A stretch of 64,000 nucleotides of DNA from Microgenomates bacterium OLB22 (GTDB lineage: Bacteria > Patescibacteriota > Microgenomatia > UBA1406 > HO2-37-13b): NCBI GenBank assembly GCA_001567515.1, contig LLEV01000008.1, positions 36,610 to 100,609 on the forward strand, read 5' to 3'. Position numbers and translations under genes: made by a program. Below the pieces are notes generated by a model, which did not search any database, was not told the origin of the DNA, and worked only from the letters and a program-made list of their open reading frames with translations. Of this stretch, positions 1-64,000 are shown one piece after another (within the stretch, counting starts at the first letter, position 1; each line of letters opens with the position of its first letter).

Positions 1-1
1 T

Positions 2-139
2 CAACGAGCTTATCTGACATCGTCAGTTGTTGATCTCACTCAATTTATTGGCAAGAAAGTCCGTGTTTGGGGACAAACATTTGAAGGACAAAAAGCTGGA
101 TGGCTGATGGATGTTGGTCTTGTAGAGCTTTTAGAATAA
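2..139 (+). CDS. 3' end of an unidentified gene entering the window (partial)
   Basis: Open frame from the window edge ending ...GKKVRVWGQTFEGQKAGWLMDVGLVELLE with TAA at 137-139; no family recognised. Confidence 0.3.
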   Translation, partial: QRAYLTSSVVDLTQFIGKKVRVWGQTFEGQKAGWLMDVGLVELLE

Positions 140-150
140 CCATCTGCATC

Positions 151-828
151 ATGATTCAATTTGCCTCTGTTACCAAATCGTACCCTTCAGGCTCTATAGC
201 ACTAGATGACGTCTCCTTTGAGATCCCTGAAAACGATTTCTTATTCCTCGTTGGACCTTCAGGAGCGGGGAAGACAACTGTCCTAAAGCTTATCATGCGA
301 CAAATCATGCCCACCTCTGGATCTGTCATGGTCGATGACACTGAGATCAGTACCCCACAGTTTACACAGGTCCCTGTGCTCAGAAGGGCTATCGGCATGG
401 TGTTTCAGGATTTTAAGATCCTTCGTGACAAGAGTATTTTTGAAAATATTGCTATCTCGCTAACTATATTAGGGCTTTCTAAAGCAGAGATTGAAGAAAA
501 GGTGACGGCAGCTCTTGATATCGTGGGACTTCAGACTCGAGCTGATGCTTTTCCTGTACAACTCTCGGCAGGAGAGCTGCAACGGATCGCTATAGCGAGG
601 GCTGTAGTAGGGGATCGATCTATCATCTTGGCGGATGAGCCTACTGGCAATCTTGATCCAAAGACGGCATGGGACATCATGGAGATATTCAAGAAGCTTG
701 AAGGTACTCGAACTATTATCATAGCAACTCATAACGCAGACATAGTTAACCACATGAAAAAGCGTGTCCTTACTATCATTGATGGTAAGCTCGCCGACGA
801 CGCAAAGAAAGGAGGATATCGACTATGA
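151..828 (+). CDS. ftsE: Cell-division ABC transporter ATP-binding protein FtsE
   Basis: Walker A GPSGAGKTT, ABC signature LSAGELQR, Walker B IILADEPT. Conserved N-terminus MIQFASVTKSY starts at ATG 151, so track ORF 100-828 is over-extended. ATGA start/stop overlap with ftsX. Confidence 0.9.
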   Translation: MIQFASVTKSYPSGSIALDDVSFEIPENDFLFLVGPSGAGKTTVLKLIMRQIMPTSGSVMVDDTEISTPQFTQVPVLRRAIGMVFQDFKILRDKSIFENIAISLTILGLSKAEIEEKVTAALDIVGLQTRADAFPVQLSAGELQRIAIARAVVGDRSIILADEPTGNLDPKTAWDIMEIFKKLEGTRTIIIATHNADIVNHMKKRVLTIIDGKLADDAKKGGYRL

Positions 829-1748
829 GCATGTATCAACTCATCCGTCGTAGTCCTTATCAGTCTTTGGCAACGTTTATTATCTTAACGCTTACTTCTT
901 TTATGATACTACTATTCTTTTGGCTGACTGCTTTTTCCTACAGTGCCTCAAAGGATATTGAGACAAAACCACTCTTGTTTGCCTTTTTCCAGACAACAAT
1001 TCCAGAACAAAACATTCTCGAGGTGAAAAGGAAATTGGAGGCAACTGGGATGGTCAAGGAGATGAAATATGTCTCTCAAGATGAAGCCCTAGATTTCTAT
1101 CGGAAGGCTAATGCAGACGACGAGCTTTTGCTTGAACTGGTAACAAAAGATATTTTGCCAGCTTCACTTGAGATGCGAGCCCATAAGGCTGAGGATCTGG
1201 GTAAATTGGAAGCACTCATTAAGCAGGAGTCTAGCATCGAGAGTGTGCAATATGCAAAAGAGGATGTGCGTCGTATTGTAGCTGCCACAGCAACATGGAG
1301 ACAGGTCACATTTATTTTTTTCATAGTGATGCTGCTGGTTACACTTCTGGTCCTTATCACGACTACTGCACTTAAGATAGCCATGCGTAGGGATGAGATC
1401 AATCTGCTACAGCTTCTCGGTGCCACAAATTGGTATATACGTGCCCCATATGTAAAGGAAGGCCTACTCTATGGGCTTGTCAGTGGTTCATTGGCTTTCG
1501 TAATTGGGATAGGAGTAATGTATCAGTATGTATCCAAATTGCTTCTTGCCACCTCTATCAAGGACGTGTTTCAGCTCAATACATCTCAAGAGTCTCTCGT
1601 TAGCTTTTTTAACCTGGGCCACTATGGATTTAGTATGGTTCCGCCTAGTATCCCCTTTTTGCTTGTGAGCTATGCTCTACTCCTTGTTTTTACCTCCTGT
1701 GTGGGGATGATTGGCAATTATTTTGCAGCTTCTAAATATATAAGCTAA
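825..1748 (+). CDS. ftsX: Cell-division permease-like protein FtsX
   Basis: 307 aa; N-terminal TM, ~110-aa extracytoplasmic domain, three C-terminal TMs (FtsX topology); translationally coupled to ftsE. Confidence 0.85.
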   Translation: MSMYQLIRRSPYQSLATFIILTLTSFMILLFFWLTAFSYSASKDIETKPLLFAFFQTTIPEQNILEVKRKLEATGMVKEMKYVSQDEALDFYRKANADDELLLELVTKDILPASLEMRAHKAEDLGKLEALIKQESSIESVQYAKEDVRRIVAATATWRQVTFIFFIVMLLVTLLVLITTTALKIAMRRDEINLLQLLGATNWYIRAPYVKEGLLYGLVSGSLAFVIGIGVMYQYVSKLLLATSIKDVFQLNTSQESLVSFFNLGHYGFSMVPPSIPFLLVSYALLLVFTSCVGMIGNYFAASKYIS

Positions 1749-1757
1749 TCTATAAGG

Positions 1758-2915
1758 GTGGGAACGTTTTTTCCTACCAACAACTTCACTAAGAAGTTTT
1801 CTCTTACCATCCTTTCTATTGGTTATCTATTACTACTGGTTCCTCCAGTCTACTCTGCTGTCCGTATAGGGGAGATATATCCTGTTCCAGCTGAGGGTGA
1901 AGAAGAATGGGTAGAGGTCTATAATGAGGGGACAGAGTCTGTCGATTTGTCAAGCCTGTCCCTCGAGGACGCGACAGGCAAGAGACTGCAGTGGGGTCAA
2001 CAGACAATCGCACCGGCTACGGTTGTCGTTGCCACTGCTAGTGCGATCTTAAACAATAGTGGTGACACTCTTACTCTGAAGGATGCGGCTGGAGCTATTC
2101 TTGATAGTCATAGCTATCCATCTACATCTTCAGGCACATCTCATATCAGGTGCAGTGATTCGTGGGTAGTGGGAGCGCCTACCAGAGGGCAATACGATGT
2201 CTCTCAGTGTACGTCCCGGGTAAATACCCCTATCCCCAAGGGAGCAGTGTTTATCTGGGAGATCCATCCCTACCCAGAAACAGGGACTGAGTGGATAGAG
2301 CTCTACAATGACCTTGATCAGGCGGTCTCTCTTGTAGATTGGACGATCGATGACGACACTCAGTCAGGTGGGAGCCCTCATGTGTTCACAAAAACTATTG
2401 AGGGAAAGGCAATGATTGTAATTGATCTTCAGACATCGCTCTTCAATAATGATGGAGATATCGTGACACTTACTGATAAGGACGGGGCGGTACAGGACAG
2501 CACCTCATATGCTTCCATTGGAAAAGGAGAGTCATTGGCTCGTAACAGAGGAAGCTGGTGTGTACAAGCATCTGCTACTAAAGGTTCTCTCGATTACTCA
2601 TGCAAAGCCGCATCTGTACTTTCAGTGTCGCAGAGCCCAAGTACCGTGTCGCCCCAAATGACAAATCAAGTCGTGTCCCTACTACCAAGTATAAAGAAGC
2701 CTACAGGGATAGCTATCACCTATCATCTGCAGCCGAGAGTAAGACAGCAAGAGGCCGAGCCTGAGGTCGCAGGTATAAGTACCTCCTCTGCGGGTATCTC
2801 CGATTCGGGGAGCAAGTCGTATCTGCAGTGGTCTCTAAAGATTGCTGCAGGTTTGTTTGCGTTAGGATCGCTAATATCGTATCTTTATCTAAGCCATGTC
2901 AAAAAAAATTATTGA
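1758..2915 (+). CDS. Secreted/anchored protein with two lamin-tail-domain (LTD)-like repeats
   Basis: N-terminal signal/TM (FSLTILSIGYLLLLVPPVYSA). Two LTD-like repeats (EIYPVPAEGEEEWVEVYN...LNNSGDTLTL and EIHPYPETGTEWIELYN...FNNDGDIVTL). Ser/Thr-rich linker and C-terminal TM. Non-ATG (GTG) start. Confidence 0.7.
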   Translation: MGTFFPTNNFTKKFSLTILSIGYLLLLVPPVYSAVRIGEIYPVPAEGEEEWVEVYNEGTESVDLSSLSLEDATGKRLQWGQQTIAPATVVVATASAILNNSGDTLTLKDAAGAILDSHSYPSTSSGTSHIRCSDSWVVGAPTRGQYDVSQCTSRVNTPIPKGAVFIWEIHPYPETGTEWIELYNDLDQAVSLVDWTIDDDTQSGGSPHVFTKTIEGKAMIVIDLQTSLFNNDGDIVTLTDKDGAVQDSTSYASIGKGESLARNRGSWCVQASATKGSLDYSCKAASVLSVSQSPSTVSPQMTNQVVSLLPSIKKPTGIAITYHLQPRVRQQEAEPEVAGISTSSAGISDSGSKSYLQWSLKIAAGLFALGSLISYLYLSHVKKNY

Positions 2916-3288
2916 AATAGTCAGAAGGTGGGCCCCAGCAATAATCTGGATGGCTCTAATATTTTTTGGATCTTCCCGACAACGGATCTCTGTTACTGAG
3001 GTGTCGGTCTTGAACTTCTTCTTTTTTAAGATGCTACATGTTATCGAATACGCTGTCCTATACATAGTTGTTTTTCGCGGGATAGCTTGGGGGAAACGGG
3101 CACCTGATCCCGAAGACTATTTACTTACCCTTCTGTGTTGTTTTCTGTATGCTGGGTCAGACGAACTCCACCAAACTATGGTCCCAAGTAGGGAAGGGGT
3201 ATTGCGCGATGTCATTATAGATACGGGGGGGATGATCATAGGATACTTGCTTCTTCGTCAAAAGTTCATCACTTTATCTGTCCGATGA
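2896..3288 (+). CDS. VanZ-like membrane protein
   Basis: 130 aa, 4 TM, motif GSDELHQTMVPSREGVLRDVIIDTGG typical of the VanZ family; 20-nt overlap with the upstream gene runs through an A8 tract (2901-2908). Confidence 0.7.
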   Translation: MSKKIIEIVRRWAPAIIWMALIFFGSSRQRISVTEVSVLNFFFFKMLHVIEYAVLYIVVFRGIAWGKRAPDPEDYLLTLLCCFLYAGSDELHQTMVPSREGVLRDVIIDTGGMIIGYLLLRQKFITLSVR

Positions 3289-4239
3289 AAAAACTAGTTG
3301 GCCGTATTCACGCACTTTTTATCCCCTCACATCGAAATAACTATCGTGCAAGAGCTCTCCATGTTGATGCCCTGGCAGTCTACGTTGTATTGGCTATCAT
3401 TGTTTTTTCCCTTCATACTCCGCGGGTACAGTCTGTATTGGGGATTGCCATCGATATAACTGTTGAACAATTATGTGCCCTGACCAATGCCCAACGAGCC
3501 AGTAATGGAGTACCCACTCTTAGCTGTAGCGGCCTTTTGGGTGCAGCCGCATCACTAAAAGCACAGGATATGTTTGCAAAAGATTATTGGGCTCACTTTG
3601 CTCCGGATGGGACATCACCGTGGGACTTTTTTTAAGAGGGTGGGTTATTCATATGAGGTGGCTGGGGAAAATCTCGCAAAAGATTTTCCAAATAGTCAAA
3701 GTGCCATGGATGGGTGGATGAACTCTCCAGCCCACAGACTCAATATTCTTCGTCCGGAGTATACAGAGGTAGGCTTTGCCGTGGTAAATGGCAATCTGCA
3801 GGGAAGTGATACGACTCTAGTGGTCCAATTTTTTGGAAAGCCGGCTGGTAGGACAGGGACAAGTGCCGCTGTTGGCCGTGCGACTAGCCAGGCAGTCGCA
3901 GCAGAAAGGACATCTCCTCCTATGCCAACATTTACCATCACCCCAACTCCACCTGTCTTGATCGGGAACACATCCCCTAAATCAGGCAATATCACACTCG
4001 GAGATAGTGCAACTACCACGAACTCCTTTTCTTGGTGGGATGGTGCGATAGATTATCTGTCCTCCCCTTCTATGAATTTTTTGATTGTGCTCTTTTTAGG
4101 AATTACCCTAATTATTGATATGTATGTAGCTTATCGAAATGACCTCCTGCGTTTAACGGGGAAAAATATGGCGCATTTGATGGTGCTTATAGTTGCTGTT
4201 GTGAGTTACTGGTTATTCGCGTCAGGAACCATTCTCTGA
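3285..4239 (+). CDS. CAP/SCP (PR-1-like) domain protein, membrane anchored; frameshifted as sequenced
   Basis: Track ORFs 3285-3635 and 3574-4239 encode the two halves of one CAP domain (...DYWAHFAPDGTSPWDFF | KRVGYSYEVAGENLAKDF...GWMNSPAHRLNIL). They join if T7 at 3627-3633 is read as T6. N-terminal TM, C-terminal TMs. Confidence 0.8.
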
Positions 4240-4242
4240 TCT

Positions 4243-4521
4243 ATGAGTAAGAAAGTACTAAAGGGGATTGTGCGAGAGACCATTATTCATCACATAGACT
4301 ATCTACTACTTCTGGGCGCCTCAGTCTACACGGTAGCGATAGCTCTTCTCAAGCAAGAGAACCATGATGCCCAGCGCACTGTTATCGCACTATATGGTCT
4401 TTTTTATATGATCTGGGGTTGGTTCCATCATCGCAAGGAGAAGTCATTTCATATAAAGGTGTTAGCGGAATATGTGTTGATTGGCTTACTGGTAATCTTT
4501 TTTGCATTCAGTTTTCTTTGA
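4243..4521 (+). CDS. Small 3-TM membrane protein, unknown function
   Basis: 92-aa ORF starting 3 nt after the CAP gene; hydrophobic segments; no family recognised. Confidence 0.5.
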   Translation: MSKKVLKGIVRETIIHHIDYLLLLGASVYTVAIALLKQENHDAQRTVIALYGLFYMIWGWFHHRKEKSFHIKVLAEYVLIGLLVIFFAFSFL

Positions 4522-4576
4522 TGGTCTCTTCTCGAGCGCGTTGACTTTGGTGAATCGGCTCACGTAGAATGAAAGT

Positions 4577-6193
4577 ATGATTTCTTTGCTGCGTATAGTG
4601 ATCCCACTTGGTAGTCGACTTTTTATGAGGATAGCGCTTGTGGGAGGAGTGTTCGCGGTCGTATTGGCACTATTCATCAAATGGGCCCTCCCTGCAGAGT
4701 CATCACTAACATCGACGCGTACTGTCGAGCAAGTTCAAGAGGCCTCTATTCAAAAATCATTTGATCGGTGGAAATTGTCCGAAGGTGAACAACAAAAAAA
4801 CGAGGCTGTGTTCTGCTCACTTGTCGGTCTCTTTTGCCCTTCTAATCAGGAGAAATATGGCTCTCTAGTGTATCAGATGACAAAGCTCGCTGCCCTTCCC
4901 TACGCGCTCCCGCCAGCATCTGGTGTGGCATATACAGCTCAGTCATTGCAGCAGGCGGGGTTCATCCCTCATGCCTATGCGATCGATGGAATCGGCTTTC
5001 AGATGATCCAGCCATTTGCTCGGATCTGGCAGGCTTTTAGAGACATTACGATGTTCATCTTGGTAATAGTACTTATCAGCATAGGATTTATGATCATGTT
5101 TAACTACAACGTAAATCCATCGACACAGATCACGATACAAAGCGCATTACCCAAAATCATCCTGACTCTAATATATATAACCTTCTCCTTTGCCATAGCC
5201 GGGTTTCTCATAGACCTAATGTATCTGAGTGTATTCTTTGTGCTAGAACTCGGGGCTCGCATACTCCCTATCACTGATGTGGGTGAACTCTACAATGAAT
5301 TTGCCACCACAAGTATCCTGGGCTCAGGGGTCTTTAGTGGTATGCAAGGCTTTGGCATTTACTATAAAGCAGTACTTGGGCTCTACCAGATATTTCCCGT
5401 TGGAATCCAACTTGCTGTAACTATGATCATATTATGGTTTATGCGTAAGAATGCAGCAAAGATCTTTGGGACTCAATCTGATGGTCTGACTAAGGCGCTT
5501 GTGAACTGTAAGATAGATGCGGGTGGTAACTTTGGAGGCGTGCTTGTATTCAGTATCTTCCTGTGCCAGTTGATAGGGATACTACTTGGGGCATTTCTTG
5601 CCGATTCGTTTGCTCCAACTATCGTCTATATACTGATCTTTCTTATTACTGTTGCGGCGATCATCTATCTCTATTTCCGTATCCTTTTTTTGATGTTGGG
5701 GTCATATGTCCGGCTCATCCTGGGGGTACTGTTTGCTCCTTTGTATATCGTCCCTGAGGCCATCCCCGGACAATCTGCCTTTAAGGGGTGGGTGCGGATG
5801 CTCATGGGCCACCTCATCGTCTTCCCAACAATAGTTGCTCTTCTTCTAGTGGTACGGGCAATTACACAGATAGGACTGCAAGGTAATCTGGTGCTCTCTG
5901 CCCCATTGCTCTTCAACTTTGATGCGGGGGAGTCGATCGTAGCAATACTCAATGGTGTAATTTTGTATATGATCCCTGACTTGACTAAGACAGTTGCCCT
6001 GAAATTTGCTGGTGCTCCTAAGTTCCAAGCTAATGCGGGGACACTCTTTGGAGCGGCAGCAGCCGGCTACTCATCATACAGGGCTGGGGGAAAGCAGTTG
6101 CTCGCACTAAGCAAGAGGAACAAGCTAGTAGGGTCTATACTAGGTGCCGGTCTCACTAAGAATCTTGATGACTGGTTTGGAGAGAAGAAATAA
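4577..6193 (+). CDS. Large polytopic membrane protein (about 10 TM), possibly VirB6/TrbL-like
   Basis: 538 aa; N-terminal TM, ~110-aa extracytoplasmic region, then many TMs (…MIMFNYNVNPSTQITIQSALPKIILTLIYITFSFAIAGFLIDLMY…). Convergent with a pilin-like gene. The family call is by resemblance only. Confidence 0.6.
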   Translation: MISLLRIVIPLGSRLFMRIALVGGVFAVVLALFIKWALPAESSLTSTRTVEQVQEASIQKSFDRWKLSEGEQQKNEAVFCSLVGLFCPSNQEKYGSLVYQMTKLAALPYALPPASGVAYTAQSLQQAGFIPHAYAIDGIGFQMIQPFARIWQAFRDITMFILVIVLISIGFMIMFNYNVNPSTQITIQSALPKIILTLIYITFSFAIAGFLIDLMYLSVFFVLELGARILPITDVGELYNEFATTSILGSGVFSGMQGFGIYYKAVLGLYQIFPVGIQLAVTMIILWFMRKNAAKIFGTQSDGLTKALVNCKIDAGGNFGGVLVFSIFLCQLIGILLGAFLADSFAPTIVYILIFLITVAAIIYLYFRILFLMLGSYVRLILGVLFAPLYIVPEAIPGQSAFKGWVRMLMGHLIVFPTIVALLLVVRAITQIGLQGNLVLSAPLLFNFDAGESIVAILNGVILYMIPDLTKTVALKFAGAPKFQANAGTLFGAAAAGYSSYRAGGKQLLALSKRNKLVGSILGAGLTKNLDDWFGEKK

Positions 6194-6272
6194 TACGCCT
6201 AGGATCAGTTATTCTACAGTAGCTTCTGCCTATGCTACACCTACTCTAACCACATTCTATTGCCTTGAATCT

Positions 6273-7042
6273 CTAGAAGCTTAGTCCCAATATGTTTACG
6301 CCTATCAACTGTAGGATGAAGAGTGAGAGTATGATCATAGCCAGGCCAAATCCTGCAACACGGATCCTTTTCCATGCATTTTTCATCCTTTTCAGGGTTT
6401 CCCTCCGATGTCTGGAGCTGGAATGAGGCCCAGATGATCATCAAAAGTGCCGTAACTCCAGCGATCCCCAGACCAATACGGAAGACATAGTCCTGGATGA
6501 AAGTGCTAAATGACAGTGGTATGCAGCCTATGCCCGTCGGGAGTGCTTGTTTATCTACACACTTTATACACTCGAGCTTGTCTGTATTGGTGTTATACAT
6601 ATTGCAGATGCGTGAAAGTGATTTCTGGATAGGTGGCTTTGGTGTTGCGACACAAGTACATGCGGTGGCGGGGAATGATCCGGATCTTTGGGGAATTCCG
6701 ATAATACATTCGGGGATGCTATACCCCGTTACGGACTTGACAACTTTGTTTTGTAAGAGGGAATCAAGGGTGCCTCCTATAAATGCGGATATGCCTGAGC
6801 TGCCTGGGAGACCTGTGTTCGCAGCAACATCACTGGTGATGCCTTTGGAGTTTCCTGTCATGATCTCATAGGCACTACAACAACGCGGATAGAGGTCAGG
6901 GATACCACACAACCTTTTTTTCTGAGTCCTCTGTAAGCGTTTCCACGGTAGAAGAAGTGCTAAACTGAGCCTCCACAGGTCGTGGAAGAAAAAATAACAC
7001 CATGAGTAAAAACACCATGAATACTCTAATACGATTTCTCAT
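6273..7042 (-). CDS. Secreted cysteine-rich protein with C-terminal two-TM pilin-like module; two frameshifts as sequenced
   Basis: Three frames join into one model. (1) ATG 7042: MRNRIRVFMVFLLMVLFFLPRPVEAQF... (signal peptide), stopping at 6896. (2) Track ORF 6241-6912 (Cys-rich, ...IGLGIAGVTALLMIIWASFQLQTSEGNPEK). (3) Tail ...NAWKRIRVAGFGLAMIILSLFILQLIGVNILGLSF, stop 6273-6275. Joins need one base fewer in T7 6915-6921 and in T5/T4 6379-6392. Confidence 0.7.
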
Positions 7043-7091
7043 TCTCTACCATTATGGCAAAAAAATGCCTGGTCTACAAACAGCACTATTG

Positions 7092-10000
7092 TTAGCCAAT
7101 TTTGAGTTCCTTAATACCATTTTTGATAGCTCCAAATATGAAATTGGCAAAGAATAGCAGTAGGAACGGGAGATAGACATAGAGCTCATACTCCCGCTCG
7201 CTTGCACTATGTGCTCTTCCTCTTGATTCAGCGGATTGTTCACGAGCAAAGTCTCTAACACGGACGTGACGGGCAAGGTAGTTTTTGAGTCCAGGAATCC
7301 GGGAAAGAGTAGGGTGATTTAAATTCAGCGTCCTCCATTGCTCACCATTTGCACTTTTGTAATAAGGTAGTACTCCTGACTCTGTAGCGGCTATTCCCAA
7401 TGCGTGCTGTTCATATATACCCATTGATGCCGGGAGCTTTGCTCCATCAGCAACTGTATTATCCGAAAAGGAGCGCTTCTTGTCTTTGGCCTCATAATCA
7501 ATTCGGGCTGGTACTGATCGGGCATATTTATCATCTTGCCGTAGGAATAGTTGGAACAAGTCTAGATAGGCGAGTCCCACAGTCCCTACAGTTGCAGAGT
7601 CTAAATAGTCACTCGATGGCCCTTTTGCTGCATTAACATATTCAAATATGGCTTTGAAAGCTTCCTCAGGGTCCTTTCCTAAAGCCCCAAGGGCTTTCTT
7701 TGCGCCTCCCCATAGGCTAAACCCACCCATGCGATATTGTAGTTCTGCTGTAGAAGCAGTCTGTAGGGCAGTTTTTGAGATGGTATCGGAACCACTGGCA
7801 GACATATGCAGGTATCTCAGTGGAATTGTTTGTGATGTCAGAGAAAATCCAAATGTCCCATCCTGTATGCCACCGGCAAGCCAGCCTATCGGGCTATTCA
7901 TCCTACCCGATTGTGCTTTCTCGAGTATTGCTGCATAGCGGGCTGCCTGCTCCTTGCGAATGGTCTTGTCGTCTATGTCAGCTAGCTTCTTTTTATCTCC
8001 AAGTGCTGCTATCGCCTTGTTTGATAGCACATCGCTGACGGTAGGGACATGCCCGACTTGTTCCTTGAGTCGTGAGTAAAGAAGAAGTGTCGCTTTTATG
8101 CGGCGATCCCTCTCTTCGGGGGTTATCCGAGTGCTTGCAGTGAACCGAGCTCTGAGTGTCTGTTCAATGTAATCAATATCTATGCGATTACCTTTTCCTT
8201 GCCTGATGCTGCTTCGGGTGTTGTCCAGGTTACCATAGAGGTTACCCTGCTCAAGTAGTATCTGGTCCATCTCTTTGCTTGTTGCCATACGTAGGGCTTC
8301 TTCGACAAAAGCTAGATCCGCAACGGCAGTGCGATACCACCTGAACCATTGTTCTTCGTCGGTGCTATCGACACCATAGGTGCGTTCGAATTCGGCTGCC
8401 TGACCTGTCGGGGCGGTGATGGAAGAACGTATGCGCTCTGAAAGTAGTACTCCGTATTCACTTACTCTACGTTTTTCGATAGTGAGATACGTTGACGGGA
8501 GTTGTTCAAATATCATGATTGCCTCGATGCCTGCATATACCCGTGACATGAGTTCCTTTCTTCGTAGTTTGTACTCAGTTCCCCCACTGGTCAAGATCTC
8601 TCCCACGTAATTTACAAAACTACCCTTGGAGTCTACTGGGGCATCGCCAAAGGCAGTTTTTGCGATGTCATTGTTTGGCTCTACATATCTGTCCCACAGA
8701 AATCCTGCCAGTCCTTTCATAGCTGTCACATATTTTTCACTCGGTTCAGGTGCCTTGTCAGACATCGAGGTTCCGTCTTTGATCTCCCCTAAAGCAAATG
8801 TCTCAAAATAATTTCTCAGGACATCTACCCCAATGTTCTCTAAGCACTTCCACCCTTGAGCTAGTGAATCTCTACTGTACGCCATCTTCTTCCCGTCACT
8901 GCCTGGGTCCAAGACATCTCGGATCCATTCCTGGTAAGTCCCAGTGAGGGCACTCCCACTATTAGTAAAGAATCCACCACGTCGAGTCAGCTTGTTACCT
9001 AGCTCCATATAGAGGTCATACCCCTCGATAGGTGTACCCATCTTTGCAAGCTTTCCCATCTTGAACGAATCTTGAAATGATCTCTTACCAATACGCTCTA
9101 CATCATCATGGTTAAAACGCCATTGCCGCCAATCATAGAGGACAGGAGCCCACATAGCCCCTGCCAGTAGAACGGGTTTTATCTGAAGACGCATCGCATC
9201 ATCTCCAAAGTTCAAAATAGCTTGATATGCATCTTCTGCCGTAAAGGTAGGCTTACCATCCTTATCGAGGTTTGGATCGGCATATGAAGTAGTCTGGTGA
9301 TAGCCAAAATCAATCCCCATAAACTCGGTTCTAGCCATTGTATAGGCCCAGGAAAGAAGCCATGGTTCGACTGTGTCACCGTATTGTTCTTCTAGTTCGC
9401 CTCGGATTTCTTCTTCAAGTCTTGTGTCTGACCGCATAAGCTCACGTATGACGAGGTCTGGAGTCCTTCTCCATTCGCGGGCAGAAAATAGTTGCTGAAA
9501 TTTGGATGCGTACTTCATTCGTGCTGCCTCAACGAGTTCTCCCGTATGATCCAGACGGGATATAGTGTCAAGCCTTTCTGATGGAAGCTCTCTCTTTGCG
9601 TGTGCTGCTACCTGTTTTAAAAATAGGTTTGGGGTGCCACCTTGATCAACCCCGGATTGGAATTGCTGCATCTGGAAGCGGAAATTATGGCCATATTCGA
9701 CCATACCTCGTGATGCTTCTAATATTTCTCGAAGATACTGGGCAAATTCACTCACTCCACTGTCGATGAATTCGACTGCTGGGACGATGATTTCTTTTGC
9801 TCCTCCATTTGCTCCGATAACTATTCTCTTTTTCTCACCTCGGCGAATGAGTTGGGCAAGTGGATGGTCACTAGTTTCGACCTGTTGAGCCCTATCAGAG
9901 AGTTGTGTCAACATGGCAAGCATCCTTCTATAGACCTGTTCGGGATTACGGTTATCCTGGGTCACCGCTCCGCTGGCCATATGACTAAATTGTGCATCTG

Positions 10001-10142
10001 GCGCCTCATGGAGTATTGCCGAGTACATTGTGATAACAGCCTTTGACATAAGTCGTGCGAATTCATCTGATACCATGATCTCAAGTTCTCGTTCTTGTGC
10101 ACTGGCGAGGTCAGTGTATCCAGGTCGGTCGTTTTTGAACAC
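7092..10142 (-). CDS. Large orphan protein (1016 aa) with C-terminal tail-anchor TM; probably the C-terminal part of a larger gene
   Basis: Uninterrupted 3-kb ORF; no motif recognised. Last ~30 aa contain one hydrophobic helix (LYVYLPFLLLFFANFIFGAI). Annotated start is GTG with a 32-nt overlap on the upstream ORF in the +1 frame. Confidence 0.7.
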   Translation of the reverse strand: MFKNDRPGYTDLASAQERELEIMVSDEFARLMSKAVITMYSAILHEAPDAQFSHMASGAVTQDNRNPEQVYRRMLAMLTQLSDRAQQVETSDHPLAQLIRRGEKKRIVIGANGGAKEIIVPAVEFIDSGVSEFAQYLREILEASRGMVEYGHNFRFQMQQFQSGVDQGGTPNLFLKQVAAHAKRELPSERLDTISRLDHTGELVEAARMKYASKFQQLFSAREWRRTPDLVIRELMRSDTRLEEEIRGELEEQYGDTVEPWLLSWAYTMARTEFMGIDFGYHQTTSYADPNLDKDGKPTFTAEDAYQAILNFGDDAMRLQIKPVLLAGAMWAPVLYDWRQWRFNHDDVERIGKRSFQDSFKMGKLAKMGTPIEGYDLYMELGNKLTRRGGFFTNSGSALTGTYQEWIRDVLDPGSDGKKMAYSRDSLAQGWKCLENIGVDVLRNYFETFALGEIKDGTSMSDKAPEPSEKYVTAMKGLAGFLWDRYVEPNNDIAKTAFGDAPVDSKGSFVNYVGEILTSGGTEYKLRRKELMSRVYAGIEAIMIFEQLPSTYLTIEKRRVSEYGVLLSERIRSSITAPTGQAAEFERTYGVDSTDEEQWFRWYRTAVADLAFVEEALRMATSKEMDQILLEQGNLYGNLDNTRSSIRQGKGNRIDIDYIEQTLRARFTASTRITPEERDRRIKATLLLYSRLKEQVGHVPTVSDVLSNKAIAALGDKKKLADIDDKTIRKEQAARYAAILEKAQSGRMNSPIGWLAGGIQDGTFGFSLTSQTIPLRYLHMSASGSDTISKTALQTASTAELQYRMGGFSLWGGAKKALGALGKDPEEAFKAIFEYVNAAKGPSSDYLDSATVGTVGLAYLDLFQLFLRQDDKYARSVPARIDYEAKDKKRSFSDNTVADGAKLPASMGIYEQHALGIAATESGVLPYYKSANGEQWRTLNLNHPTLSRIPGLKNYLARHVRVRDFAREQSAESRGRAHSASEREYELYVYLPFLLLFFANFIFGAIKNGIKELKIG

Positions 10143-10368
10143 GTCTTTCTAGGCTACCTCTTCGCGATTCCAGTCGTTCATGCAGAGCTTTATCTTTCAA
10201 TAATCCCTTGTAAATGCGGGCAAACATCTGTGGATCATCGAGTGCTCGTATGGCCAATATCTCTTTATCGCTGAGTCCGGGACGGATTTTTTGGAGTATG
10301 AAATCGATATCTTTTTGTTCCAGGCGCAATCGTGCAAGTGGATCCCCACTTCTTTCATTTCTCTCCAT
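10111..10368 (-). CDS. Middle segment of the giant orphan gene (85-aa track ORF; frame open upstream to ~10497)
   Basis: The frame continues upstream without stop (…QNRTHVYDRIDALNTKYAPNGFIDEEGWRGYRQELEQLMERNERSG…). It joins the 221-aa ORF if G7 at 10498-10504 is G6, and joins the 1016-aa ORF with one base fewer in 10114-10148 (T5 at 10132-10136). Confidence 0.5.
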   Translation of the reverse strand: MERNERSGDPLARLRLEQKDIDFILQKIRPGLSDKEILAIRALDDPQMFARIYKGLLKDKALHERLESRRGSLERRVQKRPTWIH

Positions 10369-10483
10369 CAGCTGCTCAAGCTCCTGTCTATAGCCACGCC
10401 ACCCTTCTTCATCTATAAATCCATTGGGTGCATATTTTGTATTGAGCGCGTCGATCCTATCGTATACATGTGTGCGGTTTTGT

Positions 10484-11149
10484 CTAACAGCGGGCCCGGG
10501 GGGGATCTGGTATGGTGAGATCTACTGTGGGCTCAGTAGTGACAAACAGGGGAATTTCACCATTTTGTAACAAAAACTGATTGAGTTCTCTATGCAATGG
10601 TAACGCTGCAATTTGCTGTGCGAGTCCGGGATCTTCTACGGCGTATCTACCTAGCTCACGTACCAAGGGTAGCGTTTCGGTGGGGAATATATCTTTTATG
10701 GTGTTTAGATCAGCCAAGGTTTCGATAAGGACACGTGGCTGTGAGACTGATGGGTCTCGTGCGACACTATGCAGTAGGGGTTGTATAAATAAAAGTTGTT
10801 CTAATGTGTCTTCTTGATCTTCTGTCGGACTCCATGTTGTAAGAGCACTAGCTATCTCGGTAGGGATAGCTGAGATGAATTCTTGCTGATCCTGGACAAT
10901 TCGATCAGGGTCAACATGACCCATTAAAGCAGCTTGAAGTGGCGTCATAATATCAGAAACAGCCGCTGATGTATCCCTTATAAAGGCTTTTTCTGGATCA
11001 GATAGCTCCTCGCCATTGCGCACCTTATCCAGAAGAATAAGGGCTTGCTCTCTAAGATAGTCCTTTTGAGGGGCTGACCCCACGCTTTGAAGGAGCTCCG
11101 ATCTGAAGCTATTGGATTCCCAGGATCTGGTTCTTTCATGTGCTGGCAT
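10484..11149 (-). CDS. N-terminal segment of the giant orphan gene (221-aa ORF)
   Basis: ATG 11149, 55 nt downstream of jag on the same strand; soluble, acidic, no signal peptide, no motif recognised. Confidence 0.55.
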   Translation of the reverse strand: MPAHERTRSWESNSFRSELLQSVGSAPQKDYLREQALILLDKVRNGEELSDPEKAFIRDTSAAVSDIMTPLQAALMGHVDPDRIVQDQQEFISAIPTEIASALTTWSPTEDQEDTLEQLLFIQPLLHSVARDPSVSQPRVLIETLADLNTIKDIFPTETLPLVRELGRYAVEDPGLAQQIAALPLHRELNQFLLQNGEIPLFVTTEPTVDLTIPDPPRARC

Positions 11150-11203
11150 AGTTACTATGATGTTCTACGTATAGTATACGACCGAATAAAAAGGACAGGA
11201 GAG

Positions 11204-11668
11204 TTACTTTTTTGAGATCCGGAGCACCCGCTGATCGGCTGTTCCCTCAGAAATACTTTGGAGTTCAGGGAAATTCTCAGTGATGTAACTGTGTATTAGC
11301 TTGCGTTCATAAGGATTGAAAGAGCGCAGTAAGGCAGCTCTTCCATCGGTCTGGACTTTCTCGGCAAGTCCCTGGGCGATTGACTCTATTCGCTCTTTTT
11401 GTTCAGCTCTATAGTTATTGACGTCAATCAGTACCTCAAGCTTCTCCTGAAGCTTGTTATAGAGCATGATGCCTATGATACGCTGGAAAGCATTGAGTGT
11501 CTCGGCATGATGCCCGATAAGTAGTGCTGGCTGCTCACTTTCTGCTAGGGTGATCTGTACGGTATATAGCGATTCATCTTTCTCGACAACTACTTTTTCG
11601 GTAGGTATCCCTAGGTGAGTGAGTAGATCTTGGCAGAGTTGTTCGATAGTTCCTTGGATTTGTGACAT
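11204..11668 (-). CDS. jag: Jag/KhpB-like RNA-binding protein (KH + R3H)
   Basis: 154 aa; C-terminal R3H-type segment (NPYERKLIHSYITENFPELQSISEG); canonical position after yidC. Confidence 0.8.
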   Translation of the reverse strand: MSQIQGTIEQLCQDLLTHLGIPTEKVVVEKDESLYTVQITLAESEQPALLIGHHAETLNAFQRIIGIMLYNKLQEKLEVLIDVNNYRAEQKERIESIAQGLAEKVQTDGRAALLRSFNPYERKLIHSYITENFPELQSISEGTADQRVLRISKK

Positions 11669-11674
11669 GGTTTA

Positions 11675-12484
11675 TTATACTATTTCAACTGGTTTTTTCT
11701 TTCCGTGGTCTCGGTTGAAGACTTCATATTGGATAATGCTGCTAATGGAGAACATATTCCAGTAGAGTGATAAACCTACTGGGAGTTGATAGGAAAATAG
11801 ACCAATCATGATGGGTAGGACAATCTTCATTTGTGTAGCCATGATTGCACTCATATCATCTTCTTTCTTTTTCCCATCAGAATTCTCTGTTGTCTTTTTC
11901 ATTGGTTGTGGAGCGGTGACGGCGACTTGTGCATACTGTAGAATCGCAGTAAGTACGGGGATAAGAAGATAATGATAGCCATTTGTCATAAATGTGGATG
12001 GGGCAACTGCAAGATTGTATCCAAAAAAGAAGGGGTCGATAGTTGAAACCTTCAGAAACGGAGCATAAATGATCTGCTCCAGGGGTTTGCCAAGTACTTC
12101 GGGATGTGCCTTCACGACCATAAGTCTGATGGACTCATAAAGGGCAAACGCCAAAGGTATCTGTAGGAGTGCTAGGACACAACCAGTTGCGGGATTTACT
12201 CCCATTTCTTTATAGAGCTCCATCTGCTTTTTTTGAAGGAGAGGTTTGTCATGTTGATGCTTTTTTGAGAGAGCGTCCAGTCTTGGCTTCATCTCCTCCA
12301 TCTTGCGTGCAAGTTGCATTTGTCTAATATAAAGAGGATGAACAAGGATCCGCACAAAGCCTGTGAGAGCGATGATGGAAAAACCAAATGCTCCAGGAAG
12401 AGAAATTGTAGTAAATAAGAATAAGAAGAACAGAAGAATATTTATCGTGGGTATGACAAATATCGTTGTAAATAGGGTGCCCAT
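11675..12484 (-). CDS. yidC: Membrane protein insertase YidC (short form)
   Basis: 269 aa, 5 TM; conserved YidC segment KKQMELYKEMGVNPATGCVLALLQIPLAFALY; follows rpmH. Confidence 0.9.
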   Translation of the reverse strand: MGTLFTTIFVIPTINILLFFLFLFTTISLPGAFGFSIIALTGFVRILVHPLYIRQMQLARKMEEMKPRLDALSKKHQHDKPLLQKKQMELYKEMGVNPATGCVLALLQIPLAFALYESIRLMVVKAHPEVLGKPLEQIIYAPFLKVSTIDPFFFGYNLAVAPSTFMTNGYHYLLIPVLTAILQYAQVAVTAPQPMKKTTENSDGKKKEDDMSAIMATQMKIVLPIMIGLFSYQLPVGLSLYWNMFSISSIIQYEVFNRDHGKKKPVEIV

Positions 12485-12492
12485 CTATATGG

Positions 12493-12630
12493 TTATACAG
12501 TCAATTGATGTCGACCTTTCTCTCGTCGGCGCTTGAGCACTTCTCGGCCGTCATGCGTCTTCATACGGGCTAAAAAGCCGTGTTTGCGTACGCGTCTGAG
12601 CTTTTTGGGTTGATAAGTTTGTTTTGCCAT
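12493..12630 (-). CDS. rpmH: 50S ribosomal protein L34
   Basis: Not in the ORF track because it is under 60 aa. Reverse strand reads [45 protein letters not shown] followed by a stop codon, the L34 signature. Confidence 0.95.
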
Positions 12631-12632
12631 GG

Positions 12633-14756
12633 CTATCTATTATGCAATCTAGTATCAAGGATGGAGCTATCCATACCATAAAATTCTTTCCATACCGCTT
12701 CTGTTACAAAAGGCATAAATGGATGAATGATCTTCAGACATTCTCCGTAGACTTTCTCTAAAGCGTCAAGAACCTCTATATTACCAGATCTGATCTCATC
12801 TTTCAACTTCTCAATATATATGTCTGCAAATCTATGCCATAAAAACTCATACATGTCATCAAAGCCCCTCGAGAATTTGAATGAATCAATATCATTTGAA
12901 CATTTTTTGATGACTGTCTCCGCTTCTGCTTGTAATTCTTTGAGTATGCTTACTGTTTCGGATGAGATGACAGGTGCTTCGCCTTTTTCCTGCTTCCCCA
13001 GCCATATAAATCGACCAATATTCCATATCTTATTGGCATAATTACGCATCCCCACGATCTTATCTTCTGTAAAGTTAACATCTCCACCCTCTTTTGATTG
13101 GAAGATGAGTGTGGCTCTTAACGCATCGGCCCCATATTTACTCACCATATCCATCGGATTGACGACATTCCCTTTGCTCTTACTCATCTTCAATCCCTTG
13201 CTGTCACGTACCATTCCATGGAGTAATACCTTTGAAAATGGTACTTCGCCTGTTACATACAGCCCAATCATAGTCATGCGGACTACCCAGGCTGGCAAGA
13301 TGTCATATCCCGTTTCCATAACGGATGTTGGATAAAACTTCTCAAAAAGGTTTGGGTTCTCTTGTGCCATGAGTGTGACAAATGGCCATTGTGAAGATGA
13401 AAACCAGGTGTCAAACGTGTCTGAGTCTTGTTCTAGGCGGAGCTCCTCTATTTCTTCAGCAGTTGGGGGAGTCTCATATACATACCATTTATTTTCCTTC
13501 TTGGAAAAATATGCGGGTATTTGGATCCCCCATACTATCTGCCTAGATATGTTCCAATCATGAAATTTAAGAAGCCAGTCAATCATCGTCTTCTTAAATC
13601 GAGTTGGGTAAATCTTCATGTCCCCTCTCTCGACTGCTTCAATTGCTTTGTCTGCAAGAGGTCTCACTTTGATAAACCATTGTTCCTTAGGAAGTGGTTG
13701 AAGAGTCATCCCGCACTTGTAGCATACTTTTAGGACCTTCTTATGTTTTACAGCTTTTAGATTTAGTTCGGTAACTATTCTGAGTCGTGCGACGGTCACC
13801 CGAAGTCCATTATAAACATCCGATCCCGTATTACAAAGCTTACCGTCAAAGCCAATGATTTGAGGACCCTTGAGCCCGTGTTTTTTCGCAACTTCAAAAT
13901 CATTAAAGTCATGAAGGGGAGTGACCTTGACTGCTCCGGTTCCGAAATCAGGATCTACGTACTCATCTGCAATTATTGGTATTTCTCTATTAATGATGGG
14001 GATCAGAGCTTTTTTTCCAACGAAACCGGTATAACGTATGTCGCTTGGATTGACCATGATCGCAGCATCCCCAAACATAGTTTCTGGACGAGTCGTTGCG
14101 ACCTGGATAGTGCCACTCTCTCCTACTATTTTATAGTCAATGTAGAAAAGGCCTCCCTCTGCTTCAACAGTAGCTGTCTCAGAGATTTCTTTATCTTCAA
14201 CTTCAAGGTCCGAAAAAGAAGTCCCATCTTTCCAGCAATAGTTGACAAGCTTTAGGTCACGATAAATCAAACCCTCATCGAACATCTTTTTAAATGTTTT
14301 GTGTACAATCTTTACCACATCCTCATCCATCGTAAATTTCATCTTATTCCAATCTAGAGCAAAGCCAAGTCTTCGAAGTTGGTTCTCCATGGTCCCTCGA
14401 TTTTTCATGACAAAGTCCCAGATCATCTTAAATAGTGTTGTCCTGTCAAAATCAAAGCGACTCTGATCTTTTTTCGCGAGATGTTTTTCAAAAACAAACT
14501 GAGTTTCAAAACCTGCATGATCAGCGCCTGGCAGCCACAATACTTCTTTACCCAACAGCTTGTTGTATCGAATAAGGATATCTTCGTAGACGTACATAGC
14601 ATGTCCCACATGGAGGTCGGCATTAGCATTGGGTGGGGGGAGTATGATGCTGAATGGGGGTTTATTGGAATCAGAAGTCGCAGTGAACGTGCCACTTTTT
14701 TCCCAAAAAGAGTAGATCTTTTCCTCATGATCTGCGGGGTTGTAACGTGAATCCAT
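12633..14756 (-). CDS. valS: Valine--tRNA ligase (short, 707 aa)
   Basis: Class I motifs: HIGH region [14 protein letters not shown] and KMSKS as LKMSKSKGN. ValRS-type segments [14 protein letters not shown] and [10 protein letters not shown]. No C-terminal coiled-coil extension. Confidence 0.9.
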
Positions 14757-14815
14757 GGGCCTATCGTATCAAATTCGGGTTGCAAATTCAATCTAAACGT
14801 ACTATTCTGTCAACC

Positions 14816-16998
14816 ATGACGTGGCTGACGATAAGTCTTTTGTGGTATTTCAAATTAGTTGTACTGGGGATTGTCTTTCTCCCCATAACTATCGCTTTTT
14901 TTGGAGATCGTTTGGTGGATAAAGGATATGCCTTTAGTAAAGTCGTGGGCATACTTCTCTGTAGTTTTACGCTTTTTGTCCTTGGTGTTTTCAAGATAGC
15001 ACCATTTACTGTCATATCTGCCTTTACTGTTTTTGGTGGGTTTGCCATCATCAACATGATCGTTGCCAAGAAGGTTATTCCCAAAGGGACGATTACCGCA
15101 AGGGATGTTCGCATATGGTTCTTTATAGAGCTCCTTTTTTTGTGCAGCTTTCTATTCTGGGTTGTTGTTAGGGGGCAGGAGCCTTCAATAAGAGGTCTAG
15201 AAAAGTACATGGATTTCGGCTTCATCAATGCCATACTGCGAAGCACCTATTTCCCTCCCAAAGATATTTGGTTGGTCGGACACTTTATAAATTATTACTA
15301 TTTTGGACATCTCTCGGCGGCTACCCTCACCCTACTTTTTCAGGTGACAAGTGATATATCCTACAATCTCATCCTATCAACGCTTTTTGCGATGGGTATT
15401 ACTCAGACATGGTCACTAGTGGCGACATTACTCACCTCTATGACGGGACGCGTCAAGGCCTACTTCGGTGGATTACTTGGAGCCTTTTTACTCAACCTGG
15501 GAGGCAATCTCCATACCATCTATCTCTTCACAAAGGGATATGGGACGGATACGCCGATCCCATTTTGGAAGATTTGGTCCGTATTTAGTCCTAGTACCTA
15601 TTGGTACCCTAATGCTACCCGGTTTATCCCCTTTACAATCCATGAGTTTCCGAGTTATTCATACGTAGTGGCAGATCTGCATGGTCATGTGTTTGATATC
15701 CCATTTGTGCTTTTTACTATTGCCTGCATGCTCTGCATTCTAAAGACGGTCCCCTCTAAGCATACTGCCGCATTTGAAAAAGAAAAAAAGTTCTTGCCCA
15801 TGCTTTGGTCCTTCCTTTCACAGCATCACATCTGGTCTGCGCTCTTGCTTGGATCAATGGTGGGTATACACTACATGACCAATGCTTTTGATGGGATTGT
15901 GTACGGGGCACTTGGGTGGTGTTTCTATTTTTCATTACAATTTCTTGGCAATTGCGCGTACAATCATGGTCGCTGTTCGCTTTTTCCGCACTTATAACAA
16001 GTCTTCCCTTTTCTATTTTCTTTGAACCCTTTGCTAGTGGTGTGGGAGTGAATTGTGCCCCTTCTTGGTTGATTTCTATGGGCAAGATTGGTCCCTTGTT
16101 ATTTGAAAAAGGTAACTGTCAGATATCTGAGTGGTGGATGCTTCTTGTATTATGGGGATTCTTCCTCTGGTTTGGCATCGTTTATTTCATTATTCACTCA
16201 AAGAGCATACGGCATCTTGTTACTACTGCATTTTTGGGAGTAGTTGAGCCAAAGCAACGGATCATTTGGTTTGTAGGATTAATCTTTATTTTTGGGTTTC
16301 TACTCTTGGTAGTCCCAGAATTCTTATATCTCAAAGATATATATCCAGCGCATTTTAGGGCCAACACGATGTTCAAACTGGGGTATCAAGCGTTTATGCT
16401 CATGAGCATAGCAAGCGTCGTTAGCTTTTTTTTCAATTACAGCTATTCGATCAAAGTTGATGCGTATTGGTACGGGGATAGCGGCAATAGTCCTTATCTT
16501 TTTAGTCGGGATTTATCCTTACTTTGCTATCACGTCCTACTACGGTACCCTTGCTAAAGAGCCGGTACTAGATGGTACTATCTGGATGCAAAGCACCTTC
16601 CAGAATATAGAGAGGCCGTACTCTATCTGAGGGGCAACGCTACTGAGTCCACGGTTATTGTTGAGGCCCAAGGTGATTCCTATACTGACTTTAATATTGT
16701 CTCAGCCTACACTGGAATACCTACAGTGGCTGGATGGTGGGTACATGAGTGGCTGTGGAGGGGTAATGCCCAGGTAGTCGGTAATTTGATCCCTTATATA
16801 GAAGACTTCTATAAAGGTACTGATATAGAGGCAAAGAGAACATTTATTGATAGATTTAACATAGAATACATAGTAGTCGGGCCCAATGAAGAGCAGAAGT
16901 ACAGTCCACTACAGGAGGAAGCCCTACAGGCGGTAGCGAAAAAAGTGTTCACCTCAGCTAACGGACGAGTACGAATATATAGGGTATATAGTAGGTAA
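14816..16998 (+). CDS. DUF2298/YYY-domain large membrane protein; at least three frameshifts as sequenced
   Basis: Track ORFs 14747-15997, 15916-16557 and 16726-16998 plus an untracked frame (GIYPYFAITSYYGTLAKEPVLDGT) form one polytopic protein. It ends with ...SAYTGIPTVAGWWVHEWLWRG...IEYIVVGPNEEQKY. Joins are near 15900-15990 (one base short), at T8 16436-16443 (one extra) and at 16570-16600 (one short). Likely start MTWLTISLLW at 14816. Confidence 0.7.
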
Positions 16999-17149
16999 GA
17001 AAAAAAGGCACCCCAAATAGACCGTATTGACCGGATATTAAAACTTTGATACAGTGATGTCACTCCTTACTTGGAGAGATCAAAGGGCATTACTATACGT
17101 CGTGGTGAATGCGAACGGTAGTGATGCTCTTCTTTGGTTGAAAAACTCC

Positions 17150-17449
17150 CTAGATCTTTATTGTGAACACTGGTATCGCAAGCCCTTTCTGTTTTAATTG
17201 CATCAGTTGGCTACGTACCGCCCGAATCTCAAATTCTGCTGCCGTCCCACTCCTTTTTACTCTTTTTTGAAAAAACAGTCTGAACATAGTGGCATTATGC
17301 CCAGCCCTCACCATCTTGTCAAGTCCTATAAGAAATAGCTTGTCAAAAAACAGCAGACCCATAGTACAACGAGGTCGCAATGGGACTTTGCGACGCTCTA
17401 TTACTATGTCTCTAGAGTCGTCCACAAAATGTGGATAACAATCTTTCAT
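17150..17449 (-). CDS. Hypothetical basic protein (99 aa)
   Basis: ATG 17449 preceded by GGAGG 5 nt upstream (the track ORF starts 6 nt earlier at GTG); no family recognised; contains the TTTTTTCAAAAAAG tract. Confidence 0.45.
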   Translation of the reverse strand: MKDCYPHFVDDSRDIVIERRKVPLRPRCTMGLLFFDKLFLIGLDKMVRAGHNATMFRLFFQKRVKRSGTAAEFEIRAVRSQLMQLKQKGLAIPVFTIKI

Positions 17450-17496
17450 ACGCACCTCCCCTCTGCTTTCTTTGGTGCAGTATAATATCGAGGCAT

Positions 17497-18211
17497 ATGA
17501 GTAAGATTCGAGTACTAACTACTAATCTATTCTTTAATTCAGATCGTGAGCATTTGAGTGACTTAGTTGCACAGGAGCAACCTGACATCATAGCTTTACA
17601 GGAGTTTTGTACGACGGAAACTGAACTAAAGAAGCTAGAGGAGTTAGAAGGGTATGTAGTAGCTGGGTTTTCTCACAATTATATTAAGAAGAATATTCCC
17701 TACGGGATCTGCACTCTCTATAGATCCATCGATATAAAGGTGAAAAAGCATGTTGAAGGCAGACTCGCTATTGGCTTATCAGAGTTTTTTATCATGCTAT
17801 TTCGAGGTCGCAAGTCACGGAGCGTGATGCATACGATTTTTGAAAGAGGCGGTAAGGAATTTTCTTTTGTAAATGTACACCTATCTCCATACGGGTCTAA
17901 TGCTATCCGCAAGAAACAACTATCGCTTATTTTGGAAAAGTATTGCAAAGGAACGAGATCAACTATCATAGCCGGGGACTTCAACTTTCCTTATCGGCGT
18001 CTACAGCTCGAGGAGTTACTCACACAGTATCACTTCAAAGAAGCAACAGAAGGTATTAGGCACACTTTTGTAAAAAAAGTGGTTAGGTTTTATACTAGTA
18101 CGGTTTAAGCTAGACTATGTATTTTATCGTGCCTGTGGGCATATCAGGACAGAACGACTTTCTCGAGTTTTATCAGACCATTATCCACTGATTTCTGAGT
18201 TTGATTTGTAG
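17497..18211 (+). CDS. Endonuclease/exonuclease/phosphatase (EEP) family protein; frameshifted as sequenced
   Basis: N-terminus KIRVLTTNLF...QPDIIALQEF. The C-terminal EEP signature KLDYVFY...SDHYPLISEFDL lies in the +1 frame and joins if A7 at 18072-18078 is A6. Stop 18209-18211. Confidence 0.8.
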
Positions 18212-18216
18212 TACTC

Positions 18217-19395
18217 ATGAAGATAGCAATATTTACAGATGCTTTTTATCCACAGGTCAATGGGGTTGTGACGCATGTTGTGGAGGTAAGCAATCATCTG
18301 GCTAAAAAGCACACCGTCTGTATCGTAGCAGCCAAACCCGAGAAATTGCCTGATGCATCATTTGGCTTATCTTCACAGGTCCTGCTTCAATATGTCAAAA
18401 GCTATGCTCTCTCTTTGTATCCAGACTTTAGGGTAACTAATCCTTATCGGCAGGAGCTGACTCAGTTTTTTAAAGAATTTGATCCTGATGTTGTTCATTT
18501 TCATACGCCTTGGACGGTCGCATATGCAGGTGTCCGTGCAGCGGTGAAGGCGAACAAGCCTATCGTAGGGACCTTTCATACCTACTTCCTAGATCCAGAG
18601 TACCTCAAGATCATCAAAATGGATGCCCTCTTCATCGTGAATAACCATCTGGTGATGAAGATGCTCTGGAAATTTTTGATGGGTATTTATCATCAGTCTG
18701 ATGCCATTATTGCTCTCACTAGTAACGTTCGACGGGAGCTACTGCGTCATGAGACGGAGAGACCCGTACATCTTATACCAACGGGTATAAACACAAAGGA
18801 ATTTATGCAAAAGCCAAAACTCCCGTGTCCTTTCAAGAAGCCCTATATACTGTGCCTTGGGAGGACCAGTGTAGAGAAGAGCTTGGATGTGGTAATCGAG
18901 AGTTTTGCCCGTATTGCTTCTATGGTGCCACATGATCTTGTCATTGTAGGAGATGGCCCTGCGCGGGCAGATCTACAGGCACGTGCAATAGAGCTGGGTC
19001 TGGGCGACCGCGTGGTCTTTCCAGGATCTATTAAACGAACAGATGTCATTAAAATGGGTATTTATTCACACGCAGATCTGTATATCTCCGCCAGCAAGAC
19101 CGAGACCTTGGGACTTACATTCCTCGAGGCTCTGGCGAGTGGAATCCCGGTGATCGGTGTAGCAAAAAATGGAGCAAAGGAAGTGTTGAGAGATACCGGA
19201 GTACTTTGTCCTCCTGATGATCGTGATGCTATGGCAAAAGAGATATACAAGATATTGTCAGGCGACACTTCTTCCTTTCATAGCGAGGCAGTCAAGACGT
19301 TGTTAGATCGTTTTGATACTGAGGCTAGCATAGAAAAGCTCGAAGAGTTGTATACAAAGGTTATTGACCAGAAAGCTAAGGAGCAAGTCGTGTAA
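18217..19395 (+). CDS. Glycosyltransferase family 4
   Basis: 392 aa; N-terminal KIAIFTDAFYPQVNGV and C-terminal GT-B donor-binding region SKTETLGLTFLEALASGIPVIG. Confidence 0.85.
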   Translation: MKIAIFTDAFYPQVNGVVTHVVEVSNHLAKKHTVCIVAAKPEKLPDASFGLSSQVLLQYVKSYALSLYPDFRVTNPYRQELTQFFKEFDPDVVHFHTPWTVAYAGVRAAVKANKPIVGTFHTYFLDPEYLKIIKMDALFIVNNHLVMKMLWKFLMGIYHQSDAIIALTSNVRRELLRHETERPVHLIPTGINTKEFMQKPKLPCPFKKPYILCLGRTSVEKSLDVVIESFARIASMVPHDLVIVGDGPARADLQARAIELGLGDRVVFPGSIKRTDVIKMGIYSHADLYISASKTETLGLTFLEALASGIPVIGVAKNGAKEVLRDTGVLCPPDDRDAMAKEIYKILSGDTSSFHSEAVKTLLDRFDTEASIEKLEELYTKVIDQKAKEQVV

Positions 19396-21175
19396 TTATC
19401 TCTTTTGGGCCTGGAATATACTTCTAATCTCAGTTACGCTAGTGGAGTCAGTTGCTCTTTTATCCTCTCGTAACCTCTCCAGACGGGGGAAACGGAGCGC
19501 ATATCCCGGTTCATCGACAACAACTGCCTTACCATTCTTGCTAGGTTTTAATGTCCTTCCTGCAGTATGCATAGTAGACCTTGTTAGCTCATCTGCTTTT
19601 ATCTCGAGCACAATACTGGGATTTACCCAGACCTCTGGTTTCATCAGTGGGTCACAATCATACTCTTTAGGTTGCTCTATGGCGATGAGACTGTCTAGTT
19701 TCACTTTAAAATCTCTCCACTCCTGGTCAGTCAGGCCCGTGCCAACTTTCGCTATCGTAGCAAACTTTTGCGAGTTCTTGTCCCAGACCCCTACAAGTAG
19801 AGCACCGATCCCGAACGAACTTCTCTTCCCCTTACCTTTGTCATATCCCATGATTACACAATCAAGGGTATCACTCAACTTTGATGAGTAACTTTTTTTA
19901 TACTTAATCCAATTTGATTCGCGTGCTCCTGGTTTGTACACCCCAGTAGTCTTTTTTATCATGACTCCTTCAAGTCCTCCAGAGATGGCTTTATCAAACA
20001 AGTCTTCGATTACGGTAGGTTCAGAGGTGCGTAGCTGTGGTGCAAGTACGATAATAGTCTTCTTTAGATCATTGGTCTGTGCAAAGATCTCCGCCATAAG
20101 AGCTCTTCTCTGTTCCAGGGGGGTTTGTAGAAGTTGTTGTTGGTCAATTAGTAATACATCAAATACTACAAATCGTAGAGGGATCTCTAATGATTTCTGC
20201 TCTATGTCATACTTTTCTTTTTCGTTGGGAAGTCTCCTGAAAAGGGAGAAAGGTATTAGTCTTGTTGTTATAACCAAGCGCTTCTCCTTCAAAGATAATA
20301 GTGTGTACCTTGATTTCATCATGCACTCCTTTCACTATATCCGGATACATCTGTGTGACGTCTTCCAGCCCGCGAGAGAAAAGCCTCACGAGAGATCCCT
20401 TTTTGTGTATTTGCAATCTAAATCCATCATATTTGGATTCAATTAATGCCTCTGTCAATTTTCCCAGAGCATCAGAAGGACTTGATGTCCTCTCAGCTTT
20501 CATCATTAGTATCGGGACCCCGGCTTGGGGGATACAATGAGCTAGTCCCTTGATTCCTTCCTTTTTCAGCTGAAAAGCGATGGCGCCAAGATCCGGCGAT
20601 ACGTGATAGGCCTTCTCAATCTCTGCTCTTAGAGATTTGTTCCCTGCTAACATCCACGAGTAGGCATCAAGTAGTGTCATATCTGAGAAACCGAGCCGAA
20701 GTGTATTAGCAGGGATGCGGGCAAGGTAACGTGCCTCGAGTGGCCCGACCTCTTTTATAAGGTCTGCCAGTTGACCTATCTTCTGAATTTGTGACTGGCC
20801 CCCCGAGAGAGTTGTTAGCCGTTTCAGGCAAGAGTAGACCTCTCCAATAGAGAGGTTGCTTGGCTTATGACCTTGTTCTCGCTTGTACCATTGTGCTGTC
20901 AGTCCACCATCGCCCAATTGAGATCGTTTTTGCATATATTCTTTCGGATCGATAGATAGTCCCTTTATGGTGGCTTGATCTACGAGTTTTGCGCCCATCC
21001 CAAACTCTTTCCCGTCATACAGTGGTGCGATGCGACCCATTAGAAGGTAGCTGACTTGACGACTTTCCTCAGGGGTGAGGTCTCTAAAGAGTTCCGCCAC
21101 TATCTCTGTGATAGTCAAACGCGAAGACGTCTCCTCTATTTTGTGGAAATACTCGGCTAGTTGGGCAAAAGTCAT
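19396..21175 (-). CDS. lig: ATP-dependent DNA ligase (three-domain Lig1/archaeal-like type); frameshifted as sequenced
   Basis: Adenylation motif I ESKYDGFRLQ. Track ORFs 20207-21196 and 19396-20322 overlap in frames offset by +1. They join (…PFQETSQRKRKYDIEQKSLEIPLRFVVFDVL…) with one base fewer in T4/T5 at 20213-20222. Likely start MTFAQLAEYF at 21175. Confidence 0.85.
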
Positions 21176-21183
21176 AATGTTAT

Positions 21184-21366
21184 TTAGCAAATACAAAAAA
21201 AAAATCCTACAATGATCCCCATCAAAAAGACAAGCCCCAAGAAGAATGTCATATAGCCTTCTTGCTGTTTGCTGATTTTATACAATCCCTCACCCACTAG
21301 GGTGAGTGAAAAAAGCATAGGAAGGACAAAACCAATGTATAGAAACTCAGGTGATCGTGGATCCAT
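21184..21366 (-). CDS. Small 2-TM membrane protein (60 aa)
   Basis: MDPRSPEFLYIGFVLPMLFSLTLVGEGLYKISKQQEGYMTFFLGLVFLMGIIVGFFFCIC. ATG lies 1 nt after the Fic stop. The C-terminus runs through a T10 tract, so the end is uncertain. Confidence 0.4.
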   Translation of the reverse strand: MDPRSPEFLYIGFVLPMLFSLTLVGEGLYKISKQQEGYMTFFLGLVFLMGIIVGFFFCIC

Positions 21367-21367
21367 G

Positions 21368-22447
21368 TTAGACCATCTCGTAGCGGGCGGCTTTTGTCTT
21401 TCCCACTTTTTTAATAATACCCTTTTCAATCAGATCTTTGATATCCCGTAGGACAGTATCTTCGGAGACATCAGAGAAAAGCGCGGAAAACCCTTTGTTC
21501 TGAAGATAACCAACCGTCTGGATATACTCTATGATCTGTGTCTGTCTATCAGTGATAAAGACTTGCTTGCCCCCCAACTTTTCTTTGAGGTAGGTGTCCT
21601 TCGATAGTTTATGGATCTTGCCTTTGATACGTTCAAACTCGATTGCTGCTCCGAGGGTAAAGTATTCAAGCCAGGCGGTCAGATCACCAGATGAGGCTTT
21701 CTGCAAACTTTCGTAATAGGAAATGGCATCTTTGTCATAGTATTCCTCTAGAGAAAAGAATCTCCTTATATCATAGCCACCCAAGTAGAGTATTAGCGTG
21801 GACATAGCCCGTCCGACACGCCCATTACCATCGATATATGGGTGTATTCGTACGAATTCATGATGGGTGATTCCAGCCTTGAGTACGGGATGGATGTCAT
21901 CTTCTTCGGTCTTATTGATCCAATAGATGAATTCACGCATCAGGAAGGGCACATCAAGGGGCTCTGGCGGACGAAATGTGACTTCTCCGGTGGCGCTATT
22001 GCGTATCACCACGGCCTTTTTACGATACATGCCAATCTCTTCCTCCGATAAGATCTTGTGGACTACAGTTCGGTGAATCTTGTGAATGAGTGCTTCGGTG
22101 ATCCTCCCTACTTTTCGATCAACTTCTTGTTCTATGACTTCAAGGACGCGACGATAGTTGATGATTTCCTGTACATCTCGCGATCTTCCAATGACATCCA
22201 TACCCATCAGAACGCCTTTTGCCTCTGCTAGATTTAGCTGATTTCCCTCTACGTGTGTACCGTGATGTGCCGTGCGGATGATGGCGTCCTCCCTAAATCT
22301 TTTTTCCCAAAGCGGGAGTAAAGGCGCATCTTCGATGACTTCTTTGGCAGCTTCGATAACGCCAATGTTTTTAAGGATTTTGTTGCTTATAGTAAAGGAG
22401 GGGGAGAACATGTCCTCATTATAGGAGATAGAGGAACTATTTTCCAA
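21368..22447 (-). CDS. Fic/DOC family protein with C-terminal winged-helix domain
   Basis: Fic active-site motif HPYIDGNGRVGR; N-terminal Fic_N-like segment HHGTHVEGNQL; C-terminal HTH-like tail (DTVLRDIKDLIEKGIIKKVGKTKAARY). Confidence 0.85.
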   Translation of the reverse strand: MENSSSISYNEDMFSPSFTISNKILKNIGVIEAAKEVIEDAPLLPLWEKRFREDAIIRTAHHGTHVEGNQLNLAEAKGVLMGMDVIGRSRDVQEIINYRRVLEVIEQEVDRKVGRITEALIHKIHRTVVHKILSEEEIGMYRKKAVVIRNSATGEVTFRPPEPLDVPFLMREFIYWINKTEEDDIHPVLKAGITHHEFVRIHPYIDGNGRVGRAMSTLILYLGGYDIRRFFSLEEYYDKDAISYYESLQKASSGDLTAWLEYFTLGAAIEFERIKGKIHKLSKDTYLKEKLGGKQVFITDRQTQIIEYIQTVGYLQNKGFSALFSDVSEDTVLRDIKDLIEKGIIKKVGKTKAARYEMV

Positions 22448-23123
22448 ATCGTCGTTGTCGTGAGGCGAATTCTTCTAGGACCGAATCGATATGCTCGGTA
22501 GTGATATCAGGAAGAGGTTCATCTAAAAAAAAGAACTCCGCATAGGCAAGCTGCCATAAGAGATATCCGGAAATGCGCTTTTCCCCTCCTGTACGGATAA
22601 CGAGGTCGGGATTGGGATGAGTCTGCCCCTTCGTGTCTAGATAGTCAGCGAAGTCTTCCTCAGAGATAGGTGTGTTGGGGTTAGCGGTAATAAGACTATT
22701 AATAGCGCGCACAATTTCATCTCTCCCCCCATAATCGATAGCGACATTAAAGACGTGATCAGTAAACTGGGCAGTAGCTTCTTCGGCCTCTGCTATCTTT
22801 TGGACAAGCTGTTTAGGAAGACGATCTTTTCTTCCCAGATGATGTAATTGAATCTTTTCTCTGATAGCTTCATCTAGGAAAGAGTCTAGTACGTTCTCAA
22901 ACAGATGCATGAGATTGGAAACTTCCTCTTCAGTTCGATTCCAGTTTTCGGTTGAAAAGCCCCATGCGGTAAGGGTATGTACTCCTCGTTTTCGAAGATG
23001 CTTTGCTATCTGCACCACAGCATCATGGCCCTTTTTATGCCCCATCATAGCAGGGAGATTGTGCGCTTTTGCCCAGCGACGATTGCCATCGCAGATGATT
23101 GCAACGTGATTTGGAATATTCAT
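22437..23123 (-). CDS. uppS: Undecaprenyl (isoprenyl) diphosphate synthase
   Basis: 228 aa; cis-prenyltransferase motifs HVAIICDGNRRWAK and IRTGGEKRISGYLLWQLAYAEF. Confidence 0.9.
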   Translation of the reverse strand: MNIPNHVAIICDGNRRWAKAHNLPAMMGHKKGHDAVVQIAKHLRKRGVHTLTAWGFSTENWNRTEEEVSNLMHLFENVLDSFLDEAIREKIQLHHLGRKDRLPKQLVQKIAEAEEATAQFTDHVFNVAIDYGGRDEIVRAINSLITANPNTPISEEDFADYLDTKGQTHPNPDLVIRTGGEKRISGYLLWQLAYAEFFFLDEPLPDITTEHIDSVLEEFASRQRRFGK

Positions 23124-23200
23124 GGTTTCGTAATTGTCAGATTATAATAGAGAAAAGCCCTATTTGCATCACTCGCACCTTATCTGTACACTTATTCTAT

Positions 23201-23497
23201 ATGATCGCATGGGTCCTTATCATTGATCAAGGGACATTTCCTCCAGCCCGTTTTGGTACCATCGGGTCATTTCTCACCGCTATCTTACCGCTTATTATGT
23301 ATGCTGCTTCTTTCATCATGCTAGGTATTTTTTTGTGGGCGAGTTTTATACTTATTATGAGTAAGGGTGACCCTGCGCGATTTCAGACAGCGCGAGATGC
23401 TATGAAATTTGCGATACTGGGACTTGTGATCATCGCCACAGCTTACTACTTTACCAAGTTGGCCGGATTTATCTCAGGCATTAATTTTGGCCTATGA
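23201..23497 (+). CDS. Small two-TM pilin-like protein (TrbC/VirB2-like type common in CPR genomes)
   Basis: …LPLIMYAASFIMLGIFLWASFILIMSKGDPARFQTARDAMKFAILGLVIIATAYYF…; start chosen at ATG 23201 (track ORF begins at 23099 and overlaps uppS); ATGA overlap with the next paralog. Confidence 0.6.
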   Translation: MIAWVLIIDQGTFPPARFGTIGSFLTAILPLIMYAASFIMLGIFLWASFILIMSKGDPARFQTARDAMKFAILGLVIIATAYYFTKLAGFISGINFGL

Positions 23498-23865
23498 TGG
23501 AGAAGTTTCGTGCTGATGCTAGTGATATATTTGGGAAGGTGGAGCCACCTCCTGGCCCTATTGGTCTTAACTCAGGCACAGCGGAAGATGGATTTGCTCG
23601 ACTTTTTGTGACTGGGATTCAACTGATTTTTATTGTTGGCGGGTTTTTTCTGTTGATATATCTCTTATGGGGATCTTATCTGTGGATCATAGCAGGTGGA
23701 GATACCGAGAAACTTAAAAAAGCACAAGCCCAGATGCGCAACGCATTTCTAGGTGTCTTTGCTCTGGTAGTATCACTAGCTGTATTCCGATTTATCACAG
23801 GTGATGTACTTGGCTTCTTTGATTTCACTGGAGTTGGTATAGAGTTTACCCTCCCACAGTTCTAG
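23494..23865 (+). CDS. Small two-TM pilin-like protein (paralog)
   Basis: …LIFIVGGFFLLIYLLWGSYLWIIAGGDTEKLKKAQAQMRNAFLGVFALVVSLAVFRFITG…; same TM - (G)GD/N - charged helix - TM layout as 23201-23497. Confidence 0.65.
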   Translation: MMEKFRADASDIFGKVEPPPGPIGLNSGTAEDGFARLFVTGIQLIFIVGGFFLLIYLLWGSYLWIIAGGDTEKLKKAQAQMRNAFLGVFALVVSLAVFRFITGDVLGFFDFTGVGIEFTLPQF

Positions 23866-23887
23866 TAAGCAGGAGCTATAATAGGGT

Positions 23888-25165
23888 ATGCCTGAATACA
23901 TAAAAGATATTCTTTTTTTTGCTGTAGCGTGGTACTTTCGGATATGGACACGGATCAAGCTGTGGCGGTGGCATCCTCAGGTCATCATAGTGACAGGCTC
24001 GAGTGGTAAGACCACAGTGATACAGTTGCTCAAGGCGCAACTGGGGAGTAAGGCAGCATTTGCCGACCATGCAAACAGTGCCTTTGGGGTGCCGTTTGAC
24101 ATACTGGGTCTTCATCGAGTCTCATACCATTGGTCAGAGTGGATTTCCCTCGTATTTTGTGCTCCTTTTGCTGCTTTTTCTCCCGTTTCACCACATATGC
24201 GATATATTGTAGAAGCGGATGCTGACAGACCTGGTGAGGGACAGTTCCTAGCTTCACTGCTACGTCCGAGCTATGTCTTGTGGGTTAGTTCTGCCCGTAC
24301 GCATAGCCTACGCTTTGATCCTTTGGTGAGGTCGGGAAAGTTTCGATCTGTAGAGGAAGCTATTGCTTACGAATTCGGATTTTTTCTAGAGTACTGCTCC
24401 GAAAAGGCATGGATAGTGGCCGAAAACGAGCTGATGAGATTACAGATCCCCAGATGCCCCGCGAGGGTGATACAGATTAGCAACAAAGAATTGATCTCAT
24501 ACAAAGTTAGTACTAGAGGCACAACATTCTCATTTGCACATGCCGTCTATACACTCCCCTATGCCCTGCCAGAGTTAGTGCATTACGGATTGCAGATGGT
24601 CGAAGCCCTCCTAGGTGAATTGACCAGTCCTCTCGATTCCTCTTGGGATCGGTTGTCGATACCCCCCGGTCGTAATTCTTTGTTCAGTGGTATCAAGGAT
24701 ACTACCCTGATCGATAGCAGTTACAATGCCAATCTTTCTTCCATGACAGTTATCATCAAGATGGTAGATCAGATCAGGCATAAAAATACGTGGGCCGTGA
24801 TAGGAGATATGCTTGAGCAAGGGGTAACAGGACCGGATCAACATAGGGAACTTGGCGAGCTTCTTGCCGCAACAACTTTCTCTCGTGTGATCTTTTTTGG
24901 TGAAAATGCTAAGTTGTATACTAAGCCAGCATTTGATAAGGATAAGAAAAAGAAAGTAGAAAGTCTATGGTTTGAGACGGTAAAAGAGGTCCAGGACTAC
25001 CTACATAAAGAACTTCAAGGTAAAGAGCTTATCTTATTTAAGGGAGGTCGCTATCAGGAAGCAGTCGTAGAAAGTCTTCTCGCCAGTGCCGCTGATAAAG
25101 CACACCTTTGCCGGCGCGAGGCCATCTGGGTCCGGAAAAGAAAAGCATTAGGACTGGTAGGATAA
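23888..25165 (+). CDS. murF: Mur ligase family protein (MurF-like D-Ala-D-Ala adding enzyme)
   Basis: 425 aa; ATP-binding loop IIVTGSSGKTTV; Mur ligase middle and C-terminal domains; sits directly upstream of alr. Confidence 0.65.
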   Translation: MPEYIKDILFFAVAWYFRIWTRIKLWRWHPQVIIVTGSSGKTTVIQLLKAQLGSKAAFADHANSAFGVPFDILGLHRVSYHWSEWISLVFCAPFAAFSPVSPHMRYIVEADADRPGEGQFLASLLRPSYVLWVSSARTHSLRFDPLVRSGKFRSVEEAIAYEFGFFLEYCSEKAWIVAENELMRLQIPRCPARVIQISNKELISYKVSTRGTTFSFAHAVYTLPYALPELVHYGLQMVEALLGELTSPLDSSWDRLSIPPGRNSLFSGIKDTTLIDSSYNANLSSMTVIIKMVDQIRHKNTWAVIGDMLEQGVTGPDQHRELGELLAATTFSRVIFFGENAKLYTKPAFDKDKKKKVESLWFETVKEVQDYLHKELQGKELILFKGGRYQEAVVESLLASAADKAHLCRREAIWVRKRKALGLVG

Positions 25166-25169
25166 AAAT

Positions 25170-26298
25170 ATGCAGCTCCCTTTTTCCGTAGACACTACCG
25201 CACACTAAATAGAATAGAGATATGCTCCAAAAAACTTCGAAGCAACTATGATGCGCTCAGAAATCTAGCTGGAGGGCTCTCCTTGGCACCGGTACTTAAG
25301 AGCAATGCCTACGGTCATGGCCTAGATCAAGTAGCCCCCTTGTTTGACTCCTACAAAGCGCCTTTCTTGGTTGTCGATAGTCTCTATGAAGCATACGAGC
25401 TGCAAAAAAAAGCGATCAAAACACCATTGCTCATCATGGGGTATACTCATCCGGATAACTTTAAGGTAAAACGGTTGCCTTTTTCCTATGCGGTTTGGGA
25501 TCTCGAGATGGTAGAAGTCCTATCCCGTTATCAAAAGGGGTGTAATATCCATCTCTTTGTCGATACTGGCATGAACCGTGAGGGTATCAGGATAGAAGAG
25601 TTAGAGGCATTCCTATCAAAGATCAGATCAATCCCAGGCCTCAATGTAGATGGACTTTGTTCACATTTTGCTGATGCCAGTAGTGTCAGTAATGTTTCAC
25701 GGGCATTTACAGCAAAGCAGCTAGTACTATTTGAAGATGCTTTGCGTCTCGTGAGAGCTGCTGGATTTGATCCTTTATGGCGGCACATATCAGCCTCGGG
25801 CGGGATCCCCCAGGATATCCACCATCCATTTACCCTGATCAGAGGAGGAATCGCCTGTTATGGCATCCAGCCGGACCCACGCAAGGCTATCCATGCCATT
25901 TCCCCGGTCATGCGATTTGTGTCGACACTTGTCTCTGTCAAAATGATAAAAAAAAGGTGATGTGGTCGGCTATGATCGGACTTATCAGGCAACGTCAGCT
26001 GGCAGGATAGGCCTCATCCCTGCAGGCTATTACGAAGGAATACCTCGAGCCCTGTCTAACAAAGGATTTTTGAGCGTTAAGGGAAAAAGGAGTCCTGTCA
26101 TTGGTCTGGTATCCATGAATATGACAGTGGTTGATCTCACAAAAAAATGTTGGAGCGGATGTGGGTGATGAAGTGACCATACTAAGCGATCAGAGCTCAG
26201 ATGTCTGCAGTGTAGATGGGATCAGTAAGTTGACCGGGCTCCCTACCTATCAGATAGTTGCCCAACTGTCACCATCTATTCGTAGGCACGTTATCTAG
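25170..26298 (+). CDS. alr: Alanine racemase; three frameshifts as sequenced
   Basis: PLP-lysine motif APVLKSNAYGHG. Four frame segments rejoin into a canonical Alr (MQLPFFRRHYRTLNRIEI..., ...VKMIKKGDVVGYDRTY..., ...VDLTKNVGADVGDEVTIL...). The changes needed are T5 25181-25185 to T6, A8 25948-25955 to A7, and A7 26141-26147 to A6. Stop 26296-26298. Confidence 0.85.
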
Positions 26299-26360
26299 TA
26301 GCCATTGACAAGATCAGATCTAACCTCGAGAATGAACAGATACAAGTTTTTTATAACGCT

Positions 26361-26819
26361 ATGGATGATACAACCCCAACTAGTACTGTTCCAGAGATTC
26401 TCCCGTCTGCTGAGGAGGTAAGAGCTGAGCAAGATGCAGCGATGATGGTCATAGAACTGGAAAAGGCAATCAAAACGTATGTGATGGGTATAAGGTCAAA
26501 ACAAGAGACTTTGCGCGAGCAAGCCCAATCCATCAAGGACGCTGTAGAACAGGATGCCACAGTCCAAAATATCAACCTACGTATGCAGGAGATCCAGATG
26601 GAGCTCAAGAAAGCAAAGGATCAGATCATGCAGACTACTGCAGTCCAGACCGCTCGTGAAGAAGTAAAAGGTCTGAAGATGGATATAAAAGAGATGCAGA
26701 CCAATCTTTCCAAAAGACTCCTTGAGTACAAAGAACTTACTCAATCCGATCAGATAGAGCTTGATGACGGCGTCCTTCATACCATCCATCAGCACGCAAA
26801 GCTAGTGAAGAAAAAGTAA
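26361..26819 (+). CDS. Coiled-coil protein, unknown function
   Basis: 152 aa, highly charged heptad-like sequence (…QNINLRMQEIQMELKKAKDQIMQ…), no TM. Confidence 0.5.
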   Translation: MDDTTPTSTVPEILPSAEEVRAEQDAAMMVIELEKAIKTYVMGIRSKQETLREQAQSIKDAVEQDATVQNINLRMQEIQMELKKAKDQIMQTTAVQTAREEVKGLKMDIKEMQTNLSKRLLEYKELTQSDQIELDDGVLHTIHQHAKLVKKK

Positions 26820-26840
26820 TCCAGGTGCAACTAACAACTG

Positions 26841-28170
26841 ATGTGGCATACTACACGTATGCTACATCTGCTTGTATTGGCAGTGATCTTACTGGCTACC
26901 TTTCTATTTGGGACGACGCCAATACTTTTGATGCAGGATACTTACTACTATCCCTGGCTGACTACTCAAGGACTAGTTCCTTATAAAGACTTCTTCGATC
27001 ATCATGGGCCACTACTCTACTATCTCTTTGCACCCTTTACCAAGGACCTAACACTGAGTTCCATGCATATGGCCTATTTTGTCGTGAAGGGCATTATCCT
27101 ATTTCTGCTTACCATTGTCTTTGCCCGCAATCTCAATAGGCTCAGTGTCTTTTGGGGGCTCTTGTATGGGACTCTGTTTCTCTACGCGGTGAGCCCCAAT
27201 TCACTCTGGTATGAGCACTTCATTACCCTGTTTATCGTGTTGGCCTATATGGTTCATACTACTGGGGCCATTGGACAGAAGCAGGAGCTTGCCGGATTTT
27301 TGGTGGGGCTAGCGACTCTCTGTAAGCCGACTGCTCTCATATTTATCATTCCTTTTTTGATCGCGTATCGTAGTTGGCGCCCCTTGATGGTGGTAGGTCT
27401 TGTCTGGCTGCCTATTCTTATTTACTTTCTATACAAAGGAGCGCTCCTTACTTTGATAGACTCTCTCTTCTTATTCAACCTCTCCTATGCCCGCTTTGTG
27501 TCGACCGGACCAGCTATAGACGGATACTTATGGCAGGTTGTCATGTGGCTCCTGATAATTTGCAGCACCATGTTGGTCCTGCGTGCCCAGCTAAAGGGAC
27601 ACAGGCTGCTCTATGGACTCATCTTCTGTTCCTTTATATTTGTCTATCCTCGCTTTGTACTCTACAACATGGTGCCTCTGGTGACATTTGTGAGTATCTT
27701 GGTAGGGGTGGTATTTTATGAGATCTATCGTACGTATATTGTGTTTATCGCAAGCATTCTGCTTTTTTTTCCGTTGTTTTCACTCGCCCAAAATGTGAAG
27801 CATCAATATGTACTCAACCATAGTTTGGTCCCCTACCATGAGCGGGAAAGTAGTCGAGAGATCATAGAGCTGATGAGCTCTGTGGAGTTCAAGGGCAAGC
27901 AGATATATCTTTTCAGTAATGATCTGGAGATCTATTACCTACTTCGTCAAAAGCCACCGACGTACACGCCGAGTAAGTTCGAGTGGATCACTGACTATTA
28001 CAAGCCTGATGTGAAGAGTGAACTGCAAAAAAATAAGGTCCCCATCGTGCTCATCCCGACAAAAAGATCTGGCTTGGCCTGCATACAAGAGTGCTGAGGA
28101 ATATGTGATCGAGCACTATGACAAAGTAGCAGAAAAGAAAGGGTATGTAGTATACGTCAGACGATTGTAG
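26841..28170 (+). CDS. Polytopic membrane glycosyltransferase-like protein (GT39/ArnT-PMT-like topology); probable frameshift near the 3' end
   Basis: 418-aa track ORF with ~10 TM. A plausible C-terminal tail (…PTKDLAWPAYKSAEEYVIEHYDKVAEKKGYVVYVRRL) follows in the +1 frame if A5 at 28061-28065 is A4. The family call is by topology and resemblance only. Confidence 0.5.
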
Positions 28171-28171
28171 G

Positions 28172-28200
28172 TTGATAAATGGTAGTGTTAGTTGTATACT
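28172..28200 (+). promoter_or_regulatory. Sigma-70-type promoter for the 28232 gene
   Basis: TTGATA (28172-28177), 17-nt spacer, TATACT (28195-28200), followed by AAAGGAG RBS and ATG 28232. Confidence 0.5.
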
Positions 28201-28231
28201 ATAAGCTAAATCGGTAACAAAGGAGAATTGA

Positions 28232-28552
28232 ATGAGAGCACAGAACCTGCTTAGTAGGGTTCGATATCATCTAGTTCAGAATGAGAGTTTGAATCGCTCA
28301 TTGGGATACGGGTTGTCCATCACGGATTTCGATGAGATTTCTGCTCCCGTGGGAGGGATCTACTTGGCCTACCTAAAGGGCCAAAATCCTTACGGTGGCG
28401 ACATACACGTCGCCAATGTGTTTGTCATAATGTCAGGTTATCAAACTGCTTGCACGGTAGTGGTGCGAGAACTAGGTGGCGCAGGAATGAATTTCAGCTT
28501 CCATGCTGTGGATTATCCTGACGGAAGCATCATGTTTCGCCCACTGCAGTGA
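28232..28552 (+). CDS. Hypothetical protein (106 aa)
   Basis: Own promoter, RBS AAAGGAG and a strong terminator; no TM, no family recognised. Confidence 0.55.
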   Translation: MRAQNLLSRVRYHLVQNESLNRSLGYGLSITDFDEISAPVGGIYLAYLKGQNPYGGDIHVANVFVIMSGYQTACTVVVRELGGAGMNFSFHAVDYPDGSIMFRPLQ

Positions 28553-28561
28553 TATCCTAAT

Positions 28562-28592
28562 CCCTCACTACTACTAGTGGTGAGGGGTTTTT
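28562..28592 (+). terminator. Rho-independent terminator
   Basis: 11-bp stem CCCTCACTACT/AGTGGTGAGGG with a 3-nt loop, followed by G-TTTTT. Confidence 0.75.
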
Positions 28593-28657
28593 GTGCCCAT
28601 TGGGAAAATATGGGAACTTATAGTATAATAGAGCTACGCCTTTACAAGGAGGAAGAA

Positions 28658-29050
28658 ATGAAGTTTGGCGAGCGGATCTTTTATGCAATCCTATTCATTG
28701 GGAGTATCTTTCTATTCGGTTTCCTTTATGTGAGATATGGTCCTGGATTTTTGGATTCACTGGTCCAGGCACCGCCTAGGACAACATGTCAGTCGGATAT
28801 CTATCTTGAGGTGATGCTTTTAGACAATGATATTCAAAAGCTATATGATCAGGCCCTTCAAGCAAGTCGTGGCTCGACAATAGCCTCATTGTCTATGGAT
28901 TTACAAAAAATGCGCGAAGAAAGTAATCGCTCTTTCGATCTCAGCGAAGAGATCCAGCGACTAACCGAAAAAAAGATTCGTCTTTTGAAGATGCTCCCTG
29001 GTATTTCACAAGAACAACTAGCCTCCCCAGAGGGAGGTATAGAGTTCTAG
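28658..29050 (+). CDS. Membrane-anchored coiled-coil protein (130 aa)
   Basis: GGAGG RBS then ATG 28658 (MKFGERIFYAILFIGSIFLFGFLYV…); the track ORF start at 28577 lies inside the upstream terminator. Confidence 0.55.
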   Translation: MKFGERIFYAILFIGSIFLFGFLYVRYGPGFLDSLVQAPPRTTCQSDIYLEVMLLDNDIQKLYDQALQASRGSTIASLSMDLQKMREESNRSFDLSEEIQRLTEKKIRLLKMLPGISQEQLASPEGGIEF

Positions 29051-29109
29051 GCAACAGGTTTGAAAAGGTATATACTGGTCCAAACCACTCTTGACACAGG
29101 AGGTGTACG

Positions 29110-29364
29110 TTGATCCCGAACTCGGTGCAGGTCGTGGTTGTGCGTAGTGGGAAGATATCGGGTATCCATTGGACGCGAGGTCATATCTTGACCGTCGACG
29201 TCTTCACTCAAAAGATCCTCCTTGTTGAGGAATCGCCTGGATGGACAGAACGAGAGCTGCGGCGCGATGCGCTTCAGCTTGATTCTCGGTTCGTCCCGAA
29301 GGTGGGTGACCCTGCCCCTGATGGGTGGAACCAGTGGCGTACTGCCACACAACTGGCCGACTAA
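29110..29364 (+). CDS. Hypothetical protein (84 aa) in a GC-rich islet
   Basis: TTG start 6 nt after a perfect AGGAGG; followed by a hairpin-T6 terminator; no family recognised. Confidence 0.5.
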   Translation: MIPNSVQVVVVRSGKISGIHWTRGHILTVDVFTQKILLVEESPGWTERELRRDALQLDSRFVPKVGDPAPDGWNQWRTATQLAD

Positions 29365-29379
29365 ACACCGGCCTTTTTT
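29355..29379 (+). terminator. Rho-independent terminator (plus-strand gene)
   Basis: GGCCG-N9-CGGCC followed by T6; part of a longer palindrome GGCC-T6-A-CGCCTAGGCG-A8-GGCC (29370-29402). Confidence 0.6.
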
Positions 29380-29390
29380 ACGCCTAGGCG

Positions 29391-29436
29391 AAAAAAAAGG
29401 CCCCTCACTTTTCCGCTAACTGGCGGCTGTGAGGGG
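29391..29436 (-). terminator. Rho-independent terminator (minus-strand gene 29416-30006)
   Basis: Minus strand reads CCCCTCAC-N20-GTGAGGGG-CC-TTTTTTTT; the stem embraces the stop codon. Confidence 0.65.
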
Positions 29437-30006
29437 GGTATCAGTCTCTAGCTTTGGGAGTGGTGCGAGCTTTGCCTTTTTCGCGGCATCCTTCGCGCCT
29501 GCCATGGAATAATAGTCTCTTCGACTGCATGCTGAGACAACTATCCCATCTACTAGATACCCGATATGCTCTCTTTGAGCATCATATACGGCTAAGGTGT
29601 AAGCAATGCCTGTCTCTCTATCTTCATCATGTACTTCAAAATAGACAGGAGCATCGACACAGGGCTTGAGGCTGTCCTCATGATACACCTCTGTGGCGAG
29701 ATGAAATTTCTGCAATATCGAGGCTTCATTTGGTAGCACCGGTCCAAGATCATACCACTTGGATCCCTGGGGGTTTTGTTCTCCATTTCTCCTGATCAAT
29801 TGAGCTCGTTTGGCAAGTCTCTCATCAATAGTCCCACTTCCGTACCAGGATTCATTTCTGTAATAATGATTGATGTAGTCTGCGACGGCACCCCGTGAAG
29901 TTGCTAGTATATAAGCTTCTCTGTGTCCCTGATACCAGATCTGATAAAAATGTATCTCTGGTGACTTTGGTGTTGGCGGGCTTTTCTTCTTAAAAGGCCA
30001 GAACAT
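29416..30006 (-). CDS. Hypothetical protein (196 aa)
   Basis: AAGGAG RBS before ATG 30006; Trp/Tyr-rich, no TM, no family recognised. Confidence 0.55.
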   Translation of the reverse strand: MFWPFKKKSPPTPKSPEIHFYQIWYQGHREAYILATSRGAVADYINHYYRNESWYGSGTIDERLAKRAQLIRRNGEQNPQGSKWYDLGPVLPNEASILQKFHLATEVYHEDSLKPCVDAPVYFEVHDEDRETGIAYTLAVYDAQREHIGYLVDGIVVSACSRRDYYSMAGAKDAAKKAKLAPLPKLETDTPLTAAS

Positions 30007-30082
30007 GCTTCACTCCTTGCTTGTTTTGAATGAACAAATGTAGCTGGTTGTATAGTATCAAAAGGGGTTGATTTATACAAGT

Positions 30083-30667
30083 CTAGCCCTTTATGGCGAT
30101 GCATTCTACATATCGGAAGCAGTCGGTCGTATGGTCATTGACCATCCCTGACGTCTGCATATGGGCATAGATGACGGTAGGGCCGAGGAATTTGAAGCCG
30201 CGGCTTTTTAGATCTTTTGCTATTTCCTCAGAAAGGTCTGTTTTGGCCGGTAACTCTGCTATCGATTTCCATCTATTAACGATTGGTTTCCCACCTACAA
30301 AATTCCACATGTAGGTACTAAAAGAGCCGAATTCTTGTTGGATTTCTAAAAAATGCTGAGCGTTGGTGATCGTAGCCTTTATCTTTAGTCTATTCCGGAT
30401 GATTCCGGTGTCTTGCAGTAGTCGTTCGACGTCTTCATCGCCAAATCTAGCTACTTGCTCCGGGTCAAATCCAGCAAAAGCAGCGCGATATCCCTCTCGT
30501 TTTTTCAGGATGATTTCCCAACTCAGTCCTGCCTGCGCACTCTCAAGGACCAAAAATTCAAAAAGTATACGATCGTCATAGACCGGCACTCCCCATTCAA
30601 TGTCATGATAAGTCGTATAGAGCTCATTATTTATTGGTACCCATCTGCAGCGAGTTACATTACTCAT
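30083..30667 (-). CDS. tag: DNA-3-methyladenine glycosylase I
   Basis: 194 aa; Tag signature RCRWV…YHDIEWGVPVYDDRILFEFLVLESAQAGLSWEIILKKR. Confidence 0.9.
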   Translation of the reverse strand: MSNVTRCRWVPINNELYTTYHDIEWGVPVYDDRILFEFLVLESAQAGLSWEIILKKREGYRAAFAGFDPEQVARFGDEDVERLLQDTGIIRNRLKIKATITNAQHFLEIQQEFGSFSTYMWNFVGGKPIVNRWKSIAELPAKTDLSEEIAKDLKSRGFKFLGPTVIYAHMQTSGMVNDHTTDCFRYVECIAIKG

Positions 30668-30800
30668 AAAGAAATGGTACTTTTTGAAATCTAATTAGGC
30701 AAATTATGATCATCTGGACAAAGTATAGTTGAATACGTCTATAGTAATTGATATACTAATAGCTAGTTCTTTGAAATGCCGATCTTGAAAGGAGCGCTTT

Positions 30801-31491
30801 GTGAGCAGTAGCAGTTCGTCAAGTGTCCTCGGGGTCTGGGAGCGTTCAGGCTCTGACACCATTAGCAAGAATCTCTATTCGCTCATGATCTGTGTATGGA
30901 CTGCCTTCGGGATTGGTCTGAGTGCTGTTGGGTCATACCTCTCCCGAGATATGAAGTTGAGTTGGCCATTGTTGATAGGTGTTCTCATTGTGGGTTTTGC
31001 GGGGATATATGTTGCAGCGTCCAGTGAGAACCCACTTCTTTCTCTAATCGGCTATAGCATGGTTGCGATCCCTTTTGGGTTCATGCTGGGGCCAGTCGTG
31101 GCTCTCTATACTACGGTATCAGTCATGAAGGTATTCGTGATCACATCGGCTGTGGTGGTGGTCCTTGGATTTATTGGGGCTGTCATCCCGGATAGCCTTG
31201 ATAGCTGGGGTGGTCCACTGATGGGACTGTTGCTTTGTTCCATTATTGGTTACCTGATCGTCCCCTTCTCGGGGTTCTTTTGGGATTCCGATCGATACGG
31301 GACTCAATGTCCTCGATTGGGGTACTCTACTTATGTTTGGGGCGATCATTATCTATGATCTCAATCGTGCTATGCGTATTCCGTATACGCACGATAACGC
31401 AATCGATGTGGCTCTCGGAATCTACCTCGACTGGGTCAATGTATTTATCCGCTTATTGCGGCTGTTTGGTATATTGAAGCCGGACGACTAG
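30801..31491 (+). CDS. BAX-inhibitor-1/YccA family membrane protein; frameshifted as sequenced
   Basis: 7-TM layout. The conserved C-terminal part (…GAIIIYDLNRAMRIPYTHDNAIDVALGIYLDWVNVFIRLLRLFG) lies in the +1 frame and joins if T4 at 31278-31281 is T3. GTG start, poly-Ser N-terminus. Confidence 0.75.
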
Positions 31492-31553
31492 TGTGCGATT
31501 TAGCACGGTATTGCTGTAGGATCTATTCCTCACAAGCCGTGCTTTTTTTGTGC

Positions 31554-32300
31554 TTAATGTGTTACTGTAGCGATTGCATCACGCAGTTTCTGCATTTTCT
31601 CCTCAATTCGTGGGGAAAAGGTCATGCGCCCCTCATCTGGATGAAAGGAGAAGAGGGCATCCAGGGACTTCAGTCCACCGGCATCCTCCGTGTAGCTGCC
31701 TGCATCTATCTGAAAAAAGATGGCAGTAAGGGTGAGGAAGTCCTCAACCGAAAGTCCAGCGTGTGTTGCTCGCTCTTCTAGCTCTGTGACATACTTTTTC
31801 ATGTCTGGCTCCCCATCCTTAAGGTAGTGACCGATGGTGTCACCGTGGACTACGGCTAGGGCAATGTCTATCTGATTTTGAGGAAAGTCAAGTTGTGCTA
31901 GTATAATCCCCATCATGGGGACGGTGTATTCATGTTGCATCCGTTTGTCTCCGGCAGCTATCGCAAGAGGCTTGCCGATGTCATGGAGTGCTAGGACAGT
32001 CTCAAAGAATGGGTGATCGAGATGGGGAAGTGGCTTACCCCGGAAATACTTATGGTATTGCCCGAGTACCATGGCCGTATGTCGACGAAGAGTATACTCC
32101 TCCCATACACCAGCATCAGCATCGAGTAGGGACTTGAAATCTGCCTCAAATAGAGACAAAAACGTGGCAACGTCGTGTTCGGGGTCAGCTGTCACTTCAT
32201 CAATTTCAGCCCTTGTCAGGGCCATGCCTTGCAGTGCTCGTTGTACCTCTGGGAGGGATGTGTTTTCCGGACTAAGGTCCATTTCTTTAGTATAGATCAT
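31554..32300 (-). CDS. HD-domain phosphohydrolase
   Basis: 248 aa; HD motif LALHDIGKPLA, with additional His/Asp ligand candidates (HTAMVLGQY, HGDTIGHY). Confidence 0.75.
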   Translation of the reverse strand: MIYTKEMDLSPENTSLPEVQRALQGMALTRAEIDEVTADPEHDVATFLSLFEADFKSLLDADAGVWEEYTLRRHTAMVLGQYHKYFRGKPLPHLDHPFFETVLALHDIGKPLAIAAGDKRMQHEYTVPMMGIILAQLDFPQNQIDIALAVVHGDTIGHYLKDGEPDMKKYVTELEERATHAGLSVEDFLTLTAIFFQIDAGSYTEDAGGLKSLDALFSFHPDEGRMTFSPRIEEKMQKLRDAIATVTH

Positions 32301-32540
32301 AATATGGGATAGAATATAGCATATTAGTGTTTATATTACAATAACAAACATCTTCCAATAAACATCGATCATTGATAATTGAAACTTGTCTTTGTGTCAT
32401 CTCTTAGGAAATCCGGTCAACCCCACACCGTTCAAAAGCATTTCATGGTCTATGTCCATGCAAATGAGTTTGAACTATGAGGGGTTATGCGTCCGTAATT
32501 GCTCGTCCACACTTCATGTGAAACTCGCAAACGGTCGCAT

Positions 32541-32564
32541 AAAAAAAACCCCGCCATGGCGGGG
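32541..32564 (-). terminator. Rho-independent terminator for the 32571-32984 gene
   Basis: Minus strand reads CCCCGCCATGGCGGGG followed by T8. Confidence 0.75.
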
Positions 32565-32570
32565 TAAGGG

Positions 32571-32984
32571 TTACTTCCCTAATAGATATATAGCACTTGC
32601 TGCCATACCAAAGCCGGCGAACTTTTGTAATGTCGGCACAGTCCCATTGAATGCCCAGTCGAGGAGTGGTGCGCTCACTACCATGCATAGTGACACGAGA
32701 ACGATAAATGCACCAGTAGGGGTCTCTGGTTTGCCACAGATATAGCCATAGGTATAAACGGCAATGCCATTGAGCACTCCAGCAAGGACGAGTAGTCCGA
32801 TCCCTTTTACTCCAAGGTCAAAGTCTAGTCTTGTCCTTGCGAACAAAAGAATCATGATGCTTGCAACTGTGCTTACTACTGCGACCGTAGTAGCACCATT
32901 TGCCTGAGCATACTTTCCCACAATCGGCCAACCAACAAATGCTGTCGCGATGAGTACAGCTGCTACTATGATCCGAACGTCCAA
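32571..32984 (-). CDS. Small 4-TM membrane protein (SMR/EamA-half-like)
   Basis: 137 aa; TTG start 5 nt after AAGGAGG; four hydrophobic helices; an extended -10 (TGGTATAAT, 33042-33050) lies upstream. Confidence 0.6.
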   Translation of the reverse strand: MDVRIIVAAVLIATAFVGWPIVGKYAQANGATTVAVVSTVASIMILLFARTRLDFDLGVKGIGLLVLAGVLNGIAVYTYGYICGKPETPTGAFIVLVSLCMVVSAPLLDWAFNGTVPTLQKFAGFGMAASAIYLLGK

Positions 32985-33071
32985 CGGACCCTCCTTAGCT
33001 GAGTGCTTTTAAAATTACTTAAAAGGCTTTCAGATAGGGCTATTATACCATTTGTGATGGAAAATAGGTAT

Positions 33072-33100
33072 AAAAAAAAAAGGACTCCTTTAGGAGTCCT
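33072..33100 (-). terminator. Rho-independent terminator
   Basis: Minus strand reads AGGACTCC-TAAA-GGAGTCCT followed by T10; closes the 33090-34369 cassette. Confidence 0.8.
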
Positions 33101-33431
33101 GATCACTAGCTGCGTAGCGTTCCTCTATTGGGCGCAGATCCACACCAAGACTACGTTGGATTGCGAAGGCTGAAGGAAAGCCCGGAATCTGCCCTCATCA
33201 TTTTCTCCAATACAGACCTGTATGTGCCAGCCATTGGGTGCTCATAGTATCCTTCGACAGCTTTGATTTCTCTACCACCATCAGATCTTCTCGTTGCGAA
33301 AAATGTTGCCAAATCCCTTCATGAACTCCCAGACATATTTCTCTGGGATCACCACGTCAAGGCGGACATCCCTCAGATATGATCACATCTCTGGGGACTG
33401 CTCTATTCAGACGCCGTCCGATCCTGGGCAT
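33090..33431 (-). pseudogene. Unknown ~113-aa gene broken into four frame segments
   Basis: AAGGAGA RBS then ATG 33431. Segments: MPRIGRRLNRAVPRDVIISEG / DVRLDVVIPEKYVWEFMKGFGNIFRNEKI / SDGGREIKAVEGYYEHPMAGTYRSVLEKMMRADSGLSFSLRN / IQRSLGVDLRPIEERYAASDQDS. Each is offset +1 from the previous one. The last stop (33090-33092) lies inside the terminator stem. Confidence 0.45.
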
Positions 33432-33522
33432 ATCATTCTCCTTTAGGGTCCATTTGTTCTAGCGATTTAGACTGCTAGATTGCCGTCCAGTATAGGACTA
33501 ATTAATGTAGATGCAAGAGGGA

Positions 33523-34369
33523 TCATGTGATAAGTCGTATATGTTCTTGTGGAACTTCCCCCGGGATGAGGATCTCAGGACAGTTAAAACTCCAAGGGAA
33601 GGTAGTTGGAGTCCCCTTTATAGGCAAATAGTCTCCTGTCCCAAAGGGTACTCCATCTCTATACATATCGCCATCTCTAATCGTTCTCCCATCTGACATA
33701 TACTCAGGTTTCCTATACCATCTCAAGAAGTCAACTAGTGATATACAGTTTTCCCAGTAATCACTACCATGGTCACGAGCGGACCTATCTTCGGGGATAC
33801 CACGCATATTTACATCATCACTAATACGATTAAAGTACTCAAGGTCACCTACAAAGCATGCAGCAGGGTCTACCATAAGCTCTACGACTTCTCCAGGATA
33901 GACAGACCTAAGGTGGTCGGGATCTGTCATCTTATAGATGTAGTCCTCGAGAGTCTTGACACCAAGCTTTATTAGTTCATCAGGATAGTACTCTTGTAGA
34001 CCCTCAAATCGTAATTGATAGTATGCCCAATCATGTCGTACAAATCTCTCAGAGGCACCTCTAAGTCCATGTCCATGTTCAAGATGAGGGTATGCATAGA
34101 GCCCGAGTCTTGAGATCCCCCCCCGCAACTAGTCTAGGAGGACGTACTTCATCCATAATCATGTTACGTCGAGTCACTTGATCTGGAGATCCTAAGTTCT
34201 TCTCTATTCCGGCCCTCAATCCTTCTTTATCAATAGCAGTGAGAAATTCTGCCTTCGTTTCATGATAGAAACGGACGTAACCAGGAGGGGCTAGGATCTC
34301 TCGACGCGTAAGGATACTTTCTCTCCCTTGTGTCTTTCTCTCTCGCACATCGACTTGCAGGTCATCCAT
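33523..34369 (-). CDS. Unknown ~281-aa protein with an H-Y-E ADP-ribosyltransferase-like motif pattern (speculative); frameshifted as sequenced
   Basis: Track ORFs 34079-34369 and 33523-34128 join (…PPRLVAGGISRLGLYAYPHLEHG…) if C8 at 34117-34124 is C7. Motif-like strings: VRFYHETKAEFLTAIDKEGL, GLYAYP, GEVVELMV. Confidence 0.5.
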
Positions 34370-34461
34370 AGTATGCCTGCATTATAACGTCAATTTAGTA
34401 CTCGAACGAGTGATCTTTGATCGGGTTCTCAGGTGCCAGCCCAGGTTCAGGAGATTTGGGA

Positions 34462-34857
34462 CTATTCAGTGGTCACTCCATCAAACTCAGGTCCGTTAGT
34501 CACAGCCTCTTCCTTAGTGGCGCGCACTATGCCGTCCTTGTGGTGAGCTGGGGAGTAGATGGTATAGAGTTTTAAATCAGTAGCGCCTGTATTTATCACA
34601 TTATGCTTTGCCCCTGCCGGGACGACTATGGCCGTGCCATCTTCTACTTGATGTTCGGTATCGTCGATAATCACAATCCCCATTCCCGACTCAAAGCGAA
34701 AAAATTGATCGGTGTCTGTATGTGTCTCGAGGCCGATCTCTTCACCTGGAAGTAATCTCATGAGTACGAGTTGGCTATGTTTGCCCGTATAGAGAACCTT
34801 GCGGAAGTTAGTATTTTCACGTGTTTCTCTCTCTATCTCTGATCTAAATCCTTTCAT
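34462..34857 (-). CDS. Cupin-domain protein
   Basis: Cupin_2 pattern GEEIGLETHTDTDQFFRFESG…VVPAGAKHNVINTG; ATG 34857 preferred over the GTG at 34872. Confidence 0.75.
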   Translation of the reverse strand: MKGFRSEIERETRENTNFRKVLYTGKHSQLVLMRLLPGEEIGLETHTDTDQFFRFESGMGIVIIDDTEHQVEDGTAIVVPAGAKHNVINTGATDLKLYTIYSPAHHKDGIVRATKEEAVTNGPEFDGVTTE

Positions 34858-35182
34858 GCAAACAGTATACACCTGTAAGAGCTCTTTGTCATGAGAAATG
34901 TAGTAGTAAAACTACTATCGATAGGTAGTATAGCCAGCGCTGTGGAGGAAGATGCGCATATATCTAGCGACCCCAAAAAAATACCTGAGCACTTATGCAA
35001 TTACCCCGACAGCAGCGAAGATATATATGGGACTTATGATAGACGTAGTCTGATTTCATACCCTTCTATAGGTTCTGTGCACTGTGCAGGCCCATCCCTC
35101 ATAGATTCGGATCCTACTCACTCCTCATAAGTAGAACTCTTATTGTGTAAACGTATAGCATGTGGAAGCTGATATGACTACT

Positions 35183-35217
35183 AAAAAAAAGCCCCTTGCA
35201 TAAGCAAAGGGCTTTTT
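35183..35217 (-). terminator. Rho-independent terminator of hsp20 (bidirectional shape)
   Basis: Minus strand reads GCCCTTTGC-TTAT-GCAAGGGGC followed by T8; T5 on the plus side. Confidence 0.8.
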
Positions 35218-35230
35218 AACTACACTTCTA

Positions 35231-35681
35231 TTATGTTGTTTTAGTGCCCGTCTTCACCGGTATTCGTTTCGGTTTAGCCTCCTCAGCTATAGGAGCTTTT
35301 ATAGTTAGTACTCCATTATTGACAGTAGCCTCAATCTTTGTATTGTCTATTGGTCGAGGAAGGTAAGTAGTATAGTCAAATGAAGACACTCTCTGCATTC
35401 GATGTACTACTCTATTCCTTTTTTTCTCCTCATCCTTTACGTCGACCCGGCCATATATGTGGAGAACCCCATCTTCGTAAGTGATTTCGAGCTTATCCTC
35501 TGGTATACCTGGTACAGAAGCCTCTACCATGACATTGTTTTCCTCCTCATACACGTTAAGGCCTTGAGTCATAGTGAGCTCAGGCCACTCAGGCTGGTCG
35601 TCAAAAAAATGGCTGGAAAAACTGTCTTTGTATCTGAAATGGATCTACTTTTCTAAATGGGTCAAATCTTAGTATTGCCAT
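35231..35681 (-). CDS. hsp20: Small heat-shock protein (Hsp20/alpha-crystallin); frameshifted as sequenced
   Basis: Alpha-crystallin core in track ORF 35231-35572 (…ASVPGIPEDKLEITYEDGVLHIYG…VNNGVLTIKAP). The typical N-terminus MAILRFDPFRKVDPFQIQRQFFQPFF starts at ATG 35681 after GGAGGTGA and joins if A7 at 35603-35609 is A6. Confidence 0.85.
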
Positions 35682-35732
35682 GATCCTCACCTCCTTTCGG
35701 TTGTGTGAAATGACTTATAAAGCTATATTGGC

Positions 35733-35762
35733 ATATTAACACCATGTCTGCTAATATGTCAA
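35733..35762 (-). promoter_or_regulatory. Sigma-70-type promoter of hsp20 containing the shared ATATTAGCAGAC motif
   Basis: Minus strand reads TTGACA-N17/18-T(TAATAT); spacer carries ATATTAGCAGAC (35746-35757). Confidence 0.5.
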
Positions 35763-35926
35763 GTAGTTGAATCGGCAGTCACACGTGTGGTGGTCTTAGA
35801 GAGTAGACACTCTAGTAGTCCTGTAGCAGTGCATTTGGGAACTAGATCTGGTGAGTATTATAAAATGAGTTTGAGTATTCATGTTGAGTGGCAATGTAAC
35901 AATTGGTATTTCAGCTTTGGGCTAAT

Positions 35927-36880
35927 TCAGTAATTATAAAAAAGAACGTATAACCCAAACATCACAAACCCATTCTTTCTTGATATAAAATGCTTCTTTT
36001 GAAAGAATAGATAAAAGAGTCCGAGGCCAGTACCTATGAATGCAAATGTTGTAACGAAATTGCTAACAGTAAGCACCTCTCCATTGTGAAGAAGTGTGAA
36101 TATCCCAAAAAAGAGGGTGCTCACCGCCGCAGCCCCCATGTAGTCACCCATAGCGATCTCTTTTTTTCCTGAGATGACTGATCGTATTGCCAGAGAGAGC
36201 TCGGGCAGATCAGTGCCGAGGGCGACAATGAGGAGACTGATGTAAAAGGCGGATACCTCTAGAGTATGTGCAAAAAAAAGGGTTTTCTCAACGATAATAT
36301 GGCTTGCCGTAAAGACAATACCGATGCCCATAAGGAGCTTCAGTATGTCAAGATATGAGTAGGCCTTCATGTTAAGTAGTTGCTTGTTCTTAGCGTCAAA
36401 GATCCCTCTTTTTCTCTCAACGAGGTATACCAATACACTGTAAAGGATGATCATTGTGAGACCCTCTGTGTTGGTCACTTTCTTGTCCAGTACAAAAAAT
36501 GATGGTGTAAGAATCACCCCTAACGTAGCCAGAAGCGTAGTAGTATCAAATTCGTTTCGTAGGCTTATGCCATTGCCCAGTATAGCTAACAAGGGGATAA
36601 CTACCAGAAATAGGACTACTATCCCGCCTAACAAGTTCCCCACAAAGATCTCTGCGTTGTGATCTGCCACCGCCTGTAGTCCCACTGAGAATTCGGGTAT
36701 TGAGGTGAGAATACCAAGAAATACAAAAGAGAATGCAAATGGAGACAAACGTAATTTCTTGGAAAATTTACTTGCTGATGAGACTATAAGTCCAGATCCA
36801 AACCATATTAGGACAAAGGAAAGTAGAAAGTAGGCCATATTGGTGAGCAGCATAGATATGAGTATACAATACATCGCCAT
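35927..36880 (-). CDS. Ca2+/Na+ (CaCA family, YrbG-like) antiporter
   Basis: 317 aa, ~10 TM; two alpha-repeat-like segments (GNLLGGIVVLFLVV and GTDLPELSLAIRSVISGKKEIAMGDYMGAAAVSTLF). Confidence 0.8.
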   Translation of the reverse strand: MAMYCILISMLLTNMAYFLLSFVLIWFGSGLIVSSASKFSKKLRLSPFAFSFVFLGILTSIPEFSVGLQAVADHNAEIFVGNLLGGIVVLFLVVIPLLAILGNGISLRNEFDTTTLLATLGVILTPSFFVLDKKVTNTEGLTMIILYSVLVYLVERKRGIFDAKNKQLLNMKAYSYLDILKLLMGIGIVFTASHIIVEKTLFFAHTLEVSAFYISLLIVALGTDLPELSLAIRSVISGKKEIAMGDYMGAAAVSTLFFGIFTLLHNGEVLTVSNFVTTFAFIGTGLGLFYLFFQKKHFISRKNGFVMFGLYVLFYNY

Positions 36881-37005
36881 TTAGTAGTTCCAGCGGATGA
36901 TTGATATACCAGAAGGTATCTAAGCACACCTGAGGCTCAGCTGCTTTTTGTCGCAGCTATGACTATCTGCCAAGAAGGTAGGGTAAACCCTACTGATGTT
37001 GCAGC

Positions 37006-38016
37006 TTATTTTACTGAGTATTCTAGTAGCGCCCTCCTGTCTCTCATTCTTTGAAAGCGTTTTCTGTCCTGAGAAGCAAAAACTAAGAGGTTGTTGTATT
37101 CTGCATGGTTAAAACCTACAATCACCCTTGTCTCATCAATCTTTTTACGCAGAGATAAAAGTCTTCTTTTCAATTCTTCAATATTGGGATTAGTGATTTG
37201 TGAATTATTAATAACTTCAACCGCATGGTCGACATCGTCAAAGTGAATGTTAATCCAAGTCTGAAGTTCATCCTTAGCTTCATTTATTTCTTTATACATA
37301 AACTTAAAGTTGTCAGAATATTCGACCATCCTTGCAGGAGTCTCGGGCGTGACTATCATAAGGTAGTTAATGTCAGGACACGCTACCATTATTGCATATG
37401 GGTCAACATCGCGATCATCGCTGAGATCTGTCTCATCTATTGCACTCTCTTCAGTATCTCTTCGAATAGATCTCATAATATGTAGTATCAAACTCCTACG
37501 GAGTCGCGCTTCGTGAGCATGAAATAAGACATGAAAGTCTTCAAGAGAGAAAAACCCATTAACTGGATGTGTATGTACATGAATAAGAGGAAGGATGCCA
37601 TCATAATTATTGAAAACTTCTACAGAAGAGGCACTCACACTAGTACCGTCACCGTAGGATGGGTATGTTATTCCAAGCTTGTTCTCACTTATACTTATGC
37701 CGATCGTTGCCTCCATCTCCCTTGGGATAAGATCTCTTGTTTCAGGGTAAAGCAGTGTATCGACAGGATGTCTTATAAATGACTCAGAAGCTGCAGCCTT
37801 TTTGGGTCCTACTTTTTCAAAAAGATAAAGCAAAAAATCCAAGTCTAATTCATCTGCTTGAGCCAATTTTTTCGCAAGAACTTCATCTGCACCCCCAACT
37901 AGATAACGTACTATCTCTTCAGGCGAGATTTCTTTAGTATCAGTAAGAAGCTCCTGTGGCCGGGTACTGTTGGCTTCTAACGGTTTCGTAACGGGAGCTT
38001 CACCATAATCCAACAT
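37006..38016 (-). CDS. Orphan protein with a JAB/MPN(+)-like metalloprotease motif
   Basis: 336 aa from the first ATG downstream of tRNA-Ser (track ORF 37006-38178 runs through the tRNA). Motif …SSVEVFNNYDGILPLIHVHTHPVNGFFSLEDFHVLF, i.e. E…HxH…SxxD with one residue less spacing than the JAMM consensus. C-terminal coiled-coil. TATAAT lies 7 nt before the ATG. Confidence 0.55.
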   Translation of the reverse strand: MLDYGEAPVTKPLEANSTRPQELLTDTKEISPEEIVRYLVGGADEVLAKKLAQADELDLDFLLYLFEKVGPKKAAASESFIRHPVDTLLYPETRDLIPREMEATIGISISENKLGITYPSYGDGTSVSASSVEVFNNYDGILPLIHVHTHPVNGFFSLEDFHVLFHAHEARLRRSLILHIMRSIRRDTEESAIDETDLSDDRDVDPYAIMVACPDINYLMIVTPETPARMVEYSDNFKFMYKEINEAKDELQTWINIHFDDVDHAVEVINNSQITNPNIEELKRRLLSLRKKIDETRVIVGFNHAEYNNLLVFASQDRKRFQRMRDRRALLEYSVK

Positions 38017-38069
38017 ATTAGTATTATAGCTAAGATAATCAGTTCTGCTTTTAAAATTCTGGTTCCTTT

Positions 38070-38156
38070 TGGCGGAGGGTACAGGATTCGAACCTGTGCG
38101 GGATTGCTCCCACAAGTTTTCAAGACTTGCGCCATAAACCGCTCGGCCAACCCTCC
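38070..38156 (-). tRNA. tRNA-Ser (anticodon UGA), CCA encoded
   Basis: Reverse complement GGAGGGTTGGCCGAGCGGTTTATGGCGCAAGTCTTGAAAACTTGTGGGAGCAATCCCGCACAGGTTCGAATCCTGTACCCTCCGCCA. 7-bp acceptor stem, anticodon loop CTTGAAA, long variable arm, T-loop GGTTCGAATCC. Confidence 0.95.
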
Positions 38157-38183
38157 TAAGTACACGCTGCGGATACAAGGCAT

Positions 38184-38212
38184 ATTGTACTTTAATGAGG
38201 CTCTGAACTCAA
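38184..38212 (-). promoter_or_regulatory. Candidate promoter of tRNA-Ser
   Basis: Minus strand reads TTGAGT-N17-TACAAT, about 27 nt upstream of the tRNA 5' end. Confidence 0.35.
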
Positions 38213-38281
38213 TGTGTAGGTGCTGTAGGTTTCTTGATATAATAGCCAGACGTTCATTTACACAAGGCAAAGGAGTATGGT

Positions 38282-38839
38282 GTGCGTGAGGTCTATATCT
38301 CAGTAGATGTTGAGACTGATGGTCCGATACCGGGCGACTATTCGCTTCTGTCAATTGGTGCTTGTGTGGTCTATGAGCCTGATAGACTTTTCTACATTAC
38401 TCTAAAGCCACTATCAACCGATTACCTACCAGATGCTCTTGCGGTAAGTGGTCTTGACAGAGATCGTCTCATGCAAGATGGTATTGATCCCTCCGATGGG
38501 ATAAAGTCATTTGTCAGATGGGTAAGAAATGTCAGTCATGGAGCTCGTCCTGTATTTGTCGGATTCAATGCTACCTTTGACTGGATGTTTATCCACTGGT
38601 ACTGCATACACTTCGCCGGCATGAATCCCTTTGGGATAGCGGGCTGGGATATCAAAGCCTATTATGCTGGACTAACAAATGTTTCTCTCTGGGCCGATGC
38701 GGGTAAGAAGAAGATGGATCCGCGTTTTCTCTCCGCTCTACCTCATACGCATAATGCTCTAGATGATGCTAAGGAACAAGCTGAAATGTTTAGAAAGCTT
38801 AGAGATCAAGCTCGAAGCACGATCCCCCACAACTTATAG
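38282..38839 (+). CDS. DEDDh-type 3'-5' exonuclease (DnaQ/RNase T-like), stand-alone
   Basis: Exo I ISVDVETDG, Exo II FVGFNATFDWMF, Exo III HTHNALDDAKEQAEMF. GTG start 7 nt after AAGGAG. Extended -10 TGATATAAT at 38235-38243. Confidence 0.8.
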   Translation: MREVYISVDVETDGPIPGDYSLLSIGACVVYEPDRLFYITLKPLSTDYLPDALAVSGLDRDRLMQDGIDPSDGIKSFVRWVRNVSHGARPVFVGFNATFDWMFIHWYCIHFAGMNPFGIAGWDIKAYYAGLTNVSLWADAGKKKMDPRFLSALPHTHNALDDAKEQAEMFRKLRDQARSTIPHNL

Positions 38840-38854
38840 TTAGTGGGGTTTTTT
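38824..38854. terminator. Bidirectional hairpin terminator between convergent genes
   Basis: CCCCAC-AACTTATAGTTA-GTGGGG followed by T6 on the plus strand; both converging stop codons abut the stem. Confidence 0.7.
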
Positions 38855-39932
38855 ATGCCACAAAGTCACGCAGGATTTTTTCATCAATCGTAAAAGATGT
38901 CTCCTTTTTTGTCAGATGTCGGTAGGCGACACGTCGTATCATCATCTGTACTTTGCGCTCGATACTTCGGATACCAGGATCAAATCCTGTCAGTCGGGCA
39001 ATCTGTTTCCATACCTGTTCTGTTATCGTTATCTTGACAGCCTGTAGGCCATTTGTTCTGATGAGTTCTGGCAAGATATAGTCACGGGCAATCACGATCT
39101 TCTCTTCATCACTATATGAAGGCATCTGGATTTGCTCAAGTCTATCCATTACCGCGGTGGAGATGTTTTCTGTGTTATTGGCAGTTGCCACAAAAAAACA
39201 GTTGGATAGATCGACCGGATAGTCTATGTAGCTATCTGTGTAGTGATTATTTTGCTGTGGATCCAGTAACTCAAGGAGATGCCCCATGATCTGGCCTCGA
39301 TTAGCATCAGCTATGCGATCAAGCTCATCCAGAAGTATGACTGGGTTGCGTACTCCCGCCGAGATTAGTGACTTTATGATTGCTCCTGGCTCTGCCTCAG
39401 GATTAAGTCGTGACTGCCCTCGTAGGTCAAGGACAGTGCTTATACCACCGAATGCGATACGGACAAATGGACGCCCCAATGATTCGGCAATCGCCTTAGC
39501 AAAGGTCGTCTTGCCAGTACCTGCCAGTCCCGTCAATAGGAGTGCTTGAGAGTTTGTTTGTATTTGTGCCTGGTTCTGCAGTATCCGTGTTGAGAGATAC
39601 TCGAGAATATATTGCTTTGTCTGATTGAGTCCATAGTGATGTCTGTCAAGTGTTTGCTTGGCATGTGCTATGTCGAGTTTTTCTGTTGCTAGCTGCTCCC
39701 AGGGTATTCGCGTGACCCAGTCGATATAGCGGTGTATACTATCGAGCTGGGTGAGGTTGCCACCATATCGCAGACTAAAGGCGAAGCGATCGAGCTGGCC
39801 ACTGATCTGAGCACAGAGATCGTTGGGGACATGGGTGGCAAACAGCGATGTTTTCATCTTGGCGATAGTAGCATATAGGTCAAATTTAGCTTCGGGGAGC
39901 TTTAATCTAGTTGATAGAGAGGTGAAGTTCAT
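38853..39932 (-). CDS. Lon-type AAA+ ATPase module without protease domain
   Basis: 359 aa colinear with the Lon central region (…IHRYIDWVTRIPW…LDRHHYGLNQTKQYILEYL…). Walker A GLAGTGKTT, Walker B ILLDELDRIA, sensor region DRLEQIQMPSYSDEEK…GIRSIERK. The ORF ends at the shared terminator, so no S16 protease domain follows. Confidence 0.8.
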   Translation of the reverse strand: MNFTSLSTRLKLPEAKFDLYATIAKMKTSLFATHVPNDLCAQISGQLDRFAFSLRYGGNLTQLDSIHRYIDWVTRIPWEQLATEKLDIAHAKQTLDRHHYGLNQTKQYILEYLSTRILQNQAQIQTNSQALLLTGLAGTGKTTFAKAIAESLGRPFVRIAFGGISTVLDLRGQSRLNPEAEPGAIIKSLISAGVRNPVILLDELDRIADANRGQIMGHLLELLDPQQNNHYTDSYIDYPVDLSNCFFVATANNTENISTAVMDRLEQIQMPSYSDEEKIVIARDYILPELIRTNGLQAVKITITEQVWKQIARLTGFDPGIRSIERKVQMMIRRVAYRHLTKKETSFTIDEKILRDFVA

Positions 39933-39944
39933 ATATTAGCAGAC
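39933..39944 (+). promoter_or_regulatory. ATATTAGCAGAC motif shared with the hsp20 promoter (candidate stress-regulator site)
   Basis: Identical 12-mer, in the same orientation relative to the chaperone gene, at 35746-35757 (minus strand). Confidence 0.35.
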
Positions 39945-39955
39945 GGTAGATGATC

Positions 39956-39984
39956 TTGACAATGATGGATCCATCTCTTAATAT
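39956..39984 (+). promoter_or_regulatory. Sigma-70-type promoter of groES-groEL
   Basis: TTGACA (39956-39961), 17 nt, TAATAT (39979-39984); about 65 nt upstream of the groES ATG. Confidence 0.5.
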
Positions 39985-40051
39985 ACTAGTGCACTAGAAG
40001 TGCTTTTTCTACAGTCAAGAAGGTTATAAATTTCAAATTTTTACACACACT

Positions 40052-40351
40052 ATGGCAAAAAAAGCCACAATACAACCCCTTTTTGATTACGTGCTAGTCA
40101 AACCGGAGGGTCATGAAACACAGACAGCCTCTGGGATCTTGCTTCCTGATAGTGCCAAGGAGAAGCCTCAGCGAGGGACTATCATGGCCATTGGCGACGG
40201 TGCAATCAATCCTGATGGCAAAAAAACTCCAATGATAGTGAAAGTAGGAGATGTTGTTGTCTACAAAAAATGGGGTGGCAACGAAATCAAAGTAGAAGAC
40301 GAAGAATGGCTCCTCATCGAGCAAAAAGATGTGATGGCTGTTATCAAATAA
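40052..40351 (+). CDS. groES: Co-chaperonin GroES
   Basis: 99 aa; IQPLFDYVLVKP…SGILLPDSAKEKPQRGTIMAIGDG; upstream of groEL. Confidence 0.95.
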   Translation: MAKKATIQPLFDYVLVKPEGHETQTASGILLPDSAKEKPQRGTIMAIGDGAINPDGKKTPMIVKVGDVVVYKKWGGNEIKVEDEEWLLIEQKDVMAVIK

Positions 40352-40392
40352 GTTACAATCCGCCAGCTGGCGGCCCAATTACTAATTTCTAA

Positions 40393-42055
<1,663 letters not shown>

Positions 42056-42076
42056 TCTGTTCCATGACAAGAGAAA

Positions 42077-42126
42077 AGCACTCTACCCTTCGATCCATTA
42101 GCGAGCTCAGGACGAAGGGTGCTTTT
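42077..42126 (+). terminator. Candidate groEL terminator
   Basis: CCCTTCG (42086-42092) pairs with CGAAGGG (42113-42119); outer AGCA/TGCT; followed by TTTT; large loop. Confidence 0.45.
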
Positions 42127-42154
42127 CTGTAAGTAGGGTATACTGTTTGATAGC

Positions 42155-42772
42155 ATGATCCAAATCGGTGAATATCTCAGACAGGCACGAGAAAGCCAAA
42201 AAAAGACCCTCGAGTCCATTGCCAAAGAGACTCGGATTAGATTACCATTGCTTGAAGCAATAGAGAAAAATGACTGGAGTAAACTCTCCTCCAAGACATA
42301 CGCTCAGGGAGTGGTCGTCCGGTATGGTCAGGTATTGGGACTGGATGGGTCAATGGTTCAGGCTTTTTTCCGTCGTGACTATGGAGTACACGATGCTGTG
42401 CAGTTTCGAAAGACTATAGCAACAGCACACTATAGATCTCCTGTAAAGCGCCTTGCGTTTCTTCTCCTGCTTTTCTTTTCCATCCTCTTTGCTCTCTTTT
42501 TTAGTTATCAACTGTATCGTTATCTTCGCCCCCCGACTGTCATAGTAACTAGTCCTACAAGTCAGATTGTAGATGGTAACTGGATAGAACTTGCAGGTAT
42601 CACCGAACAAAATGCAGCTGTCACTATTGATGACCAAGAAGTCATACTAAATGACAAAAATGAGTTTCGTATCCGTATACCCATTACCGAGAAGGAAAAG
42701 AAAGTATCCATCATAGTTGTGGGGGCTAATGGTCGGAAAGCTCAGTTAGAGCGAACATATCGAAAAAAGTGA
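42155..42772 (+). CDS. RodZ-like HTH membrane protein
   Basis: N-terminal XRE-type HTH (IGEYLRQARESQKKTLESIAKETRIRLPLLEAIE), central TM, C-terminal beta-rich domain. Confidence 0.65.
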   Translation: MIQIGEYLRQARESQKKTLESIAKETRIRLPLLEAIEKNDWSKLSSKTYAQGVVVRYGQVLGLDGSMVQAFFRRDYGVHDAVQFRKTIATAHYRSPVKRLAFLLLLFFSILFALFFSYQLYRYLRPPTVIVTSPTSQIVDGNWIELAGITEQNAAVTIDDQEVILNDKNEFRIRIPITEKEKKVSIIVVGANGRKAQLERTYRKK

Positions 42773-43467
42773 TGATCATAGCAGGTTTGTTTGTTATCTT
42801 GGTCCTTGCTCTCTTCATTACGATTCGCCAGATCCAGCAGTCACTATTCTCGACGTTCTATCGTATTACGGGTAGTACTACTGGGGCGGTTTGGTTTAGC
42901 TCATTAGTGTATTTGCCGGGGACTTTCATACACGAACTTAGTCATCTAGTTTTCGCCATCGCAACCCTACATGAAGTGGTCGCTTTTAATCTTATCCCCC
43001 ATACAAAGCAACGTGGAGAAAAGATGGAGATACATATGGGTTCTATCACCTATTATCCCAAAGATCCTCTGCGAGGATTTATAGTAGGAGTAGCCCCATT
43101 CCTTGTAGGGATAGTGTCTCTCTACATTCTATTTATTACACGGCCTTATGTGGTTGGGGACTGGTGGTCTATGGCACTGTGGGCTTATGGGGTGTTTGTC
43201 ATCGCCTCAACAATGTTTACATCGCCCTCTGATCTAAAGGATGTGCCTATTGTTACCCTTTTTATCGCTGCAATAGCACTTGCGATGTACTTTCTTGTGC
43301 CTGAGACATTTGTGATCATAGGTTCATGGATATCAGAGTCACCACTAATCCCATTTGTGGCCCAAGTCAACTGGTATTTGTCTTTTGCTTTAGGCGGGAA
43401 TATACTGCTATATATATGTTTGCAGAGTTTGATACGAGTCTATGAGAGTCTTCGCTCAAGAGGTTGA
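42769..43467 (+). CDS. Polytopic membrane protein with HExxH zinc-metalloprotease motif
   Basis: 232 aa, ~6 TM; FIHELSHLVFA within or next to a TM (intramembrane-protease-like). Confidence 0.6.
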   Translation: MMIIAGLFVILVLALFITIRQIQQSLFSTFYRITGSTTGAVWFSSLVYLPGTFIHELSHLVFAIATLHEVVAFNLIPHTKQRGEKMEIHMGSITYYPKDPLRGFIVGVAPFLVGIVSLYILFITRPYVVGDWWSMALWAYGVFVIASTMFTSPSDLKDVPIVTLFIAAIALAMYFLVPETFVIIGSWISESPLIPFVAQVNWYLSFALGGNILLYICLQSLIRVYESLRSRG

Positions 43468-43779
43468 GATAGCCGGACAAGTCATACGAGGTCCACTCAA
43501 TGGGCGAAATATCATTGGTAGACCAGTTGAAAATCTAGGTGACCTCCTCAGTCTATTCTTGGCTTTTATCTATCCGCTTGCCGGACTCTTTATCCTCTAC
43601 TTTTTACTGCTAGCGGGCTATAGACTGATCATGTCTCGTGGGGACATGGGCAAAGTTGCAGAGGCCAAAAAATCATTGTCAATCTCATTCTTGGGATGGG
43701 AATTCTTATTTCGGCGTTTGTTATCTCCAGACTTCTCTCCCTATCTTTTGATTTTGGCCCAACTATTCTACCTCGTTGA
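43442..43779 (+). CDS. Small two-TM pilin-like protein (paralog); frameshifted as sequenced
   Basis: …LAFIYPLAGLFILYFLLLAGYRLIMSRGDMGKVAEAKK. The expected second TM (IIVNLILGMGILISAFVISRLLSLSFDFGPTILPR) is in the -1 frame and joins if A6 at 43667-43672 is A7. Stop 43777-43779. Confidence 0.65.
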
Positions 43780-43797
43780 TGTCGTATACTTGGGCTC

Positions 43798-44850
43798 ATG
43801 ATAGTCACTCATTTGGCACTTACGCATTTTCGGTCGTTTACTAACTTTAGCCTTACAGTCCATCCAGAGGCCACCTTTATCATCGGGCCCAACGCTGTGG
43901 GCAAGACTAACATCCTCGAATCTCTCATGGTGCTTTTTCAAGGAGCAGGATTGAAAGAAGAGCGGTCTGGCGAGTGTCTACAATTTGGATCGGACCAAAC
44001 CAAGGTCGTAGCAACCCTCGATGATGAGGGAATCAGCAGTGAGATGGCGACTATATGGATAAAGAAGGATGATCTGGTGATGAAAAAATGGTTTGTGGAT
44101 CGTATCCCTCGTTCGTGGGCACACTATCGCCAAGAGGCTCCACCACTGGTTGTCTTTGCCCCACAACTGATCGAAGAGATAACACGCTCTCCAAGTCGTA
44201 GGAGAAGTCTCTTAGATCGAATTCTCAGTAGTCATGATAATACCTATCGAAAGCATCTCACAAATTATTCCAGTGGTCTATTTCGTCGAAACAAACTCCT
44301 GGAGAAGCAGCAGTTACCAGAAGCAAGTCTGAGGAAGGAGCTAGAATTCTGGGATAGCTACATAGTAGAACATGGTACGTATCTGCAGGATAAGCGTAGA
44401 GAATTTTGTAATAGCTGTAATCAAAATATTTCTCATGTTTTTCCTATCAATCCCTATAGCATCATTTATCATCCAAAAAGAATTACCAAGGAAGCCCTCG
44501 AGGCTACGCTCCCTGAGCAACTCAGGTATCGTACTACCACCATTGGTCCTCAGCGCGATGATATCGATATTATGTTGGAGGGGCGTTCCGTACTGCGATT
44601 CGGCTCGCGCAGTCAGCAGCGGTTGGCTCTCCTCTGGATCAATATGAATGAGATAACCTGTTATACAGAGAGTACTAAGAAGCCTATCCTCCTGCTTGAC
44701 GACCTATTTTCGGAGCTTGATGAGCACTACAAAGAGCTTGTTCTTCAAGCTATCTCTGGCTATCAGACGCTTTTCACATCTCCTGATGCTTCGATCTGTG
44801 ACCGTATGCATACCGATTTTGGTAAAGTCGAGCTGGCAGTAAGGAGCTAG
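43798..44850 (+). CDS. recF: DNA replication and repair protein RecF
   Basis: 350 aa; Walker A GPNAVGKTNILES, C-terminal ILLLDDLFSELD. Confidence 0.85.
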   Translation: MIVTHLALTHFRSFTNFSLTVHPEATFIIGPNAVGKTNILESLMVLFQGAGLKEERSGECLQFGSDQTKVVATLDDEGISSEMATIWIKKDDLVMKKWFVDRIPRSWAHYRQEAPPLVVFAPQLIEEITRSPSRRRSLLDRILSSHDNTYRKHLTNYSSGLFRRNKLLEKQQLPEASLRKELEFWDSYIVEHGTYLQDKRREFCNSCNQNISHVFPINPYSIIYHPKRITKEALEATLPEQLRYRTTTIGPQRDDIDIMLEGRSVLRFGSRSQQRLALLWINMNEITCYTESTKKPILLLDDLFSELDEHYKELVLQAISGYQTLFTSPDASICDRMHTDFGKVELAVRS

Positions 44851-44877
44851 TATCTCTGATACAATACGGTACATTCG

Positions 44878-46615
44878 ATGAACACAACGGTTGAAGAAAT
44901 AAAAAGTCATGTGGACATCGTTGAAATTATCGGTTCTGTTGCGCAGTTGCAACGAGCTGGCAGGAATTTCAAGGCCCGCTGTCCTTTTCACCAGGAGAAT
45001 ACCCCTTCCTTTATAGTCTCTCCTGACCGCCAGAGATGGCGCTGTTATGGCGCATGCCAAGAGGGTGGTGATGTGATCTCATTTCTCATGAAATGGGAGA
45101 ACATCACCTTTATGGAGGCGATGCTTGAGCTATCTAAGAAGACGGGGATCTCCTTTAGTCCTTCAGGTATCGAAGACGGTATGTGGGACAGGAAGAAAAA
45201 GACTTTTCGCAATCAACGAATATGCTGCTCGAGTCTTTTCGTATATTCTGCATGCAAAGCCGGCTGGCAAGGCAGCTCTTAACTATATTGAAAAACGAAA
45301 TCTGCCGATAGAACTGATCAAGAAATATGGCATTGGCTTTGCTGCCGACCAGACACAGTTACATACCCTGCTGCTTAAGAAGTGGGATGAACAGGATATC
45401 ATAGCGACAGGTCTTTGTGGCACTCGAGGTCCTCGCAGCTATATGATCGGTTTCGTAGTCGTCTTATGTTCCCCCTGCTTGATGTAAGAGGCAACATAGT
45501 AGGATTTTCAGGACGACTTATAGGTGAGGATGATCGCCAGGCAAAATATATCAATACACCAGAGACAGAACTCTATCGTAAGCGAGAACAAGTGTACGGG
45601 CTCTACCAAGCAAAGGAATCAATCATCCAGAATAAAGAAGTAGTCATAGTGGAAGGTGAATTCGATCTTCTCAGGTGTGTACATCATGGGATAGGCAATG
45701 TCGTCGCTATCAAGGGTTCGGCATTCACCAGGGAACAGCTTCGGCTGCTAAAACGTTTCACCTCCCATGTCATTACGGCCCTAGATCAAGATAACTCAGG
45801 TTATGAGACAACAAAGCGCGCTTTTTTCGAGATCGAGCGGGAGGAGATGACTCACGCTGTATGTCTGTACACTGAAGGAAAAGACCCCGATGAAGCCCTC
45901 AGCATTAACGCAATAGCCTTTAAAAAAGCTTTAGAGCACCCCACAAGTATATTTGACGCTATCATGACTCATGCTCAGTCGAGGATAGATGTTACTTCAG
46001 AGCGAGGAATCAGGGACCTTTCTAAGGAGATGATGCCTTTCCTTGCCCAGGTAGAAAACCCGATACTAGCAGATCACTATAAAAAGAAGTTGGCCGACGT
46101 CCTGTCTGTCTCTGTTGAATCTATACATCAGAGTGTCGTCGCATTTTCACAGAAGAGATTGAAGGAAAGAATCGCGAGTATCAGATCAGAGCCTGGATCC
46201 GCTGATGAAGAGGGAGACAGATTTATCAGTGCCTATATCTTTCAGAATAAAAAGCCTTATGAAGCAAAGGAAGCGTTATTTCAGTCAATAGATGAGCCTG
46301 TAATAAAGACCCCCTCCTATCGTGAATTAGTGGAACAGCTGGACTCATACATGGGCACTCATGAGACATATATCCAGGCAGAATTTGTAGGAACTCTTTC
46401 TACTCCCCTTCGTGAGGTGCTAGACATAGCTGGTATGCTCGAGATTCCTGATGATCAAGATGATGCCTTTCATCATGCTCGCAAGATAGTGGTAAAGAGA
46501 TTTATCATGGCTCTACGGGATAAGCTAAGAAGTAGCATCAAAAAAAAGCGCTGCCGATGATATAGCTACTCTTACCACCAAGATCGCGCAAGTTGAAAAA
46601 GAGCAGGCACTCTAG
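44878..46615 (+). CDS. dnaG: DNA primase DnaG; three frameshifts as sequenced
   Basis: Zinc-ribbon [43 protein letters not shown]. Fragments 44878-45282, 45125-45487 and 45415-46560 join at A5 45196-45200 (one extra) and near 45420-45460 (one short). The tail …SSIKKSAADDIATLTTKIAQVEKEQAL appears if A8 46540-46547 is A7. Confidence 0.9.
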
Positions 46616-46630
46616 TAGAATTACCCTGTC

Positions 46631-47725
46631 ATGACAAAGCAAAAAATCCCTCAGTCTTCCCAGGAGCTTCTTGGTCAAGGAAAGGAAAATGGATTTTTGG
46701 TTTTGGATGACATCCTCCTTGTTTTCCCACATCCTGAAAATCACATCGAAGCCATAGACGAACTTTTTGATGAGGCTATGCGCCAGAACATCGACATTTT
46801 TTGAAAATGTCTCCGCTAGTGACGAAGAAGATGTTCAAAAAATCACTCGAAGAGCTCGAAAAAAGAACTTAAGACTCTTATCACACTCAAGCAAGGTGAT
46901 TCGCTAGATCCTATCAAAATGTATCTCAAGGAGATTGGGAGACATCCACTTTTGACCTTTGAGCAGGAGGTCGATCTTGCCAAGAGATATGAAAAGAAAG
47001 ATAAAAAGGCTCGCGAAAAACTCATCAAGTCTAACCTTCGTTTAGTCGTCTCTATAGCCAAGAAATATCTGGGTAGGAGACTGTCATTTTTGGATCTTAT
47101 CCAGGAGGGAAATCAGGGACTTATTAAAGCGGTTGAGAAATATGATTGGCGACGCGGATTTAAGTTTTCTACCTATTCAACATGGTGGATTCGACAGGCA
47201 ATTACACGCGCCATCGCTGATCAATCGCGCACCATTCGTATCCCGGTTCACATGGTCGATAATATCAACCGCTATTATAAAACGCAACGCAAACTGACCC
47301 AAAAAAATGGCCGGGAGCCAAGTAACAAAGAGATTGCAAAAGAAATGCTCATGACTGAAAAGGAGATCGAGCATCTGATCCGAATTTCTCAACATCCCAA
47401 GTCTCTTTCTACCCCAGTTGGGGATGATAAGGAGGCTACCCTTGAGCAGTTTGTAGCAGATACTGATCAGCCTACTCTGATTGATTCTGTTTCAAAGGAG
47501 TTTTTACGTGACTACCTCAATGAAGTCCTGACCACTCTTTCGGAGCGCGAGAAAAAAGTATTGGTCATGCGATTTGGTCTTGAGGACGGCAAACCAAAAA
47601 CACTTGAAGATGTGGGTAAAGAATTCAATGTCACTAGGGAGCGAATACGACAGATTGAGGCAAAGGCAATCCGCAAATTACGACATCCGACCCGTGCCCG
47701 CAAGCTCAAAGATTTTCTAGATTAG
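46631..47725 (+). CDS. rpoD: RNA polymerase sigma factor RpoD (primary sigma); three compensating frameshifts in the N-terminal region as sequenced
   Basis: Regions 2-4 are in track ORF 46919-47725 (…[11 protein letters not shown]…[18 protein letters not shown]…). The N-terminus [33 protein letters not shown]… starts at ATG 46631 in the same frame. A 62-nt stretch between them is out of frame unless T6 46797-46802, A6 46837-46842 and A6 46859-46864 each lose one base. Confidence 0.9.
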
Positions 47726-47734
47726 GAAGTACCT

Positions 47735-50700
47735 TTAATGATTTACAAGTCCGTGACTTAGCTGAAGTGCCTCGAGCTCCCAGGGAATGGTACGGATAAA
47801 TACTGGATCCCTGATCGTCTTATACATGATTTGGATATGCTCCTTTAGTTCATTGATGTGTTCATCCGGTAGAGTCAAGATGCGCGGTCTCGACTTTGTA
47901 GACTGTGTCGGGCCCAAAAACCAAAAGGCTCCCGACTCAACGTGATGAGGTCGAGTAGGATGGAGTCCCAGAAGGAGTTTATAGAAGAGTAGCTGGCGAT
48001 AGAGTGGCCCTTTGATACCAGAAAACTGTTTTTCCGTAGGGTCTAAGTCGGATTGACGTAACGCTCTTATCTCATTCTCAGATTTATCTCGTGATGTTTT
48101 GTAGTCAATGACCTGAGCAGTCTTAGTATCTAGCATATCGATGCGGTCAAGACGGCCACTCAGGGGTATCTTTCCTAGGTGTAGTGGCATATGTTTGCTT
48201 CCCAATATCATCTCTGTATATGTTGGGATGCGCCCGACGGTAGAATCGAGTATCTCAAACCTCTCTAGCATCTCGTCCATATCCCCCTTCCATCTACTGG
48301 CTTCTTGTTGGCCAACCCCTTGCTTTAGTAGATAGTTGTATGCTTTCATCACTTTATGAGCTCGAGTAGTAGGTGGGGCAGTGTACCAGTTTTCTAATGC
48401 TTCGTGGATAGCAGAGCCGACGATCTGTGCTGTCGTAAGTGCTCTTGGTACTTGCAAGACATCGAACAATACAAATTCAAGAGGGGAGGAGATGTAGCGA
48501 TTAAAGTTGGTTGAATTAATCACAATATGACTACATCTCACATGCACATATTCTTCAAAAGCGCTAGCTGCCCACATCGTGGAGGGACTTCGTGTAAGTG
48601 CTGCTGTAAGTATGTCATTCTCCTCTTGGATAGTTACTCCAGGACTTTGTAGGTGATCAATGTAGTCTGCAGGCAATTCTGAACAAAAGGCACTTCTTTG
48701 AGCCACCTTATTTTGCCCAGTGATATCCAATATCTCTGGACTTGAGATATAGAACTCTTTTTTAGCTCTTGTGAGCATTACGTAAATAAGCCTTCGACTA
48801 TCTTCTAACTCCTCCTTTTTGTCGAGGGGAGTTTCGGCGAGGACTTCTTGGGGTACCAACGAGACACGGGTATGTTCTCGCTTATCCCAACTTGTGGTAA
48901 ATCCTGGTACGAAGACGTAGTCCCACTCTCTACCCTTTGCTTTGTGAGCAGTGGTGAGGATGACGTGATCTTCGCTGCGGGCTATTGATATTGGCTCAAC
49001 TCTTATCTGAAAGGCCTCAAGGAGCTCTATCATCTCAATACATCGTTTGAGATCAAATGCAGGGTCATGTGTTGTCATATTTTTGATTTCCCTAAAAAAA
49101 GCATTCAGATCTTCGAGCAATTCATGTTTTCCTTCTTGATTGAGGATCCAGGGCAGATAACCTGAGACTTCAAGGAGATAGACGAACCACTCTTGAAAAC
49201 GCATGCTTTGCTCCTTCATGGACCAGAGGTAGAGTAGCTCCGTTTTAGCAATACATCGTTTGATCTCATCTTCTAAAATTGATTCTTGCGAAAGAGCTTC
49301 TTTCCTCCAGTCCTCTTTCTTTTCCAGCAGCTGCGCTAGTGTGAGCCCGTTTTTTTTTGGCTATACGAGCCAACCGAAATATCGTTGTCTGATCGATCCC
49401 CATCCAGGGATAGCTAAAGATCCTTAGGAGCGGTAGATCTTCTTTGATTTCTCGTACATCATACAAGGTCTTGAGGAGATCGAGGAGTTGAATAATGAGC
49501 TTTTTACTAAAGATAGATTCTCCACCCTCTATTTTGAATGGAATATTTTTCTTCTGTAACTCATCGGCAATGAGTGTGGAGTCGCTATTAACTCGGTAAA
49601 GTACAGCTATTTCTTGTGGTGGTACGCCAGATGATATTAAGCTATCTATTTTTTTGGCTAGATCATATAGTTCTGTAGTTTGATTGGGGCACAAGGAAAA
49701 TTTGATGGGCTTTTCGCTGTAATAGGAGGAAACAAGTGGTTTTTGTACAGCTTCATAGAGCTGTGGGTAGCGAGACTTCAGATACTCTTGTGTAAGGGTA
49801 TTGTGTCCGATGAGCGTGTGTGCACTCGTGTACAGTTCCTGAGGACATCGATAGCCTGTATCCAGCGTGATGATATGTGTCTGCGGATATGTATCAAGAA
49901 AATGAAGCATGTTCTCTATAGAGGCCCCCTGAAATCGGTAGATAGATTGATGGGGGTCACCGACAACGAAGACATTTGCCTGTGGCCCCCAATAGCTAGA
50001 TAGCGTGTCGAGTAGCATGTTTTGTGCATTGTTCGTATCTTGATATTCATCTACTAGAAAGTAAAGAAAACGCTCCTGATAAGTTTGTCTCAGATCCTCA
50101 TTGTTGAGGAGTGCATCTATAACGTTGTTTATCATGTCATCATAATCAAACCTCCCCCGCTGGATGAGCAGCTCACCATAGTGCTTATATACTCTATGCA
50201 TTTCGCTAAAGCGGGCTATTTTCTTTTGAAGTGTTACCTTTGCTCCTGGTGATAGCGAGGCATCGAGTAAGTCTTTTTCCAAGGTGTTGACTATCTCCTC
50301 GAGCTGACTGGGTGAACAATGCTCTCTCTTGAGTGTCGATACGGCTCCGGCTATCGTGGTGACGTAATGACGTTTTGCTCTCAGGGGTGCTAACTCCTGT
50401 AGCTTAAGATGCTCAAGGGTCTCTTCCACTAATAAGTAGGTTTCGAGGTTGGACAAGGGTGAGCCAGAGGCTAGTAAGGGAAACAATTGGGGATTCTCTT
50501 GGATGATGCTATAACAGAGAGCGTGAAATGTATAGATTCTTACGTAATTCCCTTCGTTTCCGATCATAGCAACTATGCGTTTGCGCATAGTTGCTGCAGC
50601 GGCTTCGGTAAAAGTAAGCGCTAAGACGCTAGATGCGGGAGTGTCTGTTTTCTGTAGGATGTGAGCTATCCTGGCAGCTAGGACCTGTGTCTTTCCTGTC

Positions 50701-50810
50701 CCTGGCCCTGCTATCACCATCACTGGACCTTCGATGGCCTCCACTGCTTCTCTTTGTGCTGTATTAAGGGACGCTAGCACCTGGTCAAATGAAGTAACTT
50801 CTTTTGGCAT
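47735..50810 (-). CDS. SF1 (UvrD/AddA-like) helicase fused to a C-terminal PD-(D/E)XK (RecB-type) nuclease; frameshifted as sequenced
   Basis: Walker A AGPGTGKTQV, DEYQD box, C-terminal nuclease motif GRLDRIDML…QVIDYKTS…YRQLLFY. ORFs 49266-50810 and 47735-49219 join (…IAKKNGLTLAQLLEKKEDWRKEALSQESILEDEIKRCIAKTELLYLWSMKEQ…) if T9 at 49350-49358 is T8. Confidence 0.85.
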
Positions 50811-50816
50811 GCTCTA

Positions 50817-51788
50817 TTATACGTACCGCAAGAGTATTTTTCGCATATGATAGGCAATACCAAAGACAGTATAGAGAGAGGGTCTGAGGATCTGGTCTCG
50901 ACTCGGGTAATACTCAACAAATGTTGTCCCAAAGCCCTCCTTGAAACGAGTAAATCCTGCCCATGCGTCGTCGTGGCTATAATCAGGTGCTAAAGACCCC
51001 CACATATCAAAATCAATAGCGCCATACTGCTTTCCGAGTTGTATGGCATACCACATGAGTGCATGAGGAGCCATCAGATCTCTATGAAGCTCCGACGATC
51101 CTCCGTAAGGATAGTAAAGTTTTCTATTGAATAGAAACAACTCATAGGAGCACAGCGGCTTTTTCTTGAAATCAGCCTGGATAATATGGGCGATCTTTCC
51201 ATGAAGTGCTGAAAATACGGTGCTATGGTATTGCTTCGAGTGTCCTTTGTAGTTCTGACGGGCACAGGTCTGTGAATAAAGTAGATAAAAATTCTCAAAA
51301 CCCTTTTCTGTTGTGTTTTCGTATGTCGTCACTCCTTTTTTGAAGGCTAGTCGTATATTGTAACGAGTTTTGGGTTTCATTCGTGCCAGTATCTCCTCTT
51401 CAGTAGGGCTAATATCCAGATGCTGTGTCCACTGAGGGAATAGAGGAAATGGAGATTCTTTTGTCTGCCTGGTAAAGTGAGATTGATCTTTGTTGCCGCT
51501 ATCTTTCTTGACTTGGTGATAGGGCTCCCATTTGACACAAATGGCTTTATGCCTGGCACCTAGTTCTTTGGCGAGATCAAGTGCCTTCTCTGAAGGGAGT
51601 ACTGAGCGAGGGATATAGAAGATCGAAGCCCCCAGTCCTGGTACTTTATGTATAGCACCTTGATAGACATCTTTCCCATCGTCAAAGCGGATGACAGTAT
51701 AGCCGAGAGTTTCTCGCATTGCCCCCCACTCCCACGACTGCAGTGGATGATGGGCTTTTTTATTCCAGCTATCTGCAGTGTATGTCAT
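50817..51788 (-). CDS. FemAB-family peptidoglycan interpeptide-bridge peptidyltransferase-like protein
   Basis: 323 aa; N-terminal …HPLQSWEWGAMRETLGY… and overall FemAB/GNAT-pair size; family call by resemblance. Confidence 0.65.
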   Translation of the reverse strand: MTYTADSWNKKAHHPLQSWEWGAMRETLGYTVIRFDDGKDVYQGAIHKVPGLGASIFYIPRSVLPSEKALDLAKELGARHKAICVKWEPYHQVKKDSGNKDQSHFTRQTKESPFPLFPQWTQHLDISPTEEEILARMKPKTRYNIRLAFKKGVTTYENTTEKGFENFYLLYSQTCARQNYKGHSKQYHSTVFSALHGKIAHIIQADFKKKPLCSYELFLFNRKLYYPYGGSSELHRDLMAPHALMWYAIQLGKQYGAIDFDMWGSLAPDYSHDDAWAGFTRFKEGFGTTFVEYYPSRDQILRPSLYTVFGIAYHMRKILLRYV

Positions 51789-51790
51789 AA

Positions 51791-53572
51791 TTAAAAGCTT
51801 TTATGCATCCAATTGTACTCGTCTTCATTGTCGTTAAGAAAGCGAGATTTGATAGTGTATCCTGACCGCCCAAACAGGAAGCGCCTTTTTGCATGGGTGA
51901 TGTAGAGTCTCTTTCGGGCTCTAGTCACCCCAACGTAAAACAAACGTCGCTCCTCCTCAAGCTCCTCTGTTGAATACAATGCTCTTGAGTGGGGTAGTAT
52001 CCCGTCTTCAAGACCCACTATACATATATAGTCAAACTCAAGTCCCTTTGCTTGATGAAGCGTCATGAGGCTCACTCCCCTTTTATTCTTTTGATTTTTC
52101 TCGTTCTCTGAATATTCTGACTCGACGAGGGCAACTTGATGTAGGAACTCTGTGATGGCGGGAAAATGCTGGGCAACAGATCTAAGTTCTCTTATATTCT
52201 CAAGACGGGCAATATCTTCACTATTTGTATCGTTATAAAGATCAAGATACCCCGTTCGCTCTATAACTAGACCGATGAGCTCATCGGATTGGGGATGTTC
52301 TTTTTCTTGATACTCATCCCTAACTGCCAAAAACCGTTTCAGTCGTCCTTTGCCGAGCTTTTCAATACGCTTGTAAGATACTTCATCTTTGGGGTTGATC
52401 CATACATTCAGGTATGCCAAGACATCTTTGACCTCTTTGCGTTCATAAAATCGAGTCCCTCCTACTAAGACATAAGGGATCCCCAGATGCAGCAGCGCTT
52501 CTTCGATGACCCGGGACTGTGCATTCATGCGGTATAAGATAGCGGCCTTATCATAGTTGGCAGGAGCACACAGTTGCTCGATGGTTTCAGCTACATAGAG
52601 AGCCTCTTCCTCTTCATTGGTAAGCTCTAGTACTGCGACTTCTTCCCCAGTATCATTTGTGGTAGTTAGGGATAGTACAGGATGTGAGGTGTTATGAGAA
52701 ATGAGCTTATTCGCGTATGATAAGATACTTTCTGTTGAGCGATAGTTTACTTCAAGGTAATAGGTCTTTGCATCCGGAAAGTTCTCCTGAAATTTATGAA
52801 GATTTCGGAGGTCTGCGCCTCTCCACGAATAGATGCTTTGTGAAAAGTCCCCTACGACACTGATATTTCTACTTTTCTGCGAGAGGAGTATGGCCAGCAT
52901 ATATTGCGCTGCATTTGTATCCTGAAATTCATCTATCAAAAAGTAGTGATACTGCTCTTGAAGTTGGGCTAAGACATCGTTATCATTTTTCAGTAATAGA
53001 ACCATATTCAGTAACAAGTCATCAAAATCCATTGCGTTGGCCTCTTTTAGAGCTTTTTGGTAGTCTACATAAAGAGCGGCAATGAGCTGATCATAGTTTC
53101 CTTGGGCAAACGGAAGGTACTGCTCTGGTGTCATCATATTATCCTTGATCGATGAGATCCGCGCTAAGACACCAGAAGGGGTTAGTGTCTTGTTCGTAGC
53201 CATCTTCTTAAGGCAACGTTGGATCAGTTGTTTTTGGTCATCCTGATCATATATAGTAAAGTCATTTGGGAATCCGATGCGAGGAGCGTGTCTGCGCATT
53301 TGCATTGCGCAAAAAGCATGAAAGGTCCCTATGTATCCAAGCGGACGTCCCATCCTCTCCTTCATCTCCCCAGCAGCTTTGTTGGTAAATGTCACCATCA
53401 TGATATTTTCTGGTGATACATTTTTTGCTTCGATAAGATAACGCACCTTAGTTATTAGGACGCGTGTTTTACCAGACCCAGCACCGGCTAGGATAAGGGC
53501 TGGCCCTTCGGTGTGAAGCACAGCCTCCTTTTGGGCATCATTGAGAGAATCTAATTCTTGCTGCATCTGCAT
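51791..53572 (-). CDS. uvrD: SF1 DNA helicase (UvrD/PcrA family), compact
   Basis: 593 aa; Walker A AGAGSGKTRV, motif II IDEFQDTN, motif VI VGVTRARKRLY. Confidence 0.85.
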   Translation of the reverse strand: MQMQQELDSLNDAQKEAVLHTEGPALILAGAGSGKTRVLITKVRYLIEAKNVSPENIMMVTFTNKAAGEMKERMGRPLGYIGTFHAFCAMQMRRHAPRIGFPNDFTIYDQDDQKQLIQRCLKKMATNKTLTPSGVLARISSIKDNMMTPEQYLPFAQGNYDQLIAALYVDYQKALKEANAMDFDDLLLNMVLLLKNDNDVLAQLQEQYHYFLIDEFQDTNAAQYMLAILLSQKSRNISVVGDFSQSIYSWRGADLRNLHKFQENFPDAKTYYLEVNYRSTESILSYANKLISHNTSHPVLSLTTTNDTGEEVAVLELTNEEEEALYVAETIEQLCAPANYDKAAILYRMNAQSRVIEEALLHLGIPYVLVGGTRFYERKEVKDVLAYLNVWINPKDEVSYKRIEKLGKGRLKRFLAVRDEYQEKEHPQSDELIGLVIERTGYLDLYNDTNSEDIARLENIRELRSVAQHFPAITEFLHQVALVESEYSENEKNQKNKRGVSLMTLHQAKGLEFDYICIVGLEDGILPHSRALYSTEELEEERRLFYVGVTRARKRLYITHAKRRFLFGRSGYTIKSRFLNDNEDEYNWMHKSF

Positions 53573-53605
53573 AGTATAATCATACAGAGTTCATAGAGAT
53601 AGGAT

Positions 53606-54289
53606 ATGAAAGAGTACACACTACTAGCAAATTGGAAGTCATGGGGCACTAGTTCTCAGATACGTCAATGGACGACCGCATTCTTGTCAAAGTATCGGTC
53701 GCAACCAAACATCAATGTCATTTTACTACCATCCTTACTTCACGTGGGTCTTATGACAGATCTTCTGCGTGATGTTGAAGGAGTAGCTATTGGAGCACAG
53801 GAACTTTCATCTTTTAGTGGAGAAAACTGCTCAGGTGAGGTAACGATAGATTTATTACAGGAGTATTGTCACTATTACCTCATTGGGCATAGTTTCCAAA
53901 GAAAACATCGAGACAGTGATGGTGCAAAGGTCGTGAGACAAGGTGCTCTTATCTCGGAGTATCGAGGGACTCCCATCCTCTGTGCAAGTAACACTGAAGA
54001 AATCCCTGATGGATATCAGGGTTTATCTGTTTTTGAGCCAATAGATGCAATAAGTGATGGATCGGGATACGGTGAAACGGCAGAGATTGACGATGTCACT
54101 GCCGCCTGCGTTCGGTTTCGAGCTAAGACAGGCAACAAAGTCTTCTATGGGGGATCAGTAAATGAACATACTATTACTCAACTGTTGAAATCAGGGGCAG
54201 ATGGTTTTCTTGTAGGTGGAGCTTCAAGAGACCCAGAGCGATTTATCAAGATCTTTGCTCTTACAGCACAAGAGCGAGTAGTAGGATAA
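53606..54289 (+). CDS. tpiA: Triosephosphate isomerase (divergent)
   Basis: ANWKSWG (Lys), LIGHSFQRK (His), FEPIDAISDGSGYG (Glu plus altered loop 6), YGGSV, LVGGAS. Confidence 0.75.
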   Translation: MKEYTLLANWKSWGTSSQIRQWTTAFLSKYRSQPNINVILLPSLLHVGLMTDLLRDVEGVAIGAQELSSFSGENCSGEVTIDLLQEYCHYYLIGHSFQRKHRDSDGAKVVRQGALISEYRGTPILCASNTEEIPDGYQGLSVFEPIDAISDGSGYGETAEIDDVTAACVRFRAKTGNKVFYGGSVNEHTITQLLKSGADGFLVGGASRDPERFIKIFALTAQERVVG

Positions 54290-54726
54290 GGAGTGCTCCT
54301 CCGATACCCAGAAGCGTTGTTTTCTATAAATCCTGCTTTTGGTAACGAGGCTGATGCTTTGGTAACAGTTGCAACTGGGGTTATGGAAGCTGCTTTGTGG
54401 GTTGGTGTGTCTGTGGCAATGGCAGTGCTGGTGGGAGTGAGGAGCTCAAGTCCAGGAGGTGTTACGACAACGGATCTGCCTTCATTATCCGCAGTCCCAG
54501 TAGGATTGTTAGATGGACTGATAATTGCCTTGGTAGGTATAGTAGATGGTGCAGCGTTGCTAAATTGGAAGTCTACCTGTTTTACATAGGTTTTTCGTTC
54601 CGGCCGTATCTCAATCTTCGATACTGGAGTTTTGTTACCCGATCTGCTCAGGAAGAAGACTACTCCAGTCACTGTCAACAATACTAGTACGAGTGCAATG
54701 ATGACTACTAGGTGTGATTTTTTCAT
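54261..54726 (-). CDS. Surface protein with N-terminal TM/signal and C-terminal LPKAG sorting-like signal; frameshifted as sequenced
   Basis: MKKSHLVVIIALVLVLLTV…, Thr/Pro-rich. After …ASLPKAGFIE the +1 frame gives TTLLGIGGALLILLLALVL then stop (54261-54263) if T4 at 54320-54323 is T3. The as-sequenced ORF instead runs antisense into tpiA. Confidence 0.55.
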
Positions 54727-55400
54727 AAGTCGGAAGTCTCTCCGAGCCAGGAGCCTGACTTTGAGTCAAAAAGCTCTCCCTCAATGTGTAATGATGCACT
54801 TTCACTAGATATGAAAAATTCTCTATAATAGACATTCTCCTGTGCATTGTACATCGCTGTCTCATCAAAGAGATCCCAATTCTTTTTATTGACACGGATT
54901 CGAGCCTTGCTAATGTCCACGCCTGATAGTGATTTGAGTCCAATGAAGATGAAATCATTTGGCTGAAGGGCAAGTATTTGTTGATCTTTAAGTGGCTGCC
55001 AACTTGTATCATAGAGCACTATTCCAGCTGAGCTAGCCTGCCTGATCACAGTTGGCGATGTAGTGGCAGACTTTCTGGTGACTGGCTTTCCCCATCCGCC
55101 ATATAGTGCATAGATGAAGACTCCCCCTATCAGAAGCAATCCACCAACTACTAAAAAAAGGGCGGCTCTATTGGGTGGAGCAGCTATGACTTCCTTTTTG
55201 TTTTCTATGTGCAGTGGTGTAAATGTTTGATTTGCTTCATGTTCCTCTGGATGAAAGTCAGGTACCTCTACTTGTTTTGTCTCAGTCGAATTTTTCTTTT
55301 TGAGTATATGAAAGAGCTCGTAAATGATGAGCCCAAAAGTAACAAGAAATGCAAACAGTGCAACTTTGTTTAGAGTGAAAACGATTGGAGATAGTGACAT
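54723..55400 (-). CDS. Two-TM membrane protein with C-terminal extracytoplasmic domain, unknown function
   Basis: 225 aa; ATGA overlap with the downstream gene; part of the pilN-led operon. Confidence 0.55.
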   Translation of the reverse strand: MSLSPIVFTLNKVALFAFLVTFGLIIYELFHILKKKNSTETKQVEVPDFHPEEHEANQTFTPLHIENKKEVIAAPPNRAALFLVVGGLLLIGGVFIYALYGGWGKPVTRKSATTSPTVIRQASSAGIVLYDTSWQPLKDQQILALQPNDFIFIGLKSLSGVDISKARIRVNKKNWDLFDETAMYNAQENVYYREFFISSESASLHIEGELFDSKSGSWLGETSDL

Positions 55401-55402
55401 GT

Positions 55403-56783
55403 CTACAATAATAGTATCAGACCCAGACCCACGAAGAAACTCAAGGTTCCTATGAGGAGAGCAGGTACGATAGTTGTCCCTGATATGGGTGGGGTACGAG
55501 TGGCACTCGGAATGCTACTAGTCGGCCCGGATGTCGGAGCGATAGTCCCCGTAGCTGAGGCCTCACTAGTCGGCTCAGGCTCGGGTGTTAGTGTTGCGCT
55601 ACCAGTGGCCTCCCCCAATACTGCTTCTCCACTTTTTAGCAATGTAAAGGACACTTTAGAACTATATGAATTTTTGCCAGTTGTTTTGGCTTCTATGGTA
55701 TAGTCACCAGGCAGGAGTGGTTGTTCACTACTAAATCTCCATACGCCAACACTATCGGCTCGAGCCCTTCCAAATGTGACATCCTTGCCCTTCTTTATAT
55801 AAATACTGATGATTTCATCTGGGAGGCTGATCCCTTTGATCAAAGGTTGTGAAGAGATAGAGGCTTTATCTTCAGGATAAATGATTTGCAGTGGTGATGT
55901 CTGGAGCTGTTTTGCCATCACTGAAGGACTGGGAGCCAGTGAAATCGTTGGTGTAGCTGTAGCCGTCTCTTGGTCACTTTGAAAACCCAAGACAGGGGGG
56001 GCTTCGGTAGGTGAAAAAGCCAGTTGCTGTTCTTTGTCGCCAAGAGAAAGAGTAGCCGAGGAGTTAATAAGAGTATCGAGACTGTAGCTCAGCACCTTTT
56101 TTTGTCCTTGATCGTCATATAGTCGGACTGATATATCAGTAGATAGAGGTAGCGACTGGATTGGAGCGCCATCTTTGGCGAGCATGCAACAAAGCGGTAT
56201 AAGAAATGAGCCATCAGCATCAGTCGTATCGAGTAGTATCTGGATATCCTCGGCTTCAATGATCACGACCGCATCAGCTGCTGGTTCACCTGACTCGGTA
56301 GTTACGTGTCCATAGATAGGAGATAAGGTCCCTACAGTGGTTATCCTCTGTGAACTGGTAAACTCATATATCAGCTTTTTACTCCCAATGGGATTTTGTT
56401 CGTCATCGACCAGGCTAACAAAATAAACCTTCTCAGGTTCGAGACCTTGTAGCTCGAAGACATGGGTAGTTCGCTCTCTTCTCATTGACTCCGTATCACG
56501 TTTATCGATAAGTCTTTTGTTCAGGTCTGTTGGGGAAGTTCCGTAGTGAAGTTGCCCGCGTGTCGGCTGTTTTGGTCTGGAATACGATGGTAGCTGTTGT
56601 TCCCGTCTTATTCCCTGTGAACGTATTTAATACAGCATTGGTTGACTGTACATTCTTCCCAAAAGTGAGATCCGGCAGTTTAAAGGGGGTACTACGGCGC
56701 ACATAGAAGATTGTTCCTACTACAAGGAGTAATATAAACGTCAAAAAAATCTCATAGCCATAGCGAGAAAGCGGTCTACTCAT
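55403..56783 (-). CDS. Large surface protein (FN3-like, CarboxypepD_reg-like and Ig-like domains) with C-terminal TM/sorting-like tail; frameshifted as sequenced
   Basis: ORFs 56502-56783 (N-terminal TM, …TATIVFQTKTADTRATS) and 55403-56485 join as …YGTSPTDLNKRLIDKRDTESMRRERTTHVFELQGLEPEKVYF (FN3-like) with one base fewer near 56530-56560. GHVTTESGEPAADAVVIIEA…DADGSF is CarboxypepD_reg-like. The protein ends …TRTPPISGTTIVPALLIGTLSFFVGLGLILLL. Confidence 0.6.
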
Positions 56784-56966
56784 TGCTTTTGCTCTAATTT
56801 TTCGATAACACCGACATCCAGATTTAGCTTAAGTGGCTTAGTAAACTCAGGGTAAGCCGCCTTTATTTGACGCGTTTGAGAAAGATGAAAAAAGATCCGC
56901 AATGATCCACACACTAATTGTGACGAAGATGGTGACCGATATAACCAATAATTCTTTTTGATTCAT
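56780..56966 (-). CDS. Small single-TM protein (61 aa) of the pilN operon; frameshifted as sequenced
   Basis: MNQKELLVISVTIFVTISVWIIADLF then HLSQTRQIKAAYPEFTKPLKLNLDVGVIEKLEQKQ if A6 at 56888-56893 is A5; ATGA overlap with the next gene. Confidence 0.5.
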
Positions 56967-56970
56967 AGCG

Positions 56971-57543
56971 CTAGTAATATCCTGATTCAATCGTTAATGA
57001 TATCTCAAGCTTTTGAGATTGTAGAGTGTCTTTTGTCATCCTAAATGCAGTGATATGTTTTAGTCGTGGCTGATTGAGCAGCGTTTTTATGAAGCGCGAT
57101 ACTTCGGCAAATGACCCCTGGATCTTGATCGAGAGATCGAGCGTTTTTTATTTTTATCTGAATCATCATGATAGGTAACTTCTCCAACATCTATTGACCC
57201 AATAGTCAGTGGAGTAGCCTCAGCGGCCTGACGTATCTCGGATATAAATGGCTGAAGTTGAGGTCCTGACGGGATCGCCGCCTCAACAAGGTAGGACTTT
57301 GGTCTAATACTTTCAAGTGCTCCTTGTAGAGCTACTATCTTGCGTATATTCGTCTCATAGATAGCATTGATGGCTTTTAGCTCTTGCGCTTCGTTGCTGA
57401 GGGACACAGCAATTCGTAGTACAGGACGTATTACGAAAAAAGCAAAAAACGATGAAAGCAGCAAAAACATGATGGCGTAGGTATAGTCTTGTACCTGCTT
57501 TTTCCCTATGACTTTTTTTTATAATTTCTACGGTATCAATCAT
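56971..57543 (-). CDS. pilO: PilO-like pilus assembly protein; two frameshifts as sequenced
   Basis: MIDTVEIIKK / VIGKKQVQDYTYAIMFLLLSSFFAFFVIRPVL…(TM, coiled coil)… / TLDLSIKIQGSFAEVSRFIKTLLNQPRLKHITAFRMTKD…LTIESGYY. Joins at T8 57513-57520 (one extra) and T6 57144-57149 (one short). ATGA overlap with pilN. Confidence 0.6.
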
Positions 57544-58067
57544 TTTAGTGTGAGCTCGAATGAAAAAGTATAATTACCACCTTGATCACGAATGACATCA
57601 TTGACAGTGATATCAGAAAAGAGTTTTGAGGAGAGAAGATGTGTGTACCACTGGCGAATTAGAGCTACCTCGCGAGTCGATCCTTCTATGGCGACTTTTT
57701 TTTGATCATAGGTGACATCAGTAAGGAAGAGGTTCGTCGGCACGCTGCTAAAAATGAGTTCGAGTAACTGAGTAAGAGCAGATTGCATGTTGAGGATCTT
57801 GGCGATCTCGTCCTGTTTCGTGTCCAGTGCCTTAGCTTCATCTACAAGTGGACGAGCAAACTCTAATACGGCCTCTTTGCTTTTAAACAGCTCCTCCTGA
57901 TCTATAACTTGTTGGTCGATAATAAAGCGATAGAAAAACACACAAATCACCACCATCTGCGTCACTACTAGAATGTATCGGAAGTAATGGAGCATAAAAT
58001 AAAGAACCTTTTCTGTGAAAGGCTTATCTATGTGAGGAAGTAGGTTTATTGTTTGCTTTTTGGTCAT
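57540..58067 (-). CDS. pilN: PilN-like pilus assembly protein
   Basis: 175 aa; N-terminal INLLP motif, single TM, coiled coil, C-terminal alpha/beta domain. Confidence 0.65.
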   Translation of the reverse strand: MTKKQTINLLPHIDKPFTEKVLYFMLHYFRYILVVTQMVVICVFFYRFIIDQQVIDQEELFKSKEAVLEFARPLVDEAKALDTKQDEIAKILNMQSALTQLLELIFSSVPTNLFLTDVTYDQKKVAIEGSTREVALIRQWYTHLLSSKLFSDITVNDVIRDQGGNYTFSFELTLK

Positions 58068-58093
58068 GCTCGTATCTAACTAGGCGAAGATCC

Positions 58094-58348
58094 TTACTTG
58101 GCTGATCGTTTCGCTATACGAGATTTGAGACGGCTTGCCTTATTTTTATGAATAACCCCTCTTTTTTTTGCTTTGTCAATTATGGCATATGCTTTTGCGA
58201 GTAAGTTAGTCTTGCTCGTTTTTGTAGCTTTACTTGAAGCCACTTTTTTTCATGGACTCTTTCACGTTTTTTTTTGATCTTAGCGTTGGCGGTCGTTCTT
58301 TTCTTGTCTTGATGCATCTTTTTGATTGCTGATTTTATTATTTGGCAT
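58094..58348 (-). CDS. rpsT: 30S ribosomal protein S20; three frameshifts as sequenced (absent from the ORF track)
   Basis: After GGGGGGTGA RBS, ATG 58348. Corrected reading: MPNNKSAIKKMHQDKKRTTANAKIKKNVKESMKKVASSKATKTSKTNLLAKAYAIIDKAKKRGVIHKNKASRLKSRIAKRSAK. Each of T4 58333-58336, T9 58267-58275 and T7 58244-58250 must lose one base. Confidence 0.85.
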
Positions 58349-58476
58349 ATGATTGTCACCCCCCTTTTCTACTGGTAAATGTATCACTAGTCTAGTTTAA
58401 TAAATAAGGGTGTAATATACAATATAGATTACTGAGATAATCTATATTTGACCAAAAGCATAACTAAAAGACCATT

Positions 58477-60109
58477 ATGGAGCGCATACTAAAAAACACG
58501 AAAGAACTTTTTTTAAGAAGGCAAAGCGACATCGTCTCATCTGCAATCTTGTTTGCAGGTATGATAGTAGTTTCACGTTTTTTGGGTTCATAAGGTATCG
58601 CAGCCTTACTACATTTTTTACCACTACTGAACTGGATATTTTTTTTGCAGCTTTTCGAGTACCTGACTTTGTATTTGAGGTGCTGATTTCAGGAGCCTTG
58701 AGCTCAGCCTTCATTCCTCTATTCATTCGTTATAAACAGGATGAAAAAACGTTCTCAAAGCATATTTCCTCGATTATCAATGTCATCATCACCTCACTTG
58801 CAATTGGGATGGGGCTTTTTTTGTTGCTTGCTCCTTATATCATGCCGTTGATTGCCCCAGGATTCACACCGGAGCAATTGGACCTCGTTGTCTCATTAGC
58901 ACGCATGCTTATAGCTTTGCAGTTGCCATTCCTGGTCTTGGGCGGGATACTATCGGGGATAGCCCAAGCTAACAGGATATTTTTGATGAGTGCCATCGCC
59001 CCGGTACTCTATAACGTATCTATAATACTGGGGACATGGTTTTTGGCTCCTTCACTATGGTTGTACGGCCCCATAGTCGGAGTAGTGGTAGGAGCTATTT
59101 TGCTATTTATTATACAACTACCTATCTTGTTTGCAGCCCCAATAGGCTATCGACCATTCATCTTTGTTCGCAGAGCAGTAAAAGAGTTTTTTACCTTATT
59201 TAGTCCTCGTTTGATGACAGTGATAGCCCGTCAGATTGATATGACTATTGATTTGACACTCGCATCACTACTTGGAGCTGGAGCCTATTCCACTTTTTAT
59301 CTGGCTCAGCAGATACAGTTTTTCCCAGTAGCTTTTGTCGGAATGTCCTTCGGGCAAGCCTCTCTTCCATATGTCTCCGAATTGTTTGAGCAAAAGAAGT
59401 TGCAGGAAGTGAGACGACTTTTTGTCCAATCATTGTTACAGATCCTTTTTTTTAGCATTCCTATTGGTCTTTTTTTTATCTTCGCTCGTACCCCACTCGT
59501 TCGTATTATAGCTGGAGGTCGTAAGTTCGACTGGGAAGCGACCAACATTGCTGCCCATATCGTGTCAGTCTTTGCGCTGTCTATTCCATTTCATAGCCTA
59601 TACTACTTCCTCGTACGGGTTTTTTTATGCTTGTCGTGACACCAAAACTCCTTTCTACATCAACATGTTTTTCGTGGCTCTTAACATTGCTATTTCGAGC
59701 TTTCTTGTACTGGTCTTAAAGCAAGGGGCTTGGGTGCTTGCCCTCTCATTTTCTGTCACAATCATTGGAAATGTCATAATATCTCTGATCGTTTTATACC
59801 GTAAGATAGGCGGATATCGACTTCCTGAGCTGTTTGGTGGAGTGACGAAAATTGTTATTGCCACAGTGTGTTCGGCATTTCCAGCCTATGTACTACTCCG
59901 TTTGTTGGATTCGCTCATCATCAATACCACTCGTACACTCAGTTTGCTTCTATTGATGTTTGTGGTGGGAGGGGTATACCTTTCCGGGTACCTATTACTT
60001 TGTTGGCTCTTAGGTGTCAGCGAGCTAGCAGTTGTCACAAAACTTTTTTGCTCGGGTACAACAGTATGGGAAAAAGCTGAGAGAAGTTTTTACCGATGTC
60101 ACTGTATGA
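58477..60109 (+). CDS. murJ: Lipid II flippase MurJ (MviN); up to three frameshifts as sequenced
   Basis: MERILKNTKELFLRRQSDIVSSAILFAGMIVVSRF(F)GFIRYR…DIFFAAFRVPDFVFEVLISGALSSAFIPLF… …RVFYACRDTKTPFYINM. Joins at T6 58578-58583 (one short) and T7 59620-59626 (one extra), and probably T6 60044-60049 (one extra), giving a stop at 60107-60109. Confidence 0.85.
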
Positions 60110-60140
60110 AAAAGTTTCGAGTATACTTTGTTCATACCGT

Positions 60141-61103
60141 ATGAAAAAATTTGCAGTTGCCATCTTGGTCCTGCTCGTCTTAGTCATCTCTTCGTTCATG
60201 TACCTGAAGGAAGGGTCTCTACCCGCCAATCCAGCCGACACTATGTCTAGACCCTTTATCATCCGCAAAGGAGCAGCTCTCAATACAATCATCCGCGATC
60301 TCAGTGCCCAAGGTCTAATCAGAGATAGGATCGTCTTTTATCTCTTAGTTCGCAAGATGGGGATACAGAACAGAATACAGGCAGGTGAGTTTCGACTATC
60401 TCCTGCGATGTCTGCAGAGGAAGTAGCGGTTAATTTGACAAAGGGGAGCCTGGATGTCTGGGTAACTTTGATTGAGGGAACACGGAAAGAAGAGATGGCG
60501 CAAGTTCTGTCTCGAGAGTTAGGGATACCTGAGGTTGAATTCGTGAAGAAGGCGCGTGAAGGATATCTGTTTCCCGATACCTATCTGATACCTCGGGACG
60601 CAACTATAGATCAGATCATTGCTATACTTCAAGCGAACTTCGATCGCAAGTTCTCACTAGAGCTGCAGAAAAAGGCTCAAGCAAAAGGATTGACCAAAGA
60701 TGAGGTGGTGATATTGGCTTCATTGGTTGAAAGAGAGGCTCGTACACAAAAAAATAGACAGATTGTTGCTTCAATTTTAAGACGACGTCTCGAGATAGGT
60801 ATGGCACTACAGATAGACGCCACTGTGCAGTATGCTGTTGGGTATGATGCTGCCTCAGCCTCATGGTGGAAGCCCAATCTGACAAGACAAGATCTAGCGA
60901 TATCTTCACCTTACAATACGTATAGATATCCAGGTATGCCACCCGGACCTATTGCTAGTCCCAGCCTCTCATCTATCCAGGCAGTTATAGACGCCTCCTC
61001 GACTCCCTACTTGTATTACATCTCAGACAGAACGGGTAAGACGATGCATTATGCCGCTACTCTTGAAGAACACAACGAGAACATAGCAAAGTATCTTCGA
61101 TGA
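60141..61103 (+). CDS. mltG: Endolytic murein transglycosylase MltG (YceG-like)
   Basis: MKKFAVAILVLLVLV (TM) then YceG domain with LIEGTRKEEMAQVL and ILASLVEREAR (catalytic Glu region); ATG 60141 preferred over 60096. Confidence 0.85.
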   Translation: MKKFAVAILVLLVLVISSFMYLKEGSLPANPADTMSRPFIIRKGAALNTIIRDLSAQGLIRDRIVFYLLVRKMGIQNRIQAGEFRLSPAMSAEEVAVNLTKGSLDVWVTLIEGTRKEEMAQVLSRELGIPEVEFVKKAREGYLFPDTYLIPRDATIDQIIAILQANFDRKFSLELQKKAQAKGLTKDEVVILASLVEREARTQKNRQIVASILRRRLEIGMALQIDATVQYAVGYDAASASWWKPNLTRQDLAISSPYNTYRYPGMPPGPIASPSLSSIQAVIDASSTPYLYYISDRTGKTMHYAATLEEHNENIAKYLR

Positions 61104-61139
61104 TTTTTTAATGTTGTATTAGTATTTCCGATTATACAA

Positions 61140-61636
61140 ATGGAAAAATATTCTAACGGCGCAGAGAAGAGCCCTCAGAAGGACAGTGGATACATTGACT
61201 GGGTTGCTTATGACGAGTGGGAAGGAAATCTTACACACGGACAAAAAAAGCCATCTTGGATGGAGAGTATCCCGCGGGGACACCTGAATGGATCATCACT
61301 GTTCATCTTAAGACGACACAGGAGGAAAAGCTACTGGGTGGTATATTCAGAGCAAAGTATGATATGACTTTGGCAGATTTGGAAGCTCGAGATGTGAACA
61401 CTATTCTTGACCAGATTGTAGCAGAGGATGGTTCGCGTAATGAAGCTCCTCGGCGAGGCAGAAACATCTTAGACAGTTTGTCTGCAATTCAACGAACAGT
61501 ATTTAGTGCTTTGTATGCGCTTGAAGGTATGCGCTGCATGACTAAGCAGGAAGTGGCACAGCAGCTTGCTATTAGTCTTGAAGAAGTAGATCGCATTGAA
61601 GAGGAGGCGTATCGGATTATCCAATTCGGTAACTAA
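61140..61636 (+). CDS. Small protein with a sigma-70 region-4-like HTH; possible frameshift
   Basis: C-terminus …RTVFSALYALEGMRCMTKQEVAQQLAISLEEVDRIEEEAYRIIQ resembles sigma region 4. ORFs 61140-61367 and 61217-61636 join (…GNLTHGQKKAILDGEYPAG…) if A7 at 61243-61249 is A8. Alternatively the second ORF starts on its own at GTG 61217. Confidence 0.5.
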
Positions 61637-61644
61637 CTACTTAC

Positions 61645-63783
61645 TTACTCTTCCGGTATTGGTGATGTTGTCTCCATCCCAGGTCGATATAATACCTCTC
61701 GTCCCTTTGCACCACCCTCTTGTCCGATATATCCTTTTTCTGCCAGTATGTCGATTATTCTGGCAGCTCGCGAGTAGCCGATGTTCAGTCTGCGCTGCAA
61801 AAGCGATGTTGATGCTTTGTTAGCCTGTACTATGACATCAAGGGCCTGCTGTATCAGGGGATCTCCATCGTCTGATGAGGTCGATGAATGCGACATCCCG
61901 CCTCCTTTCCCTCTTTGACCGATGGGAACTTCTTGTTCGGTGATGGCCTCAGTGTAGTCAACACGCGGGACATGCTTTTTGAGGAATGTTACGAGATCTC
62001 GCACATCAGGGTCACTTAGGTAGGCGCTCTGGATACGATGAGGCCGCGGTTGGTCTGATGCCAAGTACAACATATCTCCTTTGCCGAGGAGGCGCTCAGC
62101 TCCAGGGGTATCAAGAACGACTCGAGAGTCAATCATAGAGGGGACATTAAAGGCGATACGTGTCGGGATGTTTGATTTCATAAGACCTGTGATGACATCA
62201 ACTGAAGGCCTCTGGGTTGCCAGTACTAGGTGGATCCCTACTGCGCGCGCCATCTGTGCGATACGAGTGATCAGGTCTTCTACCTCACTAGCTGCATAGA
62301 TCATCAGGTCCGCCAACTCGTCAATAATAAAGACGAGATAAGGCATGTTCTGTTTATCTTTATCAGGGAGGGCGTAGTAATTCAAAATATTTCTTACACC
62401 ATATTGAGCTAATAGCTTATATCGAGCTTCCATGGTATCCACTGTCCATTTCAGTGCCGAGATAATCTTCTTTGGTTCAACTATCACTTCAGTCATCAGA
62501 TGCGGAACGCCATTGTAGACACTTAGCTCAACTCGTTTTGGATCTACCATAATCATACGTACTTGGTCAGGTGTTGTTCTCATCAGTAGGGAGGCTATCC
62601 ACGCATTAAGGAGAACGGATTTACCCGACCCTGTTGTACCAGCGATCAGGGTGTGTGGCATAGTGGCTATGTCGGCGATGATAGGATTTCCGGAGACATC
62701 CAGCCCCATTGGTACTGCTAGAGGCTTACTTCTGTCGTTCAATATTGGCTGATCCAACATGCTTCTGAGAGATACGATCTGCGATTTTTTATTTGGTATC
62801 TCGATACCGACAAGAGACCTTCCAGGTATAGGGGCTTCTATTCGGACTAGTCCAGATGGGGCAGCAAGGGCTAGCGCCATGTCATTGGCTAGTGCGGTAA
62901 TACGAGTCAGCTTTATACCTACTGCTATTTGGAGTGCATACTGTGTGACTGTCGGGCCCTTATTCACTTCAGCTACCTGTGCTCGGATCCCAAAGCTTTC
63001 TAATGTCCTCTCGATGATCGCAGAGTTCATTGCGACGTCACCATAATCAGCCTCACCTTCCTTTACATGTGAAAGGATGCTTGTTGGGGGATATACCCAA
63101 TCAGCATACATCTTCGATGAGATCGAGCGCATTTGGAGGTTTTCAGCTGGAGTGCTGCTAGTAAGAGGCTTTGGTGGTGCCGGTGGCTCTTTCTTCATCC
63201 CTGAGTTATCTAAGTTAGGTATAAAGTCAGGTGATCCTTTTTTACTCTTTCCAACTGGCTCATTGAGTTGTCCTTTTGCAAATCCTAGTGCTTGTTGTAT
63301 AAACATAAATACAGCTGCTACAAAACCATCGACTGATGTGTTTAGAAATAAAATGAGACCAACTATTAGGGTGATAAGCAGGATGATAAGTCCCCCCAGA
63401 AAGGAGAAGTCAGCGGTCAGATTTTCAAATATTGTCCGGCCAGCCGAACCTGATCGGAAAAAGCCTAGAAGTGAGATAAGTAACATACCAAACCCGAGGG
63501 TCACATTGTACGTGATGATCTGAAACTTTTTGGTCTTGAAACAATGTGTAGCAAGCAGGAGTGGGACAAGAGGCACAAAGAGTGAAAGTATTCCAAATCT
63601 ATCAGTAAGTTGTGTGTGTATCCCTGTGAGGATACTTCCCGTCTGGATAAAAGATATCCAGAGTAGCATTGCCAGACCAAAGAGCGTTATCCCAATGATA
63701 TTTATAAAGATGCGTCGATGCAGTTTGACCTTAAACTTGAGGATAGGGACAGTGATCTGAAAAAATTCCTTGCGACGAGCCAT
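61645..63783 (-). CDS. ftsK: DNA translocase FtsK/SpoIIIE
   Basis: 712 aa; 4-5 N-terminal TMs, linker, motor domain with Walker A AGTTGSGKSV and Walker B FIIDELADL, C-terminal gamma winged helix (TSLLQRRLNIGYSRAARIIDILE). Confidence 0.9.
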   Translation of the reverse strand: MARRKEFFQITVPILKFKVKLHRRIFINIIGITLFGLAMLLWISFIQTGSILTGIHTQLTDRFGILSLFVPLVPLLLATHCFKTKKFQIITYNVTLGFGMLLISLLGFFRSGSAGRTIFENLTADFSFLGGLIILLITLIVGLILFLNTSVDGFVAAVFMFIQQALGFAKGQLNEPVGKSKKGSPDFIPNLDNSGMKKEPPAPPKPLTSSTPAENLQMRSISSKMYADWVYPPTSILSHVKEGEADYGDVAMNSAIIERTLESFGIRAQVAEVNKGPTVTQYALQIAVGIKLTRITALANDMALALAAPSGLVRIEAPIPGRSLVGIEIPNKKSQIVSLRSMLDQPILNDRSKPLAVPMGLDVSGNPIIADIATMPHTLIAGTTGSGKSVLLNAWIASLLMRTTPDQVRMIMVDPKRVELSVYNGVPHLMTEVIVEPKKIISALKWTVDTMEARYKLLAQYGVRNILNYYALPDKDKQNMPYLVFIIDELADLMIYAASEVEDLITRIAQMARAVGIHLVLATQRPSVDVITGLMKSNIPTRIAFNVPSMIDSRVVLDTPGAERLLGKGDMLYLASDQPRPHRIQSAYLSDPDVRDLVTFLKKHVPRVDYTEAITEQEVPIGQRGKGGGMSHSSTSSDDGDPLIQQALDVIVQANKASTSLLQRRLNIGYSRAARIIDILAEKGYIGQEGGAKGREVLYRPGMETTSPIPEE

Positions 63784-63903
63784 ACGTTCATTCTAGCTTT
63801 AGCAAAGGGAAAAGTCAAAAGAGTTATACTTAAGGATGAAGATGAAAAATCCCCGATATCAGAGAGCTCTGATTCGGGGGTTTCTCAATAGTTCGATTTG
63901 TTA

Positions 63904-64000
63904 TCATTCATCCTCTTTTTCATTGCGCACCATGGAGAGCTGATACGACCACGAGGGTCTACATCATCTACCCGTACAGTTACTTGTTCACCTTCCTTGA
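63904..64000 (-). CDS. 3' end of an S1-domain RNA-binding protein (PNPase-like C-terminus), partial
   Basis: Minus strand reads …KEGEQVTVRVDDVDPRGRIS then, after a one-base-short junction near 63935-63945, LSMVRNEKEDE and stop (63904-63906); the gene continues beyond the window. Confidence 0.4.

Follow-up and report, generated by a model that had tools for sequence, protein, structure and literature searches.

The window, the whole 64-kb stretch of DNA analysed here, contains about 42 single-base frame breaks that cluster strongly at homopolymers with a bias toward a surplus base, and we are highly confident that these are homopolymer-length errors in the consensus of a low-abundance Microgenomates/OP11 bin whose assembly drew solely on Ion Torrent PGM reads. 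They are almost certainly neither pseudogenes nor the signature of a decoding trick. The breaks fall in essential genes (groEL, rpoD, dnaG, rpsT, murJ, alr, the ATP-dependent DNA ligase gene and the C-terminus of pnp), and the organism's own rpoD, dnaG, groEL, rpsT, murJ, alr, DNA ligase, pilO and remaining genes are very probably intact. A preliminary description of this DNA had reported the breaks, their bias and all of these essential genes bar pnp, and had proposed insertion-biased homopolymer error; the pattern is confirmed and the explanation is supported by provenance, the lesion spectrum, the reading frame of relatives and contigs from the same strain. Its warning on ORF-level claims was also right, such claims for the window requiring a corrected sequence.

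Homology supports 33 of the 42 junctions, with the other nine (10498, 25181, 28061, three sites in 33.1-33.4 kb, 34117, 35603 and 54320) placed by ORF continuity alone (Table 1). A purpose-written frameshift-aware protein-to-DNA aligner, in which orthologues from relatives served as queries and the window as target with junction positions not supplied, recovered the junctions listed in the last column of Table 1. After editing, individual Pfam domains extend without interruption through 3627, 6379, 18072, 25948, 26141, 31278, 43667, 57144, 59620 and the three rpsT sites. Among the homology-supported junctions about 25 carry an extra base and 8 lack one. Permissible junction zones with a run of at least 6 numbered 27 of 42 against 9.1 expected, a count reached by none of 5000 random zone sets, while runs of at least 7 were present in 18 of 42 (4.1 expected). 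The fraction of runs located at a break increased with run length, being 0.5% for a length of 4, 3.7% for 5, 9% for 6, 26% for both 7 and 8, and two out of two for 9. Of the 35 precise run coordinates given in the preliminary description 34 were exact, the exception being the T8 of the DUF2298 gene, which had been placed at 16436-16443.

Table 1. Frame breaks in the window, with the change relative to the proposed reading frame and the evidence for each.
Positions	Strand	Break	Gene	Basis	Aligner position
3627-3633	+	T7, one extra	CAP-domain protein (3285-4239)	Pfam CAP, residues 66-180, junction 115	
6379-6392	-	T5/T4, one extra	T4SS-pilin-like (6273-7042)	Pfam T4SS_pilin, residues 191-246, junction 221; aligner	near 6348
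6915-6921	-	T7 (sense A7), one extra	T4SS-pilin-like (6273-7042)	aligner, L001 271-aa orthologue; longest run in permissible zone 6896-7038	near 6937
10132-10136	-	T5, one extra	1351-aa CPR protein	BLASTP	
10498-10504	-	G7, one extra	1351-aa CPR protein (7092-11149), N-terminal part	ORF continuity only	
15892-15997	+	zone, one missing	DUF2298 membrane protein (14747-16998)	aligner, L001 713-aa orthologue (53% identity); runs in zone only T5, G4	near 15918
16426-16433	+	T8, one extra	DUF2298	aligner; longest run in zone 16412-16557	near 16462
16558-16630	+	zone, non-homopolymer, one missing	DUF2298	aligner; no run of at least 4 in zone	near 16599
18072-18078	+	A7, one extra	endonuclease/exonuclease/phosphatase family (17431-18211)	Pfam Exo_endo_phos, residues 31-250, junction 214	
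20213-20222	-	T4CT5, one extra	ATP-dependent DNA ligase (19396-21196)	aligner, L001 598-aa ligase	20215
25181-25185	+	T5, one missing (plausible candidate)	alanine racemase, residue 4	ORF continuity only	
25948-25955	+	A8, one extra	alr	Pfam Ala_racemase_C, residues 247-373, junction 260	
26141-26147	+	A7, one extra	alr	Pfam Ala_racemase_C, junction 324; same-strain contig	
28015-28097	+	candidate zone, one extra	442-aa membrane protein, C-terminus	ORF continuity only	
31258-31358	+	zone, one extra; T4 31278-31281 proposed earlier	Bax-inhibitor-1 family (30801-31491)	Pfam Bax1-I, residues 24-222, junction 160	
33151-33382	-	three successive candidate +1 shifts	~116-aa small gene	ORF continuity only	
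34117-34124	-	C8 (sense G8), one extra	ORFs of 96 and 201 aa, giving 281 aa	ORF continuity only	
35603-35609	-	A7, one extra (plausible)	small heat-shock protein (35231-35690), N-terminal arm	ORF continuity only	
41923-41928	+	A6, one extra	groEL	relative L008; aligner	41923
43667-43672	+	A6, one missing	T4SS-pilin (43442-43779)	L008 orthologue; aligner; Pfam T4SS_pilin, residues 31-99, junction 76	43674
45196-45200	+	A5, one extra	dnaG	1-nt gap vs L003, L008; aligner	45196
45438-45439	+	non-homopolymer, one missing	dnaG	relatives; aligner	45438
46540-46547	+	A8, one extra	dnaG, C-terminus	1-nt gap vs L003, L008; aligner	46540
46797-46864	+	T6 46797-46802, A6 46837-46842, A6 46859-46864, three extra	rpoD	aligner, three orthologues	46799, 46839, 46861
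49350-49358	-	T9 (sense A9), one extra	UvrD/PDDEXK helicase-nuclease (47735-50810)	aligner; 1-nt gap vs L003, L008	49358
54320-54323	-	T4, candidate, one extra	154/182-aa secreted protein, near C-terminus	ORF continuity only	
56570-56573	-	T4, one extra	orthologous to 431- and 439-aa proteins in relatives	aligner, L004, L005	56573
56888-56893	-	A6, one extra	61-aa pilus-operon gene	aligner, L004, L005 (61 aa)	56891
57144-57155	-	T6 57144-57149, T5 57151-57155, two extra	pilO	same-strain L027; Pfam PilO spans site	57133
57513-57520	-	T8, one extra	pilO, residue 10	same-strain L027; 1-nt gap vs L007	
58244-58275	-	T7 58244-58250, T9 58267-58275, one extra each	rpsT	aligner, L007 S20 (89% identity); 1-nt gaps vs L007; Pfam Ribosomal_S20p full length	58250, 58275
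58341-58343	-	T3, one extra	rpsT, between start codon and codon 3	relative L007	
58578-58583	+	T6, one missing	murJ, residue 34	1-nt gap in window vs L007; aligner, three orthologues (58577-58589)	58577
59620-59626	+	T7, one extra	murJ	aligner, three orthologues; Pfam MurJ, residues 45-474, junction 382	59622
60044-60049	+	T6, one extra	murJ, C-terminus	aligner, three orthologues	60046
61243-61249	+	A7, one missing	small sigma-70 region-4 protein (61140-61636)	aligner, L007 163-aa orthologue	61249
63939-63940	-	one missing (G; GG in L007)	pnp, C-terminus, window edge	aligner, L007 PNPase (93% identity); 1-nt gap	63940

Comparison of orthologous run lengths in the closest relatives, which had been proposed earlier as a check, placed three close relatives (about 75% nucleotide identity) in frame at each junction covered. 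Nucleotide alignments to three relatives, spanning about 25 kb, show 1-nt gaps within a CDS of the window only at listed junctions, bar one at 42198 where the relative and not the window is the odd one out; where CDS are aligned reliably, the lengths of the remaining gaps are divisible by three. The broken genes encode proteins 85-99% identical to those of the relatives at a nucleotide identity of only 75%, indicating that purifying selection is strong upstream and downstream of each break. The 42 single-base edits produce open ORFs by design; no stop codons were found in the protein-to-DNA alignment paths of orthologues against the window. Each edited gene with an orthologue in a close relative attained the length of that orthologue, the edited and orthologue lengths in amino acids being 363/363 for RpoD, 1024/1024 for the helicase-nuclease (L003), 543/543 for MurJ (L007), 550/550 for GroEL (L008), 112/112 for the T4SS-pilin at 43442-43779 (L008) and 599/598 for the ATP-dependent DNA ligase.

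Through its break GroEL loses its last 42 residues, GGM tail included, and L008, whose GroEL is 96% identical, has A5 at this site and differs at one of the 24 flanking bases. In dnaG both L003 and L008 read AGTCT at 45438 against AG-CT in the window, with this break and that at 45196 together putting 80 codons out of frame, and it is only in the shifted frame that the 80 amino acids agree with the relatives. Edited RpoD is 99% identical to the L003 protein, while the unedited region contains three stop codons. The true length of the run in the helicase-nuclease gene is probably A8. What had been described as a 3-kb orphan ORF has 56 homologues and turned out to form the last 1016 aa of a 1351-aa protein, which results when ORFs of 221, 85 and 1016 aa are joined by editing; homologues of 1200-1280 aa match the 1016-aa part from their residue 270-330 onward and the syntenic L001 orthologue is 1329 aa long. 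A BLASTP comparison of the edited N-terminal 504 aa with protein P0243 aligned residues 325-491, across junction residue 339. Two more of the earlier placements required revision, the break at the 5′ end of rpsT having been assigned to T4 58333-58336 rather than to the T3 at which L007 reads TTATTA-TTGGCATATG (encoding MPIIKSA) and the window TTATTATTTGGCATATG, and a break at about 56530-56560 being moved by the aligner to T4 56570-56573.

Four contigs of the same strain (L026, L027, L028 and L029; 4.6 kb in total) were available from SRR28716338, an independent run, and are 100% identical to the window except for L027 (99.5%). Three of the 42 junctions fall in these contigs, which keep the reading frame at each. 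Among homopolymers of at least 5 in this span 4 of 36 differ (57513, 57144, 57151 and 26141), each being one base longer in the window, and the shorter runs yield an intact 189-aa PilO ORF in L027 and an alr tail in frame. In pilO, L027 reads A4TA5 where the window has A5TA6, such that the single base previously proposed for addition at T6 57144 is replaced by the removal of two, and the run at 57513 has a length of 7. Junction 26141 lies at the end of L028, where the contig starts 'AC AAAAAA TG' with a run of A6; apart from this run, 1390 bp match the window at 100% identity. We infer the same cause for the junctions beyond these three.

At the 5′ end of alr, the edited protein enters the Pfam Ala_racemase_N domain at its residue 19 (about nt 25224), and without the edit the first in-frame start codon of the ORF is at 25283. 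The zone in the 442-aa membrane protein gene, which has no Pfam match, holds both A5 28061-28065, the run named earlier, and A7 28027-28033 as candidates, with the edit extending the ORF from 418 to 442 aa. The ~116-aa gene comprises four short open segments on the minus strand in the frame chain 0, 1, 2, 0, with break zones at 33357-33382, 33281-33318 (including A5 33299-33303) and 33151-33194, and joining the segments gives a protein without a Pfam match. The ORFs of 96 and 201 aa lie on the same strand with a 50-nt overlap at the sole C8 in the window, and the merged 281-aa protein likewise has no Pfam match. N-terminal arms with FDPF/DPF-type motifs are typical of small heat-shock proteins, and the edit at 35603 gives a 152-aa protein that gains an N-terminal arm with FDPF and DPF motifs, the HSP20 domain (residues 47-145) lying downstream of the junction. 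The ORF of the secreted protein drops from 182 to 154 aa on editing, and no orthologue or significant Pfam match was found over the 54320 site.

The ValS and PcrA ORFs of the window are 100% identical to NCBI proteins encoded on a 112,368-bp contig of the GenBank MAG 'Microgenomates bacterium OLB22' (locus tags UZ21_OP11001...), in which the broken fragments are separate CDSs, for example SigA of 57 and 268 aa and GroEL of 528 aa. From its name, locus tag and general knowledge, this record appears to be the OP11-1 bin (CPR/OP11) of the Olburgen study, although the string OLB22 is absent from the text and supplement of that paper (Speth et al., 2016). The study used only Ion Torrent PGM 400-bp reads, with CLC and SPAdes, and refers to 'persistent frameshifts, common in IonTorrent data'; four of the eight libraries contributed 34,137 reads, about 305 bp long, to the OP11-1 bin, for a coverage of about 11x over 0.9 Mb (Speth et al., 2016). 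According to the published description of flow-based chemistry, and in part general knowledge, a homopolymer would be read as one analogue signal, with longer runs more frequently miscounted, low coverage would enable a wrong length to win the consensus, and a miscount inside a gene would shift the frame so that the gene caller outputs at least two fragments. Published raw-read PGM profiles under-call long homopolymers, with insertions mostly at 0-1-mers, and the window over-calls long runs, which is the opposite bias; this, and the location of half of the missing-base breaks at non-homopolymer sites, both count against the error reading. This difference may stem from the assembly step, from the version of the base caller or from the correction script that the authors used.

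The preliminary description had also raised the alternative that the breaks are rescued by poly(A)/poly(T) transcriptional slippage, as in reduced endosymbionts. This reading is not supported, the genome having a GC content of 45% and the runs at breaks being mostly 3-8 nt, with 9 nt reached in only 2 of 42 tracts, while G7, C8 and non-homopolymer sites are also among the breaks. Break density also speaks against slippage: Blochmannia has 4-8 such genes per whole genome, whereas the density of breaks in the window is far higher, at about 70 times that of Blochmannia.

The frame breaks of the window, that is the places at which a single-base edit rejoins two pieces of one protein, are almost certainly an artefact of assembly, with homopolymer miscounts in a low-coverage Ion Torrent PGM metagenome assembly as the leading explanation. 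The preliminary description had claimed about 42 such breaks and this observation stands with small coordinate corrections, 34 of the 35 precisely stated runs being exactly placed while the T8 run put at 16436-16443 really lies at 16426-16433. Every junction rejoins by the addition or removal of one base, except the one at 57144-57155 in pilO which needs the removal of two. Applying the 33 well-defined edits merged the fragments into long ORFs (see the table), and Pfam domains continue unbroken across a set of the edited junctions, namely CAP, Exo_endo_phos, Ala_racemase_C (two junctions), Bax1-I, S20p (three junctions), MurJ, T4SS_pilin (two genes) and PilO. A test independent of the list of edits used syntenic loci of relatives and a purpose-written protein-to-DNA aligner allowing one-base frameshifts at a penalty, with locus L001 chosen at 68% ValS identity, L003 at 90% PcrA identity, L004 and L005 at about 60% identity and L007 and L008 reached via 90%-identity cluster mates of MurJ and GroEL. 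The aligner regained 25 junctions at or beside the listed positions, each calling for the same kind of edit as listed, and within the genes it covered it placed no further frameshift. Overall, homology supports 33/42 junctions and ORF continuity alone marks nine (10498, 25181, 28061, three in 33.1-33.4 kb, 34117, 35603 and 54320). A metagenome contig scan with the HD-domain protein gave only distant human-gut matches, so that the comparison with relatives does not bear on the junctions at 25-36 kb. A PcrA scan of genome contigs gave a single distant Elusimicrobia locus at 38% identity. As had been claimed, essential genes are among those broken, including the single-copy essentials rpoD, dnaG, groEL, rpsT, murJ, alr and the DNA ligase.

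Coordinates and lengths of edited genes, same-strain contigs, single-nucleotide gap sites and other features of the window
Feature	Coordinates (strand)	Length	Remark
Edited ORF	7092-11149 (-)	1351 aa	
Edited DNA ligase		599 aa	
Edited Alr		375 aa	
Edited GroEL		550 aa	orthologue 550 aa; now ends [12 protein letters not shown]
Edited RpoD		363 aa	orthologue 363 aa
Edited helicase-nuclease		1024 aa	orthologue 1024 aa
Edited MurJ		543 aa	orthologue 543 aa
Edited pilin		112 aa	orthologue 112 aa
Same-strain contig L026	29830-30807	978 bp	100% identical
Same-strain contig L027	56921-58141	1218 bp	99.5% identical
Same-strain contig L028	26142-27531	1390 bp	100% identical
Same-strain contig L029	41963-42946	984 bp	100% identical
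1-nt gap sites (MAFFT), part 1	41923, 43669, 45191, 45439, 46548, 46797, 46837, 46857, 49359		
1-nt gap sites (MAFFT), part 2	57523, 58244, 58267, 58341, 58578, 59620, 60043, 61244, 63939		
ValS	12633-14756 (-)	707 aa	
tRNA-Ser(TGA)	38070-38156 (-)		inside 5′ end of mechanical ORF 37006-38178
T4SS-pilin-family genes	6273-7042, 43442-43779		two genes
pilN-pilO-small-gene cluster	56780-58067		adjoins rpsT
A8-A10 runs	29391-29398, 32541-32548, 33072-33081, 35183-35190		followed by GGCCCCT, CCCCGCC, GGACTCC, GCCCCTT

The 3-kb ORF that had been described as an orphan is no orphan, being the C-terminal 1016 aa of the edited 1351-aa protein and having 56 homologues. These are mostly 1200-1280 aa long and match from their residue 270-330 (best E-value 1e-110) with one alignment crossing the 10132 junction, while a search of NCBIfam found no match for the 1016-aa part. 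The gene is syntenic with a 1329-aa gene of a relative, adjoining yidC and an R3H gene, and its product is apparently a large, conserved and uncharacterised protein of CPR bacteria. The alignment with this 1329-aa orthologue from L001 was at 26% identity with spurious shifts and was not used. Elsewhere in the window, the match of ValS to the bacterial ValS profile of 860 positions is confined to positions 2-691, yet its 120 best homologues are likewise all about 700 aa long, such that the absence of the C-terminal part characterises this lineage of CPR bacteria and is no truncation. The GenBank protein at ORF 37006-38178 (336 aa) starts after the tRNA-Ser gene, and a homologue search with the protein of this ORF in 5.8 billion sequences found no match but itself. 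The gene order of the pilN-pilO cluster is kept in four relatives. The stretch at 32.3-33.5 kb is poor in ORFs and gave no hit in Rfam or tRNA scans. The four A8-A10 runs, each with a short G+C-rich stretch behind it, resemble the T-tails of minus-strand intrinsic terminators, and their lengths are no more reliable than those of the coding runs.

The breaks are concentrated in homopolymers. For each junction a zone was defined as the stretch in which both frames are open and within which the shift must fall, the frames for zones 25181, 46837, 46859, 54320 and 60044 being set by hand before the enrichment test. A run of at least 6 nt was present in 27/42 zones against 9.1 expected for random zones of equal length, a number reached in 0/5000 simulations, and a run of at least 7 nt was present in 18 zones against 4.1 expected. 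The share of runs that sit at a break climbs with length, from 0.5% of 4-mers through 3.7% of 5-mers and 9% of 6-mers to 26% of both 7-mers and 8-mers and 2/2 9-mers, such that single-base length changes occur at a rate rising with run length as expected of an artefact. That some long runs are in frame as given was also borne out, T8 at 58162 being joined by T8 at 57696, A8 at 25404 and many others, with roughly 130 runs of at least 6 nt in frame. By a hand estimate about five spacings between breaks are below 100 nt, compared with about 2.6 expected at a uniform rate, so that the clustering (rpoD, rpsT and the 33-kb gene) is only a mild excess and carries no separate claim.

Three loci of close relatives, L003 and L007 (both Logan, SRR32910803) and L008 (JGI 3300081872), are about 75% identical to the window in nucleotides and jointly cover 40.4-53.9 kb and 57.3-64 kb. 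The comparison with the closest relatives proposed in the preliminary description found all three in frame at every junction they cover, and at the seven sites covered by both L003 and L008 the two agreed with each other against the window (7/7). In MAFFT alignments the 1-nt gaps in coding regions of the window all coincide with junctions already listed, with 42198 as the sole exception, and in reliably aligned CDS the length of every remaining gap is divisible by three but for two cases, neither of them a lesion of the window: a 20-nt gap in the rpoD of L008 itself, and an 11-nt and two 6-nt gaps (61162, 61188 and 61430) in the poorly conserved 5′ part of a small sigma-region-4 gene where the alignment is unreliable. 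The frameshift-aware aligner met no stop codon in any alignment path. Where an orthologue was available for RpoD, the helicase, MurJ, GroEL and the pilin its length equals the edited length exactly. Broken genes retain 85-99% protein identity to the close relatives, RpoD being 99% identical outside a 67-nt shifted stretch and GroEL 96%, with FtsK at 93%, and such high protein identity at low nucleotide identity indicates strong purifying selection on both sides of every break. In reliably aligned CDS other types of lesion are absent and constraint is intact, in keeping with an artefact. The comparison assemblies are not error-free either, as L008 has lesions of its own: the 20-nt gap lies in rpoD region 4 (window 47602) and splits the gene into 324 + 39 aa, and A10 in place of the A7 of the window at 42198 truncates the RodZ-like gene to 154 aa, the same-strain contig L029 confirming A7. 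In non-coding DNA the window differs from L007 in C6 vs C5 at 58359-58364 just upstream of rpsT and in one base at 58452 in the rpsT-murJ spacer. Length errors are probably also present in intergenic DNA, where they are invisible as frame breaks.

These alignments bear on the proposal that the breaks are true pseudogenising mutations, whether of a genome in decay or of a defective strain that dominated the sample. Replication slippage likewise prefers homopolymers and grows with run length, and many CPR genomes are without some repair functions. Genomes of pseudogene-rich, recently host-restricted bacteria show nonsense mutations, larger deletions, IS insertions and relaxed constraint mixed together, and judged from the alignments neither the mixed lesion types nor the relaxed constraint expected of true pseudogenes is found here. 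With indels of only 1 nt or multiples of three, protein identity undiminished beside the breaks, single-copy essential genes among those broken and an intact version of the same strain in existence at 99.5-100% identity, true pseudogenes are an exceedingly unlikely account.

The intact version came from an independent run. Tag, PilN and a 152-aa protein, all intact in the window, have exact copies in a Logan assembly, and direct look-up added a fourth such copy, of the RodZ-like protein, the contigs of all four deriving from SRR28716338; no literature naming SRR28716338, SRR32910803 or JGI 3300081872, and hence no sequencing platform for these data, was found. Contig L027 carries two or three substitutions relative to the window and hence does not represent the same data. 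It is without three bases of the window, having A7 rather than A8 at 57513-57520 and A4TA5 rather than A5TA6 at 57144-57155, and with these run lengths PilO becomes one intact 189-aa ORF with a 4-nt overlap with pilN. Contig L028 starts 'AC AAAAAA TG' where the window has 'AC AAAAAAA TG' at 26141-26147 and its first ORF keeps the alr tail in frame, although this evidence is weaker because the site lies at the contig end. Among the 36 runs of at least 5 nt in the 4.6 kb covered 32 agree, including T8 at 57696 and A7 at 42198, while the four that differ are all one base longer in the window. An independent test of run lengths, as the preliminary description had suggested, therefore gave shorter, in-frame runs at all three junctions reached (57513, 57144-57155 and 26141). 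The same-strain sequence thus has the frame-restoring run length at 3/42 junctions, which comes out against any biological reading at these three.

A more restricted proposal is that a small subset of the breaks is real, representing length-variable phase-variation tracts in surface or pilus genes with the consensus caught in an 'off' state, the candidates being G7 at 10498 in the 1351-aa protein, C8 at 34117 and tracts of the pilin genes and pilO. Breaks coincide with two of the window's four G/C runs of at least 7 nt, several broken genes encode pilus, T4SS-pilin-like or large secreted proteins, and the different pilO tract lengths of the same-strain contigs and the window are what population heterogeneity would look like. 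Housekeeping genes are broken at an equal rate however, and the same error process covers the candidate sites with no extra assumption. Contingency loci typically carry repeat tracts, unlike the pilO tracts which are ordinary 4-8-nt A/T runs within the coding body. Phase variation is accordingly rated extremely improbable. The broader claim that at least some breaks are real in this CPR bacterium, whether as switching G/C or A/T tracts in pilus or surface genes or as frameshifts tolerated through slippage, is very unlikely; if true, pilO would differ between the same-strain contigs and the window through heterogeneity of the population and not through sequencing error.

The preliminary description had also raised the alternative of rescue by transcriptional slippage at poly(A)/poly(T) runs, as in reduced endosymbiont genomes. 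In this view the frameshifts are real and full-length proteins arise at the A/T runs through slippage of the kind known from Buchnera and Blochmannia, or through ribosomal frameshifting. In Blochmannia slippage-rescued frameshifts lie in poly(A)/poly(T) tracts of extremely AT-rich genomes with 114-153 coding tracts of at least 9 bp, affecting 4-8 genes per whole genome with some frameshifts common to populations or species (PMC3017870). Most breaks of the window do fall in A/T runs, CPR bacteria have small genomes, and the broken genes are otherwise undamaged and under purifying selection, matching the slippage-rescued genes of Blochmannia, dnaG included (PMC3017870). The window is no AT-saturated genome however, its GC content being 42-46% throughout, and only 2/42 runs (T9 at 49350 and T9 at 58267) are as long as 9 nt, the class of tract at issue in Blochmannia. 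The other breaks are at runs of 3-8 nt, many of them 3-6 nt, with two at G7 and C8, and at least four lie outside homopolymers (45438, 63939, about 15918 and about 16599). The density of about 42 breaks per 64 kb far exceeds the 4-8 genes of a whole Blochmannia genome (PMC3017870), and in clusters such as the three +1 shifts within 67 nt of rpoD, with three stop codons in the stretch they enclose, every shift would call for rescue in one transcript. Nor are the breaks conserved in the three close relatives at any site covered, and at the three junctions that the same-strain contigs reach, their runs are of in-frame length. With neither a frameshift in the genomic DNA at these three junctions nor tracts mostly of about 9 nt or more nor conservation, rescue by slippage is disfavoured and vanishingly unlikely.

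The artefact reading is in keeping with the probable origin of the record. The ORFs of ValS and PcrA match NCBI proteins of 'Microgenomates bacterium OLB22' from a 112,368-bp contig at 100% identity, a further ORF matches locus tag UZ21_OP11001000593, and the next-best ValS is only 68% identical indicating a CPR (OP11) bacterium with few sequenced relatives. The OLB genomes are presumably the bins that Speth et al. 2016 obtained from the Olburgen anammox reactor, and the name, together with habitat and OP11 locus tag, leads us to infer that the OLB22 record is a bin of that study, although the string 'OLB22' is absent from the text and supplement of PMC4821891. That paper describes two OP11 bins of 0.9 Mb, all of its data being 400-bp reads of the Ion Torrent PGM (BioProject PRJNA274364) that went through CLC assembly and then SPAdes reassembly per bin, and OP11-1, the bin to which the record would correspond, comprised 34,137 reads of about 305 bp from 4/8 libraries (PMC4821891), giving about 11x coverage. 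It also cites Bragg et al. 2013 (PMC3623719) for its own 'persistent frameshifts'. Through this link the window would derive from flow-based reads with no polishing by another chemistry.

The direction of the errors is at odds with the known bias of the platform. In raw-read PGM profiles long homopolymers are under-called and insertions occur mainly at 0-1-mers (Bragg et al., 2013, PMC3623719; Song, 2017), whereas in the window, conversely, long runs carry extra bases and the missing bases often lie outside runs, with about 25 extra against 8 missing at the homology-supported junctions. This mismatch weakens the assignment to platform error but does not exclude it, since it concerns a consensus after assembly and curation. 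The over-calls may stem from the 400-bp chemistry or the base caller, from the CLC/SPAdes consensus at low coverage, or from the authors' correction script (iontorrent_indel_correcter.pl) and their manual curation, if these removed mainly errors of the deletion type or misplaced compensating edits. The breaks at 45196/45438 (dnaG) and 16426/~16599 (DUF2298) form two +1/-1 pairs with a spacing of 170-240 nt and the -1 outside a homopolymer, and such pairs could be the footprint of a frame-restoring 'correction' misplaced during curation. The puzzle of direction does not reopen a biological reading as the sites that can be tested against the same strain are over-calls. Homopolymer error in the assembly, the first explanation offered in the preliminary description, is supported by the relatives, the same-strain contigs and the enrichment with run length.

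The practical importance of the frame breaks is as a warning and not as biology. SigA is deposited in public databases as separate proteins of 57 + 268 aa, the helicase-nuclease as two 'PcrA/UvrD1' proteins, GroEL without its C-terminal 42 residues, GGM tail included, and MurJ as 319 aa. The earlier caution over ORF-level claims was well placed as every such inference from the window needs corrected sequence, and claims on orphan ORFs, gene loss, pseudogenes, odd gene lengths or overlapping genes are unsafe before polishing. By extension the same caution probably applies to the whole bin and to other low-coverage bins of the Olburgen study. Extrapolating the density of the window would give several hundred broken genes in the 0.9-Mb genome, which fits the high count of 1148 genes in 0.9 Mb reported for the bin (PMC4821891). 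For the window itself the edits at the junctions can serve to make a corrected gene set, and polishing would be expected to leave about 65 genes in place of about 76 ORFs.

Set against known systems, the window has many broken ORFs per kilobase like the pseudogene-rich genomes of recently host-restricted bacteria but differs in having only +/-1 indels and intact constraint. It resembles Buchnera and Blochmannia in A/T-tract frameshifts in constrained and even essential genes (Tamas et al., 2008; Williams and Wernegreen, 2010, PMC3017870), while these combine extreme AT content and tracts of at least 9 nt with frameshifts conserved between populations or species, and the window has about 45% GC with tracts mostly of 3-8 nt and breaks absent from the relatives and the same-strain assembly. 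The single-base indels with a rate growing with run length are those of Ion Torrent PGM and 454 data, in which A and T flows are most error-prone and assembly frameshifts are a named consequence (Bragg et al., 2013, PMC3623719), unlike the raw-read bias of that study in that the window consensus over-calls long runs and its missing bases are often non-homopolymer. The first PacBio genome of Clostridium autoethanogenum, in which 243 single-base errors were found with >90% in homopolymers >4 nt, is likewise a finished public genome with frameshifted and split gene annotations exposed by an independent read set, although there the platform was another, all errors were deletions and the density was about 1 per 18 kb compared with about 1 per 1.5 kb in the window (PMC4687164).
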